Shown here: piece by piece, positions 1-64,000 of the stretch
Numbering within the stretch: the first letter of the stretch is position 1
Layout: each line of letters opens with the position of its first letter
Source: a virus
Taxonomy: Duplodnaviria; Caudoviricetes
Virus record (IMG/VR): IMGVR_UViG_3300009128_001408
Coordinates: 2,082-66,081 of that record
Length of the DNA stretch: 64,000 nucleotides
Direction: 5' to 3' (one strand)
Notes under the pieces: generated by a model
Database searches by the model: none
Seen by the model: only the letters and a program-made list of their open reading frames with translations
Told to the model about the DNA's origin: nothing
Program-made: the position numbers and the translations under genes

Positions 1-213
1 TTACCAATGGTACCCCTTGTCCTTCCTAAACCAGACCAGGTAAACAATCTCTGGCAGCGCAATCATGTTCACCAGGAAAAAGCAGACGAACCATCCCAAC
101 TGATCCCGTCGGGCTGCCTCCCACGCCGCCCACATCTTCAGGGGCAGTAACACGATAGTCAGCCATAGGGCCATTTCAATAGCCACGTCGAACACTTTAG
201 AAACTCCTAGCAA
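1..213 (-). CDS. small membrane protein, DUF5652-like
   Basis: Two hydrophobic helices; WEAARRDQLGWF...LVN...PEIVYL pattern resembles DUF5652. Confidence 0.55.
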   Translation of the reverse strand: MLGVSKVFDVAIEMALWLTIVLLPLKMWAAWEAARRDQLGWFVCFFLVNMIALPEIVYLVWFRKDKGYHW

Positions 214-219
214 CGATAT

Positions 220-247
220 AGTATACCATTGCCTGGGCTCTTTTATA
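220..247 (-). promoter_or_regulatory. class I (sigma70-like) promoter TATAAA-N16-TATACT
   Basis: Same geometry as nine other sites in the window; -10 ends 6 nt before the start codon. Confidence 0.55.
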
Positions 248-256
248 AACTAATTG

Positions 257-1114
257 TCACCGAAGAAATTTATTAATGGCCGGGATGGCAGCCTTGGCTG
301 GGTTGTCGGCATCGACCATCACAAAATTATTGAACATATCCTGGTAGAGAGGAAGGTTTTCCTGGAGCTTGTGCCACTGGTCCTCCTGGCTTCCTCCGTG
401 GACGCGTCGGCCGCCAGGCTGTTTACCTCGATCGATATTCTGCTGCTGCGCCTGCTCAAGCGGGACCGAGACAAAAAGCATCATGGTGTCATATCCCAGG
501 GCGTCCAACATCGCCTTCTCCCGCTTTATCTTATCGTAGTTAGTAGCAGTACCATCAATTACGACACCAAGGCGACCTGTGATGTGACGCTCTAACGTTG
601 TCAGGTTACCGGGATCCTCCTTATACTTCTGCCCGAACTCCTCAGGATCGAGATCAAGGCGTTGTGCTGATATGCCTGCGCTACCTCCTGTCACCTTTTT
701 AAGGCCTCGCTGCTGGAGTGTCGACATCCTGGATCGGGACTTCTTGAGCTTTGCCTCAAGGTCCTTGAACTCCTTTTCCTCCTCCGCAGTACGGGCCTCG
801 TTATCCCTTAGGGCACGATAATCCGCGAGGAGCTTGGGATCAGGTGTTAGCTCCACCGGGGGCTTCTTATTGGGTGCCAGCTTCTCAAGAAAAGTGTCGG
901 CATTGACAATGCGAAGTCCCTCGGGTGTGAAACCTGTATCGGTACCAAAGATGGTTCGAAGCGCGGTTCCCTTACCACTGCCAGGGGCACCCGCCATGAA
1001 AATGGCCTTGAGTCTACCGGGGTCGTGGGGACCCTCCCGTAGCAGGCACTCCTCCAGGAGGATGTCCCTGATGACCTGTCTAATAAAAGCTTGGTTCGCC
1101 AGTTGCATTCTCAA
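257..1114 (-). CDS. zeta-toxin-like P-loop kinase with N-terminal leader
   Basis: KAIFMAGAPGSGKGT Walker A, IVNAD, VVIDGT; N-terminal IRQVIRDILLEE. Confidence 0.7.
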   Translation of the reverse strand: MRMQLANQAFIRQVIRDILLEECLLREGPHDPGRLKAIFMAGAPGSGKGTALRTIFGTDTGFTPEGLRIVNADTFLEKLAPNKKPPVELTPDPKLLADYRALRDNEARTAEEEKEFKDLEAKLKKSRSRMSTLQQRGLKKVTGGSAGISAQRLDLDPEEFGQKYKEDPGNLTTLERHITGRLGVVIDGTATNYDKIKREKAMLDALGYDTMMLFVSVPLEQAQQQNIDRGKQPGGRRVHGGSQEDQWHKLQENLPLYQDMFNNFVMVDADNPAKAAIPAINKFLR

Positions 1115-1727
1115 TTACCTTTCTGATAATGCTATTAAATGCCTGGGAATCGTATTCAAGGTCAGGGCCTCGTATCTTGTCTAGGATGTCCTCAATCAGA
1201 GCAGGTGCCACCTTTGCGGTGGTGTTATCAGGCATTCGCTCATCGTAGGTCAATCCTTGTGCCTCCAACTCAGCCTCAACCAGTTTAACATATTTATCCT
1301 GAAGCTCGCTCGCATATCGATTCGCCGGGGTGCCGATCAGTGCCCTCGAGTCGTCCGTCAAATCGCTAAGCTGCAGCGTGACGCCTGTATCAACCCACCC
1401 TGTCTCCGGATCGATAGCGACAGCGCTTGCGGTAGCATAATCACCGGAATTCGTGACGGATAGTTTGCCAGGGCTTGCGCCCCTATGGCCTGTAGGTGTC
1501 TTCTCCAGTATCGTAAATGTCGAATCGTTATTCAACAATGCTATCCAGTCTCCCAGCTCTTCGAAGGCCTGGTCGTGAGCGGCACCAAAATCTGAGCCGA
1601 TCCTCACGATAGGAATTTCAGCGGGTAGGCCACCAACACTTTCGTTTATTGGAGCACCGCGATAGAACTCCCGATAGAATAGTTCCTCGCGAATAAGCTG
1701 CTTGAGTTTTGCTGTTGATATTTTCAT
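1080..1727 (-). CDS. hypothetical protein with leader MKISTAKLKQLIREEL
   Basis: Overlapping-operon ORF; shared leader motif. Confidence 0.75.
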   Translation of the reverse strand: MKISTAKLKQLIREELFYREFYRGAPINESVGGLPAEIPIVRIGSDFGAAHDQAFEELGDWIALLNNDSTFTILEKTPTGHRGASPGKLSVTNSGDYATASAVAIDPETGWVDTGVTLQLSDLTDDSRALIGTPANRYASELQDKYVKLVEAELEAQGLTYDERMPDNTTAKVAPALIEDILDKIRGPDLEYDSQAFNSIIRKVIENATGEPSFY

Positions 1728-2017
1728 TCTGTATCTTCCTGTGTATCTTTGTATGTCTCCCAGGCCGCGCTAACCGAAGTTACCGACCAGCCGGGGGTCG
1801 ATGCAACCACATTAATGGCATCAGTCGGAGAGTGTCCTGTACCTATCAGCTCATTGACCTGGCCAGCAATGTCCATCGCCGGATCGTTAGCCTTTGGAAA
1901 CTCAAAGGATGTGGTCGGTTCCGGACGTAGGTTTGACCCACTCCGGTACCCCTGCTCGGTGATGGTGTGGATCTCCTCACGGATGATCTTCTTCAGTCTA
2001 GGCGGGGATAGTTTCAC
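1724..2017 (-). CDS. hypothetical protein with leader VKLSPPRLKKIIREEI
   Basis: True start probably GTG at 2017 with GAGGA upstream; the track ORF 1724..2287 is over-extended. Confidence 0.7.
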   Translation of the reverse strand: MKLSPPRLKKIIREEIHTITEQGYRSGSNLRPEPTTSFEFPKANDPAMDIAGQVNELIGTGHSPTDAINVVASTPGWSVTSVSAAWETYKDTQEDTE

Positions 2018-2333
2018 TAGTGATATCCTCGATCTCTTCCTCTTCCGAGGGAGCATCAAACTCCAGACTATTAAGCCAATTAACCAGAGCTTTTCGGTCA
2101 TCGGCATTCTTGAGCGGAAAATCCAATCCCTCACGTCGACCATCAGAACTCCAAGTGATCTCGACACCAGTTCGACCACCGACTTGTGGTCTCGCAACCC
2201 ACCATTTATTTCCCACCTGTAAATGAGGATGTTTCTCGGCGCTCCAATGAAGCTCATTCTCCTTAATAAGCTGAGGCGAGTTGTCAAGCTCCTCCTTGAT
2301 TATCCGCCTCAGTTGTCCTGATGTAAGTCTCAT
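1998..2333 (-). CDS. hypothetical protein with leader MRLTSGQLRRIIKEEL
   Basis: ATGA overlap with upstream gene; shared leader. Confidence 0.75.
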   Translation of the reverse strand: MRLTSGQLRRIIKEELDNSPQLIKENELHWSAEKHPHLQVGNKWWVARPQVGGRTGVEITWSSDGRREGLDFPLKNADDRKALVNWLNSLEFDAPSEEEEIEDITSETIPA

Positions 2334-2527
2334 TTCGTCTCCCTTGACTTCCTACTCCATAAGTCCTTGGGTAGCAGCTTCTCAATCTTAAAGTTTAGTG
2401 CCGGCTTGCCGTTGACAGTCGGGTGGCCGTACTCGTCCTCCCCGATCTCCCGGACGACTGTCCGCTTGTTCTTGAACCGACCTGTCAGGATGATGTCTCC
2501 CGGGCCGTATGGAAAATCAATTTTCAT
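2330..2527 (-). CDS. small phage-type hypothetical protein
   Basis: GDIILTGRFKNK...IGEDEYGHPTVNGK; tightly packed in operon. Confidence 0.65.
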   Translation of the reverse strand: MKIDFPYGPGDIILTGRFKNKRTVVREIGEDEYGHPTVNGKPALNFKIEKLLPKDLWSRKSRETK

Positions 2528-3073
2528 TTAAGCACCCATATCCATACTAGGTCTGGTATCTGCGAGGTCCACTGGCTTGTGATACTGGCCCAATAGAGCC
2601 TGCATTTCATCAACTGCCGTGGCCAGGTTCTCCGCAGAAATATTCTCACGACTAAGGAGGCCCAGAAGGGATGTAGGGGCTCGAGAATCTCCGCCGGCAC
2701 TGTCCATCCGACGGCGGACCATTGAAACAAGAGTGTGATCCTGGCCGCCTTTCGCTGTTTTACGTTCCCCACCTGATACCACAAGCTTCCACTTCTCGCC
2801 TGTACCAAAGTCATCACTTATGTCTGTAACTGTAAATTTGACCACTGGCGCCTTCGTCTCTTTGCCTGCAATCCGATCGCCCTCGCTGCTGGCCCAGGCA
2901 CCCAACTCAACATCATAGAGACGTGACCAATAATCAGTGGTATTACCAGGTGACCAACCTGTGTGCTCAAGAGCCCGGGGAAGACGTGACTGGGGAACGG
3001 TGCCATCCTCGATTAGGACTGTCGATAGCTCCTCCTTGATTATCAGTCGTAACTGCCTGGGTGTTAGTTTCAT
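2528..3073 (-). CDS. hypothetical protein with leader MKLTPRQLRLIIKEEL
   Basis: AGGAG RBS; shared leader; first gene of operon. Confidence 0.75.
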   Translation of the reverse strand: MKLTPRQLRLIIKEELSTVLIEDGTVPQSRLPRALEHTGWSPGNTTDYWSRLYDVELGAWASSEGDRIAGKETKAPVVKFTVTDISDDFGTGEKWKLVVSGGERKTAKGGQDHTLVSMVRRRMDSAGGDSRAPTSLLGLLSRENISAENLATAVDEMQALLGQYHKPVDLADTRPSMDMGA

Positions 3074-3097
3074 TAGGCATACTCCTAGCGTTCAAAC

Positions 3098-3107
3098 TAT
3101 AATTATT
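3098..3107 (-). promoter_or_regulatory. class II (late-type) motif AATAATTATA
   Basis: Recurrent TA(T/C/A)TTA motif ahead of a leader-bearing operon. Confidence 0.4.
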
Positions 3108-3160
3108 CAGGGCGCAGCCAATTATACACCACACACACAACTAATATATAGAGGATCACA

Positions 3161-3760
3161 CTATAGTGTTAACATCCACTCGATGGAGTGGATAACCTCT
3201 TGGCCGTTATAGCCACGATCTATATCTCGAATTACCATCTCCCTATCTATATAATAGAACGTCGGCCATGACTGGAGTGGCCACGGTCCTCCGGAGCTCT
3301 GAAGCAGTGTCCGATCGCCGACCAGGACCGGAGAGTCCGTGACGTCGAAGGTGTCCACCCATGACTGAATATCAGCAAGTGCAGGAGGAACACCCTGGCC
3401 GTTCTCAATCAGCACGGTCACATAAAGGACACCCTGGTCACGGTACTGGTCTTGGACATCCTGAGAATGTAGGCCTGCCTGGTTACACGGACCGCACCAC
3501 ATAGTTGAAAAGTCAAGAACAATAATGGAGCCAAAGTGCTCATATAGGTTAAACTCCTCATCGTTCTGATCCTGCAGTATCACATTGCAGGCATGCTCAC
3601 CCTCTGAACCGGCACACTCCTCCCATGTCACCCAAGGCATTGGATCAGGTTCCGGCTCAGGCGCAGGATATGGCGCATCAACAGGATCTGTGGGGGTGGA
3701 GGTCGCCGGAGTGCAGGCGACAAATAAAGCGGCCAGAAGAATACAAAGGTATCGAGTCAT
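3161..3760 (-). CDS. thioredoxin-fold (TlpA/ResA/AhpC-TSA-like) lipoprotein
   Basis: Lipobox FVAC, Pro-rich linker, LDFSTMWCGPC, cis-Pro WPTFY. Confidence 0.8.
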   Translation of the reverse strand: MTRYLCILLAALFVACTPATSTPTDPVDAPYPAPEPEPDPMPWVTWEECAGSEGEHACNVILQDQNDEEFNLYEHFGSIIVLDFSTMWCGPCNQAGLHSQDVQDQYRDQGVLYVTVLIENGQGVPPALADIQSWVDTFDVTDSPVLVGDRTLLQSSGGPWPLQSWPTFYYIDREMVIRDIDRGYNGQEVIHSIEWMLTL

Positions 3761-3808
3761 AATAGCGTCTCCCGTTAATAATACCTATGGGAAACGTTAA
3801 AATGCCGA

Positions 3809-4522
3809 CTACTTTAAGACCTTCTCCATCAGATCATCGAACAATCGATCACCCAAGTTACCAGGTGTCAGTGATGCACACCTAGGATTGACAGGTCGCG
3901 GGAGGTCATACGCATCGAACTGACAGCCTAGTGTCCAAAGGTCATGTCCCCTCATGCAGATGACTGTCTTGCTGGGGTCATCAACACATGCGGCGGCAAC
4001 AGTCTGATTGAATGCTGTGGCCTCACTGAGACGGAGCAGGTGCGACTTATATCGAAAGCTTCGTGAGTGATACGGATACCACTCCAGGACCGAGAACCTC
4101 TCCGAGACCCTCATGTCACCGGCCTCTTTAATAAACCTCGACAGGACCTTTCGCCACCATGAGCCGCTCGGTGTCTCGCTCCAACGAGGATCGAGTGGCA
4201 CAAAGGGATAGTCACCTGGGCCCTGGACAATTGACATCTCGCACTCTAGTTGCTCACAGTAATCGGTATCAGCGGCGTACAGGACATCGTCATCGTGAAA
4301 TCCTGGGTTCAGCATCAGCAGGACAATATTAGCTTCAAACGGATTACCGTGTATCGGCTCCGGTGGAACATCAATCCTAAGCTGAAACTTCTCATCAACC
4401 GTCTGGTTATATGCCTCAATACGCTCCATATCAGCATCGAGGACAAACGAATTGCTGCGATGTCCCCTCCACGGATTCTGAGCCACTACACCTGTTACAC
4501 CACTCTTCTTCATACTAATCAC
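3809..4522 (-). CDS. hypothetical protein, possible uracil-DNA-glycosylase-fold enzyme
   Basis: PEPIHGNP...IVLLMLNPG and LEWYPYHS motifs. Confidence 0.5.
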   Translation of the reverse strand: MISMKKSGVTGVVAQNPWRGHRSNSFVLDADMERIEAYNQTVDEKFQLRIDVPPEPIHGNPFEANIVLLMLNPGFHDDDVLYAADTDYCEQLECEMSIVQGPGDYPFVPLDPRWSETPSGSWWRKVLSRFIKEAGDMRVSERFSVLEWYPYHSRSFRYKSHLLRLSEATAFNQTVAAACVDDPSKTVICMRGHDLWTLGCQFDAYDLPRPVNPRCASLTPGNLGDRLFDDLMEKVLK

Positions 4523-4863
4523 TCTCCAAGGTACTCAATGGCACTGTCATCAATGCCCTCAAAGCACTGACGAGCCTCAGCTCTACTGTAGAGGCGGGCA
4601 GCCCTATAGGCGAGACGTGCCTCCAGACGTCGCCACCTCTCAGCCTTTCGATGAAATTGTATACGAGTCATTTCACCTCGACTGTTGGCTCGCATCGCAT
4701 CATCTAACAATGATGCGGCAGTCGCACGACGATGTTGAACATCGAAAATCCTAGAAAATATCTTGGTGCAAACGGCCTCCTGATGTGCATTCAATGCAGT
4801 GGCCGGCGATGGTACCAGTGAAAAAAGCGCAACGCAGGATAGCATCAAAAAAATCCTTCTCAT
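4519..4863 (-). CDS. secreted hypothetical protein
   Basis: N-terminal signal peptide ending ATA-L; helical, two Cys. Confidence 0.6.
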   Translation of the reverse strand: MRRIFLMLSCVALFSLVPSPATALNAHQEAVCTKIFSRIFDVQHRRATAASLLDDAMRANSRGEMTRIQFHRKAERWRRLEARLAYRAARLYSRAEARQCFEGIDDSAIEYLGE

Positions 4864-4867
4864 TATA

Positions 4868-5347
4868 TCAGTCTCCTGTTATTGGAAATGGAGTCGCAGA
4901 TGGATCATCAAACCACAAATTATCACACATACTTTTAGGCAGATACCTAGTGCAGATCTCCTGACCTGGTTGAATTGTGCAACGACTGTAAAAATCCAGC
5001 GACTCATTCTCATAATTACACTTCCACGTCGCATTTGGACTGTTCGTGTCGTGATTATAGATGCCACCATAACCGAGAGAAAACGCGTTAATCTTTCCAT
5101 TCCATCCAAAAGGATACTCTAAGAGTGTAGTACGACCCTCCAAAAAATCATTCAAAATTTCAAAAACATCATTATGAAATAGAATAACAGGACATGCCTC
5201 TATTAGTTCATGCGCCTCGATCATATCCGTTGCAAACATTCCAATACCATGAATTGGAGACTCATCGACAACAACCTTATCGCTCACAAAAAATCTAGGA
5301 TACTCTTTTCTTGCCTTTCTAAACACATCAACCTCCAATATCAACAA
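4868..5347 (-). CDS. SET-domain (lysine methyltransferase-like) protein
   Basis: SPIHGIGMFA, GIYNH, IQPGQEICTRY. Confidence 0.8.
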   Translation of the reverse strand: MLILEVDVFRKARKEYPRFFVSDKVVVDESPIHGIGMFATDMIEAHELIEACPVILFHNDVFEILNDFLEGRTTLLEYPFGWNGKINAFSLGYGGIYNHDTNSPNATWKCNYENESLDFYSRCTIQPGQEICTRYLPKSMCDNLWFDDPSATPFPITGD

Positions 5348-5571
5348 TTCTCATCTAAAAATTTCTCCAAATAATCGACAAAAAATTTCTCAAACCTACG
5401 ATGACTCCATCTAGCAAGGTTCTCGTGTTGCTTAAACTTCTTCTTAAACTCGTTGGTCACATCGATGATGACATCAAAGCCTGATGATACATGCTCTACT
5501 GAAATGACTCGAAATGAGTACACAATGGCATCGTACTCAAGCTCAATCGTCTGATTGGGTGTTATTCTCAT
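5341..5571 (-). CDS. hypothetical protein
   Basis: ORF tiling the operon. Confidence 0.55.
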   Translation of the reverse strand: MRITPNQTIELEYDAIVYSFRVISVEHVSSGFDVIIDVTNEFKKKFKQHENLARWSHRRFEKFFVDYLEKFLDENC

Positions 5572-6244
5572 CTGCTAGCAGTTTCTGAGGTTTAAACTCA
5601 CGAAGCCTGACCTTTCCATCATTAATCTCGACATATGTCATATTAGACACCCAGTCTCCTGAATTGACATATGTCTTGATAGACTGATCCGCATGCACCC
5701 AGATGACTACCTCAGGAATATGCGTATGTCCCATTATAAACACATCGACGTCATTGTTCACGTCTAAGATAGCACTTATACTGCGAAGTTTGTGTTTCCT
5801 AAGCTGTCGGCGGACCCACCATGATGTCAGGTCAATACCAAACCACCTCTCCAGAATATCCTGTAATACCGATATAATCTTGACAAATCCCGCAGCGTTG
5901 ATCATACCAGTATTGTAACTATCGCCGTGCTCTATCCTAAAACTTCGGCCGCCATCAATAAACTCCACCGCACGGGTGAACTTGACTCCAAATATTTCGC
6001 TCCCAATCCAGCCAGCCAGAGACTCATCGTGATTGCCGACGATATAAACAACGTCAGCCCTGCTGCCTATTGCCTCTAGTATCCTGGCACAGTTTGCAGT
6101 CAGGACAGGTATCTTAATAAAATCAATAATGTCACCAGCTAAAATAAGCTGATCCATCTCCTGGGTGCTGAGAAACTCCAGCAGCTCATCCGACCTGTAA
6201 AAACTGCTGCCGACATGGGTGTCAGAGATGACAACTCTTTTCAC
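5543..6244 (-). CDS. calcineurin-like metallophosphoesterase (LpxH-like)
   Basis: ISDTH, GDIID, GNHD, EHGD, GHTH, NSGDW. Confidence 0.85.
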   Translation of the reverse strand: MKRVVISDTHVGSSFYRSDELLEFLSTQEMDQLILAGDIIDFIKIPVLTANCARILEAIGSRADVVYIVGNHDESLAGWIGSEIFGVKFTRAVEFIDGGRSFRIEHGDSYNTGMINAAGFVKIISVLQDILERWFGIDLTSWWVRRQLRKHKLRSISAILDVNNDVDVFIMGHTHIPEVVIWVHADQSIKTYVNSGDWVSNMTYVEINDGKVRLREFKPQKLLADENNTQSDD

Positions 6245-6267
6245 TGTCGACGCCCTCCTGCAACTCT

Positions 6268-6495
6268 TTAGCGCGGTGTCCTGGTGTATCCTTGACGCCT
6301 GGCGACCTCCGAGGACTCAAAACAGAACTCAGCACGAGTCACGTAATAATAACTATCGGTCGGCAGATGATAGTAGAATGAATCTGCATTTCCCTTAATG
6401 CGATGATGATCTGGACATGTCCCTGTTAGACTAATTGACCAATGAGCACATCCAGAAATCAGGATCGCCATCAAGATAAGTGCTGCTCTACCCAT
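6268..6495 (-). CDS. small lipoprotein with Ada-metal-binding/thermonuclease C-terminal-like domain
   Basis: Start [16 protein letters not shown] (lipobox); IKGN...YH.P...YY..T....CF.S...A...GY. Confidence 0.6.
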
Positions 6496-8362
6496 TTGCT
6501 TCCTCAAAGTCTGCATCAATAATTTCAGTGTCTGACACGTCTTCAGGTGGATCATCTGATTGTGACTGGTACAGGAGGGTAGCAAACTCGGAAGATGCTG
6601 CCTCTAGGTCAGCTGTGGCTGTCGTAAAATCGCCATCGGCATCGAGGACAGCCCGGGCCTCGTCGATGGCGGCGGTGACTGTGGCCTTAGCCGCCTCATC
6701 GACCTTGTCACCGTGTTCCTTGACTGTCCTGGCAAGCCCGTGAATTAGTGCCTCAAGTTTATTCTTCTCTTCAATCCTTGCGCGACGTGCCTGGTCTTCC
6801 TCGGCATTTTCCTCTGCATCCTGGACCATGGCATCTATATCGGCGTCGCTAAGAGAACCGGTCCCCTCAATCCGGATCGACTGCTCCTTGCCAGTCGCCT
6901 TGTCCTTGGCACCGACATTGACAATACCGTCGGCATCGATTGAGAATGTCACCTCAATCTGAGGGATACCTCGTGGAGCCGGCGGGAGACCTGTTAGGTT
7001 AAATCGGCCGAGAGTCTTGTTATCATTGGCAAACTGCCGCTCTCCCTGCAGGACGTGAATGTCCACTGCAGACTGGTTATCAGAAGCGGTGCTAAACGTC
7101 TCACTCTTCTCGCATGGAATCGTGGTATTACGATCGATCAGCTTCGTCATGACACCGCCCAGTGTCTCAATACCGAGACTGAGTGGTGTAACATCAAGAA
7201 GCAGTACGTCCTTGACATCACCCGTAAAGACTCCTCCCTGGACAGCTGCGCCAAGGGCGACAACCTCATCCGGGTTGACCGACTTATTAGCCTCCTTCTT
7301 GAAGAAGCCCTCCACGGCAGTGCGAACCGCTGGGATGCGTGTGGAACCTCCCACTAGGATAACCTCGTCGATTGCCCCGACCTTGAGGCCGGAGTCCTTT
7401 AAGGCACGCTTAACAGGCTTCATAGTCCTCTCGACAATCTCCGCCGTCAGCTGATCAAACTTAGATCGACTCAGCGTCAGCTGGAGGTGTTTAGGCCCAG
7501 TGGCATCGGCTGTCAGGAATGGTAGATTGATCTCGGTCTGCTGTGTGCTAGACAATTCAATCTTCGCCTTCTCGGCGGCCTCCTTAACACGCTGAAGCAC
7601 CATCTTATCTGACGCCAGGTCAATTCCGGTGTCGGCCTTAAACTCCGACATGATCCAAGCAATGACAATGTTGTCGAAGTCATCGCCGCCGAGGTGAGTA
7701 TCACCATTAGTGGCTAGCACCTCAATGACTCCATCACCAATCTCCAGGACAGAGATGTCAAACGTGCCACCGCCTAGGTCATAGACAACAACTGCCTGAT
7801 CGTTACCCTTGTCGAGACCGTACGCCAAAGCAGCTGCGGTAGGCTCATTGATGATTCGTTTAACGTTAAGACCTGCAATCTTACCGGCATCCTTTGTCGC
7901 CTGGCGTTGTGCATCATTGAAGTAGGCAGGAACAGTAACGACCGCATCACTTATCTCCTCACCCAAGTATTCCTCGGCAGCACGCTTGAGCTTCATTAAG
8001 ACCTGTGCCGAGATCTCTGGAGGTGACAGCTTCTTTCCATCCACCTCGATTGTACAAGCACCGCCCTTGCCAGATGCGATTGTATATGGCACTGACGCTG
8101 ACTCAGTCTTCGCATCGCGGTACTTGCAGCCCATAAATCTCTTAACAGAGAAGATGGTGTTCTGGGGGTTTGTAATCGCCTGGCGACGGGCAGGCTGGCC
8201 GACAAGGCGCTCGCCATCCTTCGTGTAAGCTATAACAGATGGAGTAGTTCGTGAACCCTCCTCGTTAGTGATGACCGTAGGGCCGGTCGATTCCATAACG
8301 GCAACGCACGAGTTCGTGGTGCCAAGATCAATTCCAATTACTTTATTAGACACTAGTAACAC
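6488..8362 (-). CDS. dnaK: molecular chaperone DnaK (Hsp70)
   Basis: [35 protein letters not shown]; start probably GTG at 8353. Confidence 0.97.
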
Positions 8363-8384
8363 ATCCTTTCAGTGTAACTGTGTT

Positions 8385-8412
8385 AATTTAATCACAGATT
8401 GACGGATGTACA
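8385..8412 (-). promoter_or_regulatory. class I promoter TGTACA-N16-TAAATT
   Basis: Conserved motif and spacing, upstream of dnaK. Confidence 0.55.
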
Positions 8413-8415
8413 GGC

Positions 8416-10110
8416 CTAAATTGTAGCAATAATTTTAGGGTCGACACCATGGGATCGTAGGAATTCACACCTATCTCTCTTCATCCTAGAAACCCAGTCT
8501 CGATATACTTCATTATCAATGACAGTCACAGGATTTAAGATCGCAGCAGGAACTAGCTCCAAAAGCGCTGAGTTGACTGGATCATCCACATCAACGATAT
8601 CGTAGCCAAAATCAGGATCAGTCTTCCAGGCAATAGTGCCAGCTAACATGGCCTCGAGCATTGATGATGAATGATGAATCTTAACCTTAAGATCAGCTCC
8701 AACATATCCTGTGTTCATCATCCACAAGGCGGTGCCAGGCATCGAGGCGACAAGTTCCGAAAAACGGGACGCCTGAAGACCGAACGACCTCGGGAAGAAT
8801 GGTTGTGTGAACGGAGAGCGCGTCTTACCCACCTCCTTGCCTGCGGCTGACGTCTTAGTCGTCTCGCCAAGCATAAAATATGCCGCAGCCTGGTCAGGAC
8901 TGGTAAATCTTACAATGCCTGGTGTAGCAGCGTCTTGACCCTCATCGCGGTTCAAGATTCCCATGCTAGTGACAGGAGGAATATCATACAAATCAGCAAC
9001 ATTGTCGATTACCGACATTGGGATAACTGATCGACCGTTCTGCGTCCACTCAACGAACTCCCATCCATCCTTAATAATACCATCAGCATCAAGCGTATCG
9101 TCATAGGTAACTATACCATCTAAGTACTGTTGTATCTTATCGGTATCAAAACCTGTGGCTTCTAGAACCGACCTAAACCGCTCTACGTCTAATTGGGACA
9201 TTCGCTTCTTATCGAAGTCATATGCGCCAGATTCGCCTACAAAAGTATTCTCAACCCATGCCAGTGAATTTAATGTCCCATCGTATATAATAGGCTCGCT
9301 ACTCCTAGTAAGACCTGCTGTCTTTGCAAAGCACCCAGACTCAGTCACTGACATTTCTCCGGACGGCCAAATCGTAACCATGTCATCCTGTATCGGCTGT
9401 GTCAGGTCTCCCTGCTGCGAAAAAGTCGTTGTCGTCTTTCCTGTACCAGACAGTCCCATAATAGTCATTGACATTCTCTCACCGGCTGATTCAATAAGCT
9501 TTGCGCCGGCATGAAGCACTAATCCGCCACGCTGGTAGGCATAATCATTCAGCATTCGAAGTGCTGCCTTCTTAGACTCACCGAAATAATCAGGACCGAT
9601 GATGTAGGTTCGATAGCTCTTAAGGTCGACAAGGATCGCTTGCCGGCCTGGCATGTCCTCAAGGAACAGATTAGGTGTGTAGATCACCTGAAACTCTGGC
9701 GTAAACTCTGGTGAGAAATCCAAAAATGTCATGTGTGACTGCATACCTGCAATATTTGCACCTTCCAGTGTATAAAGCCACTGGACAGGAACAGCCCGAT
9801 CACCTACACCGAGAGATCCCCTAATATCTATCAGGCGGCCGGCATCCTCAATGTACTGCCGCTGTATATCAATCAGCACCTGCGCCTTGGCTGGCGAGAT
9901 TACCTGATGGGAGTACTGATCAGCATTCACCTCATTGTCAATCACATATGTGTACTTTGCCATCCGCGCCTTATTTCGACTAACCTTCATAAGGTTGCCG
10001 TGTTCAGTCACAATGGTGCAGGGGGTGTGTGCAATTGCCAGCTCACGCAAGTGATCCTGGGTTGGGTTTATTAAATAGTTAACATCAAAGGGTCTGACAT
10101 TGTGTGCCAT
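8416..10110 (-). CDS. pckA: phosphoenolpyruvate carboxykinase (ATP), divergent
   Basis: GESKK, LHAGA, GLSGTGKTT, QDD, ESGCFAK, TQNGR, MNTGY; start MAHNV at 10110 after the aceA stop. Confidence 0.85.
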   Translation of the reverse strand: MAHNVRPFDVNYLINPTQDHLRELAIAHTPCTIVTEHGNLMKVSRNKARMAKYTYVIDNEVNADQYSHQVISPAKAQVLIDIQRQYIEDAGRLIDIRGSLGVGDRAVPVQWLYTLEGANIAGMQSHMTFLDFSPEFTPEFQVIYTPNLFLEDMPGRQAILVDLKSYRTYIIGPDYFGESKKAALRMLNDYAYQRGGLVLHAGAKLIESAGERMSMTIMGLSGTGKTTTTFSQQGDLTQPIQDDMVTIWPSGEMSVTESGCFAKTAGLTRSSEPIIYDGTLNSLAWVENTFVGESGAYDFDKKRMSQLDVERFRSVLEATGFDTDKIQQYLDGIVTYDDTLDADGIIKDGWEFVEWTQNGRSVIPMSVIDNVADLYDIPPVTSMGILNRDEGQDAATPGIVRFTSPDQAAAYFMLGETTKTSAAGKEVGKTRSPFTQPFFPRSFGLQASRFSELVASMPGTALWMMNTGYVGADLKVKIHHSSSMLEAMLAGTIAWKTDPDFGYDIVDVDDPVNSALLELVPAAILNPVTVIDNEVYRDWVSRMKRDRCEFLRSHGVDPKIIATI

Positions 10111-10120
10111 AATCTTTTCC

Positions 10121-11398
10121 TTAAAACTGCTCTGACTCCGTAGATTCCGCCATGGCAGTTGTAGAAGAGGTGCCGCCTGATATAACTCCGGTGACATCAT
10201 CAAAGTATCCGGTTCCAACCTCACGCTGGTGCTTAACAGCAGTGTAACCGACATTCACCTGATTAAATTCGTGATTCTGTAACGCTGAGTATGCTTTCAT
10301 CCCGTGCTCCAGGTAACCCCTCGCAAGATCAAACATTCCCATATTAAGAGAGTGAAATCCTGCTAATGTCACAAACTGAAATGTGTATCCCATCTCAGCA
10401 AGTTGTCCCTGAAATGACCTGATATCTGGTGGGCTCAAGTGTTTGGACCAGTTAAATGAGGGTGAGCAATTATATGCCAACATCTTTCCAGGAAACTCGG
10501 CATGAATGGCATCGGCAAATCGGCGTGCCTCATCAATACTGGGTGTTGATGTCTCACACCAGATTAGGTCAGCATAAGGAGCATAGGCGAGACCACGCGC
10601 GATGGCAACGTCCAGGCCTCCCGTAATCCTAAAGAATCCCTCAGGTGTCCTATCAAGCTGCCCGTCAGTAGCGGTAATAAACTGGCGATCCCTCTCGTCA
10701 ATATCCGATGTCAAAAGTTTGGCACTATTAGCATCAGTCCTGGCAATAAGGATCGTGGGTGTGTCCATCACGTCAGCCGCAAGACGTGCAGCCTTAAGAG
10801 TGCGCAGGAAGTGTGATGTGGGGACCAGAACCTTGCCGCCTAAGTGACCGCACTTCTTCTCAGAGCTAAGCTGGTCCTCAAAGTGGACGCCGGCTGCTCC
10901 TGCCTCGATCATGGCCTTCATCATCTCAAAGGCATTGAGGGGCCCACCGAAACCAGCCTCAGCGTCTGCGACAATCGGAACAAACCAGTCACGGGTGACA
11001 TCACCCTCGGAACTCTCGACCTGGTCAGCTCTCTGAAGGGCCTGATTTATCTTCTTAACGACATTGGGAACGCTGTTTGCAGGGTACAGGCTCTGATCCG
11101 GATACATATGGCCTGACAGGTTATTGTCGGCAGCGACTTGCCAGCCGCTTACGTAAATTCCCTGGAGACCTGCCCTTGCCTGCTGGACAGCCTGGTTGCC
11201 TGTAAGAGCTCCCAAAGCCCTGACGGCATCGGTGTCTGGATTGATCATGGCACTCCATAACCTTTCGGCGCCCTTTCGTGCAAGTGTGTGTTCTACCCTT
11301 ACGCTCCCACGAAGACGTTCAACGTCCTTCTGGGTGTAATCCCTCTGTATTCCAGTCCATCTGTCAGTTGTCAATTTACCTAGTCTCCCGTAGGTCAT
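10121..11398 (-). CDS. aceA: isocitrate lyase
   Basis: [23 protein letters not shown] catalytic motif, [21 protein letters not shown]. Confidence 0.97.
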
Positions 11399-12971
11399 GC
11401 CTTGGTTCCAACATGTCGTACGCATCCAATGTTAAGAACGACGCAAAGTCACTCGTTAGTGCGGTGTCGCGAAGAATCTCGGCCGCATCGTCAATCCTAC
11501 TATCCCTTAAGTCAGTTGTTTCTTCCTTAATGGCAGTCACCGCATTTTTAATGTAATTATCCACTAGTCGCATGGTCACTGGCTCCCCATTCGAGAGGTT
11601 CACGCCATGATAAACCCACTGCCAAATCTGCGCCCTTGAAATCTCGGCTGTGGCAGCGTCCTCCATCATATTATACAATGGAACACATCCAGCGCCACGT
11701 AACCATGATTCTATATATCTCAACGACACGTCAATATTCTTAACTAGCCCGCCAACAGTTCGCCTACCAATTGTCGGTGGCTCGCGAAGGTCCGCTGCTG
11801 TCACGGTTGTATTAAATCGTGGCACCGACATAATCTGATTCGACGTTGGCATATGAGTGTCAAAAATATCCCTAGCCAGGGAGACAAGCGCGGGATGTGC
11901 CACCCACGTGCCGTCATGCCCCATCTTCACCTCTCGAAGCTTATCTTTGCGAACGGCGCCCAATGCTCGATCATTGGCCTCTTCGTCTCCCTTAATCGGG
12001 ATCTGTGCCGCCATACCCCCCATGGCGTGGGCCCCCCTGCGGTGACATGTGTCGATCAGGCGGCGAACATAGGCATTCATGAATGGTGACTCCATGGTGA
12101 CGTCTGATCTGTCTGGCAAAATGTACTGCTCATCGTGGCCGATAGTCTTAATATAACTAAAGATATAGTCCCACCTCCCGCAGTTAAGACCAGCAGAGTG
12201 TTCACGAAGTGCAAACAGTATCTCCTCCATCTGATAAGCTGCCGGGAGGGTCTCAATCAGAACAGTCGCCCTGATTGTCCCGATAGGAATTTTTACGTAG
12301 CTTTGGGCAAAACTAAACACTTGGTTCCACCAGGCAGCTTCCTGCGCTGACTCCAGCTTAGGAAGATAGAAATAAGGACCTGTATCACGGTCAATGAGCT
12401 CCTGCGCATTATGAAAGAAGTAGAGGCCAAAATCAACAAGACTAGCCGGGATGGGCTCATCACCAAACAGAATATTACACTCGTCTAAATGCAGGCCCCT
12501 GGGACGAACCATTAGTACTGCGGGCTGATCATTCAAGTGATATGTTCCCTTAGTTGGATGCTCGAACGTTATATCACGCCTGACAGCATCACGAAGATTC
12601 TGCTGGCCCTCCATAACATTACTCCACGTGGGCGACAGGGAGTCCTCGAAGTCAGCCATAAACGCCTGAGCGCCTGAGTTGAGGGCATTTATCACCATCT
12701 TTCGATCAGTCGGACCTGTAATCTCAACCCGGCGATCTTGGAGGTCATCTGGAATCTTTGCAACTGTCCATTTCGCCGAACGAATATCAGCCGTGGTAAA
12801 CGGATAGTCCAAATTAGTACCCGACTCATGTCGCCACTCCGACATCCTCTCTCGATTTTCTAAAAGATCATTTCGTAGGGGTGTAAACATCGCCGACAGT
12901 GCTTCCAAAAATGCCAGCGCATCTGGGGTTAAAATATCCTGGTACTTTTCAGCAGCGGTCACTCTCATCAC
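11376..12971 (-). CDS. aceB: malate synthase A
   Basis: [47 protein letters not shown]. Confidence 0.97.
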
Positions 12972-13897
12972 TTTGTCATCTCCTTCACATCGGCAAGCAT
13001 TCCAACTAAATCAAGACCTGCGCAGTCAATCTTATTTCTCGTCAAATTATAATGATTAACGAATCCCTCAAATCGATTCTTAGTGCACTCCTTAGAGACA
13101 GTAGTTATGAGCTTGCCGTCATCATCAGTAGGGCACTCAAATGGTATGTCAGTGGCGCGATGCACAGCCACCCAAAGAGCCTTTAATGCCTGGAGTTGTA
13201 CTGGATAGAAGTCCATAAACGGCTTCATGGATTGGCCGTGACACTGGGCACCTTCAACTAGGGGGCGCCTATTAAATCCTCGTCGAACATACGTGTCCTG
13301 ATACTTTGGATAGTAAGCGTTACTGATCTCGACGCCGATGCTGGAATGGTTCCAGGCTCGACCTGAGGCATGCCACGCAGTGTGCTGAGTGTCTAGAAGC
13401 TGGTAGATTGTGCCATCATTATCTATGCAGAAATGAATTGATATACCTCGTTTATTAAGGACCTGTGAACACGATTTAGCGGAAAGACAGACATCCCAGT
13501 GATTGACAAAAAACTTAGGCTTTCGATCTGGTTTTCCTGCATAGGACGTATAGTTTCCGTCCTTAGCCGCCAATCCGCCTTCCTCATCCCACAGCACAAC
13601 TGAGTCCCAATCGATGGGAAAGAAGTTGCCATTATGGACGATGTGATTGTTGGAGGACAACTTCATGGACCTGACAGCTATGGCCTCTGCGTCGCTAATA
13701 TTCGACTCACGTTCTGTCCAAACCCGACGATATGTCATTGGACCGACTAGCCCATCTGCAGTCAAGCCTATACCGCGCTGCCACTTTCTAACAGCTTTCA
13801 CCAGGTCCTCGTCAAACTCCTCAGCGCCGAACCAGCTAGGATCCCATCCAAGCTTAGCGGCTGATGCCTCATTATAAAAATTCTTATCAATTGCCAT
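12968..13897 (-). CDS. N-acetylmuramoyl-L-alanine amidase with peptidoglycan-binding domain (probable endolysin)
   Basis: WQRGIGLTADGLVGPMT PG-binding; HW, SIHFCID, AWHA, SIGVEI, NH...KIDC Amidase_2 motifs. Confidence 0.85.
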   Translation of the reverse strand: MAIDKNFYNEASAAKLGWDPSWFGAEEFDEDLVKAVRKWQRGIGLTADGLVGPMTYRRVWTERESNISDAEAIAVRSMKLSSNNHIVHNGNFFPIDWDSVVLWDEEGGLAAKDGNYTSYAGKPDRKPKFFVNHWDVCLSAKSCSQVLNKRGISIHFCIDNDGTIYQLLDTQHTAWHASGRAWNHSSIGVEISNAYYPKYQDTYVRRGFNRRPLVEGAQCHGQSMKPFMDFYPVQLQALKALWVAVHRATDIPFECPTDDDGKLITTVSKECTKNRFEGFVNHYNLTRNKIDCAGLDLVGMLADVKEMTK

Positions 13898-14165
13898 TTA
13901 AATCTCTCCTAAGATACTCCTTGATAATCATTAACTTTTTCTTCCTGGAGAGTGACTTTATCCGGCGCTCCTCTCTGAGCGCAGCAGACTGGGTCATCTC
14001 AGGACCTGCGTAGACAATACTAACAGGTCGACGGGACCTTGTATATTTGGCACCACGACCTGAATTGTGCGTACGAACTCTTCTAGATATGTCCGTCGAC
14101 ACCCCTGTATAGAGGGTATCATCCGAACACCTAACGATATATACATACCACGACCTGGAACTCAT
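13887..14165 (-). CDS. GIY-YIG nuclease (UPF0213/YhbQ-like)
   Basis: YVYIVRC..LYTG...R..HNSGRGAKYTR, ALREE..IK. Confidence 0.9.
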   Translation of the reverse strand: MSSRSWYVYIVRCSDDTLYTGVSTDISRRVRTHNSGRGAKYTRSRRPVSIVYAGPEMTQSAALREERRIKSLSRKKKLMIIKEYLRRDLNGN

Positions 14166-15178
14166 CTGAGATTTATGTGAGTCAATCCCTCGGTGGTGCC
14201 GGATGATGTCTGCTCAACAAACCGCGCCTTAGCTCTAAACTCGCGCAAGTCTCGAGCGCCGGTGTATGAAAGCCCACTCCTAATTCCCGTCTTTATCTCG
14301 TACAGTTTCTCAGCGACTCCACCTCGATATGGAACCGTAGATGAGACGCCCTCAATGGAGGCCGTATGGCCTCGCCACTCGATCTGAGCGTCCTTGCTAG
14401 CCATTCCTCGATATACCTTTCTCTTCTGTCCCTTTACAAAGATAGCGTCTCCAGGCGTCTCGGCATGCCCAGCCAGCATAGAGCCCAGCATAACAAAATC
14501 AGCGCCGGCAGCGAGAGCCTTGACAATATCACCTGACGTCCTCAGTCCACCGTCAGCAATTAACTTGGCATTCCTATCGGACGACGCGCAGCTAATAATT
14601 GACTCAAGCGTTGGCATGCCGTGGCCTGTCTGGGTGCGGGTGGAGCAGATACTACCACCACCAATGCCAACACGAATAGAGTCGGCGCCCCAGTCGGCCA
14701 AGTCATTAAATGCGTCAAGAGTTGCAACATTGCCTGCCATGATGTGAACGGCGTCTCCAAAAATTTCCCGAAGATCGGAAAGCATCTTCTTCATCAGGAT
14801 ATGATGGCCATGTGCAATATCAACGCACAGAATATGGACACCAGCATCGTAAAGAGCAGTAGCACGCTCTAAGTGTGCGCTCCCCACTCCAATTGCAGCT
14901 GCAACATGAACTGTTCCAATATCACGAGTCTTTTTAACAATCGCGACCTGCTGTTTCACTGAATTGTACCTGTGAATCACGCCCAGGCCCCCGATGTCCT
15001 CCATAGCACGGGCCATATAGTGCTCCGTGACGGTGTCCATGGGACTGGATATAATCGGGACATCCAAAGTGAGAGCGTCAGGTCGAAGCTCGGAACTGAT
15101 ATCAATCTCCGATCGACTCTTGATAGCAGAAAACTGTGGAACTAATAGGACATCATCAAAGCAGATTGTCTTTTTCAT
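14162..15178 (-). CDS. guaB: IMP dehydrogenase / GMP reductase family, no CBS domains
   Basis: FDDVLLVP, MDTVT, GIGGGSICST, IADGG, YRGMAS; IMPDH versus GMPR not separable by eye. Confidence 0.8.
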   Translation of the reverse strand: MKKTICFDDVLLVPQFSAIKSRSEIDISSELRPDALTLDVPIISSPMDTVTEHYMARAMEDIGGLGVIHRYNSVKQQVAIVKKTRDIGTVHVAAAIGVGSAHLERATALYDAGVHILCVDIAHGHHILMKKMLSDLREIFGDAVHIMAGNVATLDAFNDLADWGADSIRVGIGGGSICSTRTQTGHGMPTLESIISCASSDRNAKLIADGGLRTSGDIVKALAAGADFVMLGSMLAGHAETPGDAIFVKGQKRKVYRGMASKDAQIEWRGHTASIEGVSSTVPYRGGVAEKLYEIKTGIRSGLSYTGARDLREFRAKARFVEQTSSGTTEGLTHINLR

Positions 15179-15909
15179 ATTTCAATCTCCAGCGGAAGCC
15201 ACGGGCAAAACCCGGACTTCTCGCCAATATTCTCGTATCCAAATGGGTTGCAGACGACACGCGTGTCGCCTATATTATAAAAGGAGCAGGTGTGAGTGTG
15301 GCCGTGGATCCATGCCCTAGGCTGAATCTCCTCGATCATGTCATCCATCGGGCAGACAAAAAATCGATTAAACGGTGATGCGATATATTGTTGTGCCACC
15401 GATCGGTGACTAGGCAGAAAATGCGTAATCACCACGTCAGATTCAACGACGGTATTCCTAAGGTAGGCCTGGGACTTGACGTTCTGGTCATACACCCAGT
15501 CACGAAATTCAGGTATCTGTCCAAAATCAGCCATCGGCCGTTCGAACTTCTTATTGCTCTCCTGGAATGGAAACCACAACGTCGACCCGACGAACCTAAC
15601 GCCGCATAGTTCGACCGCGGAATTATCAAGGTGATAGAAGTTGGAGTACTTTTGGGAGATCCCGTCAATTGTGGCCTGGAGTTTAGCAACAGGATTATTG
15701 TAGTGTTCGTGATTGCCTGCCACATAAATTACATGCTGAAACTCCTCGCAGAATGTCCCTAGCACACTAGGAAGTCGAGTGCCAGAATTACAGACGTCTC
15801 CTGCCACAACTAAGACATCCACATCGCGGTTCAGGGCCCGCAACATCTCCTCAAATGTTCCGGGCTGCATGTGATCCACATGAAGGTCGCTAATTGGCAG
15901 TACTATCAT
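15175..15909 (-). CDS. calcineurin-like metallophosphoesterase
   Basis: SDLH, AGD, GNHE, THF, HGHTH, CNPFGY. Confidence 0.85.
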   Translation of the reverse strand: MIVLPISDLHVDHMQPGTFEEMLRALNRDVDVLVVAGDVCNSGTRLPSVLGTFCEEFQHVIYVAGNHEHYNNPVAKLQATIDGISQKYSNFYHLDNSAVELCGVRFVGSTLWFPFQESNKKFERPMADFGQIPEFRDWVYDQNVKSQAYLRNTVVESDVVITHFLPSHRSVAQQYIASPFNRFFVCPMDDMIEEIQPRAWIHGHTHTCSFYNIGDTRVVCNPFGYENIGEKSGFCPWLPLEIEI

Positions 15910-17546
15910 TGCATTCGCCGCTTAAAGTCAGCAGGAAAGAACCTGGTCGCCCTTCCAAAGAATGTCATCCAGTCGGAGTCTAAAACGTACGTGACGGCAT
16001 AGTCGTCGAAATTTCGAATACTTCGGCCAGTTGCCTGGATCAGGGTCTTCGCAGTCTGGAGGGGATACCACCATGACCACTTATTCATTCGCTTGCGAAC
16101 CAACGGATCTCCGAAGTACGGATACGGTACCTTGCAGATTACCTGAAAGCGACTCAGGTCGTCTTTTAAGTCAACCCCTTCAGTCATAGATGGTGATAAT
16201 AGGACAGTAGGTTCGGATGACCCCAGATGACGTCTCAGGACCTCCTCGCGGTCTTCTGATGTGTGTATTAGGAGCCTCTTTCCCAAATTTCCCCTAATCT
16301 CGGCCTTGATGGCCTTTGCGATCTTAAATGTATGAGTATGAATTATTCCCTTCTCATCAGGATGCTGTCCAAGTAACTCACGAATAGTCTTGGTCATCTT
16401 AGGCAGCGTGGAGTCAATATTAGACTTATTCATACTGCCAACCCCTAAGGAAAAGACCGGACGGTGTTCAATTGGAAAAGGAGAGGGAATACTAATAAAC
16501 TCTGCCTCAGACTGTCGAATCCCTAATGAGCGACAGAATGCCTCCTTGTCCAGGATCGTAGCGCTCATTAGTAGCACCCGCTGACCAAGTCTGAGGAGGT
16601 ACGCCTCGGCAAAAGGCGCGATATCAATGGCACGGAACGTCATCTTGCGCTTGGACCGACCAAACGCCGGGACATTCTCAAAGACCCAGTTGCTGGCATC
16701 ATAGACGCTGAGGAAAGTCTCCAATCTGTCACAATGCCCGCGAAGCAGGTCAAACTCACGAGCTATCTTTCCAAACTCCTTCATTGTCTTCTCTAGGTCG
16801 GTGAACTTCTCCATCATCTTCTCGATGTGGTCCCTCTGTCGTTTGATCTTTGGAAAGTAAACACTTCTAATCCACTTGGATGCCTGAAACTGTGTCGGCT
16901 TTCCTGGCCAGTTAATGTCAAGCATCTGTTTGCAGAACCGCTCAGAGACCGTGACCTCGACGAACTTGCTCAGCTCAGACTCAGCATTGTGTGCCTCATC
17001 GACGACAAGCAGCTCTCGAGGCGTAATCTTTCCTGAGTAGTTTGATTCGGTAAGCAAATAGGGAAAGTTGGTGACAGACTCCGGAGAGTCGATGAAATCC
17101 TTCTTGGCAAGCTTATACCGACATGACTTGGTGCACGTCTTAAAAAACTTCCCTTCCCTTGGCGCAGTACGAAGTGCAGCCTGGGACTCTGAGCAATTAC
17201 TAGCCTTGTGAAACTTACATTGGTAGTTAGTGGATGACTTAATCGAGACCATTTGACCAGATGGGGCGCCAAAGTCCGATGTGTACTGATCCTGAAGTAG
17301 CTTCTGAGTCGTGACAAAATATGACCCGCGCTTATACCCATCGGCAGGGATCGTTAACTGGTTATCAAAGTACCGCGCGATGGTGACTCCAATGGCCGAT
17401 TTGCCAACACCAGTCCCGCCCTCTATGATAACGAACCGCTTGTTGGCGTTAAATGCCGTAAGCGTGGAGTCGATAGCGGTGCGCTGTGTGGCCCGCATCT
17501 CATCATAGGGAAAAAATTTATCGTAGTCTACTGTCATCTTTGCCAA
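15906..17546 (-). CDS. DinG/Rad3-like SF2 helicase
   Basis: GTGVGKS, DEAH, SAT, EGVDL, QATGRSIR; Cys cluster. Confidence 0.88.
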   Translation of the reverse strand: MAKMTVDYDKFFPYDEMRATQRTAIDSTLTAFNANKRFVIIEGGTGVGKSAIGVTIARYFDNQLTIPADGYKRGSYFVTTQKLLQDQYTSDFGAPSGQMVSIKSSTNYQCKFHKASNCSESQAALRTAPREGKFFKTCTKSCRYKLAKKDFIDSPESVTNFPYLLTESNYSGKITPRELLVVDEAHNAESELSKFVEVTVSERFCKQMLDINWPGKPTQFQASKWIRSVYFPKIKRQRDHIEKMMEKFTDLEKTMKEFGKIAREFDLLRGHCDRLETFLSVYDASNWVFENVPAFGRSKRKMTFRAIDIAPFAEAYLLRLGQRVLLMSATILDKEAFCRSLGIRQSEAEFISIPSPFPIEHRPVFSLGVGSMNKSNIDSTLPKMTKTIRELLGQHPDEKGIIHTHTFKIAKAIKAEIRGNLGKRLLIHTSEDREEVLRRHLGSSEPTVLLSPSMTEGVDLKDDLSRFQVICKVPYPYFGDPLVRKRMNKWSWWYPLQTAKTLIQATGRSIRNFDDYAVTYVLDSDWMTFFGRATRFFPADFKRRMQ

Positions 17547-17553
17547 CCTGACT

Positions 17554-17581
17554 AATATACCGTCAGGTGTGAGACTTTACA
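17554..17581 (-). promoter_or_regulatory. class I promoter TGTAAA-N16-TATATT heading the helicase-to-pckA operon
   Basis: Conserved motif and spacing. Confidence 0.6.
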
Positions 17582-17589
17582 GCAAATAC

Positions 17590-18117
17590 TTAAAAACTAT
17601 CTGGCTGTTCCAGGTCAGGCTGTTGTCTGTAATCTACTGTTATCTCGTCACCAGCCGCAATATCCTGGAGGGCGAATAGCCTTCGGACGCCGCGGCGGAG
17701 TACATTGCCAGCATTCGGCTCGTCACTATGATTGTGAAATGCTCCAAGATTTGTGGGGATATAACTGTTGGCTGCAGCGATGTGTGAGATCCCAAGATTA
17801 GTTCCCGCCGGGATATCGGCCGAGGCGAAGACACCGGTGCCATGAACACCTGAATCCTGAAGGTGCATAGGTACTGTCTGTTCGATGGCCAGCTCCTGCT
17901 GGACACCATCTGGATTTTTACAGTGCCACTTGATATGGTCCTCATAGTCCTTGATGGACACCTGGCCATCGGAGTCTAAATCAAAGTGGTGAAACAGTTC
18001 CATCGGTGTTAGATTACCGTCACCGTTGGGATCTAGGGGAGAGGCGGGTGAACCGGTCTCCTCATTAATAACAGTCTCGATTACGTGGCGAAGCGCCCCC
18101 TTGTTAATTTTCATCAC
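17590..18117 (-). CDS. leader + paired EF-hand + SET-domain protein
   Basis: MMKINKGALRHVIETVINEE; DPNGDGNLTPME and DLDSDGQVSIKD; HGTGVFA, HNHS..PN, GDEITVDY. Confidence 0.8.
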   Translation of the reverse strand: MMKINKGALRHVIETVINEETGSPASPLDPNGDGNLTPMELFHHFDLDSDGQVSIKDYEDHIKWHCKNPDGVQQELAIEQTVPMHLQDSGVHGTGVFASADIPAGTNLGISHIAAANSYIPTNLGAFHNHSDEPNAGNVLRRGVRRLFALQDIAAGDEITVDYRQQPDLEQPDSF

Positions 18118-18541
18118 TACCCCTAAGTAGCTTAGCCACCTTTATAAGATGTCCCCCAACAAACTTAAAGTCTGACGCCAGGTCCTGTCCAATCTCGGCG
18201 CCGAGTTGCCCGGCAGCAACTCTGGTCTCTCCTGCAAGGTCGACCATCGACTCGAACTGCTCTTCCGTGGCAGTCTCAGCTGCCAGGACATCCCTCTCAA
18301 TGCCTAGGAGCTCGTCGACAGCTCGCATGGCCTTAAGAGCTAGGTCAACGTGGTGCTGTTCACTCATCTCATCCTTAAGCTTGACAAATGCCTTGACGGC
18401 ACCCGGGCACAGATCAAAGTTCTCAGATGTGTAATCCCCAAACGCGACCTGCTCACCGAGGCCACCTTCTGTCTGTTCGGCCAGCCAAGGAGACAACTCC
18501 TCAGTCAGTATACTCTTAAGCTGGGACTTTCTTATTCTCAT
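18104..18541 (-). CDS. hypothetical protein with leader MRIRKSQLKSILTEEL
   Basis: Shared leader; likely start at 18541. Confidence 0.7.
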   Translation of the reverse strand: MRIRKSQLKSILTEELSPWLAEQTEGGLGEQVAFGDYTSENFDLCPGAVKAFVKLKDEMSEQHHVDLALKAMRAVDELLGIERDVLAAETATEEQFESMVDLAGETRVAAGQLGAEIGQDLASDFKFVGGHLIKVAKLLRGSDEN

Positions 18542-18625
18542 CCTAGTCTTTCCTACCAATAGTGCCTCTATCATTAATTATTATCCACGCGACCATTAAG
18601 ACCAGTAAAACCACCACAATAGCCG

Positions 18626-18877
18626 TCATGGTAACCTTTCGTACCAGGGGCCCATCGGCCTTTCCTCAGTTGCAAGGTCCATGCCATGGCATCGCTGTAC
18701 ATCGGCACCAAAGCCGTACTGGTGATCGTTAAAGTACTTCTCCCACTCCTCATCGATTATAGGGACGCCCTCAATCCGACGTCGAGGATTTATAATCTTT
18801 CGTTCAGTCACAATCCTCCCATTTGCCTTCTTGGAACTTATCATGACCTCCTTCTGGTTGGCTGACTTCTTTTTCAT
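18626..18877 (-). CDS. hypothetical protein
   Basis: ORF coupled to upstream stop. Confidence 0.55.
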   Translation of the reverse strand: MKKKSANQKEVMISSKKANGRIVTERKIINPRRRIEGVPIIDEEWEKYFNDHQYGFGADVQRCHGMDLATEERPMGPWYERLP

Positions 18878-19941
18878 CAGGCATCGCCTCGCAGGTACAG
18901 GTGAATATCATTGAGGTGTGTCAAGGCAGCCGCAAGCTTTACATCGACCCAGTCCGGTAGATCATCTCGACCCGCCAGAGCGGACTCAATCTTGGATGAT
19001 AGCGAACTGACCTCACGAAGCACGGTACGTGCCATGTCATTCCCATCATCGTGTGACTCTGTCGTAGGCTCGTGACAGCCACAGCCCTCGTCTGCGCCTA
19101 GAATAAGATCATTGGGAGGATCAAAATTGGAGGATGCCCTAGATTCTGGATCTGGACTACCTCGATGCCTCGGATTATCCAACTCACCAAGCTCTTCCTT
19201 TAAAATTGCTGCTAGTTCACTCTTTAGTATTTTCATATTATACCCCTCCTGAGCAACGGACAATGATATGTCTCTGTCGGATCTCTCAGTGTCGGCGAGG
19301 CGATCCAAGTAGCCCCTCCGCCTGAGCTCTTTAAAGGCTAAATTCTCCACGGAAAACTCGCCTGCATTACTTAACCCTGTTTTTCTCATATTGGCCAGCT
19401 TCTCACGCAAGCCTGTGATGTGCATCGCCCTATCTGAACGCTGAAGTGTGTCATCAATCAGAGCCATGAGAGACTCCACTTTCTGTACCACAGATGCCGG
19501 ATCGACACTTGGTTCCGTTCGAGTCGGCTGGATCACCCACTTGTCTCGAAGGACGCTATAGACACCTGTCGAATGATGTAACTCAGAAGCATCCTGAGGA
19601 TATACCTCGACGTCATGACCCTTGATAGTGATATTGTGCCTGAGGTTCCACAGCGACTTCTTGGCCATTAGCATTTGACTAACAAGATCTAGATCTTCGT
19701 CTATTGAAGAATAATCCATTATAACATGGAGATCTAGGTCACTCTCAGGTGTGTAGTTAAAATTAGCCATGCTTCCTGTGACAGTTATATCCTCAGGTGT
19801 GGCTTCGATACCAAGACTAATCAAAAACTCAGCCGCGATGCGAAGAAGTGCCTTCCTAGCACCACGTCGCATAGTGCTATCATCCCATATCTCAGGGTCT
19901 AGCACATCATGAACTAATGGCGAGGAATCGGGTCCAGACAT
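18877..19941 (-). CDS. Pol-beta-superfamily nucleotidyltransferase fused to a leader-bearing C-terminal module
   Basis: TGSMANF...SDLDLHV, DVEVY; internal AGGAGG-N9-ATG start at 19236 (MKILKSELAAILKEEL). Confidence 0.75.
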   Translation of the reverse strand: MSGPDSSPLVHDVLDPEIWDDSTMRRGARKALLRIAAEFLISLGIEATPEDITVTGSMANFNYTPESDLDLHVIMDYSSIDEDLDLVSQMLMAKKSLWNLRHNITIKGHDVEVYPQDASELHHSTGVYSVLRDKWVIQPTRTEPSVDPASVVQKVESLMALIDDTLQRSDRAMHITGLREKLANMRKTGLSNAGEFSVENLAFKELRRRGYLDRLADTERSDRDISLSVAQEGYNMKILKSELAAILKEELGELDNPRHRGSPDPESRASSNFDPPNDLILGADEGCGCHEPTTESHDDGNDMARTVLREVSSLSSKIESALAGRDDLPDWVDVKLAAALTHLNDIHLYLRGDA

Positions 19942-20318
19942 TATCCTGGTCCTGATATAACAAATCGTTTTCCGCCCTTACGAAGGACAGGTGCATTTTC
20001 CCTAGTGTCAATCCTTATGGTTCGAATACCCTTCAGTTTAAGGGTGTCAGCAATCTCATGGACCTGGTCGACAGGCGACTTAGCATCAGGTACGAACCTA
20101 ATTTTAATATTAAGCCTTGCTCGTCCTGAAGCACCTTTATCGGCTGGATCCTGCTGGGTCGCTGTTGCGACGCCCTGCGCAATCCTAATTGCAGTCAGCG
20201 TCTCAGATATATTGACTTTTTTGGCCAGCTCGAGTGTCACATCAAAATCGATCAGTCGAAGCTCAGTCTCTTTCGTCTGACGCTCTTCAAATAACAGGTC
20301 TTTCATAATCGAAACCAT
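19941..20318 (-). CDS. hypothetical protein
   Basis: ORF; N-terminal IMKDLLFEE leader-like; class II motif upstream. Confidence 0.65.
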   Translation of the reverse strand: MVSIMKDLLFEERQTKETELRLIDFDVTLELAKKVNISETLTAIRIAQGVATATQQDPADKGASGRARLNIKIRFVPDAKSPVDQVHEIADTLKLKGIRTIRIDTRENAPVLRKGGKRFVISGPG

Positions 20319-20348
20319 CCAATAAAATAATTATCAACGATACACCAA

Positions 20349-21173
20349 TTAATCAGCACCAAATAAAAATTCCTCAACCTGAGGGATTATTTTAGCACGA
20401 ATTATCTTTACCGTCTCAGCAGGGCTGGATGTAATAAACGACCTACCCTCAGTTCGATACTTCTCGTATATCTCGTAGTCATTGCCCCCAGGCGTGCAAC
20501 TGTCACCCACAAACCAAACGGCCGGGTCGTTGTAGTGGCGCAGGCAAAATGTCTTATCCCATCCAGCGGGAAATATATCGAAACTAGTCTGTCCGCCATA
20601 CTTTATCACAATCCCATCAACATCAGCCATGGCCAGCTCAAGGCCCACTTTTAAACCAGTTCGAATATTGTGCTGCGTATCGGCCTCTATGAAGAGATTT
20701 CGATCATCGAAATCTGCACACCTTCCAATAGGGCACCAGTTAAGCAGGGATCCTCGATAGTCAACAAAATTACCGCACATTGGCAGATTGTAGACAGGCG
20801 CAATTTTAGTGGCGAATTTAAGCTGGCCCAGCTGGACCTCTGCCAACAGTTTTTGAAAACTAGTCTCACCAATCTCGTCTCGCATAGACACCGATGATGA
20901 CATCATAATCTTTTGCTCTGATGCATCCCAGTAATAATGCTGGGTGCCATTGCACGGAAGCAGGTCAATATTTTCGGTAACGGAACTGGGTGCTTGTTCA
21001 AAAAATGGTGCCAACTGCTCCTCAATAAGTGAGACCGGGCTTCCGGTCACCAATCCGATGTGAGAGGCCTCAGAAAGCTCTATCAGGACATCTATCATCG
21101 TCGACCCGATTTTTCGTCGTGGCTCCGTCAGAGTGCCGTCTATGTCAAAGAGGACAATCGTAGCGTCGTCCAT
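20349..21173 (-). CDS. HAD-IIB eukaryote-type phosphomannomutase
   Basis: FDIDGTLT.PR, NWCPIGR, GGQTSFDIFP.GWDK..CL, FVGD...GGNDYEIY. Confidence 0.85.
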   Translation of the reverse strand: MDDATIVLFDIDGTLTEPRRKIGSTMIDVLIELSEASHIGLVTGSPVSLIEEQLAPFFEQAPSSVTENIDLLPCNGTQHYYWDASEQKIMMSSSVSMRDEIGETSFQKLLAEVQLGQLKFATKIAPVYNLPMCGNFVDYRGSLLNWCPIGRCADFDDRNLFIEADTQHNIRTGLKVGLELAMADVDGIVIKYGGQTSFDIFPAGWDKTFCLRHYNDPAVWFVGDSCTPGGNDYEIYEKYRTEGRSFITSSPAETVKIIRAKIIPQVEEFLFGAD

Positions 21174-21174
21174 G

Positions 21175-21390
21175 TCAATGCTTTTTCATCTTCTCGTTTA
21201 AATCGGCCAAAATAACCGAGCCAGTCCTGACAAATAGGAATGGCAAAAAAGCATGTATAGTTAGGACGACAGACGCAAAAAGGGTGCCCCTTAAAAACCC
21301 AAGAGCTCGAACAAGGTGTTGCAGGTATGTTAAGCCCTCTTCATTAAGGTGTCGTGTCAGCGCCTTCATTTTCAACTCCACTGCTATCAC
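21175..21390 (-). CDS. small membrane protein, DUF6356-like
   Basis: HL...TY.QH..RAL...IHA.LPFLF..TGS. Confidence 0.6.
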   Translation of the reverse strand: MIAVELKMKALTRHLNEEGLTYLQHLVRALGFLRGTLFASVVLTIHAFLPFLFVRTGSVILADLNEKMKKH

Positions 21391-21739
21391 TAATTAGTGG
21401 TTTCGAACTAGAAGTATCTGACTTTTTAGTATAAGCCCTCTTCTTTGCAGGTGTTTTCTTCGGCGCTGTGGTCGACTTCTTTGGTGTCGACGATGCAGTC
21501 TTTTTAGCGACAGCCTTACGCGTGGCGTCGGCTATCACTTCAGGTGTCTTCTTGACCATTGGGGCGCTCTTGGCTGGAGTTGCCCTCGAAAACGACGGTG
21601 CTTCACTCTTGGAAGGTGGCTCTACACCTATTGAAAGCAGGTATTTTTTAAACGTCGCATAACTAGTAATCTTGTTGTTTTGCATCCACTTGGCTACGTT
21701 AAGCTTCTTGCGCCTCTTGTAATAATTCCATGTCAACAC
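21344..21739 (-). CDS. basic Lys/Ala/Thr-rich protein (histone-like tail)
   Basis: KKTASSTPKKSTTAPKKTPAKK repeats. Confidence 0.6.
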   Translation of the reverse strand: MLTWNYYKRRKKLNVAKWMQNNKITSYATFKKYLLSIGVEPPSKSEAPSFSRATPAKSAPMVKKTPEVIADATRKAVAKKTASSTPKKSTTAPKKTPAKKRAYTKKSDTSSSKPLISDSSGVENEGADTTP

Positions 21740-21924
21740 TTTTTAGGTCTCCTCTTAATCTTCTCAAAATTAAATAGGTCATCGGGATCCACAATATCAT
21801 CGATATCATGTCCAAAACCAAAATTTTTAATCCTTGGAAATGCCCTTTTTTTCTTTCTAGGTCGACGGATCACACTGACATCAAAGACATCCGCGCCCTT
21901 TTTATGGCGCTTTTTCTTGCTCAT
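21733..21924 (-). CDS. small basic hypothetical protein
   Basis: GAGG RBS; operon tiling. Confidence 0.55.
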   Translation of the reverse strand: MSKKKRHKKGADVFDVSVIRRPRKKKRAFPRIKNFGFGHDIDDIVDPDDLFNFEKIKRRPKKC

Positions 21925-21931
21925 TTACCTC

Positions 21932-22282
21932 TCACGCACTAAAGTCTATAAACTCATCCAAATTAATAGCACCTGTAGCGAGCAACATAATAACATCACT
22001 AACCCACTCCTGAAATGTATCTTTAATACGAGGATCAACCGACAGTGTCATGTTTAGAATAACAATGTCGCAGAGGTCGTCAATTGTGGGTGGCTCGAAT
22101 TTATCATCATATAACGCGTACTCGTGAATGTTCACAAATTGAGTCATCGCATCAGTTACAAATGGCTCCACCAAGGTATCATCATCGATACAAAGCCTAA
22201 GCGCGGCGTTTACACCCAGCGATTCTAAGATCTCAAATAAGTCTGAGACTGGCCTAGGGCCTTCATCACTATCGTCCTGCAT
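21932..22282 (-). CDS. acidic hypothetical protein
   Basis: Likely start MQDD at 22282. Confidence 0.55.
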   Translation of the reverse strand: MQDDSDEGPRPVSDLFEILESLGVNAALRLCIDDDTLVEPFVTDAMTQFVNIHEYALYDDKFEPPTIDDLCDIVILNMTLSVDPRIKDTFQEWVSDVIMLLATGAINLDEFIDFSA

Positions 22283-22550
22283 CAATCCCTTGAAGCATCT
22301 CACAAATTCCCGCCTGAAACTGTGGGTTCCTGGCGACTGCCTTCGTGCTTGCTTTAGCATAATTATCTGCACAAACTCTTTCGGCAAACTTTTCCATGAC
22401 CTGGAGAAACTTATTTCGAGCCGTAGCATGGTTCATCTTGTGCCCATCCTTCGTCATAATCTCCGAGATAGTCCGATAGTCATGACCCTGATATTCCTTG
22501 GCAACAGTGGCATAACCACCGCTAATCTTGTGTCCTTTTGGCATACTCAT
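22269..22550 (-). CDS. hypothetical protein, possible HTH
   Basis: AAGGAG RBS; YRTISEIM...HATARN helix-turn-helix-like. Confidence 0.55.
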   Translation of the reverse strand: MSMPKGHKISGGYATVAKEYQGHDYRTISEIMTKDGHKMNHATARNKFLQVMEKFAERVCADNYAKASTKAVARNPQFQAGICEMLQGIDAGR

Positions 22551-22570
22551 AATTATTGTCTCCTTGGGGC

Positions 22571-23041
22571 CTATCGCCACCTTGAAATGTTAAAATTGCA
22601 AACAGTCCTAACAGCATCCGGACTCAACTGTCCACCAGGAAAAAACCTGGTACACTCCTCGATAGTCGAGGCAATATCCCACCCCTCAATGCGGCGTAAG
22701 ATACCACAAATAATACCTGTACATGAAAAACCGTCGTCATCATAAATGTAGATCTTAGAGTCGGAATTCTTGACCAGAATGTAGTCAATAATATCCGACA
22801 GTCGCTGGTCATTCTGGCTCTCGGTCGGGGAGATTGGAAAGTGAATCAGTTCAATCTTGTTAGACTTTCCAAGGGCCCGTTCAGGAGTACCTGGAAATCC
22901 TACACCTAAACTGACAAACTTCCTAATGCCCAGTCCGGTTATAAACTTCACGGCGCCTGTATCTGGAAATCTACCCCTAACAATTCTGTGATTATGATGG
23001 GCAAACATTGCGGGAGGGTGAACGTTGGTTGGAATCAGCAC
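22571..23041 (-). CDS. Siw14/Oca-like phosphatase-fold protein lacking the CX5R motif
   Basis: PP.MF...VRG.FP, TGIICGILRRIEGW..ASTIEE..RF; P-loop reads YDDDGFSCTG. Confidence 0.65.
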   Translation of the reverse strand: MLIPTNVHPPAMFAHHNHRIVRGRFPDTGAVKFITGLGIRKFVSLGVGFPGTPERALGKSNKIELIHFPISPTESQNDQRLSDIIDYILVKNSDSKIYIYDDDGFSCTGIICGILRRIEGWDIASTIEECTRFFPGGQLSPDAVRTVCNFNISRWR

Positions 23042-23814
23042 TATTTTTCTCCTGGTGCGCCGAGCGCATTGATCATATCATCATGACTCATCTTAAACTT
23101 ATCAGTACTATTATAGTCGGACTCGCTAAGGCCAAAGCGAAGTCGAATAATCTTCTCCTCCTTCGCTGTCAAGCTACCTAGGACATCCCTAACCTGTTCC
23201 AGCAGCTCTGACCTCTCGAGAACCTGATCAGGCTGCTTAGCACTGTCATCCTCAATCTTGCGATGCAAGCTAGGAGAATCACTATCACCCCCTGGGAATG
23301 TTGCATCAATGGATACGGTACTAACATTTGTCCGCTTTACATTCTTAACCTGGCGGACTGTAACACCAAGAATCCCAGCAATCTCCTCGTCGGTAGGCTT
23401 CGTACCGAACTCGTGCTCATACTCCTCATTCAACCTTTTGATCTTAATATAAAGGCCTGTGATGTGTCCTGGCACGCGAATAGTCCTGCCGATATCCTCT
23501 AGGTGCCTTGTAATAGACTGTCGAATCCACCAGCAGCCGTAGGTGCTAAAACGACATCCTCTTCGCCAGTCAAACTTATCAACAGCTTTCATTAGGCCGA
23601 TGTTGCCCTCCTGGATCAGGTCCTCTAAAGAGGCGCCTCGATTCTGGTATTTCTTAGCGACTGAAATTACGAGACGAAGGTTGGACTCAATCATCCTGTC
23701 CCTGGACGGTCGATGCCCTTCCTCAATCTTTTTTGAGAGCTCGACTTCCTGTTCCCTGGTCAGCAGTTTACCCTTAGAGAGCTGTTTAAAATATGTTTGT
23801 AGTGTTGTTGCCAA
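23041..23814 (-). CDS. sigma70-family RNA polymerase sigma factor (regions 1.2-4)
   Basis: NLRLVISVAKKY, DLIQEGNIGLMKAVDKFD, FSTYGCWWIRQ, IIRLRFGL. Confidence 0.93.
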   Translation of the reverse strand: MATTLQTYFKQLSKGKLLTREQEVELSKKIEEGHRPSRDRMIESNLRLVISVAKKYQNRGASLEDLIQEGNIGLMKAVDKFDWRRGCRFSTYGCWWIRQSITRHLEDIGRTIRVPGHITGLYIKIKRLNEEYEHEFGTKPTDEEIAGILGVTVRQVKNVKRTNVSTVSIDATFPGGDSDSPSLHRKIEDDSAKQPDQVLERSELLEQVRDVLGSLTAKEEKIIRLRFGLSESDYNSTDKFKMSHDDMINALGAPGEK

Positions 23815-23838
23815 TGTGGTCTTCTCCTTATATATGTT

Positions 23839-23866
23839 ATATTAACACTTCACGCGGTGCATTACA
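23839..23866 (-). promoter_or_regulatory. class I promoter TGTAAT-N16-TAATAT
   Basis: Upstream of the sigma gene, which has an AAGGAG RBS. Confidence 0.6.
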
Positions 23867-23882
23867 CGCGCTCATGCTACTT

Positions 23883-24053
23883 TTAACTTTTATTTTCCTG
23901 CTGGTCAAAAATTACGACAGCGACAGATATGCCTGTCGCCAGTGGCCAGAAAGCCAGCCACAAGAATAAGATAATTAAAAATGTCAGACAGCCATTGTCA
24001 AAAACAGCTAAGGGCGGACATATAAAACAAAAAAGTAGCCTAAGTGCAAGCAT
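23883..24053 (-). CDS. YqaE/Pmp3-family small membrane proteolipid (absent from ORF track)
   Basis: Hand translation MLALRLLFCFICPPLAVFDNGCLTFLIILFLWLAFWPLATGISVAVVIFDQQENKS; PPLAV..GC motif; own promoter at 24063-24090. Confidence 0.65.
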   Translation of the reverse strand: MLALRLLFCFICPPLAVFDNGCLTFLIILFLWLAFWPLATGISVAVVIFDQQENKS

Positions 24054-24062
24054 TACATAAAG

Positions 24063-24090
24063 ATAATACCACTTAGCTAAGTTGATTACA
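24063..24090 (-). promoter_or_regulatory. class I promoter TGTAAT-N16-TATTAT
   Basis: Conserved motif and spacing. Confidence 0.55.
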
Positions 24091-24095
24091 CGAGA

Positions 24096-24296
24096 TTACT
24101 CGAACTTAACGTATGGCCTTAAAATATCATCGACGCTCCTAATCAGCGTCTCGAGCTCATCAGCAAAAGTTGACTCCTTCATAACGGCAGCTGGATTCTG
24201 TCTGTCGACCTTCTCATAACGAAGCACAAGGTGCTTGCGAAGATCAGCGATCATTTGAATTGTCTCTTGATTCATGTTACCTCCGGATTGAACCAT
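24096..24296 (-). CDS. hypothetical protein
   Basis: GGAGG RBS before the second ATG; promoter upstream. Confidence 0.65.
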   Translation of the reverse strand: MVQSGGNMNQETIQMIADLRKHLVLRYEKVDRQNPAAVMKESTFADELETLIRSVDDILRPYVKFE

Positions 24297-24301
24297 GGAT
24301 A

Positions 24302-24329
24302 ATATTAATCACTATGTTGTGCATGTACA
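24302..24329 (-). promoter_or_regulatory. class I promoter TGTACA-N16-TAATAT
   Basis: Conserved motif and spacing. Confidence 0.55.
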
Positions 24330-24334
24330 ATAGT

Positions 24335-24496
24335 TTATTCCTCATCCGTCTCTTTAATAAAACCTGCGCCGGCCATGGCTACAGCGGTAAACCAAGCGCA
24401 AAATTCTGACATATCATTTGTAACAAGCGCCATTATTCCGCCTAAAATTCCCATAATAACCGTGGCCAGATATGTAGTTCTCAATATTCTTTTCAT
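24335..24496 (-). CDS. small two-helix membrane protein (absent from ORF track)
   Basis: Hand translation MKRILRTTYLATVIMGILGGIMALVTNDMSEFCAWFTAVAMAGAGFIKETDEE; ATGA overlap with upstream gene. Confidence 0.55.
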   Translation of the reverse strand: MKRILRTTYLATVIMGILGGIMALVTNDMSEFCAWFTAVAMAGAGFIKETDEE

Positions 24497-24942
24497 GCCT
24501 TATAGTCCTCGTGCGTGCCAAAGATGCGATCAAAGATCGGATAGACTCCGGCAAAATTAACATGTGCCCTATGATGATGATGCATATGATGCAACGCAAA
24601 TTTTGATCGATCTCCGTTGTGAGTAATTAGGTGTCGATATCCGTAAACACGTGCAAACGTTAAAAGGCCGAGAGCAAAGCCAGGAGTTATTATAAATGCC
24701 GATGCGAAAAATAACGAACCAAGTGATAATTTGCCCCATGTCGGCGTCACAAGATACTCATTAATATGATCATCAAATGTGTGCTGATGATGTAGGGTGT
24801 GTAATTTTCTAGTATTCTTTAACAGTGGCAGCCGACCAAGCTGACCATGAAAGACAAACCTGTGATTTAAATACAGGACCAATGCTGCAATTATATGTCC
24901 AACCGCTATCCAAGCAGCAAATATGACTATCTCATTTAACAT
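24493..24942 (-). CDS. fatty acid hydroxylase / sterol desaturase family membrane protein
   Basis: His boxes HRFVFH, HTLHH, HLITH, HHMHHHH; NF...FDRIFGT. Confidence 0.8.
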   Translation of the reverse strand: MLNEIVIFAAWIAVGHIIAALVLYLNHRFVFHGQLGRLPLLKNTRKLHTLHHQHTFDDHINEYLVTPTWGKLSLGSLFFASAFIITPGFALGLLTFARVYGYRHLITHNGDRSKFALHHMHHHHRAHVNFAGVYPIFDRIFGTHEDYKA

Positions 24943-24949
24943 AGTGGCG

Positions 24950-25306
24950 TTACATTAATAGTCTAACCATCACACAGGCATGTGTTAAGGCTAAAATCCC
25001 ATATACGACCATTAAAACATTTACAAATTTTTGGACCCACTTTTTCTTACTCTTCGTCCATGATGCATAAATTATAACGCAACATGCAAAAACGGTCACT
25101 ATCTTCCATACAAAAAACGTTGACGGACCCCAGGTGAACAGAGGTGCAACAATAGGATTGGCCTCCTGATAGCCCAGTCTATCAACAAAAATTATCGTGA
25201 AAAATGCATCTATAATATTGAGCAGAAGGACAACGGATAGTGAAAGAATTAAATTAACGTGAGTAAGGGCATCAATAGTCTTTAACTTGCTAGCTGTCGT
25301 ATCCAT
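24950..25306 (-). CDS. membrane protein, DUF5658-like
   Basis: LNIIDAFFT...EANPI...FFVWK. Confidence 0.7.
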   Translation of the reverse strand: MDTTASKLKTIDALTHVNLILSLSVVLLLNIIDAFFTIIFVDRLGYQEANPIVAPLFTWGPSTFFVWKIVTVFACCVIIYASWTKSKKKWVQKFVNVLMVVYGILALTHACVMVRLLM

Positions 25307-25312
25307 CGCGAC

Positions 25313-25501
25313 TCACATATCAATAATCACGACACCACGTCGGGGCGTGTCTGGTTTAGGATTGTCCTGGGAGGTGGGATGACTTCCGGTCCTATGCGTA
25401 TCAATCTCATAGGGTTGTGGGGGTGGAGGCAACGGAACCTGCTGGCGCTCCTGTCGGCGACGCTTTCGTCGAATTATGGGTATTAGGGGCCACGGGGACA
25501 T
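25313..25501 (-). CDS. small Pro/Arg-rich hypothetical protein
   Basis: ORF with class II motif upstream; ends RGVVIIDM. Confidence 0.5.
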   Translation of the reverse strand: MSPWPLIPIIRRKRRRQERQQVPLPPPPQPYEIDTHRTGSHPTSQDNPKPDTPRRGVVIIDM

Positions 25502-25546
25502 TCTAGCCTTTCATACTAATATAAATATGCAGAAACTTAAGACTTG

Positions 25547-26212
25547 TTAATTGACTGAATGCTTGATAGTATAATCAACAATAAAATAATTGGCCTGCAG
25601 CGTATCAATATCTTCGTCTTCAAAGTCCGGCTCTTCAGCAATATGTTCATAGTACCCGCTGTCAATCTCACCGCTTTTAGACTCTCCTTCATTAACCAAC
25701 TCTAACAGGTTAGTTGTGAGCTTCATAGCCAGGCTTCTCTTTGAGGACTCAATCTCGGCGTTTAGTTTAGGAATCTGTTCTAGCCATGCATCCTTGACAA
25801 TGGCATCCTGACCCGGCTTGAGCCTGCCTATTCCCAACTGGTCCTGCAAGTACTTGTCTATTATGCTCGTAACATCTCGCTTCTCCAGCTCGGCACGTGC
25901 AAGAAATCCAGACACGAATGCCTCGGTCTCTATCATGCACGCAAAATACTCAGGACCGCACTGGTTATGTGTAACCTCTTCCATGTCAGCCTGACCGAGG
26001 TGCGTCATCTCATGGACAATAGCATCATACAGCTCAGCGCGAAGCGCGGATCGATCACCATCACTAAGGTCACGATCGATCCTAATTTCAACCTCAATAT
26101 TCGGTTCACCGGTATCATTCATGCCAGCAGAGGCTTCAACGTTAAAACCTATGTTCGAGTAGGTGCCCTCTTGAAGGACTGCCAGAATAATATTACGAAG
26201 CCTCATCATCAT
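25547..26212 (-). CDS. leader-bearing HExxH (zincin-like) protein
   Basis: MRLRNIILAVLQE leader; HEMTH..Q and downstream ETEAF. Confidence 0.6.
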   Translation of the reverse strand: MMMRLRNIILAVLQEGTYSNIGFNVEASAGMNDTGEPNIEVEIRIDRDLSDGDRSALRAELYDAIVHEMTHLGQADMEEVTHNQCGPEYFACMIETEAFVSGFLARAELEKRDVTSIIDKYLQDQLGIGRLKPGQDAIVKDAWLEQIPKLNAEIESSKRSLAMKLTTNLLELVNEGESKSGEIDSGYYEHIAEEPDFEDEDIDTLQANYFIVDYTIKHSVN

Positions 26213-26789
26213 TACCTCTCTCAATCGCCACAGCCAAGGAGGCGGGATCCCCCAATTCATCCTTTGCCAGCCTCTGCTTTCCCACAAGCACTGCCTCCAA
26301 GTGATCGGTGCTCCACTCATCCTCCAAGTACACAGGGGCACCAAGGACTTCTCTTGAGGCGCCTGACGAGTATTGGGAAACTAGGGCGTCTTTATAGTGC
26401 CTGCCTGAATCGTAGTACTTGCGTTGGACATCAGCATCGTTACTAGAGACAGACTCGTCGGGATGCAGTTTGTCAAGCTGGCTCTCGGGAACGTATCCGT
26501 GGATTAATACGCCGGTCCGGTCAAAACCTGTCCAGTCCATCCGGTTCTCATTATGGCCAACAGTAAACCAGATTGCATCGAGCACATTGTGCGGAGAGTG
26601 GCGTTTCATTTTGCCGCCCTTCATGATCGCCTGCAGGTTCGCAGCACTGGTCTGGTGTGTAACCGGCAGGCCCTTACCTGGGACAAGTAGCTTTTTTATC
26701 TCCATCCTCCACTGCGGCTCGTAATTTCCAGCAGCCTTGGATAAAAACTCACGCCACCCCTCCATTATGAGATTCATGTCATCACTCAT
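26193..26789 (-). CDS. leader-bearing protein, possible ADP-ribosyltransferase fold
   Basis: MNLIMEGWREFL leader; THQTS..NL.AI..GG...AIWFT resembles ART H-G-T and aromatic-x-S/T strands. Confidence 0.5.
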   Translation of the reverse strand: MSDDMNLIMEGWREFLSKAAGNYEPQWRMEIKKLLVPGKGLPVTHQTSAANLQAIMKGGKMKRHSPHNVLDAIWFTVGHNENRMDWTGFDRTGVLIHGYVPESQLDKLHPDESVSSNDADVQRKYYDSGRHYKDALVSQYSSGASREVLGAPVYLEDEWSTDHLEAVLVGKQRLAKDELGDPASLAVAIERGNDDEAS

Positions 26790-26790
26790 C

Positions 26791-27081
26791 TCATACAACC
26801 TTCACAAATCTTCCGTAGAAATTAATTACAGCATCCTTCAGGTCAGCCTTAGAGCCGTTGTACTTGACGCTAGCATAATAGTGATCGCCCTTCTTTCGAA
26901 ACTTGCCATTAGACTTGACAATATTCCTCTGCTTGAGATTGAAAAGGGCGAGACGAAGGTCAGAGTCATAGGCGGCTGACAGGGTTGCCGACTTTGTCTT
27001 TTTGGCCTTGGACTTAGATTTTTTACGCTTTTTAGCTACCTCTTGCAGTGTAGACAGTATTATGTTTCTTAGGCTTGACAC
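26791..27081 (-). CDS. basic hypothetical protein with leader MSSLRNIILSTLQE
   Basis: GAGG RBS; class II motif at 27104-27113. Confidence 0.65.
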   Translation of the reverse strand: MSSLRNIILSTLQEVAKKRKKSKSKAKKTKSATLSAAYDSDLRLALFNLKQRNIVKSNGKFRKKGDHYYASVKYNGSKADLKDAVINFYGRFVKVV

Positions 27082-27111
27082 GTGACCTCGCAGAACTCTA
27101 CTAGATAAGTA

Positions 27112-28716
<1,605 letters not shown>

Positions 28717-28914
28717 CTAATCCCTCAGTAACGTCCTCTTACACTCCAACATCAGGCCCTCTGAGTGTATAACACGACGAACCTGTGTTACTACATCAAT
28801 CGCAACAATAAGATCACCCTCAACGACTGCTGTCTCGTTTTGTGCCAGCAGGCCTCGGGATCGAAGGGACTCTAGGTCCTTGGTAGACAGTGAATTTCCA
28901 GTATTATTTCTCAT
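28717..28914 (-). CDS. hypothetical protein
   Basis: ORF abutting groEL; likely start MRNN. Confidence 0.55.
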   Translation of the reverse strand: MRNNTGNSLSTKDLESLRSRGLLAQNETAVVEGDLIVAIDVVTQVRRVIHSEGLMLECKRTLLRD

Positions 28915-28943
28915 GCAAAATAATATCGACTCAGTCGATACTG

Positions 28944-29750
28944 TTAATTTTGCTGAGCCCAAAGATTATCAAAAGTCTCTGTGAATTTCTTCCAGCTCTT
29001 ATCGTTTACAATTGAGTTAAACTCAAGCTGACTAAATGTGTCTCGAACCTTGTCCCAGCTGTATGTGGGAGATGACACCTCTAGGCTCGTCATCTCATTG
29101 TCCAGTCCATCAAACCTGATCAACTGCAAATTCCTCTCAAATACACTTCGATTATCGTCGGCTGAGAGCTTGGATTCCATGAGCTCAGGATCCATGATCA
29201 TCTTTAACGCTGTCTTATCACCGACGCCTGGAATTCCTGGAATGGCGTCAGCCGAGTCTCCTCGAAGCGCCTTCCATGTAACATAGTCGTAGTCTGGCTC
29301 ATCGATAAACTTCTTGCTGACTGGATTATAAAGTTGGACAGTATCAAACTCGTTAAGAAGCTGGATAAAGTCGGTGTCGCTGGAAATAATTGTCACGTCA
29401 TCTGAGGGATGCCAATGCCTGACAATTCCTCCGACAACGTCATCCGCCTCATAATTAGGATGTCGAATAATCTCGATAGGAAACGACTCTGCCAGCAGAT
29501 CCATGCAGACCTGCTTGTGCCCACTAAACACACTCGGCGCCTTAGACCTATTTGACTTGTATCCTGCTAGAAGCTCAACGTTTCCTACGGGCTCTCCCTC
29601 GACGACAAAATAGGCTCGATCTGGCTTAAATTTCTCCACGATAGGCCTGAGTGACCGAAAAAAGTTGTAGATCGTGTGAAACTCTCCAAACCGATTCCCG
29701 TGATAGGCACGATACATCAGATTATAGCCATCCAGAATGAGGACCCTCAA
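28944..29750 (-). CDS. 5'-3' exonuclease / flap endonuclease (PolI N-terminal or RNase H-like)
   Basis: ILDGYNL, YKSNR, EADD, SSDTDF.Q, GDSAD.IPGIPGVG.KTA. Confidence 0.9.
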   Translation of the reverse strand: MRVLILDGYNLMYRAYHGNRFGEFHTIYNFFRSLRPIVEKFKPDRAYFVVEGEPVGNVELLAGYKSNRSKAPSVFSGHKQVCMDLLAESFPIEIIRHPNYEADDVVGGIVRHWHPSDDVTIISSDTDFIQLLNEFDTVQLYNPVSKKFIDEPDYDYVTWKALRGDSADAIPGIPGVGDKTALKMIMDPELMESKLSADDNRSVFERNLQLIRFDGLDNEMTSLEVSSPTYSWDKVRDTFSQLEFNSIVNDKSWKKFTETFDNLWAQQN

Positions 29751-30295
29751 GTGCCAGTCCCAATCAGGTCCTGAAACTCTGGAGGTAGATGGATCCTGGC
29801 CCTGGTACCATCCTCTAACTGCAAATCTACTCCGTCGACCTCAGTAACAGCAGCGCTCTCAATCTGATCACTGATCAAATCTTCCTCAAATTGGAGGGGA
29901 TCGTCAACTGGCACATCATCCAATATAGACTCAAGCGTTGGCTCCTGCACCGTGGGCGTAGGTTCCTTCTTAGGAGGTGCTACGATCACAGGACGAGCAG
30001 GAGAGTAGTCAAACTTCTTCTTAGCGATCGTCGTAGCTGACTTTAATAGTCGAATAATGGCCTGCTCTGCATTCTTCATCATATGAGCCTTGACAGCATC
30101 CTCGCTAATGAAGACCTGATTCTTGGCCACCTTTAGATTGACAGGCTCGTCCCTGTCAGGGAAATTTACCATATAATCGACAGTAGTGCCACCAAGCGAC
30201 TTACGCTTAATCTCCTCACAAATTCTCACGGGCACAACGCCCTTACTAGCACCTGCAAGGATAAACAGGATCTGGCCTACTTCATACTTTGTCAT
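29747..30295 (-). CDS. hypothetical protein
   Basis: GGAG RBS; promoter upstream. Confidence 0.65.
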   Translation of the reverse strand: MTKYEVGQILFILAGASKGVVPVRICEEIKRKSLGGTTVDYMVNFPDRDEPVNLKVAKNQVFISEDAVKAHMMKNAEQAIIRLLKSATTIAKKKFDYSPARPVIVAPPKKEPTPTVQEPTLESILDDVPVDDPLQFEEDLISDQIESAAVTEVDGVDLQLEDGTRARIHLPPEFQDLIGTGT

Positions 30296-30318
30296 ACGAA
30301 TTAATCTCCCACAGTCTT

Positions 30319-30346
30319 ATTTTATCAAATAAGTCAAAAGAGTACA
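30319..30346 (-). promoter_or_regulatory. class I promoter TGTACT-N16-TAAAAT
   Basis: Heads the exonuclease-groEL operon. Confidence 0.55.
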
Positions 30347-30351
30347 CGTAA

Positions 30352-30528
30352 TTAGCGTTGTAGGTCTTTTGTAAGTACGATAAGCTTATCATGCGGGGGA
30401 TGCTTTTGCTCGTAGACAGCTAAATCTAACTGTGCAAGGACCTGTCGCAGCTTAACATCCTCACGGTGTCCACCGTAAATCTCATAAGCCTTGATTAGTT
30501 CCTCAACAACTGATTGATGTAATTTCAT
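30352..30528 (-). CDS. small hypothetical protein (absent from ORF track)
   Basis: GGAG RBS; MKLHQSVVEELIKAYEIYGG...LTKDLQR. Confidence 0.5.
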   Translation of the reverse strand: MKLHQSVVEELIKAYEIYGGHREDVKLRQVLAQLDLAVYEQKHPPHDKLIVLTKDLQR

Positions 30529-30552
30529 TATCTCTCCAAATTTAGATTAATT

Positions 30553-31014
30553 CTACTCGGAGTCCTCTGAAATGTATCCGGCAATTGACGCGCCATATCC
30601 AGGAAATCGCCCTGACTGTGCACCTCGACCATAACCCGTCACGTTGGCCAACTTCTTGGCTCGACGATGTTCGGCCTCAAGCTGGTCATAATCTATACCA
30701 AAACCATACTCAATCTCATCATCGTCTGATACAGGTTCTGTCAGATAGGACTGTGGCTTTCTAACGCCAGCTGATGCCTGATGCATTGGAACTCGGCGGC
30801 GACTAAGCTGACCCATTGCTGGATCTTCGTCGAGATCCTGTCGCATCCCTTTATGCCTGGCTCGCTTTAGGCGACGAGCTGTCACCTCATCCTGGTGGCT
30901 GTCAGCCTCATAAAACTTGCTCTCAGCTCGACGCTCTATCAGGTCAAACCTATCGTCGGCCTCAGCTACGCCAGCCAGGATTCCTAACAGTTTTTTTGAA
31001 TACTCAATCGACAT
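30553..31014 (-). CDS. hypothetical protein
   Basis: ORF; class II motif at 31021-31030; N-terminal KKLLGILAGVAE. Confidence 0.6.
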   Translation of the reverse strand: MSIEYSKKLLGILAGVAEADDRFDLIERRAESKFYEADSHQDEVTARRLKRARHKGMRQDLDEDPAMGQLSRRRVPMHQASAGVRKPQSYLTEPVSDDDEIEYGFGIDYDQLEAEHRRAKKLANVTGYGRGAQSGRFPGYGASIAGYISEDSE

Positions 31015-31038
31015 GGTGTAGATAAGTATTCGTCATGC

Positions 31039-31413
31039 CTAGGTATCGTCAAGTGTCAGGGGATTTTCTTCCAACTTCACGCGAATATTACTAGTTATCT
31101 CGTGACCCTTTATGGACGCTGTCTTAAACGACTCCAGACCGAGAGCAAACCTAATATTATCATACTCAACAAACGTAAGCTTCTCCTTGAGAACCGCCAT
31201 GTTAGCGTACTGATGCAGATCGAGCTCCGTCACAGGAAGTTCCTCGCCGTCAGGTCCCGGCTCAATTTCACCGGTGTCCCTCGACTCAAATACAAACAAC
31301 ATCCTAGGCATCTCTTCATCATCAGGAACTTGAATGAATGGAATCTTTGATGTAAGACCATCCTCAACCTCCTCATACGCAATCTCAGGAACCCAGTCAC
31401 TCTTATTATCCAT
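31039..31413 (-). CDS. acidic hypothetical protein
   Basis: ORF in operon. Confidence 0.6.
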   Translation of the reverse strand: MDNKSDWVPEIAYEEVEDGLTSKIPFIQVPDDEEMPRMLFVFESRDTGEIEPGPDGEELPVTELDLHQYANMAVLKEKLTFVEYDNIRFALGLESFKTASIKGHEITSNIRVKLEENPLTLDDT

Positions 31414-31633
31414 TAGAATCTCCCATTGCAGTCAGCATCTCGTCGACCACATAATCATTATCCGTCTTACGCCTAATCTTGTAAATCTGCATTGCAGCGC
31501 GAAATGCCTTCATATCAAGCTTTTCCTTGTACTCGCTAAGGACATCTTTTCTGTCCTCACGAAGAATCGTCATCTCATTCTCGATAGTCTCGATCTTGTC
31601 GAGAAGCTCACAAACAATCTTATCTTGACTCAA
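31406..31633 (-). CDS. GapR/DUF2312/T4 DsbA-like dsDNA-binding protein
   Basis: IE.IE.E...L.ED.KDV..E.K...D.KA.R....I.K pattern; AAGGAG RBS. Confidence 0.6.
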   Translation of the reverse strand: MSQDKIVCELLDKIETIENEMTILREDRKDVLSEYKEKLDMKAFRAAMQIYKIRRKTDNDYVVDEMLTAMGDSNG

Positions 31634-31652
31634 AATATCGCTCCTTTTCTTG

Positions 31653-31680
31653 AGTATAACTAAAACATTTCATATTTATA
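31653..31680. promoter_or_regulatory. overlapping divergent promoters: minus TATAAA-N16-TATACT, plus CATATTTATA
   Basis: Both motif classes overlap in the only divergent intergenic region. Confidence 0.5.
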
Positions 31681-31706
31681 AATTGAAACTTCAAGAGGTA
31701 AATTTC

Positions 31707-32537
31707 ATGTTTTTTAAAAAACTTTTTAATACAGTAATTTTAATACTTTCTGTGGCTTTGTTAAGCTGTAATTCAAGCCAAGCCAATTTAACGGTCGGTG
31801 ACCAAAATGCGGCGGCGGTCAAAGAAGTCTTCTCAGAGAGCGGCATTGAAAACATTACTATCTCACCCCAATCAATAATTGAAAGAAGAGTTAGAAATGC
31901 AGCAGTCAAAGTCACCAGCAGAAGTCGATCAGGGCACGGCTCCGGATCATACTTCTCATATCGTGGATTTCATCTCATTATTACGGCATATCACGTAGTG
32001 GATGAGATCGACCCCAATAAAATAGTTATTGTTGGGCGTGACAACGAATCGGTCGAAGCCAAGCTAATATACAGTAATCAGCAGTATGACATTGCAGTCC
32101 TACAGCCTAATGCAATATTAAATTCACGAACTGCCATTCCACTCAATATCCTGCAGGAGGAGCCTGAAGTCAACTCAACCCTAATCTACACAGGCTTTCC
32201 GAGTGGCCACGACCTGCTGACATTCCAGGGAAATATAGCTGGATTTGAAACTGTAAACTCGCGAGATAGAAAAGCAATGCTGGTACACACCTACGGCTGG
32301 TTCGGCTCGTCAGGATCATGCCTGTTTAATAAGTGGGGCAGGCTTGTTGGCATCCTATGGGGCGTCGACGTCGAGGTATTTGCTGTGCCCCAGGCCCAGG
32401 AGGATATCATATACGCATCCGCCGCCAGTCAAATTGACCTGGATGCAGTCCTAGAAGCGGCATGTAAGAGTAGGCGTGATAGGCCACTGTGTCAGCGACT
32501 GGAGCGGGAAAGCATTAGGGAACGATTTGGAAATTGA
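31707..32537 (+). CDS. trypsin-like serine protease, lipoprotein; only plus-strand gene
   Basis: GAGG RBS, lipobox LLSC, GSG, TAYHVV, DIAVL, FGSSGS catalytic triad. Confidence 0.85.
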   Translation: MFFKKLFNTVILILSVALLSCNSSQANLTVGDQNAAAVKEVFSESGIENITISPQSIIERRVRNAAVKVTSRSRSGHGSGSYFSYRGFHLIITAYHVVDEIDPNKIVIVGRDNESVEAKLIYSNQQYDIAVLQPNAILNSRTAIPLNILQEEPEVNSTLIYTGFPSGHDLLTFQGNIAGFETVNSRDRKAMLVHTYGWFGSSGSCLFNKWGRLVGILWGVDVEVFAVPQAQEDIIYASAASQIDLDAVLEAACKSRRDRPLCQRLERESIRERFGN

Positions 32538-32543
32538 CAGAGG

Positions 32544-32753
32544 TCAACCAGTCTGTTTCCTAAATAGGTCCCCCATTGACTCCTTGTCAATGGCAACCTT
32601 AAACGCCGTGTGAATAAAGTTAACAATGTCAGTGTTCGACACCTCAGCCTCAGGTGGGACTGACATCGCTGACCTGACTGTTGACAGAAACTCATCAGTT
32701 ATACTAACCTCGAGCTCGCCGCCCTTACCAAGAGGAATATTGATTGTGTCCAT
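32544..32753 (-). CDS. hypothetical protein
   Basis: ORF with class I promoter at 32759-32786. Confidence 0.6.
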   Translation of the reverse strand: MDTINIPLGKGGELEVSITDEFLSTVRSAMSVPPEAEVSNTDIVNFIHTAFKVAIDKESMGDLFRKQTG

Positions 32754-32758
32754 ATAGT

Positions 32759-32786
32759 ATTATACGCAATATAAGCCAGCTTTATA
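32759..32786 (-). promoter_or_regulatory. class I promoter TATAAA-N16-TATAAT
   Basis: Perfect -10 hexamer, 5 nt from ATG. Confidence 0.6.
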
Positions 32787-32789
32787 GGA

Positions 32790-33491
32790 CTAACGCATAT
32801 TTTTTCGGCGTAGGCGCAACAGCGACTCTAGCTTGGAGCCGACAACCCTGACAGGTGTTGGTGTACCTATCTCGACATCTACTTCCTGTTCGATCTCTGC
32901 TGGTGGAGATTTCGATGTAGCGCTCTTAATATCTGGTGCCACGGCATCATCAGGCTGCGTTCCTACCAATAAGACTTGAGCTAAGCCTACCATGAACTCC
33001 TGCAAGGCTTTTTTCTCGGCGCCTGTCATTGCCTCAAAATAATCCCTAAGCCGTGTGCCTGTCTTAGTAATCATCACCTCGCCATTAACTGTCTTGCTTA
33101 TTGCCTTGGCTGATCGAATAGCATTAAAGTTGTGCTTAAAGTCCTTGTATGTGGTGCCGACGGCTATCTTTGGCGATGACATCTTCCTCTTCACCTTAGG
33201 TGCCTCCTCCTCGGGAGGCTCCTCGACTACCTCTTCCTCCACTTCAACGTCCACCTCAGCTTCAGTATCGGGCTCAGGCGTGGTCTCATCATCAACTGTG
33301 ACCTCCGCTTCAACCTCCGCTTCAGGCTCCTCCTCGACTTCGACTTCGACTTCATCCTGCTCATCTAGGGCGGCGGCAATCTCCTGTGCCAACTGCACCT
33401 CTTTTTGGATGCGAGTCCCAGTTGACTCCTGGGCACTTGACATAGCCTCGGAGACTAGTCTCTCAATTAACCGCTGAACCTTATTTGACAT
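32790..33491 (-). CDS. acidic Glu/Val-rich protein with leader-like N-terminus (scaffold-like)
   Basis: MSNKVQRLIERLVSEA; EVEVEVEEE tract. Confidence 0.65.
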   Translation of the reverse strand: MSNKVQRLIERLVSEAMSSAQESTGTRIQKEVQLAQEIAAALDEQDEVEVEVEEEPEAEVEAEVTVDDETTPEPDTEAEVDVEVEEEVVEEPPEEEAPKVKRKMSSPKIAVGTTYKDFKHNFNAIRSAKAISKTVNGEVMITKTGTRLRDYFEAMTGAEKKALQEFMVGLAQVLLVGTQPDDAVAPDIKSATSKSPPAEIEQEVDVEIGTPTPVRVVGSKLESLLRLRRKNMR

Positions 33492-33700
33492 TACTTCTTC
33501 CGGTTGTAAAATGTTCTATTAGCAGGAAACTCTCGGGTCCTGCGATTAAGCTCTCTGGCGGGATGGGCACCGTGGGTGCGGGCGTACTCGCGGCGGTGGG
33601 CATCGGCGATGTCCTCGCGCTTGACGATATCGTCCATAAACTTATCCCATGACAGGTCTTCCGCCTGCTTTGCCTCTTCACTAACGTAATCGTCTCTCAT
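33491..33700 (-). CDS. hypothetical protein
   Basis: AGGAG RBS. Confidence 0.6.
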   Translation of the reverse strand: MRDDYVSEEAKQAEDLSWDKFMDDIVKREDIADAHRREYARTHGAHPARELNRRTREFPANRTFYNRKK

Positions 33701-33713
33701 GATTTAGCTCCTT

Positions 33714-34133
33714 TTAACCTTTTATAAGTAGGTTCTTCTTTTCGAAATTAATTGCCACAATAAAATATGAGCCCTCAGTCGCCTGAATAGCTACTGTAGC
33801 TGCCATGTCAGCAGTAGGGACAACGTGTATTTTTCCAGATGGAAAATGAATTACCACTGACTGGACCTGCTCATCCAGCAGCCTGACTATATCAAAGTTG
33901 GCGTCGATGCATGCCGTTATTTCAAACTCGCTGCCACCCTTAAATGTACATGATGCTATGGGTGTCTCCAGCGCGGAGTCCTCAAAATTAATAGTTGCGG
34001 ATAGTGTTGCAGCCGCCAGCTGTTGTGGGGTTGAATCTGTCGGATCGGCAAACTGGTCCATATCAATATCACCGGCGATGGACTCGCTGACGAAAAATGA
34101 CTCCGTTGGGACCTTGATGTCACCCGTCGACAC
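33714..34133 (-). CDS. hypothetical protein
   Basis: GGAGG RBS; operon tiling. Confidence 0.6.
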   Translation of the reverse strand: MSTGDIKVPTESFFVSESIAGDIDMDQFADPTDSTPQQLAAATLSATINFEDSALETPIASCTFKGGSEFEITACIDANFDIVRLLDEQVQSVVIHFPSGKIHVVPTADMAATVAIQATEGSYFIVAINFEKKNLLIKG

Positions 34134-34542
34134 TCATCACCTCCATAATATCGTTATAGATATCAGTCAGCTCATTAGCATACTCATGGTCGATCTCTGT
34201 CACATCATTTAAAGTGTGTGTCCAGACCTCAATATGGACTGTCAGCGGCTCTATGGTTATGACTCCGTGATGTTGAGCGTCCTCCTGGAAATCTAACACC
34301 TCGATAACAAACCTTGTGAGCTGCTGCGGGGCATCAAACTCAAAGTCACAGATAAGCCTTCCCGACTCGGCATCATCCCTCCAGACATTAGGCTCTGTTC
34401 CAGTATCCTCTGGCTCGCTAGCCTCATCCTGGGCATACTCGCGGATCAGCGTAGGAACATACTGGTTTTTACCACCTCCAAACTCGGAGTCCTTGCTTAG
34501 GCTTCGAGGCCGCCTGATCTTAAATGCTTCATCCAGTTTCAT
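34120..34542 (-). CDS. pterin-4-alpha-carbinolamine dehydratase-like protein
   Basis: W...L..DFEF...F....HHG.I......VWTH.L..VTE.D...A. Confidence 0.75.
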   Translation of the reverse strand: MKLDEAFKIRRPRSLSKDSEFGGGKNQYVPTLIREYAQDEASEPEDTGTEPNVWRDDAESGRLICDFEFDAPQQLTRFVIEVLDFQEDAQHHGVITIEPLTVHIEVWTHTLNDVTEIDHEYANELTDIYNDIMEVMSVDG

Positions 34543-34545
34543 TTT

Positions 34546-35499
34546 TTACTCTCCTGCGGAATCGTCGTCGCCGGCGTCCTCATCTAATATATAGCCTATC
34601 TCGACCAGAACCCCCGGAGGTGGGGGTGCATCAAAGACAACACGATTCAAGGAGACATCATAACTCCAGCCAACCTCAGTCAATATTCTATCAAAAAATA
34701 CCCTGACTGTATCGGCATGTGGAACGTAACTCAGGTCCCAGTACTCATGTGGTTGGATCTGGACGCTGGCATCTATCACACCAGGAGACCAGTCATCAGA
34801 ACATATGTCGACAACGGTCCCATTAAAATTATTGGTAGCCTCTATGTACCTGTCGCCATTATTGTAGTTATTGCTATTACAGAGGGACTCGGCAGGAGGC
34901 AAGTTGACTATTGACGCAAGAAATACGTGAGGCCTCTGGAATGCATACCATGTGGTGAAATTACTGACTGTAATGTTGCTCTGGTCCTCCTCGTCGGAGA
35001 CGAATACCACCAGGAGGGCAGCGTCAGGCCTCATCCACGTGTGGGCATATGTGTTAGAATCCATGTAGTTCATCGCTGCCTCAAGCCCTGCCTCATAATG
35101 ACCTGTCGTTACACTTTGATACATTGTAGTCGCCTGGACAACTGTGTCGCCTGGAACCAGTGGAAACTGCTGGTCGTTAAGGACCTGTGGTGGCGATGCC
35201 GATACGATATTAAGTCGCCAACCTGCTGGTGGCAGAGCATTCATCATGGCCTCAATGCCCGCAAGCAACCTCTCCTGATGAGTTACCATGGAGCCAGATG
35301 TGTCAATGACCCAGAGGACATCTACACCATTGACTAGGCTAGGCTGGAGAAATGAATCCACCCAGACAGTACCGTCCGGATCGTCCTGCTGAATTACCAC
35401 CACGGGATCGGGTGCTGTGGATGAGATAGTATAGTCTGAGCAGCTTCCAGCAAAGACAACAACCAAGAGACAAACAACTAAACTTACAACTCTCCTCAC
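34546..35499 (-). CDS. vWA-domain lipoprotein
   Basis: Signal peptide plus CSDY; DVLWVIDTSGSM MIDAS, VFVSDEEDQS; ends GDDDSAGE. Confidence 0.8.
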   Translation of the reverse strand: MRRVVSLVVCLLVVVFAGSCSDYTISSTAPDPVVVIQQDDPDGTVWVDSFLQPSLVNGVDVLWVIDTSGSMVTHQERLLAGIEAMMNALPPAGWRLNIVSASPPQVLNDQQFPLVPGDTVVQATTMYQSVTTGHYEAGLEAAMNYMDSNTYAHTWMRPDAALLVVFVSDEEDQSNITVSNFTTWYAFQRPHVFLASIVNLPPAESLCNSNNYNNGDRYIEATNNFNGTVVDICSDDWSPGVIDASVQIQPHEYWDLSYVPHADTVRVFFDRILTEVGWSYDVSLNRVVFDAPPPPGVLVEIGYILDEDAGDDDSAGE

Positions 35500-35590
35500 A
35501 GATCCCTCCCGTCGGGGGACTTAAGGCCCTATATTAAATAGGAAGAAGATTAAATAACCGTGTATATTTAGTAGAGGTAAAATACCAAAA

Positions 35591-37228
35591 CTATTTCTTC
35601 AATTTCTCAGCGTGTTTTTGGTGCTTTTTAAATGCCTGCCCCACGGTTTCAAGAACTTCTCTGGCCATTTCATTTCCCTCAAATGTCTCAACAACGTCCT
35701 CAGTCTGCTTAATGTATCCATCGGCAGCATCCTTTGTAAACGTCCTGAGTAGACGGGAGACATCATCCTCAAACTCCTTTAGTCTGACATTGATTTTCTT
35801 GGCATTTCTAAGTATTATCTCTGGATTTTCCTCTTCAAGCTTGGTGTATTCACTTTGTTTTGTGGGGACATTCTCCGCACCAAATTCGGCTTCATATTCA
35901 GCTCTTCGTGACTTATCAGTAGCAGACGGAAGACCTACATAGCCACCTGCGCCGGGCTTAAGTTTCACATCTTCAAACCCACCCAAAAGCACCTCGGAAA
36001 AAATCCTTTTAGACAGCTCAGCGAAGCTTTCATTATCCATAAACTCCAAGCCAAAGGCGTCATATAATTCCCTTAAAACCATCTCATTTTGGGACTGGGA
36101 CTTATCCTGATAGGGCTCAACGCTAAGATCTCCATTATAAAGCGACGTAAAAACAAAGGACTTCACACCTGTCCTAAATAATTGATTAAAGCTCATTACA
36201 AGTAGAGGTAAGAGTTTTTCATATGCGCTCTTCTTCTCGGGAATAACCACACCTTTGTTGTCAAAAAAGTATCTAATTCCTAAATTCTCATTAAACCTGC
36301 CCAAAACATTCCTAATTGCGCTAACGCCCATTTTAACGCCCTCGGCCTTAAGCTGCTCAGAAATCTTCTTTAATAGTTCAGACTCAGAGCCAGTCTTACC
36401 AGTAGCTGCCCTATCCTTGCTTCCCTTATATGCGGCCTCATGTGCATCAGTCCAGAAAGGTGGGCCCAGTTTTCTCAATGCGCTAATATCACCAGGAAGA
36501 TAAGCGCGCTGAACATCTCTAATAATATCATCTGCCCTAGAGTCATCAGTTTTCTCAAATTCGACATACATGTCACTGATCTCTTCCATAGGCTTCTCAC
36601 CAAGCCGCCTTATAATCCATGGACTCATCATTCGAAAATCACTCCAAGGATCCCTATAGTCTAAACCTTCTCGATTAAACCCATCTAAAGCTTCCTGCTG
36701 GGACGATTGTTCCACAAGTACCTGTCTAACAGTCTTCCTAACCCGATGCTCTGTTACCTGCGTTTGGGCGATACGCCTGATCCTCTCAGCGACTGTGACA
36801 TCCACCTGGTCCTCGGCATTTGCCTCCTCCTGGTCGGCACGCTCCAGCTCCTGGTCGGGACTCGGCTCTGGCATCATATCTGTCTGGTCCTCACCGGCTC
36901 GGTCCTGCTGTCGAATCGATGTGGTGACGAGCCTCCTGAGCTTGTGATAGAAGTCCTGGACCTGGAGTGGCGGCACGTTCTGAACAAGGACGTTGGCTGC
37001 GTGCTGAAGCTGTTGGAGGTTTCCTGGTAGGAACTCGGCGTCATTGACAGGCGGATCGACCATCTCATCGCCGATCATGGCGGCTATGTTAACAGGAAGG
37101 TCGTGCACAGGAAGCTCCTGGACAGCGGCTGGTGCCTCTTCGGCTGCCTGCATATGGGTTTCATCGGCCTCAGTTCCCGGTGCGTCCAGGCGCTCCCTCA
37201 GGACCCTTCTAAGTTGTTTGTAATCCAT
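35591..37228 (-). CDS. large hypothetical protein with leader MDYKQLRRVLRE
   Basis: AGGAG RBS; class II motif at 37248-37257. Confidence 0.7.
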   Translation of the reverse strand: MDYKQLRRVLRERLDAPGTEADETHMQAAEEAPAAVQELPVHDLPVNIAAMIGDEMVDPPVNDAEFLPGNLQQLQHAANVLVQNVPPLQVQDFYHKLRRLVTTSIRQQDRAGEDQTDMMPEPSPDQELERADQEEANAEDQVDVTVAERIRRIAQTQVTEHRVRKTVRQVLVEQSSQQEALDGFNREGLDYRDPWSDFRMMSPWIIRRLGEKPMEEISDMYVEFEKTDDSRADDIIRDVQRAYLPGDISALRKLGPPFWTDAHEAAYKGSKDRAATGKTGSESELLKKISEQLKAEGVKMGVSAIRNVLGRFNENLGIRYFFDNKGVVIPEKKSAYEKLLPLLVMSFNQLFRTGVKSFVFTSLYNGDLSVEPYQDKSQSQNEMVLRELYDAFGLEFMDNESFAELSKRIFSEVLLGGFEDVKLKPGAGGYVGLPSATDKSRRAEYEAEFGAENVPTKQSEYTKLEEENPEIILRNAKKINVRLKEFEDDVSRLLRTFTKDAADGYIKQTEDVVETFEGNEMAREVLETVGQAFKKHQKHAEKLKK

Positions 37229-37277
37229 GTCTACTCCTAGCACTCCAGATAAATATCAAGTAAGGTGCCTTTAATCA

Positions 37278-37931
37278 TTAGCTCATCTGAACCGCTTGTG
37301 GTTCAGACGGATAAACTCCATAAGCTTTTTTCAAGGTGTTACTGGCCAAGCTTAAAGAATCACCTTGCATCTCCTGGCCTGAGACTGCCATATCGCGCAG
37401 CCGAGCCTTAATCTTAGCAAGGGCAGTCTGGTATGCCTCCTCAGAAAGCATATTATCAAGCCCATCAGGAAGGTCAACCGCGGCGAGGAAGGCCGACTGT
37501 GCTGACTTCTCATCAGGCATATTAAGCAGTTTGCTAATCATCTCGCTTGCCTTGCCTTTAGCCTCACCTTTAAGATCAGGTAATTTATCAACCACCTTCT
37601 CTTTAATATCGTCATCAATGGTGTTCCACCACCCAACAATACCTGACTTTGTAACTCTTGCAATAATACCCCCTGCGGTTAACTTTACTCCAGCTGCTGT
37701 AAGCGCTGTGGCAAGGATGGGGGCAGCATATATAGAAAAAGCCAAAAAACTTACTCCAACAAATAACTTTCCCAGGATTTCCTTCCGTGTTTTCTCATCC
37801 TTAACAGACTTCAACGTCTCCTCGGCAGCTTCAAAATCTGTAATCAGCTGTGCCGGTGTCTTTCCATCATCCTCATTGAGAAATCGACGCCAATCCTCCA
37901 TGATCAGTTGCATGTCATTTCTATTTCCCAC
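37278..37931 (-). CDS. leader-bearing protein with hydrophobic segment
   Basis: MQLIMEDWRRFLNE leader; central hydrophobic helix. Confidence 0.7.
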   Translation of the reverse strand: MGNRNDMQLIMEDWRRFLNEDDGKTPAQLITDFEAAEETLKSVKDEKTRKEILGKLFVGVSFLAFSIYAAPILATALTAAGVKLTAGGIIARVTKSGIVGWWNTIDDDIKEKVVDKLPDLKGEAKGKASEMISKLLNMPDEKSAQSAFLAAVDLPDGLDNMLSEEAYQTALAKIKARLRDMAVSGQEMQGDSLSLASNTLKKAYGVYPSEPQAVQMS

Positions 37932-37990
37932 TGACTGAGGCCTCCGATAAGACGCTGTGCTACGTCATCCAATAAATATGGACTAGTCGG

Positions 37991-38467
37991 TCATTGTGCC
38001 GGCTGATTGTTTATCTGGTTGACCGCCAGAGCCGTCAGGAAGACTGTCAGCATTCCAATGCCGACGCCTCCCATGAATATCAGCTCCTTGTGATCAGGAC
38101 GAGCCAGCTTCTCAATCCTGTCCTCCAGATACGTCACCTGCTGGTCGCGGATTGCCAGGACATCGACGTACTTCGTCTCCCACATCAGGATGTCTGCATC
38201 CCTGCGATCTATCTCCAGCTGAAACTGGGCGGCCTGGAGCTGAAGCTGTCTGTCGGTCTCTAGCTGAGCAACCTCCAAGTTGAACTCGGCGTCAATCAGC
38301 AGTCGAGCGGCGGCATTGGTGCTGAACAAGGTGCCGGCAAATGGAGCTCGCTGGTTCTTATTAAGCGGTGCCACAGCCTCACCGACTTCGTCATCAGCAA
38401 GTGCATACGTCGGCAGTGAAATAAAGCACATTAGACCTATACACATGGAAGCGATAATCTTTCTCAT
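37991..38467 (-). CDS. secreted coiled-coil protein with C-terminal TM (spanin-like)
   Basis: Signal peptide ALA-D, coiled coil, C-terminal hydrophobic helix. Confidence 0.5.
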   Translation of the reverse strand: MRKIIASMCIGLMCFISLPTYALADDEVGEAVAPLNKNQRAPFAGTLFSTNAAARLLIDAEFNLEVAQLETDRQLQLQAAQFQLEIDRRDADILMWETKYVDVLAIRDQQVTYLEDRIEKLARPDHKELIFMGGVGIGMLTVFLTALAVNQINNQPAQ

Positions 38468-38871
38468 GAATCCTCCGGCAGGATGACAGTGAAGCCAAAC
38501 CGCTCTGCAATCTCATTGGTGATGGCTGCAGGATCGTTCTTGGTGTCCTTGATGATCCGACGTATCTCCCGTTCCTTCTTCTTGTCCAACTCAGCCTTAC
38601 GATCGGCATGGTTCTTCTCAATCTCCTCCACCACCTCATTGAACCTGTCCTCGGCGGCGAACTTAGCGTCGGCGGCTTCAGTCTCGGCTCGATCTATGGC
38701 GGCATGCTCCTCCTCCATAAATTCCCGATTCTTTTTCATCATCTCAAAAACCCATGTTGGCGGCTTTCTGGTAACGATAAGAGTAACAACGCCCAGGACA
38801 GCAATAACAGGCCAGTACCAGTGAGCCTTAAGCCACGACCAAGCCTTCTTAAGTCCTGCGAGTGTCAGCAT
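38464..38871 (-). CDS. N-terminal TM plus coiled-coil protein (i-spanin-like)
   Basis: KKAWSWLKAHWYW followed by a TM segment, then charged coiled coil. Confidence 0.5.
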   Translation of the reverse strand: MLTLAGLKKAWSWLKAHWYWPVIAVLGVVTLIVTRKPPTWVFEMMKKNREFMEEEHAAIDRAETEAADAKFAAEDRFNEVVEEIEKNHADRKAELDKKKEREIRRIIKDTKNDPAAITNEIAERFGFTVILPEDS

Positions 38872-39059
38872 TAGCCGCTTTCCCTGTAGGCCTTAACAAT
38901 ATCAACAGCTGCCTGCGATCCAATATAGACGACGGCGATCATACCCCATGTCTCACTATCAAGGTCTGAGAATGCCAATAGGCCTGTTGCTGTCGCAAAT
39001 GTCAACAACTTACGACTTATCAGCTTCTCTACAATTATATCCATCCATCCTTTTTTCAT
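38871..39059 (-). CDS. small two-TM holin-like protein
   Basis: KLISRKLL...two TM...YIGSQAAVD; AGGAG RBS. Confidence 0.5.
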   Translation of the reverse strand: MKKGWMDIIVEKLISRKLLTFATATGLLAFSDLDSETWGMIAVVYIGSQAAVDIVKAYRESG

Positions 39060-39068
39060 AATTTTCTC

Positions 39069-39350
39069 CTAGTTTGGCATATCATCATCGTCGGTCGGCT
39101 TGCTAAGTAGGTCCGACAGCGTTGGGATTCCACCCTTGCTAGACCTAACTTGCTCCTCGGCGAGTGACTCAAGTAATTGTGTGTGCATCTCAATTATAAC
39201 GTTCAGGGTCTTTCGATTCTCTCCAACATGGTCAATCACCTGAATTAGTTTGTCGCCCAAGTCTGCCATGCCGTGAGTAACGATAGCCAATTTTTCATAT
39301 ATATCTGCTAGCCGACCCCTTATGGCCAGCTCGACGACTGATTTCAGCAT
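39069..39350 (-). CDS. hypothetical coiled-coil protein
   Basis: ORF in operon. Confidence 0.6.
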   Translation of the reverse strand: MLKSVVELAIRGRLADIYEKLAIVTHGMADLGDKLIQVIDHVGENRKTLNVIIEMHTQLLESLAEEQVRSSKGGIPTLSDLLSKPTDDDDMPN

Positions 39351-39358
39351 AAAACCAC

Positions 39359-39634
39359 CTATAAATCCTGTGAATAAGGACTCTCGGAGTCTATTATATC
39401 AAGAAGAGTGCTCGCGTCACTCTTCGACAGTTTTTTAACCAGCTTTTCCTTCTTCCTCTCGGAAAGCTCATCGAGTATCTTCATCACCTTGGGATCCTCG
39501 GTAATCACCCTTTGGGCGAACTCCTCAAACATCTCCTGCATGGATAGTTTTAGCTTGAACGAAGCAATACGAAAGTTAGCGTGTGTGTCAGATAGAAGCT
39601 TTACGTGCACACTCTTTCGGTGATCTAGCTCCAT
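39359..39634 (-). CDS. hypothetical protein, ribbon-helix-helix-like
   Basis: RKSVHVKL strand followed by two helices (LSMQEMFEEF). Confidence 0.55.
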   Translation of the reverse strand: MELDHRKSVHVKLLSDTHANFRIASFKLKLSMQEMFEEFAQRVITEDPKVMKILDELSERKKEKLVKKLSKSDASTLLDIIDSESPYSQDL

Positions 39635-39637
39635 ATG

Positions 39638-40204
39638 TCAGGCTCCTGGTGTCGGTCCCGCCCCTACAGCTGCCGGAGGTGGCTGCGTATCGTCGATGGG
39701 ATTCAACTCCATACCATACTGCTGCGCCATTATCTCTGTAAAATCATCGACTACGCTTCGATCGTATCGATTGTCCAGGAAATTCATGGAGCGATTCAGA
39801 ATGACAGTAACAGGATCCATCAGGCTCTCAAAGTTCATGATTAACCTGGCAACAGAACCTGCGAAATCGTCTATGTTAAGTGGGGGCTGGCGCTCCTCGG
39901 TAGGCTGCTCAGCTGACATCTCCTCGCTTCCGACAATCTCTGGATCGCCGGCTATCTCGGCGTCCTCCTCCTCGCCGCCCTCCTGCTCGAACAGGTGTGA
40001 CATAACTGTGCGTAGGCTCTTGGACTCATTGACATCACCAATGGCCTGATTCTCATACTTAATAAGTAGAGAGTCGATCTGATCATCCAGGGAATCGTTG
40101 GACAGACCGGCTGGCACCATGACACCGTCAGAACCGGTGCCGGGCTTATTAGTCTCAGCCTCCTCCATGATCAGTCGTCTCAAAAAATCATTAGTAATTC
40201 TCAT
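39638..40204 (-). CDS. hypothetical protein with leader MRITNDFLRRLIMEE
   Basis: Shared leader. Confidence 0.7.
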   Translation of the reverse strand: MRITNDFLRRLIMEEAETNKPGTGSDGVMVPAGLSNDSLDDQIDSLLIKYENQAIGDVNESKSLRTVMSHLFEQEGGEEEDAEIAGDPEIVGSEEMSAEQPTEERQPPLNIDDFAGSVARLIMNFESLMDPVTVILNRSMNFLDNRYDRSVVDDFTEIMAQQYGMELNPIDDTQPPPAAVGAGPTPGA

Positions 40205-40205
40205 G

Positions 40206-40991
40206 TCACACGTTCTCCAAACTTTTTAATTCACGAGCGAGCCGGCCCTGAATATATCTTACATTATCTTCACCCATCTTAGCAGTCCGGCCGCCGAACT
40301 TACTAATCAGGGCATTGTAAAATTCCTGTATCTCTGCATCGCTTGGGTCACCCCTTAAGGCGGTAACAAGAGCTGTTCCGCTGTCATTGTCCAGGACATC
40401 TATCGTCGCTTTTCTAATCTGGGAATTGCCGTCGTTCACAGACTTTTCAACAAGCTGAGGCTTTAACTTTGAGATAGCCATGTCAATATCATCAAGGTCA
40501 TTAGCAAGATATAGTGCATCACTGCGGGCAGTCTTTAAAGATTGCAACTCAGCACGAAGTCGATCTTCGTATTCCTTTGCTTCCTGCTGGGTACCGCGGT
40601 TACCGTCTGGAAGCTCGACCTTATCATCGGTCTTCATGCTCTTAATTTTGGCAGTTAAGTCCCTTATCTCTTGCTCTTTTTTCTCCATATTCTTCTCAAG
40701 CTTGAGCTTAAGCTCCTTGCGATGTTCAGGTGATTCAGCGCCATACATTCTCTTCGTCACAAAAAGCTTTATTTCAGCCGGGGTCAAGTCTGCCAGGGCA
40801 TTAAAAACACCTGCAGCGTCTAAGTTCACCATCGCTGTACCTAGCCTCTCACCAGCCTTCATTTTCTCGTGACCAGCCTTAGCACCCTTAACGATACCCC
40901 CAATCGCCCGGCCGATCAGCTCATCAACTTCCTCGTGGCCGTGTTCAAATAATGATTCAGCTATGTACTCCCTCAGAAGTTGTTCAGACAT
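40206..40991 (-). CDS. coiled-coil protein with leader MSEQLLREYIAESLFE
   Basis: GAGG RBS; start at 40991. Confidence 0.7.
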   Translation of the reverse strand: MSEQLLREYIAESLFEHGHEEVDELIGRAIGGIVKGAKAGHEKMKAGERLGTAMVNLDAAGVFNALADLTPAEIKLFVTKRMYGAESPEHRKELKLKLEKNMEKKEQEIRDLTAKIKSMKTDDKVELPDGNRGTQQEAKEYEDRLRAELQSLKTARSDALYLANDLDDIDMAISKLKPQLVEKSVNDGNSQIRKATIDVLDNDSGTALVTALRGDPSDAEIQEFYNALISKFGGRTAKMGEDNVRYIQGRLARELKSLENV

Positions 40992-40995
40992 GCCA

Positions 40996-41691
40996 CTACC
41001 TCGAGACCTGTGCAATTCTCTCAGCCCTGACAAAGCGATTCTCGATAACATCCCAGTTCAGTTGTGCCATCATGTTATACAGGTACTGCCTCTTATTCTT
41101 TAGGTAGTCGTGGAAGTATGCGTGCTCCCACATGTCCATGACAATGACCGGCACACATCCCATTGGAACGTTTCGATCGTGACCGTCGATAATAATATTG
41201 ACGTAGCCCTGTAGGTACGTATTGAAACAACAAACAGCCCACCCTGACTGGGCGGACATTGCGCAGGCGATAAAATCCTCCTGCCAGGAGTCGAAGTTGC
41301 CCCAGTCTCTGGACAACCGCATGTATGACAGTGAATCCATGGCCAGCTCTGAGACTGGTGCTGCGATATTGGCGAAGTACAGCTCGTGGAGGTAGAGGGC
41401 GGCCATGTTGGACTGTTCGGCCAGCTTAGTGTCACGGAACACTGAGCATATAGCATTGGCATCCTCGCGAGGAATACCATCCAGCTCAGCTGATGTCTTG
41501 TTAAAGCACGCCACATAATTCTTGTACAGCTCGATGTGGGCGGTCTTCGCCTTTTGGCTCAGCTTCTCAGTGTTGAGGTCGAACTGCTTGACTTGAGCGA
41601 CAAACGCCTCTGTCAGTATTTCAGGCGTCGGCTGGTCATCATCCATCCCCATGGACTCCCTAATGTTCTTTTTAATATCGTCGTATTTCAT
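40996..41691 (-). CDS. Fe/Mn superoxide dismutase with N-terminal extension
   Basis: Metal ligands H (AHIELY), H (LHELYF), DMWEHAY; extension MKYDDIKKNIRES...ILTE. Confidence 0.85.
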   Translation of the reverse strand: MKYDDIKKNIRESMGMDDDQPTPEILTEAFVAQVKQFDLNTEKLSQKAKTAHIELYKNYVACFNKTSAELDGIPREDANAICSVFRDTKLAEQSNMAALYLHELYFANIAAPVSELAMDSLSYMRLSRDWGNFDSWQEDFIACAMSAQSGWAVCCFNTYLQGYVNIIIDGHDRNVPMGCVPVIVMDMWEHAYFHDYLKNKRQYLYNMMAQLNWDVIENRFVRAERIAQVSR

Positions 41692-41702
41692 ATGTCCTCA
41701 CC

Positions 41703-41990
41703 TCAGTCCAATTTATACCTGGATCGTAGTTCATCGTTATCTATAAATGATGTCTTCTTCTTACCATCAGATGTAACAAAACTGACCTGCACACCCTCAG
41801 GCCGGACTGTTTCTATGGTGTATAGTAGTCCCGACTTCTTCTCACGAATCTTGAGACCTGTGCTAAGAATGCCTGTCTCATGGCCGCCTAGGCTGGCGAA
41901 CGCATCCAGCTCATCCACGACCTCCTGTACCTTCTTCTGGTACTCCTCGCGGATCAACTGAACGACCTGCTGCTCGGTCAGCTTCTCCAT
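41703..41990 (-). CDS. hypothetical protein with leader MEKLTEQQVVQLIREEY
   Basis: GGAG RBS; shared leader. Confidence 0.7.
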   Translation of the reverse strand: MEKLTEQQVVQLIREEYQKKVQEVVDELDAFASLGGHETGILSTGLKIREKKSGLLYTIETVRPEGVQVSFVTSDGKKKTSFIDNDELRSRYKLD

Positions 41991-41992
41991 GA

Positions 41993-43129
41993 CTACTCCA
42001 TCCCGGCCAGGTGTCGCCAGCGTCGGAAGTCTGTTACCTGCTCGTTGAGCATGCTCTCTTCCGAATCGCAATACTCGCTTAAAATATTCAAAAGAGCTTG
42101 GTCAGACGGTTGGGATGACTCCCCTAGAATTCCCTTGCCGCGAAGGTAATCGGTTATTCGCTTCCGCTGGGAGGCATTTTTTAAGTCATCTAAATTGCCT
42201 TTTCTAGCCTGCCTGCTAAGCCAGTCGCGGAATGTCTTAGCAGTCACGCCTCCGGCTGAAGGAGTATCATCAGTAGTGGTCGATGATGGTGTACCTGATG
42301 GGGCGGCTGGTGGGGTTGGGGTATCTGACGGGGTGCCTGATGGAGTGGCTGATGGGGTATCCGATGTTACTCTGTCGAGATCCCGGGGTTCTTCAGGATC
42401 TGGAGTCGCTACAAGGGCATCCCTCATCTTCTCGAGTTGCGCGACGCTTGTTACCATTATATCGTCACCAAACTGATCCATTAGCGCCTTATCAATATTA
42501 GGCACATTAGCGACCCACTTCTTAGCAGCGGTGCGCCGCAGGAAGTTCATAGCCTGGGTACCCCAGCCTGGCCTGGAGGCCTTCATAGCCTTAATGGCAC
42601 CCTGTTTTAACTTATCAGCGCCTGGAATCATTCCAGAGCCGGCAATATCCTCAAGGTGCTTGGCCTTATCATCTCCCGGGATGTCCTCGAGATTCCTAAG
42701 AAATAACTTTAGCGTATTCTCAATAGTGTCACTCGCCTGTTTTGCCAGCGCGTTAGTCGCCGTAATGGCATCGATTGCACTCGCAGTCTCGATTCGACTA
42801 CCAAAAAATCGCTTTAATCCCTTACCTTCGGGATCCTCGAAATCGATAGCTGCGGCTGCCTGAAGGGCTTTATCCATCGTTGCCGATAAGGAGTCCATAT
42901 ATGTCTTGAGACTGTCCAGATTTGTTGGTTCTAGCTCCTTCTTAATTTTATCAATGACATCCTTAGATGTTCGTGCCTGAGCGCGAACCTTGGCCACATC
43001 ACTGCGCTCTTCAACTTCATAAAGTAAGTGAAAAAGATTATTATCACCATCAACTGCCAAAAGAAAGCTCATTATTTCTTCTTCGGTTATGAGGCCATAT
43101 CGTTCAGATAAAAGTTGATTACTTAACAT
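41993..43129 (-). CDS. hypothetical protein with Thr/Pro/Ser linker and C-terminal RRWRHLAG tail
   Basis: GGAG RBS; class II motif at 43158-43167. Confidence 0.7.
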   Translation of the reverse strand: MLSNQLLSERYGLITEEEIMSFLLAVDGDNNLFHLLYEVEERSDVAKVRAQARTSKDVIDKIKKELEPTNLDSLKTYMDSLSATMDKALQAAAAIDFEDPEGKGLKRFFGSRIETASAIDAITATNALAKQASDTIENTLKLFLRNLEDIPGDDKAKHLEDIAGSGMIPGADKLKQGAIKAMKASRPGWGTQAMNFLRRTAAKKWVANVPNIDKALMDQFGDDIMVTSVAQLEKMRDALVATPDPEEPRDLDRVTSDTPSATPSGTPSDTPTPPAAPSGTPSSTTTDDTPSAGGVTAKTFRDWLSRQARKGNLDDLKNASQRKRITDYLRGKGILGESSQPSDQALLNILSEYCDSEESMLNEQVTDFRRWRHLAGME

Positions 43130-43158
43130 TTCTTAACTCCATATAAGGATACCACACA

Positions 43159-43581
43159 TTAAATATTGTCCTCAACATGGAATTTCCTGACTTTTACTCC
43201 CGCATCGTGGAGTATATCCAGGCCTGTTGTATCCCTGTACTGGACATCATAGACGACCTCGTTGATCCTGGCATTAACAATAGCCTTAGCACACATTCGA
43301 CATGGTGACAGCGTCAGGTACATCACCTTGCGCTGTGGGTAGTTATAATCTAGCTTGATAAGAGCATTGATCTCGGCATGTATCATACCGGACTCGCCAG
43401 GCAAATTCGACTCCACAGTATTGGGCCCGCCGCGGTAGTCACCGTTGTATCCGACCGACAGGACCTGTGTCCCCTCAGCATTGACGATAGCTGCTCCAAC
43501 CTTGTGCCTCGGGTCGACAGATCGGCCAGCAATAATGTGGGCAACACCCATCCAGATCTCATCCCACGTCGGTCGGCTCAT
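43159..43581 (-). CDS. dCMP deaminase
   Basis: RPTWD, VGA, GYNG, HAEINA, SPCRMC. Confidence 0.92.
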   Translation of the reverse strand: MSRPTWDEIWMGVAHIIAGRSVDPRHKVGAAIVNAEGTQVLSVGYNGDYRGGPNTVESNLPGESGMIHAEINALIKLDYNYPQRKVMYLTLSPCRMCAKAIVNARINEVVYDVQYRDTTGLDILHDAGVKVRKFHVEDNI

Positions 43582-43756
43582 TGGTACCCCTGTCGTTTAA
43601 CTGCTGCCTATTCTTGTCCACCCTTGTCAGCGATGCGACTATGACTGATGAAAAGACATCGATCTTATATCTCAGTACCTTAAGCGGGCTGGAAATAAAC
43701 GCCCAATAGCACAACACAAAGGCCAATAATAATAGTACTGCTGCAATTATACTCAT
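43559..43756 (-). CDS. small membrane protein
   Basis: N-terminal TM; operon tiling. Confidence 0.5.
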   Translation of the reverse strand: MSIIAAVLLLLAFVLCYWAFISSPLKVLRYKIDVFSSVIVASLTRVDKNRQQLNDRGTNEPTDVG

Positions 43757-43758
43757 AG

Positions 43759-43986
43759 CTAAAATGGATTCTTCTCACAGTGGTCAATAATCTTAACTAT
43801 GTCATCATACAGCTCGTTTGGTGCCTCTGTATAGGACATTCCGATCACACTCTTAATAACTTTTGGTATGTGGGCGTATGGATTTCGACCCTTAGGGTGT
43901 CGGTAGCTCGGGGGCAGGCGTCCCTCCAGGGACTTTCCTGCCTCCCTAATTCTTTCCAGCAGCAGTCTTTTTCTTGCGTCGTCCAC
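43759..43986 (-). CDS. hypothetical protein
   Basis: AAGGAG plus GTG at 43986; LPPS.RHPKGRNPYAH. Confidence 0.6.
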   Translation of the reverse strand: MDDARKRLLLERIREAGKSLEGRLPPSYRHPKGRNPYAHIPKVIKSVIGMSYTEAPNELYDDIVKIIDHCEKNPF

Positions 43987-44824
43987 TGGTCTCCTTATCG
44001 AAGATGTCATCGACTTTAAAGTCACCTGGTAACTGGAAACCGGCAGCCTTCCTGTGGCCTCCTCCATCATACCTCTTGGCAATCTCACAGACATCGATGG
44101 CATCGTGGAATGACCTGAGGCTAACCTTGATAAACTTGCTAATGTGATCGTAGTACCATATCATTGCAAAGTCACAGTCGGGTGCCAGCTTGGCCCCAAT
44201 CTCCGATATCCAGTGCGATGAGTTGACAACCATGACGCTCTTACCGTCCATCTTACGAGAGGCAGCCTTGTCGCAGACTTTCTTGACGACTGTCTTCGAG
44301 TACGCCAGGATGTAAGATCCCCGCTTGACAGCATCATCAAAGACCGAGTCATCCTCGAACTTCTCGAACTCCTCGAACTCGAAAGGTACCATATCAAAGG
44401 CTGCACTAAACTCCTTGGAGTAGGGAAGCTCCCACTTCCAGAGATCGCGATCCTGAATATACTGGATGAATTTTGGGCACTCCTTGCCGGGGTGGAAAAA
44501 TTCCCATGATAGCATGGCACCAGACTTGGTCATATCAAACTGGGTATTGGATATATCATGGAGCTCTACCATGGCCGACTTGTGGTGATCTAGAATTATC
44601 AGGTCAGAAGCCGACTCAATCATGGCCTTTGTTGTCTCATTATTGAATGAGAAGTCCAGGATGGCCACTGTCTTGCCCTTAACATTAGGTGGTTTAGTAC
44701 CGTGCTTACACGGATGATACTCGGTTCGATTGCCGAGAAGCTTCCACGCGCCGTATGCGGCGCCGAAACCATCGGTGCAGTCAGCATGATAGATTACACA
44801 ATTTACGCTTGTTGGCTCAATCAT
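43946..44824 (-). CDS. DHH/DHHA1 phosphoesterase
   Basis: YH..C.DG, LDF, LDHH, DRDLW, SLRS, GGGH.KAAG. Confidence 0.88.
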   Translation of the reverse strand: MIEPTSVNCVIYHADCTDGFGAAYGAWKLLGNRTEYHPCKHGTKPPNVKGKTVAILDFSFNNETTKAMIESASDLIILDHHKSAMVELHDISNTQFDMTKSGAMLSWEFFHPGKECPKFIQYIQDRDLWKWELPYSKEFSAAFDMVPFEFEEFEKFEDDSVFDDAVKRGSYILAYSKTVVKKVCDKAASRKMDGKSVMVVNSSHWISEIGAKLAPDCDFAMIWYYDHISKFIKVSLRSFHDAIDVCEIAKRYDGGGHRKAAGFQLPGDFKVDDIFDKETSGRRKKKTAAGKN

Positions 44825-44835
44825 AAGTCTTCCTG

Positions 44836-45405
44836 TTAGTCATCCTGTTTACTAATTAGGTGGTGTCGCCAACACCTCGGTTCATACATATCATCGCCAC
44901 CCACTGATATAACCTTCCCATCGTCCTGCTTCTTGTGGGTGTAGAATGCATCCCTGCCGCAGACAGTACATACAGCCGAACAGACCTCAATTCTGGTGGC
45001 CCATGGTAATATAGTACTCATCTCGTCAAATGCTGTTGCGCTGTATGACAGCGAAAGTGATGAAACATATATACTAATTCCCTTTTTAAACAACCAGACG
45101 AGAACATCTGATATTCCCTCCACCATGAATGCCTCATCTACAGCTATGGTGTCATAAATCTCGTCAGATGTCGATAAAAACTCCAGTAGAGCAGAGCCTG
45201 AATCGATGGTAAACCCTTCCATCTTGTTGCCTGAGTGTGTACAGACAGCTGTCTTGGAATATCTATTGTCCATGCTGGCCTTAAACAGAGCAACGGTCTT
45301 TTTCTGGTAGGTCGCTCTGTCCAAGGCGTCAAGCAGTCTAGTCGTCTTGGAACTAAACATTGGGCCGGTGAACACCACCAGCTCGGGATTTGTCTTCGGC
45401 TTCAT
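44836..45405 (-). CDS. tdk: thymidine kinase
   Basis: GPMFSSKTT, DNRYS, VDEAF, CTVCG, GGDDMYEPRC. Confidence 0.92.
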   Translation of the reverse strand: MKPKTNPELVVFTGPMFSSKTTRLLDALDRATYQKKTVALFKASMDNRYSKTAVCTHSGNKMEGFTIDSGSALLEFLSTSDEIYDTIAVDEAFMVEGISDVLVWLFKKGISIYVSSLSLSYSATAFDEMSTILPWATRIEVCSAVCTVCGRDAFYTHKKQDDGKVISVGGDDMYEPRCWRHHLISKQDD

Positions 45406-45608
45406 TACTCTTCCTCAAGCAGTAACACATCTCCGGATTGAGCTGACTCACTCTCGGCCAGTGCAGACCTATACTCACTAATGACATGATCAAATATGTC
45501 CTTGGCCAGATGCTTCCTAGCAATGGCTGATGAGAAGTTCAAGTCTTGACGAGCGTCATCCAGGGCGCTAATAATTGATGCCTTAACAATCATCTCAAAA
45601 TTTTTCAC
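45405..45608 (-). CDS. hypothetical protein
   Basis: GGAGG RBS. Confidence 0.6.
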   Translation of the reverse strand: MKNFEMIVKASIISALDDARQDLNFSSAIARKHLAKDIFDHVISEYRSALAESESAQSGDVLLLEEE

Positions 45609-45660
45609 ACTACCTCCGACAAATTAACAATAATATCATACATCAAATATGCAGATTGTA

Positions 45661-48600
45661 TTAGACAACAACTGGCCTCATTTTACTAGAATTTGTGCTA
45701 GCGCCCCACTGTTCATTAGTCGTCACATCAAAGATCCAGATAGTGTATGGTGCAGCGGTCGGAGGAATATTTCCCCAGACCCGAAGCCAGCAATAATTGC
45801 TCTGCGGATCAATCACCTTAATACGATAGAATGTCTTGCCGTTCTTAGAGGTCTTCTTAATAATATCCTGGAGACATCCCCACGCAATCTTCCTAACATT
45901 TCCGGTTAGCGATGGAAGTGCAGGCAGGTCTGACTTCTTAATCTTGGCCATGATCTCTTCTGGGAAGACCAGCTCCTCATTGACAGAGCCACCGATCTCA
46001 GCAAAGTTATTGATCTTCTCAACACGCGTCCAGTCCTCAATATCACTGACACTCTTAATCAGGGGAGGCAGTTGGGAGGGCGCATCGACCTTCTTCGCCT
46101 TGCGAATTGACATTCCATAGCGATTCTTCTTGAGAATATTGTAGTTCTCAATGATCAGTTCATGCATCTGCCTGTGGTTCTTAAATATACCTGCATCAAA
46201 CTCCTCTAGGGAGTTAAATGCCTCCATCTTTGTCAGCGCGGCAAAACACCGCTTGTTCATCTTAGAGTGTTTCCAAGCGCCGTCCTCGTCATATAGAAGC
46301 TCGTCCATATTTCGATATGGTCGATTATCTAGGATCTCCTGCATCGCCACATCACCTACACCCTTAAATGAACTTAATGGTGGGACAAGAGCCTCAGCCT
46401 GCAGTGAGTATGTCCATGTCCTACCTGACATGTTGATATCAGCAGGGGCGAACTTATAACCTAGTTTCTTAATCTCAGAGATCATAACAGGAAGCTTCTT
46501 GACGTTGTGATTCTCTGACTGTAGACAGGTAGAAAGCCACTCATGCTCGTAGTGTGTCATTAGCCACGCTCCGTAGTAGGAGGCAATGGCATACGCCACA
46601 GCATGTGACTTATTAAATCCGTACAGCGAGAAGTATGCAATCTTCTCGAACAGTTCCTCCGCCTGCTGGCGTGGCATGTTTCCAACATCAACAGCACCGT
46701 TAATAAACTTCTTACGAAGCTCCTCCTTCTCAGTAACTTTCTTACCCAGCGATGTCAGGTCCTTCTTGACAAGCGTCTTTCGCATCTTGTCAGATTCCCC
46801 CGGAGTAAATCCGGCCAGCTTCTGGGCCAGGAGCATGAACTGTTCCTGAAATACGATAAATCCATATGTCGGCCCAAGGACGTCCTTCAGGACAGGATGG
46901 TCGAACTCTACCGAACCTGGGTCGCGGCGTGCCTTGACATACTTGACATGAACACGAGCCTTCAGAGGGCCTGGCCTATAGATGGCGGTAATAGCGGCCA
47001 GCTCTGTAATATTCTGGGGTTTTGCTAGAACACAGAACTTACGTGCCCCTGTTGATGTAAACTGAAAGATGCCAGGCCAACGCCCCTGCTGGTAGACATG
47101 CTGAAACACAGCAGGATCATCAGGTTCATGGTATCGACAGTTTAGGTTCTCATCGTAGAATTTCTTGACCTCACTAAACTTAGGCTCCCGACCTAAGCGC
47201 TTGGCGACAATCAGTCGAATACAGTCCTCAACCATCTTCATCTGTTTTAGGCCTAGGAAGTCGAACTTCAAGAAGCCGTTCTCCTCCAGATTTCGAATGT
47301 TAACACCCTCTGACCAGGATGTTTGAAACTCTCCACGAACCTTGATAACAGGCATGTGTCGCTCTAAGTCCGGACAGATCAGGACACCACCTGCATGGCG
47401 GCCGATGGACCGGTTCTGCATGAATAGGTCAATAACCTTCTCCTCAACTTGCGGATATGCCTCCATAAACTCGCGATATCGACTAGAGTACTTCATGCAA
47501 TCCTCATGCCTGAGGACGAACATTGACTTCTCCATATTAGGATCTCGTGCCTTGTTCTGAACCTCGAATTCCAGCGGTCCAGTGACAGCATTCACCTCGT
47601 GAAATGGAATGCCATAGAACTTTGAGACGTCCTTGATGAGTGACTTCAGTTTCAGTGTGTTAAAATTGGAGACAGGTACCACCGAGTCGTCGCCAAATAG
47701 CTGCCTCGCCGCGTCGATGACAACATCACGATTACCAATATCCAGATCAATATCTGGCCAACCGGCCTTATTTCTATGCAGGAACCTCTCCCACAGCAGG
47801 TCATGTTTAAGCGGATCGACATGAGTAATATCAAGAAGGTAATTGACAAGGGAACCAGCACCGGAGCCTCGACCTGGACCAGGGAGTGTCCCGTTCTCGG
47901 AGACCTTCAGCGTCTTCTGTAACGTCAGGAAGTAGTTCTCAAAGCCTAGGAACTTGATGTCTGACAGTTCCATATAAGCGCGCTGCAGGTATTCATCATT
48001 ATCTGCCAGTCCCTCACGATGGAGACCCTCCTTGACGAGATCAACCAGCTGATTGAATGCGGACTTATCTGGGCTATCAAATGATGGAAGCTTGACAGAT
48101 TGATCGAACCAGACCTCATCGTACTTCTGCCAGACCATGTCATGCGTCCGCTCAATTGCGTCCCTGACAAGCTCCTCGCTGCCACGATAGAACTCATGGT
48201 CCTCCCACTGTCGCTGGTACTCCTCCCACATCTGGGGGGCGTTCTTGGGATACAGTTCACACTGGAGCTCGTCCAGTGCCGGAAGCACATTGACACCATC
48301 CTTGTCAAGCATGCCTGGTCGTAGCTTTCTATAGAGTTCACGAGCTTCCCAATAATTGGGACCTGGATAGTGAGCATCGCTGGTAACGACCAACGGGACA
48401 CCAGTCTTCTTTGACAGGTCAATAAGGCACCGATTTGTCAGGTTCTGGGCATGCATCTTGTTCATCTGCAACTCTAGAAAGAAATTCTCCTGGCCGACAG
48501 CGTCGACAAATCGGTCAACACAGTTCTCCAGTCTCCCCATAATCCTATTCAGAATAACAGGATCATCGACCAATTCAGGCTTCAGGTCAAGAAATCCTAC

Positions 48601-49224
48601 TTCAGGAAAGTCCTGGTAGATTAGGCCACTCGGATATCCGCCCACGCATGCTGTTGTCACTGTCAGGCCCTCAGAGTGCTCCTTGAGCATCTTGAAGTCA
48701 ATGCGGGGAAACCTATAAAAGCCAAATTTAAAGCTCTTCTTAACCAACGTGAATAGGTTCTGGAGTCCTGTGTGATTGTATGCCGTCACGGCGAGGTGGT
48801 ACCTTTTTCTCAGGACATCACTGGCAGATCGCTTTGTCCTGGTCTCGTCGGCATCCTCAACCACATGGCCTGCGTCTTCTTTTTCAACAGCTGTGCCCAA
48901 CTGCTTCTTCTCCTCGCGGTAGGCATCATACTGTGCCTGCCAGTCGCCTAGATCCGGAACGAAATAGAATTCAACACCGTAGATCTGGCGAAAGTTCTGA
49001 CCCTTCGCCTTAAGGCGCTTAGCATGCGCATGAGCGTGGGCAAGGCCATTGCCATTACCGTGGTCAGTCAGGGCCCAGGAGTCCATCTCGTTGGAGAGAA
49101 CAAAGTCAATGTGTTCCTTTGGTTCTCCAAGACCGTCAAACGGACTGAATGTGCTGTGATTGTGAAGGGATACGTAGCGGTCGGGAGGCCGGATCTGTGC
49201 GAAGATATTATTCATTTTGGACAT
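45661..49224 (-). CDS. dnaE: DNA polymerase III alpha subunit (family C) with intact PHP domain
   Basis: HNHS, TDHG, SDAHY; GRGSGAGS, PDIDLD, GRHAGG, KFDFLGL, YGFNKSHA. Confidence 0.95.
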   Translation of the reverse strand: MSKMNNIFAQIRPPDRYVSLHNHSTFSPFDGLGEPKEHIDFVLSNEMDSWALTDHGNGNGLAHAHAHAKRLKAKGQNFRQIYGVEFYFVPDLGDWQAQYDAYREEKKQLGTAVEKEDAGHVVEDADETRTKRSASDVLRKRYHLAVTAYNHTGLQNLFTLVKKSFKFGFYRFPRIDFKMLKEHSEGLTVTTACVGGYPSGLIYQDFPEVGFLDLKPELVDDPVILNRIMGRLENCVDRFVDAVGQENFFLELQMNKMHAQNLTNRCLIDLSKKTGVPLVVTSDAHYPGPNYWEARELYRKLRPGMLDKDGVNVLPALDELQCELYPKNAPQMWEEYQRQWEDHEFYRGSEELVRDAIERTHDMVWQKYDEVWFDQSVKLPSFDSPDKSAFNQLVDLVKEGLHREGLADNDEYLQRAYMELSDIKFLGFENYFLTLQKTLKVSENGTLPGPGRGSGAGSLVNYLLDITHVDPLKHDLLWERFLHRNKAGWPDIDLDIGNRDVVIDAARQLFGDDSVVPVSNFNTLKLKSLIKDVSKFYGIPFHEVNAVTGPLEFEVQNKARDPNMEKSMFVLRHEDCMKYSSRYREFMEAYPQVEEKVIDLFMQNRSIGRHAGGVLICPDLERHMPVIKVRGEFQTSWSEGVNIRNLEENGFLKFDFLGLKQMKMVEDCIRLIVAKRLGREPKFSEVKKFYDENLNCRYHEPDDPAVFQHVYQQGRWPGIFQFTSTGARKFCVLAKPQNITELAAITAIYRPGPLKARVHVKYVKARRDPGSVEFDHPVLKDVLGPTYGFIVFQEQFMLLAQKLAGFTPGESDKMRKTLVKKDLTSLGKKVTEKEELRKKFINGAVDVGNMPRQQAEELFEKIAYFSLYGFNKSHAVAYAIASYYGAWLMTHYEHEWLSTCLQSENHNVKKLPVMISEIKKLGYKFAPADINMSGRTWTYSLQAEALVPPLSSFKGVGDVAMQEILDNRPYRNMDELLYDEDGAWKHSKMNKRCFAALTKMEAFNSLEEFDAGIFKNHRQMHELIIENYNILKKNRYGMSIRKAKKVDAPSQLPPLIKSVSDIEDWTRVEKINNFAEIGGSVNEELVFPEEIMAKIKKSDLPALPSLTGNVRKIAWGCLQDIIKKTSKNGKTFYRIKVIDPQSNYCWLRVWGNIPPTAAPYTIWIFDVTTNEQWGASTNSSKMRPVVV

Positions 49225-49230
49225 AATATT

Positions 49231-49258
49231 ATTCTAACACGTTTGAGTCGAATTTACA
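49231..49258 (-). promoter_or_regulatory. class I promoter TGTAAA-N16-TAGAAT
   Basis: 6 nt from the dnaE ATG; no RBS. Confidence 0.6.
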
Positions 49259-49265
49259 CGCAAAT

Positions 49266-50072
49266 CTAGAGCTTTTCAGGGCGTGTGCCCCTCTTTCTAG
49301 CTGCGGGTCGCTCGCCAACCTTGCGACGTGCCTCTCGACTGTCATCGCTGTCATAGCGCTCTATAAATTTTAGCGTCATATCGTCTGGAATTCCTTGCGC
49401 TCCCAACTGACGACAGACTGCGGACAGGATCCTGGCACGGACCTCATTGTTACCGAAGTTAACGCCCCATGTCCACTCAATTGCCTGCCTTATGCCTCCA
49501 AGCTCGCCCTCAGCCTTCTTTATCTGACTTCTTATCTTGCTTATTTTTATCTCAATAGGAATATCCACATCGATACCTAGGTAAATTGCCAGCTCTATTA
49601 GGTCGTCCATTAGGCGAAGCTCAAATGCAGCGCATGCCTGTTGATAGATCTGAAATCTATCATGCATCTCCTCCTCAGAAAGACCTGTCATGTGCTGCAC
49701 CTTGTCTGGGTGTGTCAGTGTTACTATCTTCCTGAACAGCTGTTTCAACTCCTTGCTGGAAGGATCGGTCAATGACTCAATATCCTCATCATCGTCGTCG
49801 TCTTCTAGTTGTGGTTGTTTTGTTGGATCATCTATAGCAACGGCTGTTTCAGGCTTATCATCTGGAAGCTCAGGTGAAGAATTATTCTGTGACTCTGTCA
49901 GGCCGAGTTCCGCAAGATAACTGTAGACAGCATCCCTAAGCTCTAGCTTGTAAATATGAAATGATTCGTTACTGTCGAGAAGTTCCTCACGCAGGAACTT
50001 TAATTGATATGTCAGCTTCTTCAGCTGCCTGTCATCGTTGGCCTTAAGTTGCTTACGTATCTTGGACGCCAC
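49266..50072 (-). CDS. J-domain-containing protein (DnaK co-chaperone-like)
   Basis: ELKQLFRKIVTLTHPDK. Confidence 0.7.
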   Translation of the reverse strand: MASKIRKQLKANDDRQLKKLTYQLKFLREELLDSNESFHIYKLELRDAVYSYLAELGLTESQNNSSPELPDDKPETAVAIDDPTKQPQLEDDDDDEDIESLTDPSSKELKQLFRKIVTLTHPDKVQHMTGLSEEEMHDRFQIYQQACAAFELRLMDDLIELAIYLGIDVDIPIEIKISKIRSQIKKAEGELGGIRQAIEWTWGVNFGNNEVRARILSAVCRQLGAQGIPDDMTLKFIERYDSDDSREARRKVGERPAARKRGTRPEKL

Positions 50073-50079
50073 ACAGAGC

Positions 50080-50316
50080 TTACCTGTCCAGGCGCCACTT
50101 AATCAGTGCGACAATATCTCTTACGATTGGAACAGGCCAGAGAGGTGACCACTTAACCAGGCCAAGGTTATCGTTGGCGACACCCTTATAGAACTGCTTA
50201 AGATCCTTACCCCTGGCACGATTTGAGAGCTTGACTGCATTCGATGCAGTCCATAGTCTCGAGACCAAAAACACGACAATGGTAATACCATACACTAATG
50301 TGATATCATCTAGCAT
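50080..50316 (-). CDS. small membrane protein
   Basis: AGGAG RBS; N-terminal TM. Confidence 0.55.
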   Translation of the reverse strand: MLDDITLVYGITIVVFLVSRLWTASNAVKLSNRARGKDLKQFYKGVANDNLGLVKWSPLWPVPIVRDIVALIKWRLDR

Positions 50317-50319
50317 TTA

Positions 50320-50820
50320 TTACTCCTGCTTTTTAATTACACGACGTAAAAGACTGCGAAGTTCATCATTTCTAGTCGAAGATGAAGTGCCCTTTGCGCT
50401 ATTAATAGTACGGGAAGACTGATCCTCTGTTAAAGGCTTTTTAGTCTGGGTGGGTGGATTGACACGAATGACATTGGCGACGACGCTGGGGCGAGCTGGA
50501 CGACGAGTAACTATCGCCTCAGCCATGACCTTGACTGACTGCTTGAAATTCGCAGTAAGCTGTAACGGTGTAAATATGCGATCGTCTATCACTACCTCGA
50601 GGCGTGTATTATAAAGGCCCTCGTTAAGGACACCCTTAAGTGACGGTACGATAACTGAGACCTCACCGCCCGGAATTGCAGTGCCCTGGAATACCAGGTC
50701 CATCTTGCTGGACTCCAATACCATCCTGCTCTTAACGCTTGCAGTGGCGTCAGTTCCCTCTGCGGTCACATTAAACCTGAGCTCATTCTCCTCATCAAGA
50801 TGTACTTCAAAATCTGCCAT
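50320..50820 (-). CDS. hypothetical protein with C-terminal LRSLLRRVIKK motif
   Basis: GAGG RBS; beta-rich N-terminal domain. Confidence 0.65.
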   Translation of the reverse strand: MADFEVHLDEENELRFNVTAEGTDATASVKSRMVLESSKMDLVFQGTAIPGGEVSVIVPSLKGVLNEGLYNTRLEVVIDDRIFTPLQLTANFKQSVKVMAEAIVTRRPARPSVVANVIRVNPPTQTKKPLTEDQSSRTINSAKGTSSSTRNDELRSLLRRVIKKQE

Positions 50821-50822
50821 AG

Positions 50823-51191
50823 CTAGTCCTCAATCTTTTTAAAGCCTCGGCGTACCACCCTAAAGGCATTTATAATTATGCGCTCGGTAAGGTAACCTAA
50901 TCTAGTAATTGCCTTAAATGATGCCTTAAGCCTAACATCTAGCTTCGTAATCTCAGCTGTCTGCTGCCCGCGCCTAGCATCAGGCTGCTCTGTTTCATTC
51001 ACCGCGACGAGCATGGCTGTCACAGTAAACTTTACCAGTTCCTCATGCGCGTGCTTTATCTTCCTCTTCGCCTTGGAACCACCTCGAGTAATAGCCTCGA
51101 CCACCGCAGGTATAAAAATACCCCCGTAGCCGCGTGTCACGATTCTCGGCTCTGACCCGTAGCCGCGTATCACAATCGGCGAAACCGCCAC
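50823..51191 (-). CDS. hypothetical protein
   Basis: IVxRGYG duplicated at the N-terminus. Confidence 0.6.
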   Translation of the reverse strand: MAVSPIVIRGYGSEPRIVTRGYGGIFIPAVVEAITRGGSKAKRKIKHAHEELVKFTVTAMLVAVNETEQPDARRGQQTAEITKLDVRLKASFKAITRLGYLTERIIINAFRVVRRGFKKIED

Positions 51192-51193
51192 AA

Positions 51194-51622
51194 TTAGTTC
51201 CTAAGTCGCGTAAATACTTCCGAGACTGACGGAGCGCCGCCGGAATCCTGGAGATCAAACTCTGCAACGACCGTGGTGTTATCCGACTTATAAAACGTCA
51301 TCTTATTTGTCGTGCCGTTGATTGTCCATCGACCTCCCTCGATATCCTTAATAAACTCAATATTCTCGGCAGTCGGGTTATACTGCTCTGCGGCATAGAC
51401 AGGTGAGGCGCCTCCGGTATCCCAGAGGATCGAACCGCTAAATTGGGTGTCGAATGTAACCTGTGCCGCAAATATACCAGTATTGGTGCCCACCTCATGA
51501 ACGCCCGTTGTTGACCTAGGTACATCTACAACACCCTCAGCATCCAACAGCGTAAACCCAACTGTAGCCACACCGGCCTGGGACTCTCCGAAGTTAACCT
51601 GTTTAAGAAGCTTTATACTCAC
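51194..51622 (-). CDS. beta-rich putative virion protein
   Basis: IKDIEGGRW.I....MTFYKSDN.TVVA.FDL pattern; follows large structural genes. Confidence 0.55.
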   Translation of the reverse strand: MSIKLLKQVNFGESQAGVATVGFTLLDAEGVVDVPRSTTGVHEVGTNTGIFAAQVTFDTQFSGSILWDTGGASPVYAAEQYNPTAENIEFIKDIEGGRWTINGTTNKMTFYKSDNTTVVAEFDLQDSGGAPSVSEVFTRLRN

Positions 51623-52143
51623 CCTTCATCCTCCCCATCAGCTTCGGTCGTGGCTGACGCAAACTGACGCTGACGCTTAATAGACTCCGGGTGATCGCCA
51701 ATACTCCTAGGACGGCCATCTGGCGGAGGCTGGGATGCTATACGTCGAAACGCCTCTATCCTAGAGTGCGCCTCCTTGGCATCGGCCTCGATCTTGTCGA
51801 CTATCTGACGTGATGTGCTGACGAGCGTAGAGTCAGCAATTACACTATCAGACGACCAGACCTCATACTTCTTAAGAGTGACATCAATCGATGAAAATGC
51901 GTCCAACATAACACCGGCCAGGGGCGCGACCCCCTCGGTGGTGTAGCCGGCCTTGGTGGCACCTGTCGTGATATCCCTAATCTCCTGAACAAGGCCTGCA
52001 ATTATTCCCTTGAACTCCTTCTTAAGATCAAGGGTTGATAAGACAGGAACAGTGCTGGATGTTATCTGTTCAGCCAGCTGTCGCTGGACCTCTAGCTGTC
52101 CTAGAAGTTTTACTATTGCCTCTGACTTAGTGCTGTCACTCAT
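51619..52143 (-). CDS. hypothetical helical protein
   Basis: GGAG RBS. Confidence 0.6.
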   Translation of the reverse strand: MSDSTKSEAIVKLLGQLEVQRQLAEQITSSTVPVLSTLDLKKEFKGIIAGLVQEIRDITTGATKAGYTTEGVAPLAGVMLDAFSSIDVTLKKYEVWSSDSVIADSTLVSTSRQIVDKIEADAKEAHSRIEAFRRIASQPPPDGRPRSIGDHPESIKRQRQFASATTEADGEDEG

Positions 52144-52195
52144 GTAATGGACTCCAAACCTACCCTAATATAATATAGGCAACTCAGCGACAAAT

Positions 52196-52236
52196 AAAAT
52201 GGCGGGTGGGAACAAGTCCCACCCGCCAAGTTTTTA
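52196..52236 (-). terminator. rho-independent terminator, possibly bidirectional
   Basis: GGCGGGTGGGA-acaag-TCCCACCCGCC 11-bp stem with T-tracts on both strands, just after the 981-aa gene. Confidence 0.85.
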
Positions 52237-52264
52237 GGTTAAATCCAGTAAAACGCTAGGCGTA

Positions 52265-55210
52265 CTACTTGGCAAGAACCGAGACAACGTCGTCAACCTC
52301 GATGTTGAACTGGAACTGCGCATTCGTGCTAGCTCCATACGAGACCAACGTGTAGTCATTATTACCTGCAGCTCCGGACAGCATCAGCTGACCGTTGACG
52401 TAGACCTGAACACGAGTGTCAGCACTCGATGATGGGACGTCAGAGAGGTCAGCACCCAGGGTGGTGGTAGAACCAGCCACGACCTGCGAACTTATGACGT
52501 TGTCGTCACGTGTCGCACTACCGCCGGCTCCAGCCGAAAGCGCGCTTAGAAGCGTCGCCTCTGCGCCGAACTCAACGATAAATTCGTCGTAGTCAGACGA
52601 GCCGGATGCGAACAGGATACCCTGTGACCAGCTGTATGACTCTGCCTTGACATCAAAACCGTTATCGCCCAGGAAGAGGCCGCCCTCCATGCTGTTACCA
52701 ACAGATCCGGTGACGTCATCGGCTTTAACAACAAGGTATGAAGCCTTACCTGTACCCTCAGCGCTCTCCTGTAGAATGTGAGAGCCTGTCAGGCTGCCGT
52801 AGTATCCCTTCGCGGAGAAGATTTGAAATGCCTTCTCAGCACCGTTTTGAATACCGAAGCTGATGCTGCCGTCATCTGCTCCCTGCAACTCAAGACCGCT
52901 CTCGTTAACATAACAAATGTCCGTGCCGTCAACCTGAAACAATAGACCGCTTGATCCGGCTGGAAGCTTCATTGTATTATTCTGCTTCGACATGTCGATA
53001 TCCAACTGACTGCCACCGTCATCGGAAACAAACTTGAGGTCACCGTTGGAGGTGCTGAGTATCAGCGAGTTAGAGTCGAACACGACCTTCCTGTTGCCGT
53101 TACCGTCCTGCAGTGCGCCATAGGCACTGTCACTTCCATCACCTTCAAATTTCAAGAAGTCAACACTAGTGCCTCGGAAAACGTGCTCATTGCTACCAGC
53201 GTCGAGCGACACGTACCCGGAACCGTCGGCGGCAAGGTTAAGGTTACCGTTTGCGACCGTGAGCTGTCCGTTGTTACTGCCGTCTTCCTTGATCTGGAAT
53301 GCATCGCCGTTGAAACTAGCGGACATATTGGAAGGTATTGCCAGCGGACCAGCAAGCGTAAGCTTCTTCTGTCCGTCGCCCGACATTGTCATCACAACAT
53401 CGCCATTGCTGTCCTTGATGTCATTACCTGCGACCTGAAGGTCACCGGATGCCTTAACAAGATCCTCAGTTAGAATTAACTCACCGGCTGTCTCTGAGTC
53501 GATGGTTGCACCATTGGATAGAGTGACTTTGCCACCCTTGACCTCAAGGTCGGCCTCGAGCGAGACATTACTGTTAGCACCATTAACCGTGACAGCGACG
53601 GAGCCGCCGTCGTCGCGGAGAGTAAGGTCACCACCGTCAGAGAATGCGACTCGTGTATCGCCATTGGAGTCCTCAATGACACCACCGTCGATGCGGAGCT
53701 TGTCGTTAACCGTGACGCGGACGGCGTCATTGGAGATACTAAGTGCTGCTGTGCCGTCGCCTGACTGAATTGCACCAGTAGCGCTGCCAGAGCCAACCTG
53801 GACGTTTGCAAGGTGGAGATCCTTCCAACTTGAGAATGCCACAGTGGCATCATCTGGGTTGTTGTTCGTGGCACCTAAGACGAACGCTGAAGCGCTGTTG
53901 TCATAGACGAATGCCATGTTACCGCCATCACGACCGAGAATGAAACCAACGTCGCGATTAGGACCGGTCTGGGAGCCGGAGTAGTTAAGGCCGAGGACTG
54001 CATCAGCGAACTCAGTGTTCGATGAGGAGACCGTGGTAGTTGTTCCAAGGACCTGTAGATCACCGCGGAGTGTCGTAAGACCAGAGACGTCGAGGCCGTC
54101 TGTCAGTACGATCTCGCCACCCACATTGAGGTCACCAGCGACTCCAACACCGCCGTCCACGACGAGGGCACCTGTGGAGGTGCTTGTCGAAGCCGTGGTG
54201 TCGTCAATGTTGACGATGACACCGCTGGAGACGTCCAGAGAGTTCGCGTCAAGGCTAACCTTGACCGCGGAGGCGACCTGTAGATCGATTCCACCGGAAC
54301 CGTGCGCAGCATTGAATGCAATCGCGTCGGCAGACGCCTTTGAGGAGCCGAATTCAATCTTCTCGGCTGTACTAATTTTAACGTCACCAGTGGCTGAGGC
54401 CATCTCGATGCCGCCGGAGCCTGTCAGGAGCAGTCGTGCAGACGGTGAATCAACTGTAAGATCTCCAGCCCCCGCCATGACGGTGACTAAGCTACCAGAC
54501 AGGATAGCACTAGATGCTGCATGAACAGTCAAGTTGCCGGCGCTGGTGCTAAAGTTTGAAGCAGCTCCAGCATCCAATGAAAGACCTGAACCTGCATCAA
54601 TTGTACCGGCGCCAGTAATATCAACATCCAAAATACCAGCATCAATCTGGACTTCGGAAGCGGCATTGGCATTAGCGTCAATGTGAAAGGCCACACCAGC
54701 AGTATGAGCAGATACTAGTGATATTTCTCCAGCAGCACCTGTTGTAGCTATATTGATCGCACCAGCAACATCGGCATCCAAGCCGCCAGCAGTCGCGTTA
54801 ATATCGATTGCATCGGCTCCGGTACCAGCTGAACTTACGATAACTTTATTTGTGGATCCACCAGCGGCTGCAAGAGTAACAGAGCTTGCAGCTTCAGCAG
54901 TAGAGAGGTTAGCATTACCAGTAGTAGCATCAATAGAAACGCCGGTTCCGCCGTCGATGGTAACTGCCTGATTGGTGTCGAGATTGAAGTCGGCACCTGT
55001 GTAATTAAAGACGCCTTCAGCCTGATTTGTGAAGTCGCTTGTTTTACCTTGAATACGACCGATTGCACCTGCAAACTGACCAAGAACGCCGCCTAGATCG
55101 AGAGCCACCTGGGAGGCAGCTGATCCAACAGCAGACTGAGAGCCTGAATATGCTAGGTCTACGAGTGATCCAGTTAACTGCTGGAGCCTCATTTGTGTTT
55201 TATTAGCCAT
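52265..55210 (-). CDS. large Gly/Ser/Asp-rich virion fibre-like protein
   Basis: AGGAG RBS; GALVVDGGVGV.GDL.VGG fibre motif; C-terminal VYVNGQL...DY domain; strong terminator. Confidence 0.7.
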   Translation of the reverse strand: MANKTQMRLQQLTGSLVDLAYSGSQSAVGSAASQVALDLGGVLGQFAGAIGRIQGKTSDFTNQAEGVFNYTGADFNLDTNQAVTIDGGTGVSIDATTGNANLSTAEAASSVTLAAAGGSTNKVIVSSAGTGADAIDINATAGGLDADVAGAINIATTGAAGEISLVSAHTAGVAFHIDANANAASEVQIDAGILDVDITGAGTIDAGSGLSLDAGAASNFSTSAGNLTVHAASSAILSGSLVTVMAGAGDLTVDSPSARLLLTGSGGIEMASATGDVKISTAEKIEFGSSKASADAIAFNAAHGSGGIDLQVASAVKVSLDANSLDVSSGVIVNIDDTTASTSTSTGALVVDGGVGVAGDLNVGGEIVLTDGLDVSGLTTLRGDLQVLGTTTTVSSSNTEFADAVLGLNYSGSQTGPNRDVGFILGRDGGNMAFVYDNSASAFVLGATNNNPDDATVAFSSWKDLHLANVQVGSGSATGAIQSGDGTAALSISNDAVRVTVNDKLRIDGGVIEDSNGDTRVAFSDGGDLTLRDDGGSVAVTVNGANSNVSLEADLEVKGGKVTLSNGATIDSETAGELILTEDLVKASGDLQVAGNDIKDSNGDVVMTMSGDGQKKLTLAGPLAIPSNMSASFNGDAFQIKEDGSNNGQLTVANGNLNLAADGSGYVSLDAGSNEHVFRGTSVDFLKFEGDGSDSAYGALQDGNGNRKVVFDSNSLILSTSNGDLKFVSDDGGSQLDIDMSKQNNTMKLPAGSSGLLFQVDGTDICYVNESGLELQGADDGSISFGIQNGAEKAFQIFSAKGYYGSLTGSHILQESAEGTGKASYLVVKADDVTGSVGNSMEGGLFLGDNGFDVKAESYSWSQGILFASGSSDYDEFIVEFGAEATLLSALSAGAGGSATRDDNVISSQVVAGSTTTLGADLSDVPSSSADTRVQVYVNGQLMLSGAAGNNDYTLVSYGASTNAQFQFNIEVDDVVSVLAK

Positions 55211-55346
55211 TTTTTATTTCTCCTATATTGAATTGTTAATGGCAAACTATGTACTAAATACTACAATACGCACTGTCGTACGACAACCGCAACAGAAGAC
55301 TTGACTTGACTTTTAACGGGGGGACTTTTGACGTCGGGCTACGCCC

Positions 55347-55568
55347 TCAAATAGTATATATGCGCTTCTTTAGAATCTTCACAAAATTATCGAAAATTGG
55401 AAATTCTGATGTCAGAAACTGAACCTGCATTGTGGATGCCGTCTGTGTTGGATCATCAAAGACGAAACTAAACCTACCGGATGGCAGTTTTTTAGCAGAG
55501 ATAAGCCTGAAACCTCTCATGCATAAAAATGCTGCAAATGCCAGGTCTGCCGTCTCGAATGTATTCAC
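55347..55568 (-). CDS. DUF5659-like small phage protein
   Basis: FETADL.FAAFL...GF.L.......RF.FVF. Confidence 0.65.
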   Translation of the reverse strand: MNTFETADLAFAAFLCMRGFRLISAKKLPSGRFSFVFDDPTQTASTMQVQFLTSEFPIFDNFVKILKKRIYTI

Positions 55569-55624
55569 AATTACGTCTCCTCAGATGTCCGAAATTAAAT
55601 ATGGAGAAGATGGTAATCTGTCAG

Positions 55625-57712
55625 CTAATGCTGATAAGTTGCGAGTAAAATATCACCTGTCATCGGGATCGCTGAGGATACAAAAGTTATTGTAGCGGTC
55701 GCCAGAGTATAGTCGGTTCCCTGCGTAATTAATTGACCATTTATAAATAGGAGTAGACTGGTGGACGGTGAGGGAGTACTGGAAAGTGTGAAAGTGTCGT
55801 TAATTCCGTTAACAAGACCTGAAGGTGTCTCATTCAATGCCAGCGAGGTCGCGCCGGTCGCCGCACCGTTATTTATTATAATAGACGTGACCGTATCATC
55901 AGTATCCAGACCAAAACCAAACGCCAGGCTTCCAGACGCCACGACCGAGTAGTCGACTGTGCCTGCCGACGCCTGGGGGGCAGTGCCTGACACAAGAAGC
56001 TGGCCATTCAGAAAGACATCGATCAGGTTAGGATTATAGGCGGCATTGCTGTAGTCGACCCCAGCCATCACCAGGGATGAGTTAGCTGGATGCGACTGGG
56101 TCACCTCATAATTTGCCTTTGCCCTGGCGAGCGTGTCGAAGTCGGTAGTCAGCGTGATCGTGGTCGTATTAGACGATATATTCAAACCAGCGCCGACTGA
56201 CACACCCTTGAAGTCCAGGATGGTGCCTGTCTTCTGGGCAAATACGCCCTCGCCAACGCCAAGGTTACTGGCGTTCGTAATATCGCCACCACCTCCACCA
56301 CCTGTGGATGCGATGGTCACAGCCCCATTGGATGCTGATGTAATGGTGACATTAGAGCCGGCTATCATATATGATGTACCGTCAACCAGTTGTGTCAGTG
56401 AGCCGCTTAGGCCGAGGGCTGCGCTAAAATAGCCGCTTCCACTAATATTTCCGTAGACAGTTAAAGCCTCTGTGGGGGTGGAAGTATTAATTCCTAGGCG
56501 ACCTGAGCCTGTTGCAAATAGGATGCTAGAGTTGTCCTCATGATCGACCCTGAACAGGCCGTAATCTCCCACCAAAGAACTTGAGAGGTGTAGCGATCCT
56601 GTAAACTGGTGAAAATCAGATGAGGTACTTCCAAATATAGTGCTACTCAGCGCGTGGAGGGAACCTGTTACGCCCAAGGAGCCTGTCGTGTCTATCTGGC
56701 CCGAAGAGCGACCTATCCATCCAACGCCGGTACCACTCCCCCCTCCACCAGTTGAGGAAATGGTAATCGCGCCATTCGATGATGATGCTATAGTAACGTT
56801 GGATCCAGCTACAAGGTATGAAGTACCATCCGTCAGCCTTGTCAATGATCCGCTTAGGCCAGAATTAAAACTAACCGCACCTGTAAATGTTGATCCTGAA
56901 ATTGTGGCTACAACAGAATCCTCAATGGAGAGTGTAGCATTGCCCGCAGGTCCTCCATCTGTCAGACTCAGCCCGGTGCCGCCGGTTAAAATGCGCTCAG
57001 CATTGAGTGAGCCAGTAGCAGACATGACAACATACGTAGCGTCAGCATCACCTGGACCGGATCCGCCGCCGCCAAGAGAAGCACTAAGCATATTGCCAGT
57101 GTATATAAATGCCTTTGCAAATGCAGGTATCTGACCACTGTCATAGTCCTGAACGAACAAGACACCATTATAATAGTCAACTAACCAGTCTATTTCATCA
57201 GTCAGCGATATTTCATTACCAACGCCTCCTGAGCCGTCATCCTCATATAGTTTTACCAGGTATGGATTGGGTGAATTGCCTGAAAAAGCGGGACCTATAA
57301 GCTGCAAGGAGCCAGAAGTCTCATAGAGCACCTGGCCGTCTGTGTATGGAAATGTACCGGCCTTGGAATTGTCCGTGTCCGCCTGGTAGGTGGATGCCAT
57401 CTGCAAAGAGTAGGCATGAGGACCGGGACTCTGGGCTCCATCACCGCCGCCGCCAGTGTCATTAGCGTCATATGTGGTACCTGGAAGTACTGATGCTGTT
57501 AATAAAACATACTCAGCTGTGGCATCCTGGACAGTGTTAAGGGTTCGCGTGACGGCCCTAGGCACATCCTGACCAAATATAGTCTGGGCTGACAACTGGC
57601 TCGTAGAGGGTATCGTCTCCTCGTTCTCTGTAAAGATATTCGAGGTATTGGCGAAACCCATCGCCTTCTTATAAAGGAACTGTAATTGTGTTCTATCTGT
57701 CTTACCTGCCAT
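55625..57712 (-). CDS. Gly/Ser/Thr-rich virion fibre/baseplate-like protein
   Basis: Repeated GLSGSLT...GGGG modules; C-terminal ETPSG..NG.N..FTL...FINGQL..GTDYT domain. Confidence 0.7.
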   Translation of the reverse strand: MAGKTDRTQLQFLYKKAMGFANTSNIFTENEETIPSTSQLSAQTIFGQDVPRAVTRTLNTVQDATAEYVLLTASVLPGTTYDANDTGGGGDGAQSPGPHAYSLQMASTYQADTDNSKAGTFPYTDGQVLYETSGSLQLIGPAFSGNSPNPYLVKLYEDDGSGGVGNEISLTDEIDWLVDYYNGVLFVQDYDSGQIPAFAKAFIYTGNMLSASLGGGGSGPGDADATYVVMSATGSLNAERILTGGTGLSLTDGGPAGNATLSIEDSVVATISGSTFTGAVSFNSGLSGSLTRLTDGTSYLVAGSNVTIASSSNGAITISSTGGGGSGTGVGWIGRSSGQIDTTGSLGVTGSLHALSSTIFGSTSSDFHQFTGSLHLSSSLVGDYGLFRVDHEDNSSILFATGSGRLGINTSTPTEALTVYGNISGSGYFSAALGLSGSLTQLVDGTSYMIAGSNVTITSASNGAVTIASTGGGGGGDITNASNLGVGEGVFAQKTGTILDFKGVSVGAGLNISSNTTTITLTTDFDTLARAKANYEVTQSHPANSSLVMAGVDYSNAAYNPNLIDVFLNGQLLVSGTAPQASAGTVDYSVVASGSLAFGFGLDTDDTVTSIIINNGAATGATSLALNETPSGLVNGINDTFTLSSTPSPSTSLLLFINGQLITQGTDYTLATATITFVSSAIPMTGDILLATYQH

Positions 57713-60700
57713 CTAGATCACCTAATACCCGATCAGAATACGCGTAAGGTATCCTGTCCAGTCCTCATGGGCACTAATTCGTATCACCATCTGCTCGGCA
57801 CCAGAAATTGTCCCAGCCAGCGCTGTACCATTAAATGACAGTGCGTTAGCAGTTCCGCCTGTAATCACAGTGGCACTCAATGATCCAACGAGACCTCCGT
57901 CTCCATCAGATATATTTCCTGATCCAGCAGTGGGACGACCCATATCCAAAAATCCCGTATCGCCTGGTATCTTAACGTCCACATAGATATTCTTATTAGC
58001 GCCCAGCGTTCCAGCATTTATTCCAGCTCTGCCAACTATAGTGGCATCCCCATACAGCGTCACTGTAATGCTGCCTACATCATTAGTAGTGTTATTTTCA
58101 AACTTCCTATAAAAGTCCCTCACGCTCACGCTAAGCGTGCTGTAATTAACATTTCCATTGGGACTCTGCAGTGAACCTCCCTCATCCAAGTTCCTAAAGT
58201 CGCCTGATGCACCGCCCTGGTCAGGTGGAATTAAATAACCGTTATATGACAGCAGGCCGGTTGCATAAGTCGGCGCGCCGCCGTCATTCATAGACTGCTG
58301 CGAATTCCAAGGTCCGGAACTAATCGCAGCCTGGTTCAAGTATGTCCCAGATTGAATCCTATAATCCTCCCGAGTAAAGTACTCGTTAGTGTAGAGGTTA
58401 GATGTCAGCGATGCTGAATGGACAAGGAAGTTATTCTTTGTCTTCTGGGCCGATGTCTCATCGGCCTTGAGAGGGTGATCTACTGTAATGCGTGATGATG
58501 CCGTATAATTGGTCGTTCCATATGTGCCGGGTACTGCAGATGACCGTGTGAATGTCACCGACGCCGTCACAAAAATATCCTCATTCTGCGAGCCGGCGGC
58601 AGATAGTAGGTCAGGCAAACCACGACTCGAGGCGGATACAGATCCACCAGACACTCCATCACCATTCACCTCGATAGCATTAACAGTAAGATTACTAACC
58701 GTCGTGGAAATAGCAGATGATGATCGTGAGAAGACATTCTTGTAAACATTCGCCACCTGGGCAATGTAACTGGAGGAGCACTGCTGGAAGTACTTGACAC
58801 CTGACTGGTAATAGAATGTGGATCCCGAAAAGTTATTGAGTATCTCGTTACTAGCACCAAGGGCGTTGGTGTTAGAGTCATTGACCCACTCGACGTAGTT
58901 GGTGGTAGTAGTACCTCCCGGGGCTGCATGTTGAACCCTTACATAGTTCCAGCCCTCGCGCTGGTCAGTGGTAGCCACAGTAAACCTTCCGGTCCTGTAT
59001 ATTAATGTGTAGTCAGGCACATTATTGCCGCTGTACTCGCCAGCTGTCGGAACACTAATATTTGTGAAACCTGAGCCGTTGGCGTTGAGATCAGATGCGC
59101 CGCCAGAGCCTGGTACCCCTGATCCGAAGCTGGCTGTCAACAACGTCGTGTGGACCACAGCTCCGTTAACCTCCAAGTTTAGGGTTCCATTTAGCGCATC
59201 GCCAAATGCATCCGCGCTATAACTCGGCATGTTTGAAGAGACGTCCTCATTTAGGTCTCCGCCAATTGCAACAGTGCCTGAATCGCCTCCGAATGCCGCT
59301 CTTCTTAAATTATTACCTGATATCGTCGATATATAATCATCATTAATATCCTCGGCACTTCCAATGCCTGCACCTCCACCGACGTCAGTATAGCCTGCTA
59401 TTCCCTTTGATGATCCAAACGATAGCTTGCATCCTGTTCCTGTATTATTGCAATCGGTATCATCCAGGTCAGGAGCTGTCACTGGAGCCCCACCGGTGCC
59501 TGCTCCAAATGTTGCTGATATCTGACTGGCATTTCCAGTCCAAGCGCTATTTGCCTCAAGTTTAAGCATAATTGACTCATTATTAGCAAGCGACTGTGAG
59601 CCGAAGGTGACAATATTAGTGGCATTTAGTGAACTGTCAAGGGATCCAACAAGACAGCCATCACCGTTGTCATACTGTTCCAATGCAAAGTTCTGTGACA
59701 TGTCTAGCCAGCCAGTCTCATCAGTGCCATTGGACGGAAACTTGACCAGAACGCTCAGGCCAGCTGTTCCTAACGAGCCGCCTTGTTGAGTTATTGTCCC
59801 GGAACCGTCAATGGTGAATGACATATCACGAACTGTGCCACCAGTCTCGTTCTTAAATGATCGATAGAATGTCCGAAGCCCAGCAAGTGAGCTGTAATTT
59901 GGATTAGAATCAGGTGCAAAAGCAACGCTGCCGCCTTCTGCTGCGTTCCTAAAGTCGCCTGCCAGAGAATTGTCAAGTGGAGACTTAAGGCTTTGATAAA
60001 AGAATATTAATCCATCTGCCTGATCTGCGGCGCCGGACAGGTGTAATGTAGAATCCCATACAGCTCCTGCGGCAGCCATTGATGCCTGGGTATTGTATGA
60101 TCCAGATGTCAGTCTAAAGTTCTCGCGCTTGAATGTCTCAAGCTGTGTGGTTGAATTATTGGAGGCCGTATAGAGCAGAATTCCACCTGTATCTACCTGT
60201 CCACCGGCAGTCAGGTTAGACTTAAGTGGATGAGGAACATTAACAGAGGATGTTAGGCCCTGGTTAAATAGTTCGGTGGCAGTGATTGTTGCAGAACCGG
60301 TAAGCTTAAGGACTTTAGTATAATCCTCACCTGCGCCGGTATTAATTGCCTCAATAGGTACCTGAGGTATTGTACAGTTTGTTGTCGTGTATGATGCACT
60401 AGCATTATACTGATAAACTGTCTTATAGGCATTGGAGACGTCTACCTTATAATTTGCGGTGCCTGATACATAATATTCAACCCCTGAATTGAACAGGCCC
60501 TCGCCGAGATCAAAGTTTTCCCAGCGCTGATTTGTAGCTGCAAGAGCATTGGAATTGTTATCATTTACCCACTCAACGTAGTTTGTAGTGACAGTATTTC
60601 CTGTCATAACATGCAGAACCTGCACATAATTCCACCCATTGCGCTGGTCAACTGTGTCCACTACATATCGACCTGTACGATGCTGGAATGCTACCAGGCT

Positions 60701-62539
60701 ATTTCCATTCTCGAATATTGCTGAACCTGTCTGGGACAGACTTATGAAGCCGGAGCCATTGGCATTGACATATCGGCCGGTGCCTAAGCCTGGAACTCCG
60801 TCGCCAATCGCACCGACTGTCAGGTCTATCTCCTTTATATTAGAGCCATTGACCATCAGCCTAAGGACACCTATCTCAGCATTGCCGAATGATGATGTGG
60901 TGTAGTTAGTGGTCCCATTGCTGTAATTACTTGGCGCAACATCAGCATTTAGGACGCCTGTCAGCTCTGTATCCAATGCGAATACCGATGCCCTGATGTT
61001 ATTGCTAGCAGTCACGACCGTGTAGAGACCGTTCACGTCGACCGCCACACCGAGGCCAGCGCCGGAGCCCACTGATGTGTATCCGCCAACAGGTGATGCG
61101 GCGCCAAACGACAGTGATGCAGATAGGCCAGTGTCCAGGAAGTTTATATCGTCCAGGTCTGGGGCGGGAGTGGGAGATAGAGCCTTTAGTACCTCATTAA
61201 TCTTGTCGACTGCGGTTCCGATAGGTGTTGTGTAAATAAAGTCGGTGAAGAGACCGTCGGTGTATGTGCCATCTTCGGCAGCTCCAATAACTGGTTGGAT
61301 TGTCACCTGACCTCCACCATCATCAGTCACCACCGATCCTGTAAAGACCATGGTATCAACGCTGGCAGTGCTAGATCCACCTGCCTGCTCGACTGTAACA
61401 GTGCCACCTCCGCCACCACCTGTGGACGCAATTGTCACCTGGCCATTAGATGCTGAAGTGATGGTTATATTACTTCCAGCTACTAAGTAAGAGGTGTCAT
61501 TAGTAAGGCGTGTTAATGATCCAGAAAGCCCGCTCAGTGCAGAGATAGCGCCCGAAACGACAGTGTCGCCTCCAAAAAGAGCAGATCCACGGACTGCAGT
61601 TCCTTTGGATGCTAATGCGCCCGATACAAAGAAGTTAATGTCAGCACCCAGGTCGGTTCGATACTCACCGACCTGGAGGGGTGATCCACCGTGTAGGGCA
61701 CCAGAAATGACGACGTCACCGCCAAAGAGCGCTGCTCCCTTAATCGCGGTGTCCCTTGATCCTATCGCACCAGAGACAAAGAATGCCGTGTCAGTATAGG
61801 TAGTCTCGTTAGGACTAGTAGCTGCACCTCCTGAAAGTATTAGGACTTGGTCAGTAGACGCATCCGTAAAAATAGCGTGGGTTTTATTGGCGGTCTCCAC
61901 CCTAAAGTCCATTGTGGATGTGGCATCATCATTTACTACAATTCCTAATCCCGCACCCACATCAGTACCATGGGCGACCATTGCCTCAACATTACTAGAA
62001 CCAACATACATCTTGACAGAATTGTCTGCCTTGAGATCAACGTAGTTATCGCCGTCTATAATAAGCTGATTTAGGCCATCCACGACCTGTGCAACGGCAT
62101 ACTGGCTGGAATTTCCAAGGTAGAGGGCACCGGACAGCTGAACGTCTCCGCCAAAAACTGACATGCCAGTTCCGGCTGACTTTCCTCCATCTGTTCCTGA
62201 TACAAAGAAAGTGACGTCAGTACCTGAGGCTTCGTCTGGGCTAATAGGGGCCCCTCCAGAAAGAATCAATACCTGGCCGCTTTGGAAATCAATCTTATTT
62301 GATGTCTCTCCTATTAATTTAATAGACTGTCCGAGGTGAAGCGAGCCGGTAATTCCCACCGATCCAGTAGTATCTATCTGTCCCGATGAGCGTCCTATCC
62401 AGCCTACGTCAGAGCCTCCACCTCCGCCTGTGGATGTAATTGTCACCTGACCATTGGATGCAGAGGTGATTGTTACATTCGAGCCCGCAATCAGGTAAGA
62501 CGTGCCATCGACCAACCGTGTTAAAGAGCCGCTCAGGCC
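56284..62539 (-). repeat. four dispersed copies of the GLSGSLTRLxDGTSYLxAGSNVTIxSxSNGxxTIxSTGGGG coding module
   Basis: Copies at about 56284-56413, 56678-56860, 61403-61531 and 62361-62539; two continue into GWIGRSSGQIDTTGS. Confidence 0.85.
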
Positions 62540-62689
62540 ATCCGCGGCCGCAACAGTCCCTGTAAGCTCTAGGCGGACTGCATCGGCATCAAACTTAAAT
62601 CGTGCATCAGCTCCGAAAACGCCGCTACCGGATGCGAACTGGACCTCTCCGTTAGATCCTGATGCCTCTACAACTCTAATCGCAGTCAT
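57722..62689 (-). CDS. giant Gly/Ser/Thr-rich virion protein with tandem duplicated domain
   Basis: 1655 aa; GAGGTG RBS; two APDLDD...TTNYVEWVND...DFRN...NYS units. Confidence 0.7.
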   Translation of the reverse strand: MTAIRVVEASGSNGEVQFASGSGVFGADARFKFDADAVRLELTGTVAAADGLSGSLTRLVDGTSYLIAGSNVTITSASNGQVTITSTGGGGGSDVGWIGRSSGQIDTTGSVGITGSLHLGQSIKLIGETSNKIDFQSGQVLILSGGAPISPDEASGTDVTFFVSGTDGGKSAGTGMSVFGGDVQLSGALYLGNSSQYAVAQVVDGLNQLIIDGDNYVDLKADNSVKMYVGSSNVEAMVAHGTDVGAGLGIVVNDDATSTMDFRVETANKTHAIFTDASTDQVLILSGGAATSPNETTYTDTAFFVSGAIGSRDTAIKGAALFGGDVVISGALHGGSPLQVGEYRTDLGADINFFVSGALASKGTAVRGSALFGGDTVVSGAISALSGLSGSLTRLTNDTSYLVAGSNITITSASNGQVTIASTGGGGGGTVTVEQAGGSSTASVDTMVFTGSVVTDDGGGQVTIQPVIGAAEDGTYTDGLFTDFIYTTPIGTAVDKINEVLKALSPTPAPDLDDINFLDTGLSASLSFGAASPVGGYTSVGSGAGLGVAVDVNGLYTVVTASNNIRASVFALDTELTGVLNADVAPSNYSNGTTNYTTSSFGNAEIGVLRLMVNGSNIKEIDLTVGAIGDGVPGLGTGRYVNANGSGFISLSQTGSAIFENGNSLVAFQHRTGRYVVDTVDQRNGWNYVQVLHVMTGNTVTTNYVEWVNDNNSNALAATNQRWENFDLGEGLFNSGVEYYVSGTANYKVDVSNAYKTVYQYNASASYTTTNCTIPQVPIEAINTGAGEDYTKVLKLTGSATITATELFNQGLTSSVNVPHPLKSNLTAGGQVDTGGILLYTASNNSTTQLETFKRENFRLTSGSYNTQASMAAAGAVWDSTLHLSGAADQADGLIFFYQSLKSPLDNSLAGDFRNAAEGGSVAFAPDSNPNYSSLAGLRTFYRSFKNETGGTVRDMSFTIDGSGTITQQGGSLGTAGLSVLVKFPSNGTDETGWLDMSQNFALEQYDNGDGCLVGSLDSSLNATNIVTFGSQSLANNESIMLKLEANSAWTGNASQISATFGAGTGGAPVTAPDLDDTDCNNTGTGCKLSFGSSKGIAGYTDVGGGAGIGSAEDINDDYISTISGNNLRRAAFGGDSGTVAIGGDLNEDVSSNMPSYSADAFGDALNGTLNLEVNGAVVHTTLLTASFGSGVPGSGGASDLNANGSGFTNISVPTAGEYSGNNVPDYTLIYRTGRFTVATTDQREGWNYVRVQHAAPGGTTTTNYVEWVNDSNTNALGASNEILNNFSGSTFYYQSGVKYFQQCSSSYIAQVANVYKNVFSRSSSAISTTVSNLTVNAIEVNGDGVSGGSVSASSRGLPDLLSAAGSQNEDIFVTASVTFTRSSAVPGTYGTTNYTASSRITVDHPLKADETSAQKTKNNFLVHSASLTSNLYTNEYFTREDYRIQSGTYLNQAAISSGPWNSQQSMNDGGAPTYATGLLSYNGYLIPPDQGGASGDFRNLDEGGSLQSPNGNVNYSTLSVSVRDFYRKFENNTTNDVGSITVTLYGDATIVGRAGINAGTLGANKNIYVDVKIPGDTGFLDMGRPTAGSGNISDGDGGLVGSLSATVITGGTANALSFNGTALAGTISGAEQMVIRISAHEDWTGYLTRILIGY

Positions 62690-62981
62690 AGGTCACCTCG
62701 TTAGTGTATTCAATCAACACTTTTTGAATCAAACTCATTAGGTCTTCGGCGTCGTCGGGGCCCAGGACCTCACTGGCTGCTGTCTCGATCATTTCCATTG
62801 TTGCCATAAGGGTTTCATTGGAAAGTCCTGTCGACCTCCCCAGATCATCTATAGCGCTTTCTGGCACCACAATCGTGCCGCTAGGAAGCTTATAGGCACC
62901 GGGAATCTCATCCCTTCGAAACATTCGAAGAGCAGTAGAATAAGAAATACCTATTGTCTCTGCGAAGTGCCTAAGTCTCAT
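62676..62981 (-). CDS. MerR/excisionase-like HTH protein
   Basis: MRL..FAE.IGISY.TA.R.FR...IP.AYKLPSGTI.V, like the IS607 TnpA N-terminal HTH. Confidence 0.7.
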   Translation of the reverse strand: MRLRHFAETIGISYSTALRMFRRDEIPGAYKLPSGTIVVPESAIDDLGRSTGLSNETLMATMEMIETAASEVLGPDDAEDLMSLIQKVLIEYTNEVTYDCD

Positions 62982-63039
62982 GTGCTATAATTATATCACC
63001 TCATGTCAATTGACGCCTAATGGCCTCACTTGACAACAC

Positions 63040-63600
63040 TTAGATAATATAATAAAGCTTATCAGCACTGTTACCAGCATCTTGCATAAAATTTACAATT
63101 ATACTTAGCTGGCGCTGGAGGTCCTCGCTGTCGACATTCATTAACAGAGTGTGACACTGGGACCACTCGGCAAACTCTTTGTACTTGGTATCAATCTGCT
63201 CGAGCCTGGCCTTCACCTCATCGTACTGCTCATCAACGTCGACATATGACGTCCGATGGGGAATTATAATAATGGTGTTCAGCTTAGCATGGCGAGTGTC
63301 AAGAGACTTGAGGACATCCATGTCCGTATCCCGCCCCATAACCTGTGAGTAAATCCACTCAGACGGCCACGCCCTGTCTAGGATAATGGATTGACCGGTT
63401 GCCTCAAGGTACGATGTAAAATATGTGTCGACATACCTAATAGCATCGATAAAGTAGTCTGGATTTGACCTAAAATACTTGTGCTCGGCGGAGTTCTTAA
63501 AATACGGAACGCCAATAGCAGAGGCTAGCGCCTGGGCAATGTTGGTCTTTCCACAACCATCGGGACCGTCGAAAATAATAACCCATTGCTTATCTGGCAC
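63040..63600 (-). CDS. thymidylate/deoxynucleoside monophosphate kinase
   Basis: IIFDGPDGCGKT, ILDRAWPSE.IYS. Confidence 0.8.
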   Translation of the reverse strand: MPDKQWVIIFDGPDGCGKTNIAQALASAIGVPYFKNSAEHKYFRSNPDYFIDAIRYVDTYFTSYLEATGQSIILDRAWPSEWIYSQVMGRDTDMDVLKSLDTRHAKLNTIIIIPHRTSYVDVDEQYDEVKARLEQIDTKYKEFAEWSQCHTLLMNVDSEDLQRQLSIIVNFMQDAGNSADKLYYII

Positions 63601-63603
63601 CTG

Positions 63604-63891
63604 TCACTCCTCTTTTAACCTCTTCGCCTTTGCCTTCGCCAGTTTATTTATACTGGACTTCTTCGGTGACCCATCGGTTATCTCGCTAATTAGCCCAACA
63701 CGATAAGCGCCTGATATCTCATCATATATGGTCACGGCAGGACCTTCTTTGTTCAACGGATGAATATTCACAATCCTGCCGTGACCAATATTATTGGTGG
63801 CGAGCTTACACCACACTACCTCGCCAATAGTGACACCACACTGGGTGACAGGCTCGGTTTTCTCAACCTTTAACTTCTTCTTCCTAGCCAT
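63604..63891 (-). CDS. basic hypothetical protein
   Basis: Likely start MARKK at 63891. Confidence 0.6.
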   Translation of the reverse strand: MARKKKLKVEKTEPVTQCGVTIGEVVWCKLATNNIGHGRIVNIHPLNKEGPAVTIYDEISGAYRVGLISEITDGSPKKSSINKLAKAKAKRLKEE

Positions 63892-64000
63892 TTCCCCCGC
63901 CGGATGCATCAAGCTTCTGCAGTCGGCCGATAAAGCCAACAGACTTAAAGTCCTCGACCATCTCACGTTCGCCCGGGAACAGGAGGTGATCTGGCAGCTC
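63884..64000 (-). CDS. 3' end of a gene truncated by the window edge
   Basis: Open frame ...ELPDHLLFPGEREMVEDFKSVGFIGRLQKLDASGGGNG-stop. Confidence 0.45.
   Translation of the reverse strand, partial: ELPDHLLFPGEREMVEDFKSVGFIGRLQKLDASGGGNG

Follow-up and report, generated by a model that had tools for sequence, protein, structure and literature searches.

A portable N-terminal leader on otherwise unrelated proteins of uncultured giant T4-type phages, a candidate capsid-targeting sequence

Leader-bearing genes in the window

The DNA analysed here (the window) is a stretch of 64,000 nt, IMGVR_UViG_3300009128_001408:2082-66081, with positions 257..50820 under study. It derives from an uncultured giant phage of the T4 type, and the 66-kb record to which it belongs is a fragment, 27% complete. 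It is syntenic with a complete relative, G001 (293,409 bp, terminal repeats, CheckV 100), in which 32 of 86 window proteins are matched at 24-73% identity with their order partly conserved. The original prediction held that about 20 window proteins share an N-terminal leader. All 14 of the N-terminal peptides and both of the C-terminal ones on which it was based are present, on the minus strand; the figure of about 20 was too high, since profiles built from sequences outside the window support 7 solid genes, and about 9 more are no better than leader-like. The leader is not a single class but comes in at least two, with the consensus sequences M-K-I-T-K-x-Q-L-K-x-I-I-K-E-E-L (class A) and M-K-L-I-M-E-x-W-R-x-F-L-x-E (class B).

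Modelling the leader and scanning for it had been proposed as a check, and profiles trained solely on out-of-window sequences, run against 730 six-frame ORFs of the window, recovered seven window leaders (five of class A, independent E 8e-7 to 0.0053, and two of class B), each in coding orientation, where the gene had been proposed to begin, and on unrelated small proteins. Four of the class A genes lie close together: 2528..3073 (181 aa, MKLTPRQLRLIIKEEL..., E 8.3e-7, an exact match to the degenerate pattern), which has a second site, L-I-E, at residues 20-22 and no Pfam or PHROG family; 1998..2333 (111 aa, MRLTSGQLRRIIKEEL..., E 2.8e-6, exact match); 1724..2017 (97 aa, GTG start, VKLSPPRLKKIIREEI..., E 0.0053, two mismatches), with I-T-E at residues 19-21; and 1080..1727 (215 aa, MKISTAKLKQLIREEL..., E 2e-5, exact match), whose start closely resembles that of L081, from a related 65-kb contig. 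The fifth, 18104..18541 (145 aa, MRIRKSQLKSILTEEL..., E 0.0028), carries L-A-E at residues 20-22. Class B is represented by two further minus-strand genes, 26193..26777 (about 194 aa, MNLIMEGWREFL..., E 1.7e-9) and 37278..37913 (about 211 aa, MQLIMEDWRRFLNE..., E 8.4e-7), the latter with the motif ATATTTAT upstream at 37972-37979.

The starts of several other genes are less clear-cut. Gene 39638..40204 (188 aa, MRITNDFLRRLIMEEA) is borderline in the class A profile search (E 0.5), while 41703..41990 (95 aa, MEKLTEQQVVQLIREEY, E 5.2) and 17590..18114 (174 aa, MKINKGALRHVIETVINEE, E 10) fall below significance; in the blind comparison described below, the former reaches pair scores of 33-34 with class A starts, and the latter encodes an EF-hand and SET-domain protein (Pfam SET, 3e-10). 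A 545-aa protein (35591..37228) has a weak leader-like start, MDYKQLRRVLRE, and the motif ATATTTAT at 37249-37256, and a 261-aa protein (40206..40991) begins with LLREYIAE, with similar starts in G001 at 291805 and 292314. At 257..1108 lies a Zeta-toxin/AAA_33-type P-loop kinase (283 aa, Pfam) with a leader-like helix, QAFIRQVIRDILLEE, ahead of its P-loop, and further kinases with leaders in front are L126 and one in G001 (240543). Two genes on either side of the class B gene 26193..26777, at 26791-27081 and 25547-26209, share the start LRNIILxxLQE with E at residue 14 (blind-test pair score 42); this string has eight matches in IMG/VR, none of which begins an ORF and all but one of which have stops in or near frame, so these genes form a local pair.

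A leader module at 19236 (MKILKSELAAILKEEL), considered as the N-terminus of an open frame, was rejected as such: it is internal, at residue 236 of a 354-aa ORF (18877..19941), in frame behind a complete nucleotidyltransferase-like domain (phrog_36119, residues 10-228). The ATG at 19236 has a strong AGGAGG just upstream, G001 has in-frame fusions resembling this ORF at 49505 and 51473, and the module is absent from the best 22 class A profile matches. The C-terminal copies that had been proposed do exist, but they do not reach significance: the one near 50370 has an E of 8.4, and FNSIIRKVIE at the C-terminus of gene 1080..1727 lies outside the 22 best class A matches.

The likeness among N-termini exceeds chance. 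In a blind gene set (88 proteins, 3,828 pairs), where starts were picked by Shine-Dalgarno score with the motif ignored, and which happened to exclude the genes at 2333, 2017 and 19236, 17 pairs of N-terminal 20-mers had ungapped BLOSUM62 scores of at least 28, compared with means of 4.3 (max 12) for internal windows and 3.5 (max 10) for shuffled N-termini, over 200 draws each. At a score of at least 32 there were seven N-terminal pairs vs 0.72 (internal) and 0.70 (shuffled), with a maximum of 4. The leader DNA of the window varies freely at synonymous sites, which indicates conservation as protein. Replication enzymes of the window do not carry the leader, as had been stated.

Leader classes, their end point and their cargo

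Class A was found in at least 134 IMG/VR stretches (reversed pattern, none) and class B in 61. Positions that the class A search pattern left free are still conserved, with T4 in 123 of 144 sequences, K5 in 88, Q7 in 66 and Q10 in 76. At up to two mismatches, genomes G000 to G004 have 4, 9, 12, 7 and 9 leader genes, with none in any of them for the reversed pattern. About 32 class A genes are present in G001, most of them in a single tandem array.

As predicted, an [LI]-x-E closes the leader in both classes, its Glu being residue 14, and conservation stops soon after. In class A, I-x-E14 was forced by the search pattern, whereas in class B the position was left free, and there 47 of 62 sequences have E14 preceded by L-x, with G, S or A next in 39 of 62. 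Of the 144 class A proteins, 53% have another [LI]-x-E whose Glu falls at residues 18-22, compared with at most 2% per position at residues 23 to 45. Since the motif is short, it is weak evidence on its own. The same motif is enriched in two putative core or scaffold proteins of G001, one of 283 aa (12 copies vs 5.1 expected, rank 5 of 320) and one of 562 aa (19 vs 12.6, rank 14).

Behind the leader, the tagged proteins are dissimilar, as had been claimed: in a set of 41 proteins, 32 from G001 and nine from the window, none of 820 post-leader pairs reached a BLASTP E below 1e-3. No Pfam family was found for 116 of 119 bodies. The bodies are acidic, with a median pI of 4.3 vs 5.9 across all G001 proteins, and the genes make up tandem arrays of small acidic ORFans without known domains. 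Internal [LI]-x-E motifs are not clearly depleted in the bodies (39 vs 46.4 expected, and 119 vs 132, each with p about 0.11; control, 225 vs 214). Members of one cargo family have leader A in G001, leader B in L213 and none in the window, where the family is represented by a leaderless 65-aa protein at 2330..2527 on the minus strand (alignment A1, 52-63% identity); judging from these sequences, the leader is portable between bodies.

Association with the head module, and promoters

The window's own 66-kb record contains no protease gene and no capsid or other head gene, so the link to the head rests on the relative. G001 encodes terminase, portal, two gp23-type capsid genes and a T4-type prohead protease (Peptidase_S77), and its head module is T4-type. 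Among the 47 leader contigs of at least 30 kb, all of them fragments but two, the S77 protease is present in 30: all five of the largest, and 25 of the 42 others, which are fragments of 11-79% completeness and for which about 14 would be expected (a hand sum of completeness).

Conserved proteins adjoining the protease begin with the same leader in all five large genomes. In G001, G002, G003 and G005, a protein of about 140 aa two genes past the protease starts with MK[ILM][ST][KR]xxLKxxVKECLVEILxEG, and one of about 85 aa after it with MKLT..LL.[KR][LI][IV].EE; the corresponding start in G004 is MKKSELKNIIKECVKEVIFEEG. Ranked by the leader HMM among 2,811 six-frame ORFs, these head-module starts take places 32-38, right behind the training set itself, and the leader-bearing proteins beside the protease probably belong to the prohead core. 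The 140-aa protein has no PHROG family and no detectable homology to T4 gp68 (141 aa; hhalign probability 0.1). In LR756508, a 484-kb record, 13 leader genes were detected (control, none); 12 of them are no more than 30 kb from the capsid gene, and the protease has two of the 13 as its neighbours, one on either side. Clustering at the protease stayed within the simulated range under uniform placement, with 9 of 30 within 5 kb vs 5.9 expected and a simulation maximum of 14.

A promoter common to the tagged genes, also part of the original prediction, was not borne out: no upstream k-mer rose above random gene sets (8 or 12 genes, exact k-mers), and most tagged genes of the window lack an individual promoter motif. 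In G001 the motif ATATTTAT sits 30-50 nt upstream of the genes for the portal, the sheath, a scaffold-like protein and a 1,585-aa structural protein, and it also precedes the leader genes 52386, 54951 and 282952. Of its three intergenic copies in the window, two precede 37913 and 37228, the only tagged genes that have it. Its position ahead of head and tail genes and some leader genes hints at timing.

Comparison with known systems and interpretation

Leader carriers are uncultured phages, most of them apparently aquatic, with capsid proteins at most about 47% identical, over partial length only, to those of cultured phages. The class A leader was found in none of seven cultured T4-type phages tested, at up to two mismatches (Mel-JY01, immuto_3-5A, MED4-213, RM378) or three (XacN1, RsoM2USA, T4), and the motif strings had no match in the literature searched. 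The single three-mismatch match in the T4 record contains an in-frame stop.

The closest parallel is the capsid-targeting sequence (CTS) of T4, found on IPI, IPII, IPIII and Alt. T4 internal proteins are described as having only a targeting sequence of 10-19 residues in common, which is removed by gp21, and Alt as cleaved at I-T-E and L-T-E (PMC9026906, PMC3012670, PMC5694885); the CTS has already been proposed as a route for varied proteins into T4-like capsids (PMC9026906). Both systems have a short N-terminal amphipathic peptide as the sole shared part, ending in hydrophobic-x-Glu, on tandem genes (the T4 record has two adjacent ones with identical leader). In the genomes of relatives, the leader also goes with a T4-type head module with Peptidase_S77. 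The sequences themselves are unlike; what the leader has in common with the CTS is its build (Met-Lys start, amphipathic helix, hydrophobic-x-Glu end), which makes it a putative functional analogue or very distant relative of the CTS. Other differences are its length, 14 residues vs 10 in IPIII, in many cases followed by another site near 18-22; its occurrence in two or more interchangeable classes; the number of tagged genes, about 32 in G001 compared with a handful in T4; its presence also on conserved head-module proteins; and its acidic bodies, T4 internal proteins being described as basic (PMC9026906).

The arrays here are also far larger than the variable loci of T-even phages, and belong to giant phages distantly related to T4. 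Variable internal-protein loci of T-even phages were reportedly described by Repoila et al. in 1994. Related T-even phages are reported to swap internal-protein genes while keeping CTS-like starts, a pattern interpreted there as an arms race against host restriction (PMC3012670, PMC9026906). In the giant phages phiKZ, 201phi2-1 and SPN3US, an S80 prohead protease is described as cutting propeptides after A/S/G-x-E, with several sites possible in one propeptide and paralogs that may share identical N-terminal residues (PMC5694885). As proposed here, cleavage follows the Glu of a three-residue motif, and in those phages it affects many head and ejection proteins; that motif begins with a small residue and ours with Leu or Ile, and the protease is S80 there, S77 here. 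To our knowledge, no single portable leader across dozens of unrelated genes has been described for these phages.

Taken together, these comparisons suggest that the leader is probably the T4 capsid-targeting sequence in a new sequence version that has undergone great expansion, and a T4-like propeptide cut after [LI]-x-E is the best-supported reading and a likely one, its support being all comparative. We infer docking, cutting, retention and ejection along the following lines. A basic, amphipathic helix of 14 residues (M-K-phi-x-x-x-x-phi-[KR]-x-phi-phi-x-E) would dock the new protein to the prohead scaffolding core, to which conserved proteins with the same helix, encoded beside the protease, probably also belong; after shell closure, the Peptidase_S77 protease would cut behind Glu14, and often again after the [LI]-x-E near residues 18-22; and the freed body, mostly small and acidic, would remain in the head and enter the host with the DNA. 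We propose that such a portable tag lets phages keep large, fast-changing arrays of tagged genes.

The helix on conserved head-module proteins in all five genomes, the end of conservation at [LI]-x-E, the two leader sequences interchangeable on one body and the travelling of the tag with the S77 protease are all left unexplained by a different and, we think, unlikely reading, in which the tag is the N-terminal helix of a fast-evolving cytoplasmic family of host-takeover or anti-defence proteins that is never packaged, its strongly basic helix serving oligomerisation or binding of a common target such as nucleic acid. Such a family would suit the tandem arrays of small acidic ORFans, the acidity of their bodies (unlike that of T4 internal proteins), the lack of clear depletion of internal motifs, and a sigma-70-like promoter class that lies 3 kb upstream of the main leader array of G001.

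Alternatively, the tag could target the prohead core while the bodies are disposable fillers, degraded or expelled at maturation, with no ejected cargo. Since this offers no rationale for thirty-odd different fillers per genome, and since some tagged proteins are enzymes (the SET-domain protein, the P-loop kinases) and the bodies lack the [LI]-x-E enrichment of the putative scaffold proteins, we regard it as improbable, even though the bodies are acidic, like T4 gp67, the tag is common to probable core proteins, and the head-module protein of about 140 aa has a low-confidence Atlas model (pLDDT 0.58), as might be expected of a disordered core protein. It is very unlikely that the tag is a signal for another machine (phage Hsp70 or GroEL, a protease degron or membrane targeting): leader clusters do adjoin dnaK (window 6488-8362; G001, 281 kb) and groEL (window 27112-28716), and the leader's basic-flanked hydrophobic core may resemble, by analogy, Hsp70-binding peptides, which have a hydrophobic core with basic flanks, but only G001 of the five leader-bearing genomes has an Hsp70 gene, G004 (100% complete, nine leader genes) having none, and the hydrophobic span, read directly, is too short for membrane insertion.

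Within the favoured reading of a T4-like propeptide, we tentatively propose that interchangeable address peptides, of at least classes A and B, may load a hypervariable arsenal into the capsid. In each genome it would comprise a few enzymes besides small acidic proteins, of which there may be as many as about 30, and leader swapping would suffice to recruit new cargo; the enzymes could, with similar reserve, include the SET methyltransferase and the P-loop kinases. If this is true, the proteins injected by hundreds of uncultured viruses would be readable from sequence alone, and the acidic bodies would be candidate injected anti-defence or DNA-mimic proteins.

Leaders in the window and the proteins behind them

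Every peptide that the original prediction had listed as belonging to a shared leader was found in the sequence where it had been placed, and our motif-blind comparison showed that the likeness among N-termini in the window is above chance. In this comparison starts were chosen by Shine-Dalgarno score and the 20 residues after Met were scored for 88 proteins (3,828 pairs), a set that happened to omit the genes at 2333, 2017 and 19236. Seventeen pairs scored 28 or more, whereas random internal windows gave 4.3 (maximum 12 over 200 draws) and shuffled N-termini 3.5 (maximum 10); at 32 or more there were 7 real pairs versus about 0.7 in controls (maximum 4). The top-scoring pairs form three groups: the class A motif, which was the main one of the original prediction, a class B pair (M[NQ]LIME[GD]WR[ER]FL at 26777 and 37913) and a pair sharing LRNIILxxLQE (27081 and 26209). 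Synonymous positions vary freely in the leader DNA, which indicates conservation at the level of protein rather than a DNA repeat. Moreover, the promoter that the tagged genes had been expected to share did not emerge, since no exact 6- to 8-mer recurred upstream of the 8 or 12 tagged genes more than in random gene sets; for this reason, and given the synonymous-site differences, we rejected the idea that a repeat in the DNA or a promoter cassette gave rise to the leaders. Most of the tagged window genes are tightly arrayed and have no individual promoter.

Profiles built solely from sequences outside the window were then run on its 730 six-frame ORFs. The class A profile recovered 3073, 2333, 1727, 18541 and 2017 (independent E 8e-7 to 0.0053) and the class B profile 26777 (E 1.7e-9) and 37913 (E 8.4e-7), all seven on the coding strand and at the proposed start. 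In the same search 40204 was borderline (E 0.5), 41990 and 18114 were not significant, and 19236 was absent from the 22 best matches. A total of about 20 leaders, as first proposed, is therefore too many: seven are solid and about nine are leader-like by eye. At 19236 the module is internal, beginning at residue 236 of a 354-aa ORF behind a complete phrog_36119 domain, with a strong ribosome-binding site upstream of its ATG. As for the C-terminal copies also proposed, the peptide near 50370 is present, while its profile match (E 8.4) is not significant.

The proteins behind the leaders are unrelated to one another, as predicted: with the first 22 residues removed, none of 820 pairs among 41 proteins reached a BLASTP E below 1e-3. 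This sample comprised nine window proteins and 32 from G001, the complete relative behind locus L124 (293,409 bp, terminal repeats, CheckV 100). No Pfam family was found in 116 of 119 leader proteins (89 from IMG/VR, 30 from G001), the others being one AAA_33 kinase and two weak matches. With a median length of 114 aa the bodies are small; they are also acidic, their median pI being 4.3 versus 5.9 across all G001 proteins. P-loop kinases stand behind leaders or leader-like helices at window 257-1108, in locus L126 and at G001 240543. One type of body also occurs with either leader or with none: the leaderless window gene 2330-2527 (65 aa) encodes a protein 63% identical to that of G001 284505, which bears leader A, and 52% identical to one from locus L213 (a 184-kb contig), which bears leader B, with divergence confined to the first 13 or so residues.

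Distribution of the leaders and gene content

The leader is a real and widespread feature. A degenerate back-translation of class A matched at least 134 IMG/VR stretches and the reversed pattern none. Among the matches listed, the 134 loci yielded 149 different ORF starts, 144 of them of at least 45 aa, and in these 144 several positions left free in the pattern are nevertheless strongly conserved (Thr4 in 123, Lys5 in 88, Gln7 in 66, Gln10 in 76; consensus MKITKSQLKQIIKEEL). Two or three class A genes stand in tandem at many loci. Class B was found in 61 IMG/VR stretches with 62 ORF starts (consensus MKLIMENWRKFLxE). The two classes align without gaps: in both, positions 3, 8, 11 and 12 are hydrophobic, position 9 is basic and position 14 is Glu. 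We rejected LRNIILxxLQE (class C) as a third widespread leader: of its eight IMG/VR matches none begins an ORF, and in all but one the matched frame is interrupted or adjoined by stop codons, so that it is only a local pair.

When a 24-aa consensus of the leader was searched by tblastn in 50,697 phage records, nothing appeared at E≤10; this says little, because a database of that size calls for a longer query. A homology search with a 119-aa leader protein yielded, from 1,571 word-sharing candidates, five true homologues (E≤7e-29) and 37 other listed matches with partial query coverage (E 1.7e-4 to 1), with no informative names among the matches listed. The class A leader was not found in seven cultured T4-type phages, nor was any description of it found in the literature searched (motif strings; capsid-targeting sequences in cyanophages), a coverage that excludes most subscription journals.

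G001 carries about 32 class A genes, with 23 in a main array at 47.6-58.1 kb, a pair at 267 kb and seven at 284.5-286.5 kb directly after an Hsp70 gene, an arrangement likewise seen in the window. Two of its genes, 49505 and 51473, are in-frame fusions with an internal leader, comparable to window 19236. Matches in G001 at 24-73% identity were found for 32 of 86 window proteins, and the window from 50 kb to 23 kb runs roughly parallel to G001 219-257 kb.

The window covers bases 2082-66081 of a 66,081-bp IMG/VR record with a CheckV completeness of 27%. Nearly all window genes lie on the minus strand, four of 55 window proteins matched a PHROGs family, and the record contains no capsid, portal or protease gene. 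Replication and nucleotide genes identified by Pfam encode a DnaE-type polymerase, a helicase, a 5'-3' exonuclease, thymidine kinase and dCMP deaminase. The host-like Pfam set comprises Hsp70 (6488-8362), GroEL (27112-28716), the glyoxylate-shunt enzymes isocitrate lyase and malate synthase adjoining PEP carboxykinase (8416-12971), a GMP reductase/IMPDH-family enzyme (14162-15178), phosphomannomutase (20349-21173), Fe/Mn superoxide dismutase (40996-41691) and two SET-domain proteins (4868-5347 and 17590-18114), the second of which also bears an EF-hand and begins with a weakly leader-like stretch. Such a combination of host-like metabolic and chaperone genes is unusual for a phage, and several of these genes are also present in G001, where a SET gene (56991-57491) ends the leader array. 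About 25 residues extend the N-terminus of the window superoxide dismutase; the start of this extension, MKYDDIKKNIRE, is leader-like and ends in I-R-E, and the G001 orthologue retains the helix and lacks the Glu.

The phage also encodes a full-length sigma-70-family factor (23041-23814), in which Pfam recognises regions 1.2, 2, 3 and, weakly, 4; it is conserved in G001 (256.7 kb). A free-standing 92-aa GIY-YIG nuclease (13887-14165), lying between an amidase and the GMP-reductase-like gene, has its G001 homologue in another place (36.3 kb), a difference that points to a mobile element of the homing type. Three very large proteins of 1655, 695 and 981 aa (50320-62689) had no Pfam or PHROG family above threshold and are probably tail fibres: the first two are 52-55% identical to G001 proteins opening its tail/structural block, and the match of the third is limited to a 77-residue stretch in that block.

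The head module and the candidate cleavage motif

The morphogenesis module of G001 is of T4 type and encodes, in order, the large terminase, portal, a 283-aa protein, a Peptidase_S77 (gp21-type) protease (171474-172085), five small proteins, a helical acidic 562-aa protein and two gp23-type capsid proteins, with sheath and tube genes further downstream. The tandem capsid genes (176269-180150; 632 and 629 aa) encode N-termini identical over about the first 50 residues, and the sheath genes are also a tandem pair (183880-190235; 1054 and 1049 aa). The relationship of the capsid protein to cultured phages is only distant: Microcystis phage Mel-JY01 shares 37% identity with it, and Flavobacterium phage immuto 47% in a partial-length alignment.

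An S77 protease was found in all five of the largest leader contigs and in 25 of 42 further leader contigs of at least 30 kb, all fragments (11-79% complete), where about 14 would be expected from random placement (hand-summed completeness). No complete record among the leader contigs examined has the leader and lacks the protease. Moreover, leader-like N-termini occur within the head module itself. In the four large leader-bearing genomes G001, G002, G003 and G005, a protein of about 140 aa encoded two genes past the protease starts MK[ILM][ST][KR]xxLKxxVKECLVEILxEG, and the next, of about 85 aa, starts MKLT..LL.[KR][LI][IV].EE; the more distant G004 has MKKSELKNIIKECVKEVIFEEG within its head module. 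A leader profile run over 2,811 six-frame ORFs placed head-module proteins at ranks 32-38, just behind the training sequences (independent E 0.002 to 0.1), the G003 copies scoring poorly while being plainly alike by eye. The ~140-aa protein has no PHROG family and no detectable homology to T4 gp68, a candidate identity that we therefore rejected. In LR756508, a 484-kb uncultured phage record that represents a second lineage, 13 leader genes were found at up to two mismatches (control 0), of which 12 lie within 30 kb of the capsid gene and two flank the protease gene. Closeness of leader genes to the protease was itself within uniform placement, with 9 of 30 inside 5 kb against 5.9 expected (simulation maximum 14).

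The leaders also carry [LI]-x-E, the cleavage motif of the T4 prohead protease gp21, whose cutting in T4 is blocked by a Glu-to-Asp change. The class B search did not fix these positions; 47 of the 62 starts have Leu-x before Glu14, and 39 of the 62 have Gly, Ser or Ala directly behind it. In class A the Ile-x-Glu14 is fixed, but was forced by the search pattern; 53% of the 144 listed proteins have a further [LI]-x-E whose Glu lies within residues 18-22, while at positions 23 to 45 the motif occurs in at most 2% per position. Past the second site the residues shift to Gly, Ser, Ala, Asp, Glu and Pro. The LR756508 leaders have the same two-site layout. In the G001 head module, the 283-aa protein has 12 such motifs versus 5.1 expected (rank 5 of 320) and the 562-aa protein 19 versus 12.6 (rank 14 of 320), which would fit core proteins that are chopped. 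Co-folding of the scaffold-like 562-aa protein (4-row alignment) with a 40-residue leader (30-row) gave a score of 0.00 in two runs without controls, which we weigh neither for nor against docking.

A motif in G001, ATATTTAT, lies 30-50 nt upstream of the portal, scaffold-like, sheath and 1,585-aa structural genes and also precedes leader genes 52386, 54951 and 282952, and in the window two of its three intergenic coding-strand copies precede 37913 and 37228. This placement, in small numbers, hints that leader genes may be co-expressed with head genes. A second class of promoter in G001 resembles sigma-70 promoters and has an extended -10 box (about 13 copies, 30-80 nt before gene starts); this strong bipartite promoter-like element (L141-L155) consists of TCTGTAAAAAA, about 14 nt and TATGGTATAATA, as at 13426-13457, 44356-44387 and 280386-280417, and none of the copies listed directly precedes a leader gene. 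The T4 late promoter TATAAATA occurs eight times on each strand of G001, so gives no signal.

Relation to capsid targeting in T4

Among known systems, the T4 capsid-targeting sequence (CTS) comes closest. The CTS is a 10-19-residue N-terminal peptide, the sole conserved part of diverse internal proteins; it attaches these to the scaffolding core, and gp21 cleaves it off. Reviews already propose that T4-like phages can use it to accept varied proteins (PMC3012670, PMC9026906). Cleavage by gp21 falls after Glu, as in I-T-E and L-T-E of Alt and L-I-E of gp21 (PMC5694885, PMC9026906). The T4 record shows two tandem genes with an identical leader. At the same time, the present leaders differ from the CTS in sequence, with no real match in T4; they are longer, fall into two or more interchangeable classes, occur in far greater numbers in each genome and also stand on conserved head-module proteins. 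Their bodies are acidic, whereas the T4 internal proteins are described as basic in the part of PMC9026906 concerned.

A cytoplasmic multigene family sharing a helix would account for the arrays and for the acidity of the bodies; however, it leaves unexplained why the leader recurs in the head module, why conservation ends at the motif, why leaders are interchangeable and why they are tied to the S77 protease. It is possible that the tagged proteins are disposable core fillers, but their bodies are not enriched in cut sites ([LI]-x-E counts of 39 versus 46.4 expected and 119 versus 132, each p about 0.11; control 225 versus 214), the apparent depletion being no more than a weak trend, and some tagged proteins are enzymes. 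A tag for phage Hsp70 is unlikely and we rejected such dependence, as only one of five leader-bearing genomes (G001) has the gene and the complete G004 has nine leader genes and no Hsp70.

We therefore lean, with some confidence, towards the leaders being a new sequence version of the T4 mechanism, greatly expanded; we do not put this more strongly because we infer every functional step. The surprise is limited, the principle being already known from T4. If the tag works as proposed, it could double as a packaging signal in engineered relatives, and the head-carried, host-delivered proteins of a large uncultured T4-type group would become listable from sequence alone. Injected phage proteins act ahead of any phage gene expression, and those of T4 include a restriction-enzyme inhibitor and an enzyme modifying host RNA polymerase. 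The present arrays are several times larger than those of T4, with a complete turnover of content from one relative to the next, so that, if the tag does work in this way, they would be a rich source of candidate counter-defence and takeover functions.

Follow-up and report, generated by a model that had tools for sequence, protein, structure and literature searches.

Here we report that a putative marine huge phage carries adjacent genes for malate synthase A (aceB-like), isocitrate lyase (ICL; aceA-like) and a divergent ATP-type PEP carboxykinase (PCK). The three genes are intact and physically linked, and the cassette is conserved and selectively constrained within its lineage. Our preferred reading, to which we assign a probability of roughly 0.6, is that the aceBA pair and the divergent pck form an operon-like, vertically inherited phage module that would carry acetyl-CoA to PEP for a gluconeogenic purpose. 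The DNA analyzed (hereafter the window) is a 64,000-nucleotide stretch of an IMG/VR virus record (G000) of 66 kb, which is estimated to be 27% complete and is classed as linear and not as a provirus.

ORF calls and domain scores bore out the claim, made in an earlier note on this DNA, that the three genes are intact, adjacent and co-oriented. All lie tightly spaced on the minus strand. The malate synthase gene (11376-12971, 531 aa) begins with GTG and overlaps the stop of the upstream amidase gene by 4 nt. The ICL gene, originally listed as an ORF at 10121-11425, has alternative ATG starts at 11398 and 11425, but most likely begins at TTG 11374, 1 nt past the malate synthase stop, because the MTDRW start found in homologues matches this position (10121-11374, 417 aa). 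Similarly, the PCK ORF was listed as 8416-10254 and its start was revised to ATG 10110, which is preceded by AAGGA, lies 10 nt past the ICL stop and is most likely the true start (8416-10110, 564 aa). The spacing is thus operon-like (a 4-nt overlap followed by gaps of 1 nt and 10 nt, with Shine-Dalgarno-like sequences), and no convincing terminator was seen inside the cassette. Downstream, also on the minus strand, is a conserved neighbor encoding DnaK (Hsp70; 6488-8362; Pfam HSP70 854.8 bits, NF001413 977 bits), which follows PCK in all four related contigs (L017, L018, L019 and L020). The gene overlapping the malate synthase start encodes an endolysin-like protein with Amidase_2 and PG_binding_1 domains (12968-13897, minus strand; Pfam, and PHROG endolysin and amidase families) that is also present upstream of malate synthase in L018 at 76% identity. 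It is preceded by a minus-strand gene string, collinear in L018, in which neighboring ORFs overlap by 4-11 nt and which comprises a small ORF (13887-14165) and Pfam-assigned genes for an IMPDH/GMP-reductase-like protein (14162-15178), a metallophosphoesterase (15175-15909) and a helicase (15906-17546).

The identities of the first two enzymes are well resolved. Malate synthase contains all three expected Pfam domains (MS_TIM-barrel 360.6 bits, MS_C 121.9 bits, MS_N 32.8 bits), passes the NCBIfam equivalog TIGR01344 (742 bits vs. a cut-off of 594.5), and matches PDB entries 3cux (574 bits, residues 9-521) and 3cuz (564 bits). Malate synthase G was rejected as an identity, its models scoring no more than 29 bits. 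The window, L018 and L020 all retain two motifs, of 13 and 11 residues, together with the RPRG arginine, GRWDY, and the aspartate within the 11-residue motif, which we take to be the active-site motifs of malate synthase. ICL scores 353.5 bits against Pfam ICL (PF00463), passes the equivalog NF011645 (726 bits vs. 562, covering profile positions 19-428 of 430), and aligns end to end with PDB 7cmx (635 bits). KKCGH, presumably the catalytic signature loop of ICL, occurs in the window as well as in L017-L020. Judged by sequence comparison, the E-values of the cassette genes exclude chance matches, and both proteins probably have the corresponding enzyme activities.

PCK is a more qualified case. 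The earlier note had called it an ATP-type PEP carboxykinase, an assignment that holds for Pfam family (PEPCK_ATP, PF01293; 160.3 bits, E 8.6e-47, gathering score 26.5), fold and catalytic motifs. It does not extend to canonical pckA, an identity we rejected as the protein falls below every NCBIfam PEPCK cut-off (best NF006821, 252.9 vs. 369; canonical PckA TIGR00224, 82.6 bits vs. 590). The sequence comparisons place it in the PEPCK_ATP superfamily as a member of a separate bacterial subfamily, and in our tree a very long branch separates it from canonical PckA. An AlphaFold2 model (pLDDT 86.2, pTM 0.88) predicts a full-length PEPCK fold nearer to the ATP type (Foldseek E 1e-33 to 1e-29, TMq 0.69-0.76) than to the GTP type (E about 1e-23 to 1e-22). 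Canonical PckA (TIGR00224; Escherichia coli 1aq2, Thermus thermophilus 1j3b) shares the full-length two-domain fold (TMt 0.76-0.82) and the P-loop GLSGTGKT, YxGExKK, His, DD, GCxAK and NxR motifs, although identity is only about 20%. The window protein contains GLSGTGKTT, and its kinase-1a P-loop, YxGExKK, metal/substrate His, DD, Lys and Arg align to the motifs of 1j3b. Residues Y175, K180, K181, H200, G219-T229, D242, D243, K263 and R360 are invariant among 23 aligned subfamily members; matched by motif, we take the PCK residues to correspond to E. coli Y207, K212, K213, H232, K254, D268, D269, K288 and R333, of which Y207, K212, K213, K254 and D269 agree with mutant names in PDB titles. The subfamily (about 565-600 aa) is widespread in marine metagenome-assembled genomes (MAGs), including those of Myxococcota, Planctomycetota and WOR-3, and we know of no characterized member. 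The same PCK may also be present in a second phage-like lineage (L043, L054, L055), where its neighbors would be genes for glutamine synthetase and base-excision repair. Because the NCBIfam cut-offs were failed and the branch from PckA is long, neither the substrate nor the nucleotide nor the direction of the reaction can be taken for granted; we infer PEP carboxykinase activity running from oxaloacetate to PEP.

The order malate synthase-ICL-PCK-DnaK recurs, in whole or in part, in the four other marine contigs (L017-L020), and each of the three proteins forms a lineage-specific phage clade with SH-aLRT support of 100 (trees from fast LG+G4 searches in which long branches were flagged). PCK identity within the lineage is 67-91%, and a comparison of the window with L017 gives dN/dS values of 0.059 (PCK) and 0.044 (ICL), which indicates strong purifying selection on the cassette. 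The window ICL also groups with six IMG/VR viral ICLs (SH-aLRT 94, at a fork that was not starred). Among 270 loci, malate synthase and ICL are adjacent in 61, an arrangement common in cellular genomes, and PCK lies beside either of them in this phage lineage only; none of the 204 GTDB cellular loci that we inspected shows the three-gene linkage. Since the PCK linkage is confined to the lineage, and since the nearest cellular relatives differ from gene to gene, the module appears to have been assembled in phage. That a marine huge-phage lineage built its own three-step route from acetyl-CoA to PEP and kept it as an operon through deep divergence is a proposition to which we give slightly less than even odds.

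Virus-encoded glyoxylate-shunt genes have been reported mostly as singles or pairs, with speculative roles. The rarity anticipated for the three-gene cassette was upheld: no PHROG family covers malate synthase, ICL or PCK, no genuine phage genome in GenBank carries the set, and none of the 16 other ICL-bearing IMG/VR records (L001-L016) encodes PEPCK_ATP or PEPCK_GTP, malate synthase being present in three of them. Among nine GenBank phage-collection records matching ICL, the only genuine-looking phage genome is that of Phage C48C1 (OQ984149.1, Kyanoviridae, 156 kb, complete), whose ICL (54% identity over 92% of the query) is annotated as hypothetical and stands alone, with no malate synthase or PCK match in the record. 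The suggestion of novelty must be narrowed, as marine phages with an aceBA pair have already been published (PMC5332604; 10.1101/2025.02.27.640493); the linkage to PCK appears new, and the cassette as a whole did not turn up in the literature we searched. The closest precedent is TARA_ERS478052_N000008, a 179-kb marine viral genome in which the genes for malate synthase and isocitrate lyase lie side by side (Nishimura et al. 2017, PMC5332604). Like the window it represents a marine dsDNA phage. It also encodes a zeta-toxin homologue, along with genes for sugar nucleotides and polysaccharides, to which a Zeta_toxin-domain protein and a phosphomannomutase correspond here. Unlike the window it is complete, and carboxykinase is mentioned nowhere in the main text describing it, whereas our lineage adds PCK directly downstream. 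In huge phages, a preprint counts 98 ICL and 22 malate synthase genes in 98 phages, adjacent in 20, and its main text likewise contains no occurrence of carboxykinase, in contrast to the PCK-bearing lineage of the window (bioRxiv 10.1101/2025.02.27.640493). In Mimiviridae, giant viruses which have eukaryotic hosts, unlike the bacterial virus studied here, genes for PEPCK, isocitrate lyase and malate synthase have been reported, and the review that covers them does not present these as a single cassette (PMC9270025). PEPCK-fold proteins in BFVD come only from Catovirus and Klosneuvirus.

ICL and malate synthase convert acetyl-CoA into C4 acids without loss of CO2, and PCK converts oxaloacetate to PEP. 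In the module as we envisage it, the first two enzymes would bypass the CO2-releasing steps of the TCA cycle during infection, giving net C4 acids, and PCK would then turn oxaloacetate into PEP, so that host carbon from acetate, lipid or storage polymer could enter gluconeogenesis and continue into pentoses, nucleotides and sugar nucleotides. Such a module would commit carbon independently of host regulation. It would form an auxiliary metabolic unit embedded in a lengthy run of genes that overlap and share one direction. Its origin would lie in the joining, within the phage lineage, of an aceBA-type pair to a PCK from another bacterial subfamily, followed by vertical inheritance under strong purifying selection. 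A phosphomannomutase-like gene (20349-21173, minus strand; Pfam PMM 131.6 bits), which serves as context only, is a possible sink for gluconeogenic carbon. The nucleotide genes that had been described as nearby are present, but several are distant: dCMP deaminase (43159-43581) and thymidine kinase (44836-45405), both by PHROG, and a dTMP-kinase-like gene (63040-63600). Delivery of acetyl-CoA carbon to dNTPs, as the earlier note pictured it, is a putative physiological purpose.

This reading presupposes a virus, and the opposing view, that the contig is non-viral or chimeric (a cell genome, megaplasmid or other mobile element encoding ordinary cellular metabolism), is the least probable of those we considered. 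In its favor, no virion or packaging hallmark gene occurs in the 66 kb: the terminase or capsid gene that had been proposed as a check of viral context did not materialize, with capsid, portal, terminase and tail sheath matched by none of 50 window ORFs against PHROGs and none of 39 against Pfam, on a contig representing about 27% of a genome. DnaK, GroEL, DnaE, superoxide dismutase and the three enzymes are also bacterial-looking. Against it, the second proposed check succeeded, in that contigs from runs of two studies span every junction at even depth; because these independent assemblies bridge all junctions, the contig is not chimeric. Both flanks of the cassette (endolysin-like amidase, helicase and sigma factor upstream; DnaK, a SET-domain protein and other ORFs downstream) lie on one uninterrupted molecule with synteny in L018, and 27 ORFs are collinear between the window and a 234,650-bp metagenome contig. 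Further points against a cellular origin are the viral class assigned by IMG/VR, an extreme strand bias (87 of 96 ORFs on one strand), the absence of tRNA genes from the window, the lack of any family for 39 of 64 scanned ORFs, and the missing linkage in GTDB noted above. PHROG matches include DnaE, a sigma factor, exonuclease, thymidine kinase, dCMP deaminase and endolysin. Homologues of the large ORFs are confined to huge uncultured phages: a 1655-aa ORF matches only five such genomes (462-735 kb), relatives of a 981-aa ORF are mosaic and tail-fiber-like, and atlas look-alikes of both fall in clusters that are 100% viral, which we treat as a lead only. Gene content thus strongly suggests that the window is a fragment of a marine huge phage, and it would make up about a quarter of a genome of roughly 235-245 kb. 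Because DnaE is of bacterial type, the sigma factor is sigma-70-like, the amidase targets peptidoglycan and GTG/TTG starts are used, the encoded genes indicate a bacterial host.

If the cassette is viral, its purpose may still differ from gluconeogenesis. One unlikely option, though the least improbable of the alternatives, is that PCK carboxylates (PEP + CO2 + ADP to oxaloacetate + ATP) in an anaplerotic role, so that a glyoxylate cycle boosted by the virus would be primed and ATP produced. Some ATP-PEPCKs do carboxylate, and those of Anaerobiospirillum and Actinobacillus succinogenes, which run towards oxaloacetate, are also matched by our fold search; moreover, the subfamily has no known characterized member and is far from canonical PckA. 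In aerobic bacteria, however, ATP-PEPCK is normally gluconeogenic, the shunt already makes net C4 acids, so that an extra source of oxaloacetate is less needed than an exit as PEP, and the phosphomannomutase suggests hexose-phosphate demand. Slightly less probable still, in our view, is a module for managing redox balance, stress or nutrient limitation, which presumes an oligotrophic marine bacterium as host: with isocitrate diverted into the shunt, less NADH and fewer reactive oxygen species would be formed, carbon would be saved, the host would stay alive during a long infection, and PCK would drain surplus C4 acids. An Fe/Mn superoxide dismutase domain protein (40996-41691), an AhpC/TSA peroxiredoxin-like protein (3161-3760) and the chaperones DnaK and GroEL on the contig fit this idea, as does a proposal from virome work that the glyoxylate shunt is an energy and starvation response (PMC4053976), but the tightly linked PCK, with a dN/dS of 0.06, argues that the exit as PEP is part of the selected function. 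Improbable to a greater degree is a lysogenic or carrier state in which the genes raise host fitness through better lysogen growth on acetate or fatty acids. This role was proposed for the 179-kb aceBA genome with its zeta-toxin homologue (PMC5332604), and the window encodes a Zeta_toxin-domain protein (257-1114); yet the scanned ORFs include no integrase, excisionase or repressor gene (a weak HTH match at 62676-62981 is the only hint), the record is linear and not a provirus, and the cassette lies within a string of replication and nucleotide-metabolism genes.

On the preferred reading of a gluconeogenic module, a conserved operon that includes a committed step of gluconeogenesis points the hypothesis one way, namely that carbon exits the TCA cycle as PEP, and the cassette offers a compact, testable unit. 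If true, the cassette would be the first case of a phage encoding the entry step to gluconeogenesis, coupled physically to a phage glyoxylate shunt, and the virus could make an infected heterotroph build sugars and nucleotides, on a net basis, out of C2 carbon. If the enzymes are active, infected marine heterotrophs would split acetate and lipid carbon between CO2 and biomass differently, a change in partitioning that bears on carbon-flux estimates for virocells.

Three metabolic genes adjoin one another on the minus strand of the window, and each matches an enzyme family. Malate synthase A (MS; 11376-12971) carries all three malate-synthase domains (Pfam MS_TIM-barrel, 360.6 bits), passes the NCBIfam malate synthase A equivalog TIGR01344 (742 bits vs a cut-off of 594.5), and aligns end to end with the Bacillus and E. 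coli MS-A structures in the PDB (574 and 564 bits). Isocitrate lyase (ICL; 10121-11374, 417 aa, minus strand) scores 353.5 bits with Pfam, 726 with NF011645 (cut-off 562) and 635 against PDB 7cmx, and its KKCGH loop was found intact on inspection. PEP carboxykinase (PCK; 8416-10110, 564 aa, minus strand) matches Pfam PEPCK_ATP with 160.3 bits and contains GLSGTGKTT. The earlier note's observation of a three-gene aceB-aceA-pckA cassette at this position is confirmed.

The longest-ORF starts of ICL and PCK overlap the upstream genes and are probably wrong; the ICL start was set at 11374 and the PCK start at 10110 because of the border sequences and the starts of homologues (MTDRW and M..RPFDV). 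The MS/ICL border reads TAA-A-TTG, with GGGAG upstream, and the ICL/PCK border reads TAA-GGAAAAGATT-ATG. In gene order, amidase and MS overlap by 4 nt, MS and ICL are 1 nt apart, ICL and PCK 10 nt, and PCK and DnaK 53 nt, and by ORF coordinates the run of overlapping genes extends upstream as far as the helicase (17546). A consensus scan revealed no convincing terminator inside the cassette, and its promoter and terminator counts were only modestly above those of shuffled sequence (29 vs 17.4 +/- 4.6 and 15 vs 9.5 +/- 3.0). Judged by its gene spacing, the layout is operon-like. The 53-nt PCK-DnaK spacer (8363-8415) holds a small inverted repeat, CTGTG..CACAG, too weak for a terminator call.

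The cassette is not chimeric. From DnaK to the amidase, its 7.8-kb surroundings were nearly complete (0.98-0.99 of sampled words) in five sequencing runs from two studies, which may include the source sample, and were contained in part in runs of other studies; none of the runs listed as containing them was an RNA run. Over positions 5000-16000, one run (X2) yielded contigs covering 5516-8673, 9424-12713 and 12684-16000, and another (X5) contigs covering 7858-10785 and 10779-14423. Between them, single contigs bridge every cassette junction (DnaK|PCK, PCK|ICL, ICL|MS and MS|amidase) at even depth (~45-51x and 6.6-8x). Variant fragments occur in runs of two further studies, one of them spanning DnaK|PCK.

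PCK lies outside the curated pckA equivalog: it falls under the cut-off of every NCBIfam PEPCK model (best NF006821, 253 vs 369; TIGR00224, 83 vs 590), and its best match among solved structures reaches only 79 bits. When 5.8 billion proteins were searched, it fell in a large subfamily with members of ~565-600 aa, whose named representatives at ~60% identity come from MAGs labelled Myxococcota, Deltaproteobacteria, Planctomycetes and Sandaracinus; species-representative genomes yielded 44 loci (51-63% identity to PCK) and extended the subfamily to Gemmatimonadota, WOR-3, Atribacterota and bins labelled 'Enterobacterales'. In an 86-row tree, a very long branch parts this subfamily from the PckA of Salmonella and Staphylococcus. 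The motifs YFGESKK, LHAGAK, GLSGTGKTT, IQDD, GCFAK, NGRS and NTGY are invariant across a 23-sequence subfamily alignment and line up with their counterparts in the Thermus enzyme. An AlphaFold2 model from this alignment (pLDDT 86.2, pTM 0.88) superposes full-length on the Thermus and E. coli ATP-PEPCKs at ~20% identity (TMq 0.72-0.76, TMt 0.76-0.82), and GTP-type PEPCKs match it ~10 orders of magnitude more weakly than ATP-type enzymes do. Together, the invariant motifs, the confident model and the full-length superposition point to a working enzyme of the ATP type; sequence and fold predict that PCK works like an ATP-PEPCK.

The gene set recurs on four other marine contigs. MS-ICL-PCK-DnaK is present on L018, together with flanking genes, and on L020, and ICL-PCK-DnaK on L017 and L019; their PCKs are 91% (L017), 76% (L018), 68% (L019) and 67% (L020) identical to that of the window, and DnaK is the fixed downstream neighbour of PCK on 5/5 contigs, the window included. 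The exact PCK protein of the window was found on 12 contigs, and further PCKs of 67-91% identity are encoded, according to a protein database, on contigs of up to 165,519 and 141,331 bp. In quick maximum-likelihood searches, the lineage forms a single clade with SH-aLRT 100 for PCK (12 rows), ICL (5) and MS (3), on long stems of 0.33-0.5. Values of dN/dS are quoted only for the window and L017, as dS was saturated for all but this and a few other pairs; they are 0.059 for PCK (dS 0.88) and 0.044 for ICL, similar to the 0.021 of DnaK. Given the monophyly of the clade and the low dN/dS, we conclude that strong purifying selection acts on the cassette genes and that inheritance of the module has been vertical.

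The window covers bases 2082-66081 of one 66,081-bp contig, a linear IMG/VR virus record with a CheckV completeness of 27%, implying a genome of roughly 245 kb. Around PCK, 21.7 kb of L018, a locus on a 234,650-bp metagenome contig, is collinear with window positions ~-241 to 20318 (27 ORFs, 37-97% amino-acid identity). One 65-aa ORF there (2330-2527) is 97% identical to its L018 counterpart vs 50-80% for neighbouring proteins, and is an unusually constrained small protein. Several features of the window fit a phage: the minus strand carries 87/96 ORFs of at least 50 aa, there is no tRNA, and 39 of the 64 ORFs compared with one or more family libraries fall in no family. The recognised genes are a mixture typical of large phages, with a DnaE-type polymerase (phrog_405, 750 bits), GroEL, DnaK, a sigma factor (phrog_351), a 5'-3' exonuclease, thymidine kinase, dCMP deaminase, a dTMP-kinase-like protein, an endolysin-like protein (Amidase_2/PG_binding_1), a helicase, two SET-domain proteins and a DHH phosphoesterase. 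The DnaK (6488-8362; NF001413, 977 bits) and GroEL (27112-28716; 677 bits) on this fragment are both full-length. The two SET-domain proteins lie at 4868-5347 and 17590-18117, the second with a weak EF-hand match, and another occurs on L043, a contig that shares the PCK subfamily.

Three very large ORFs of 981, 695 and 1655 aa (52265-62689) belong to no Pfam, PHROG or NCBIfam family and are probably tail-fibre or host-recognition proteins. The 1655-aa ORF has matches in only 5/50,697 GenBank phage records, each of them an 'uncultured phage' genome (462-735 kb) that we take to be a curated huge-phage genome. The 981-aa ORF has no GenBank phage match; its 107 relatives vary widely in length (700-1700 aa) and have short modules in common, some with PF13884, PF18454 or PF01391, a mosaic pattern that we read as that of tail fibres. 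The Atlas look-alikes of these two ORFs fall in 100% viral clusters (scores 0.91 and 0.87) and serve as leads only. Just 16 proteins are related to a 550-aa ORFan (35591-37243), and none of them has a Pfam family. The earlier note had asked for terminase or capsid genes as confirmation, and these did not turn up: no capsid, portal, terminase or tail family was matched by any of 50 window ORFs with PHROGs or 39 with Pfam. A Gp23 (PF07068) search of the contig gave no match but is uninformative, its control having matched nowhere, and Terminase_6N was negative in two distant MS-ICL records. We put the probability that the contig is a phage at about 0.9. A eukaryotic virus appears unlikely because of the DnaE polymerase, the sigma-70-type factor, the peptidoglycan amidase and the SD-led GTG/TTG starts.

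MS and ICL were adjacent in 61/270 fetched loci, mostly cellular, the aceBA order being common; PCK stood beside ICL or MS only in L017-L020, with L043 as a partial case. The PCK clade is nested in the tree among marine Myxococcota, 'Enterobacterales' bins and Planctomycetota. MS groups weakly (SH-aLRT 90) with marine Alphaproteobacteria, at only 51-55% identity to any species representative. ICL is at most 71% identical to cellular ICLs and groups with six ICLs of IMG/VR huge-phage records (SH-aLRT 94, fork not starred); the ICL and MS trees both carry long-branch warnings. On the simplest reading, the phage lineage joined an aceBA-type pair to a PCK that came from elsewhere. A second phage-like lineage bears the same PCK subfamily (L043, 1-10619; L055, 1-7568; and L054), in which genes for HhH-GPD and Fpg/Nei glycosylases and a glutamine-synthetase-like gene come after PCK; L043 has a partial ICL 2.8 kb upstream of PCK, and L055 encodes ThyX and a fragment of DnaE that shares 53% identity with the DnaE of the window. 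These PCKs separate from the window clade in the free tree, and a single clade is not rejected (AU test, p 0.43).

None of MS, ICL and PCK matches a PHROG family at E <= 0.01. In the GenBank phage collection, PCK matched 4 records, MS 4 and ICL 9, and with one exception these resemble host DNA. They are whole-genome contigs of Salmonella, fragments of 1.5-4.5 kb whose identity is host-like, contigs of Acinetobacter that carry aceA and prpB, and 'Staphylococcus phage UPMK_1, partial genome', in which pckA adjoins a dipeptidyl aminopeptidase. Bacterial-looking entries include MG543995.1, AGRM01000003/5, AFYI01000007, the OR84xxxx/OR85xxxx fragments and the CAKLQ... contigs. The proposition that such records make the cassette common in phages was rejected, as they read as host DNA; ordinary host aceA, aceB and pckA in phage-filed records can falsely suggest phage AMGs. 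The one record that looks like a genuine phage, Phage C48C1 (Kyanoviridae, complete, 156 kb), has a single ICL annotated as hypothetical. That ICL (L273; OQ984149.1, 44175-45416) is 54% identical to the window's, and a peroxiredoxin gene lies 3 kb downstream.

IMG/VR contains 16 records with ICL (56-64% identity), of which one is 100% complete and has terminal repeats; MS is present in 3/16, and PEPCK_ATP and PEPCK_GTP in 0/16 each. Leaving out the window's own or very near genomes, no further viral contig emerged when IMG/VR was scanned for patterns of PCK alone or of the subfamily alignment; a scan with MS found no relative, and one with a helicase alignment, whose N-terminal patterns were poor, no match. 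In BFVD, PEPCK-fold proteins come only from the giant viruses Catovirus and Klosneuvirus. The three-gene set is on no genuine phage genome in the GenBank collection.

The glyoxylate-shunt pair itself is already known in phages. A complete 179-kb marine viral genome (Nishimura et al. 2017, PMC5332604) carries an aceBA operon along with T4-like structural genes, genes for polysaccharide synthesis and a zeta-toxin homologue; the window's Zeta_toxin/AAA_33 domain protein (257-1114, 42.5 bits) and its phosphomannomutase (20349-21173) are reminiscent of that genome. Viromes contain aceAB (Hurwitz et al. 2013, PMC4053976), 98 huge phages carry 98 ICL and 22 MS genes, adjacent in 20 (2025 preprint, 10.1101/2025.02.27.640493), giant viruses encode PEPCK, ICL and MS (PMC9270025), and pckA is listed among bulk viral AMGs of trench sediments (PMC12448302). 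The word 'carboxykinase' is absent from the main texts of PMC5332604, PMC4053976 and 10.1101/2025.02.27.640493; Table S1G of PMC5332604 and Supplementary Table 10 of the preprint may list PCK beside aceBA. In the literature passages covered, no description of a phage aceB-aceA-pck cassette was found, and the conserved, selected linkage of the pair to a divergent PCK in a huge-phage lineage appears undescribed.

The earlier note's interpretation is partly supported; on its proposal, the cassette would feed acetyl-CoA into sugars and dNTPs. Of its nucleotide-synthesis setting, the nearby 'IMPDH' (14162-15178, 338 aa) has the IMPDH/GMP-reductase fold but stays below the NCBIfam cut-offs for both enzymes (IMP dehydrogenase, 291 vs 481.5; GMP reductase, 236 vs 397). 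Other roles can be envisaged. PCK might run in the carboxylating direction and prime the cycle, or the module might serve host fitness in a carrier state. A mainly redox or stress role would agree with two proteins on the same contig, one with an Fe/Mn superoxide dismutase C-terminal domain (40996-41691, 73 bits) and one resembling AhpC/TSA peroxiredoxins (3161-3760, 31 bits).

In established biochemistry, enzymes of the ICL and MS types together convert two acetyl-CoA into one net C4 acid without loss of CO2, and PEP carboxykinase converts oxaloacetate to PEP. Under the proposed flow of acetyl-CoA towards sugars, three enzymes made from one phage operon would take the isocitrate branch point out of the host's control, and PCK would open an exit to gluconeogenesis, and from there to pentoses and nucleotides for a genome of ~240 kb. 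The phosphomannomutase belongs to the eukaryotic-type PMM family (131.6 bits with Pfam); its presence suggests that the phage makes sugar nucleotides, into which the enzyme could channel part of this carbon.
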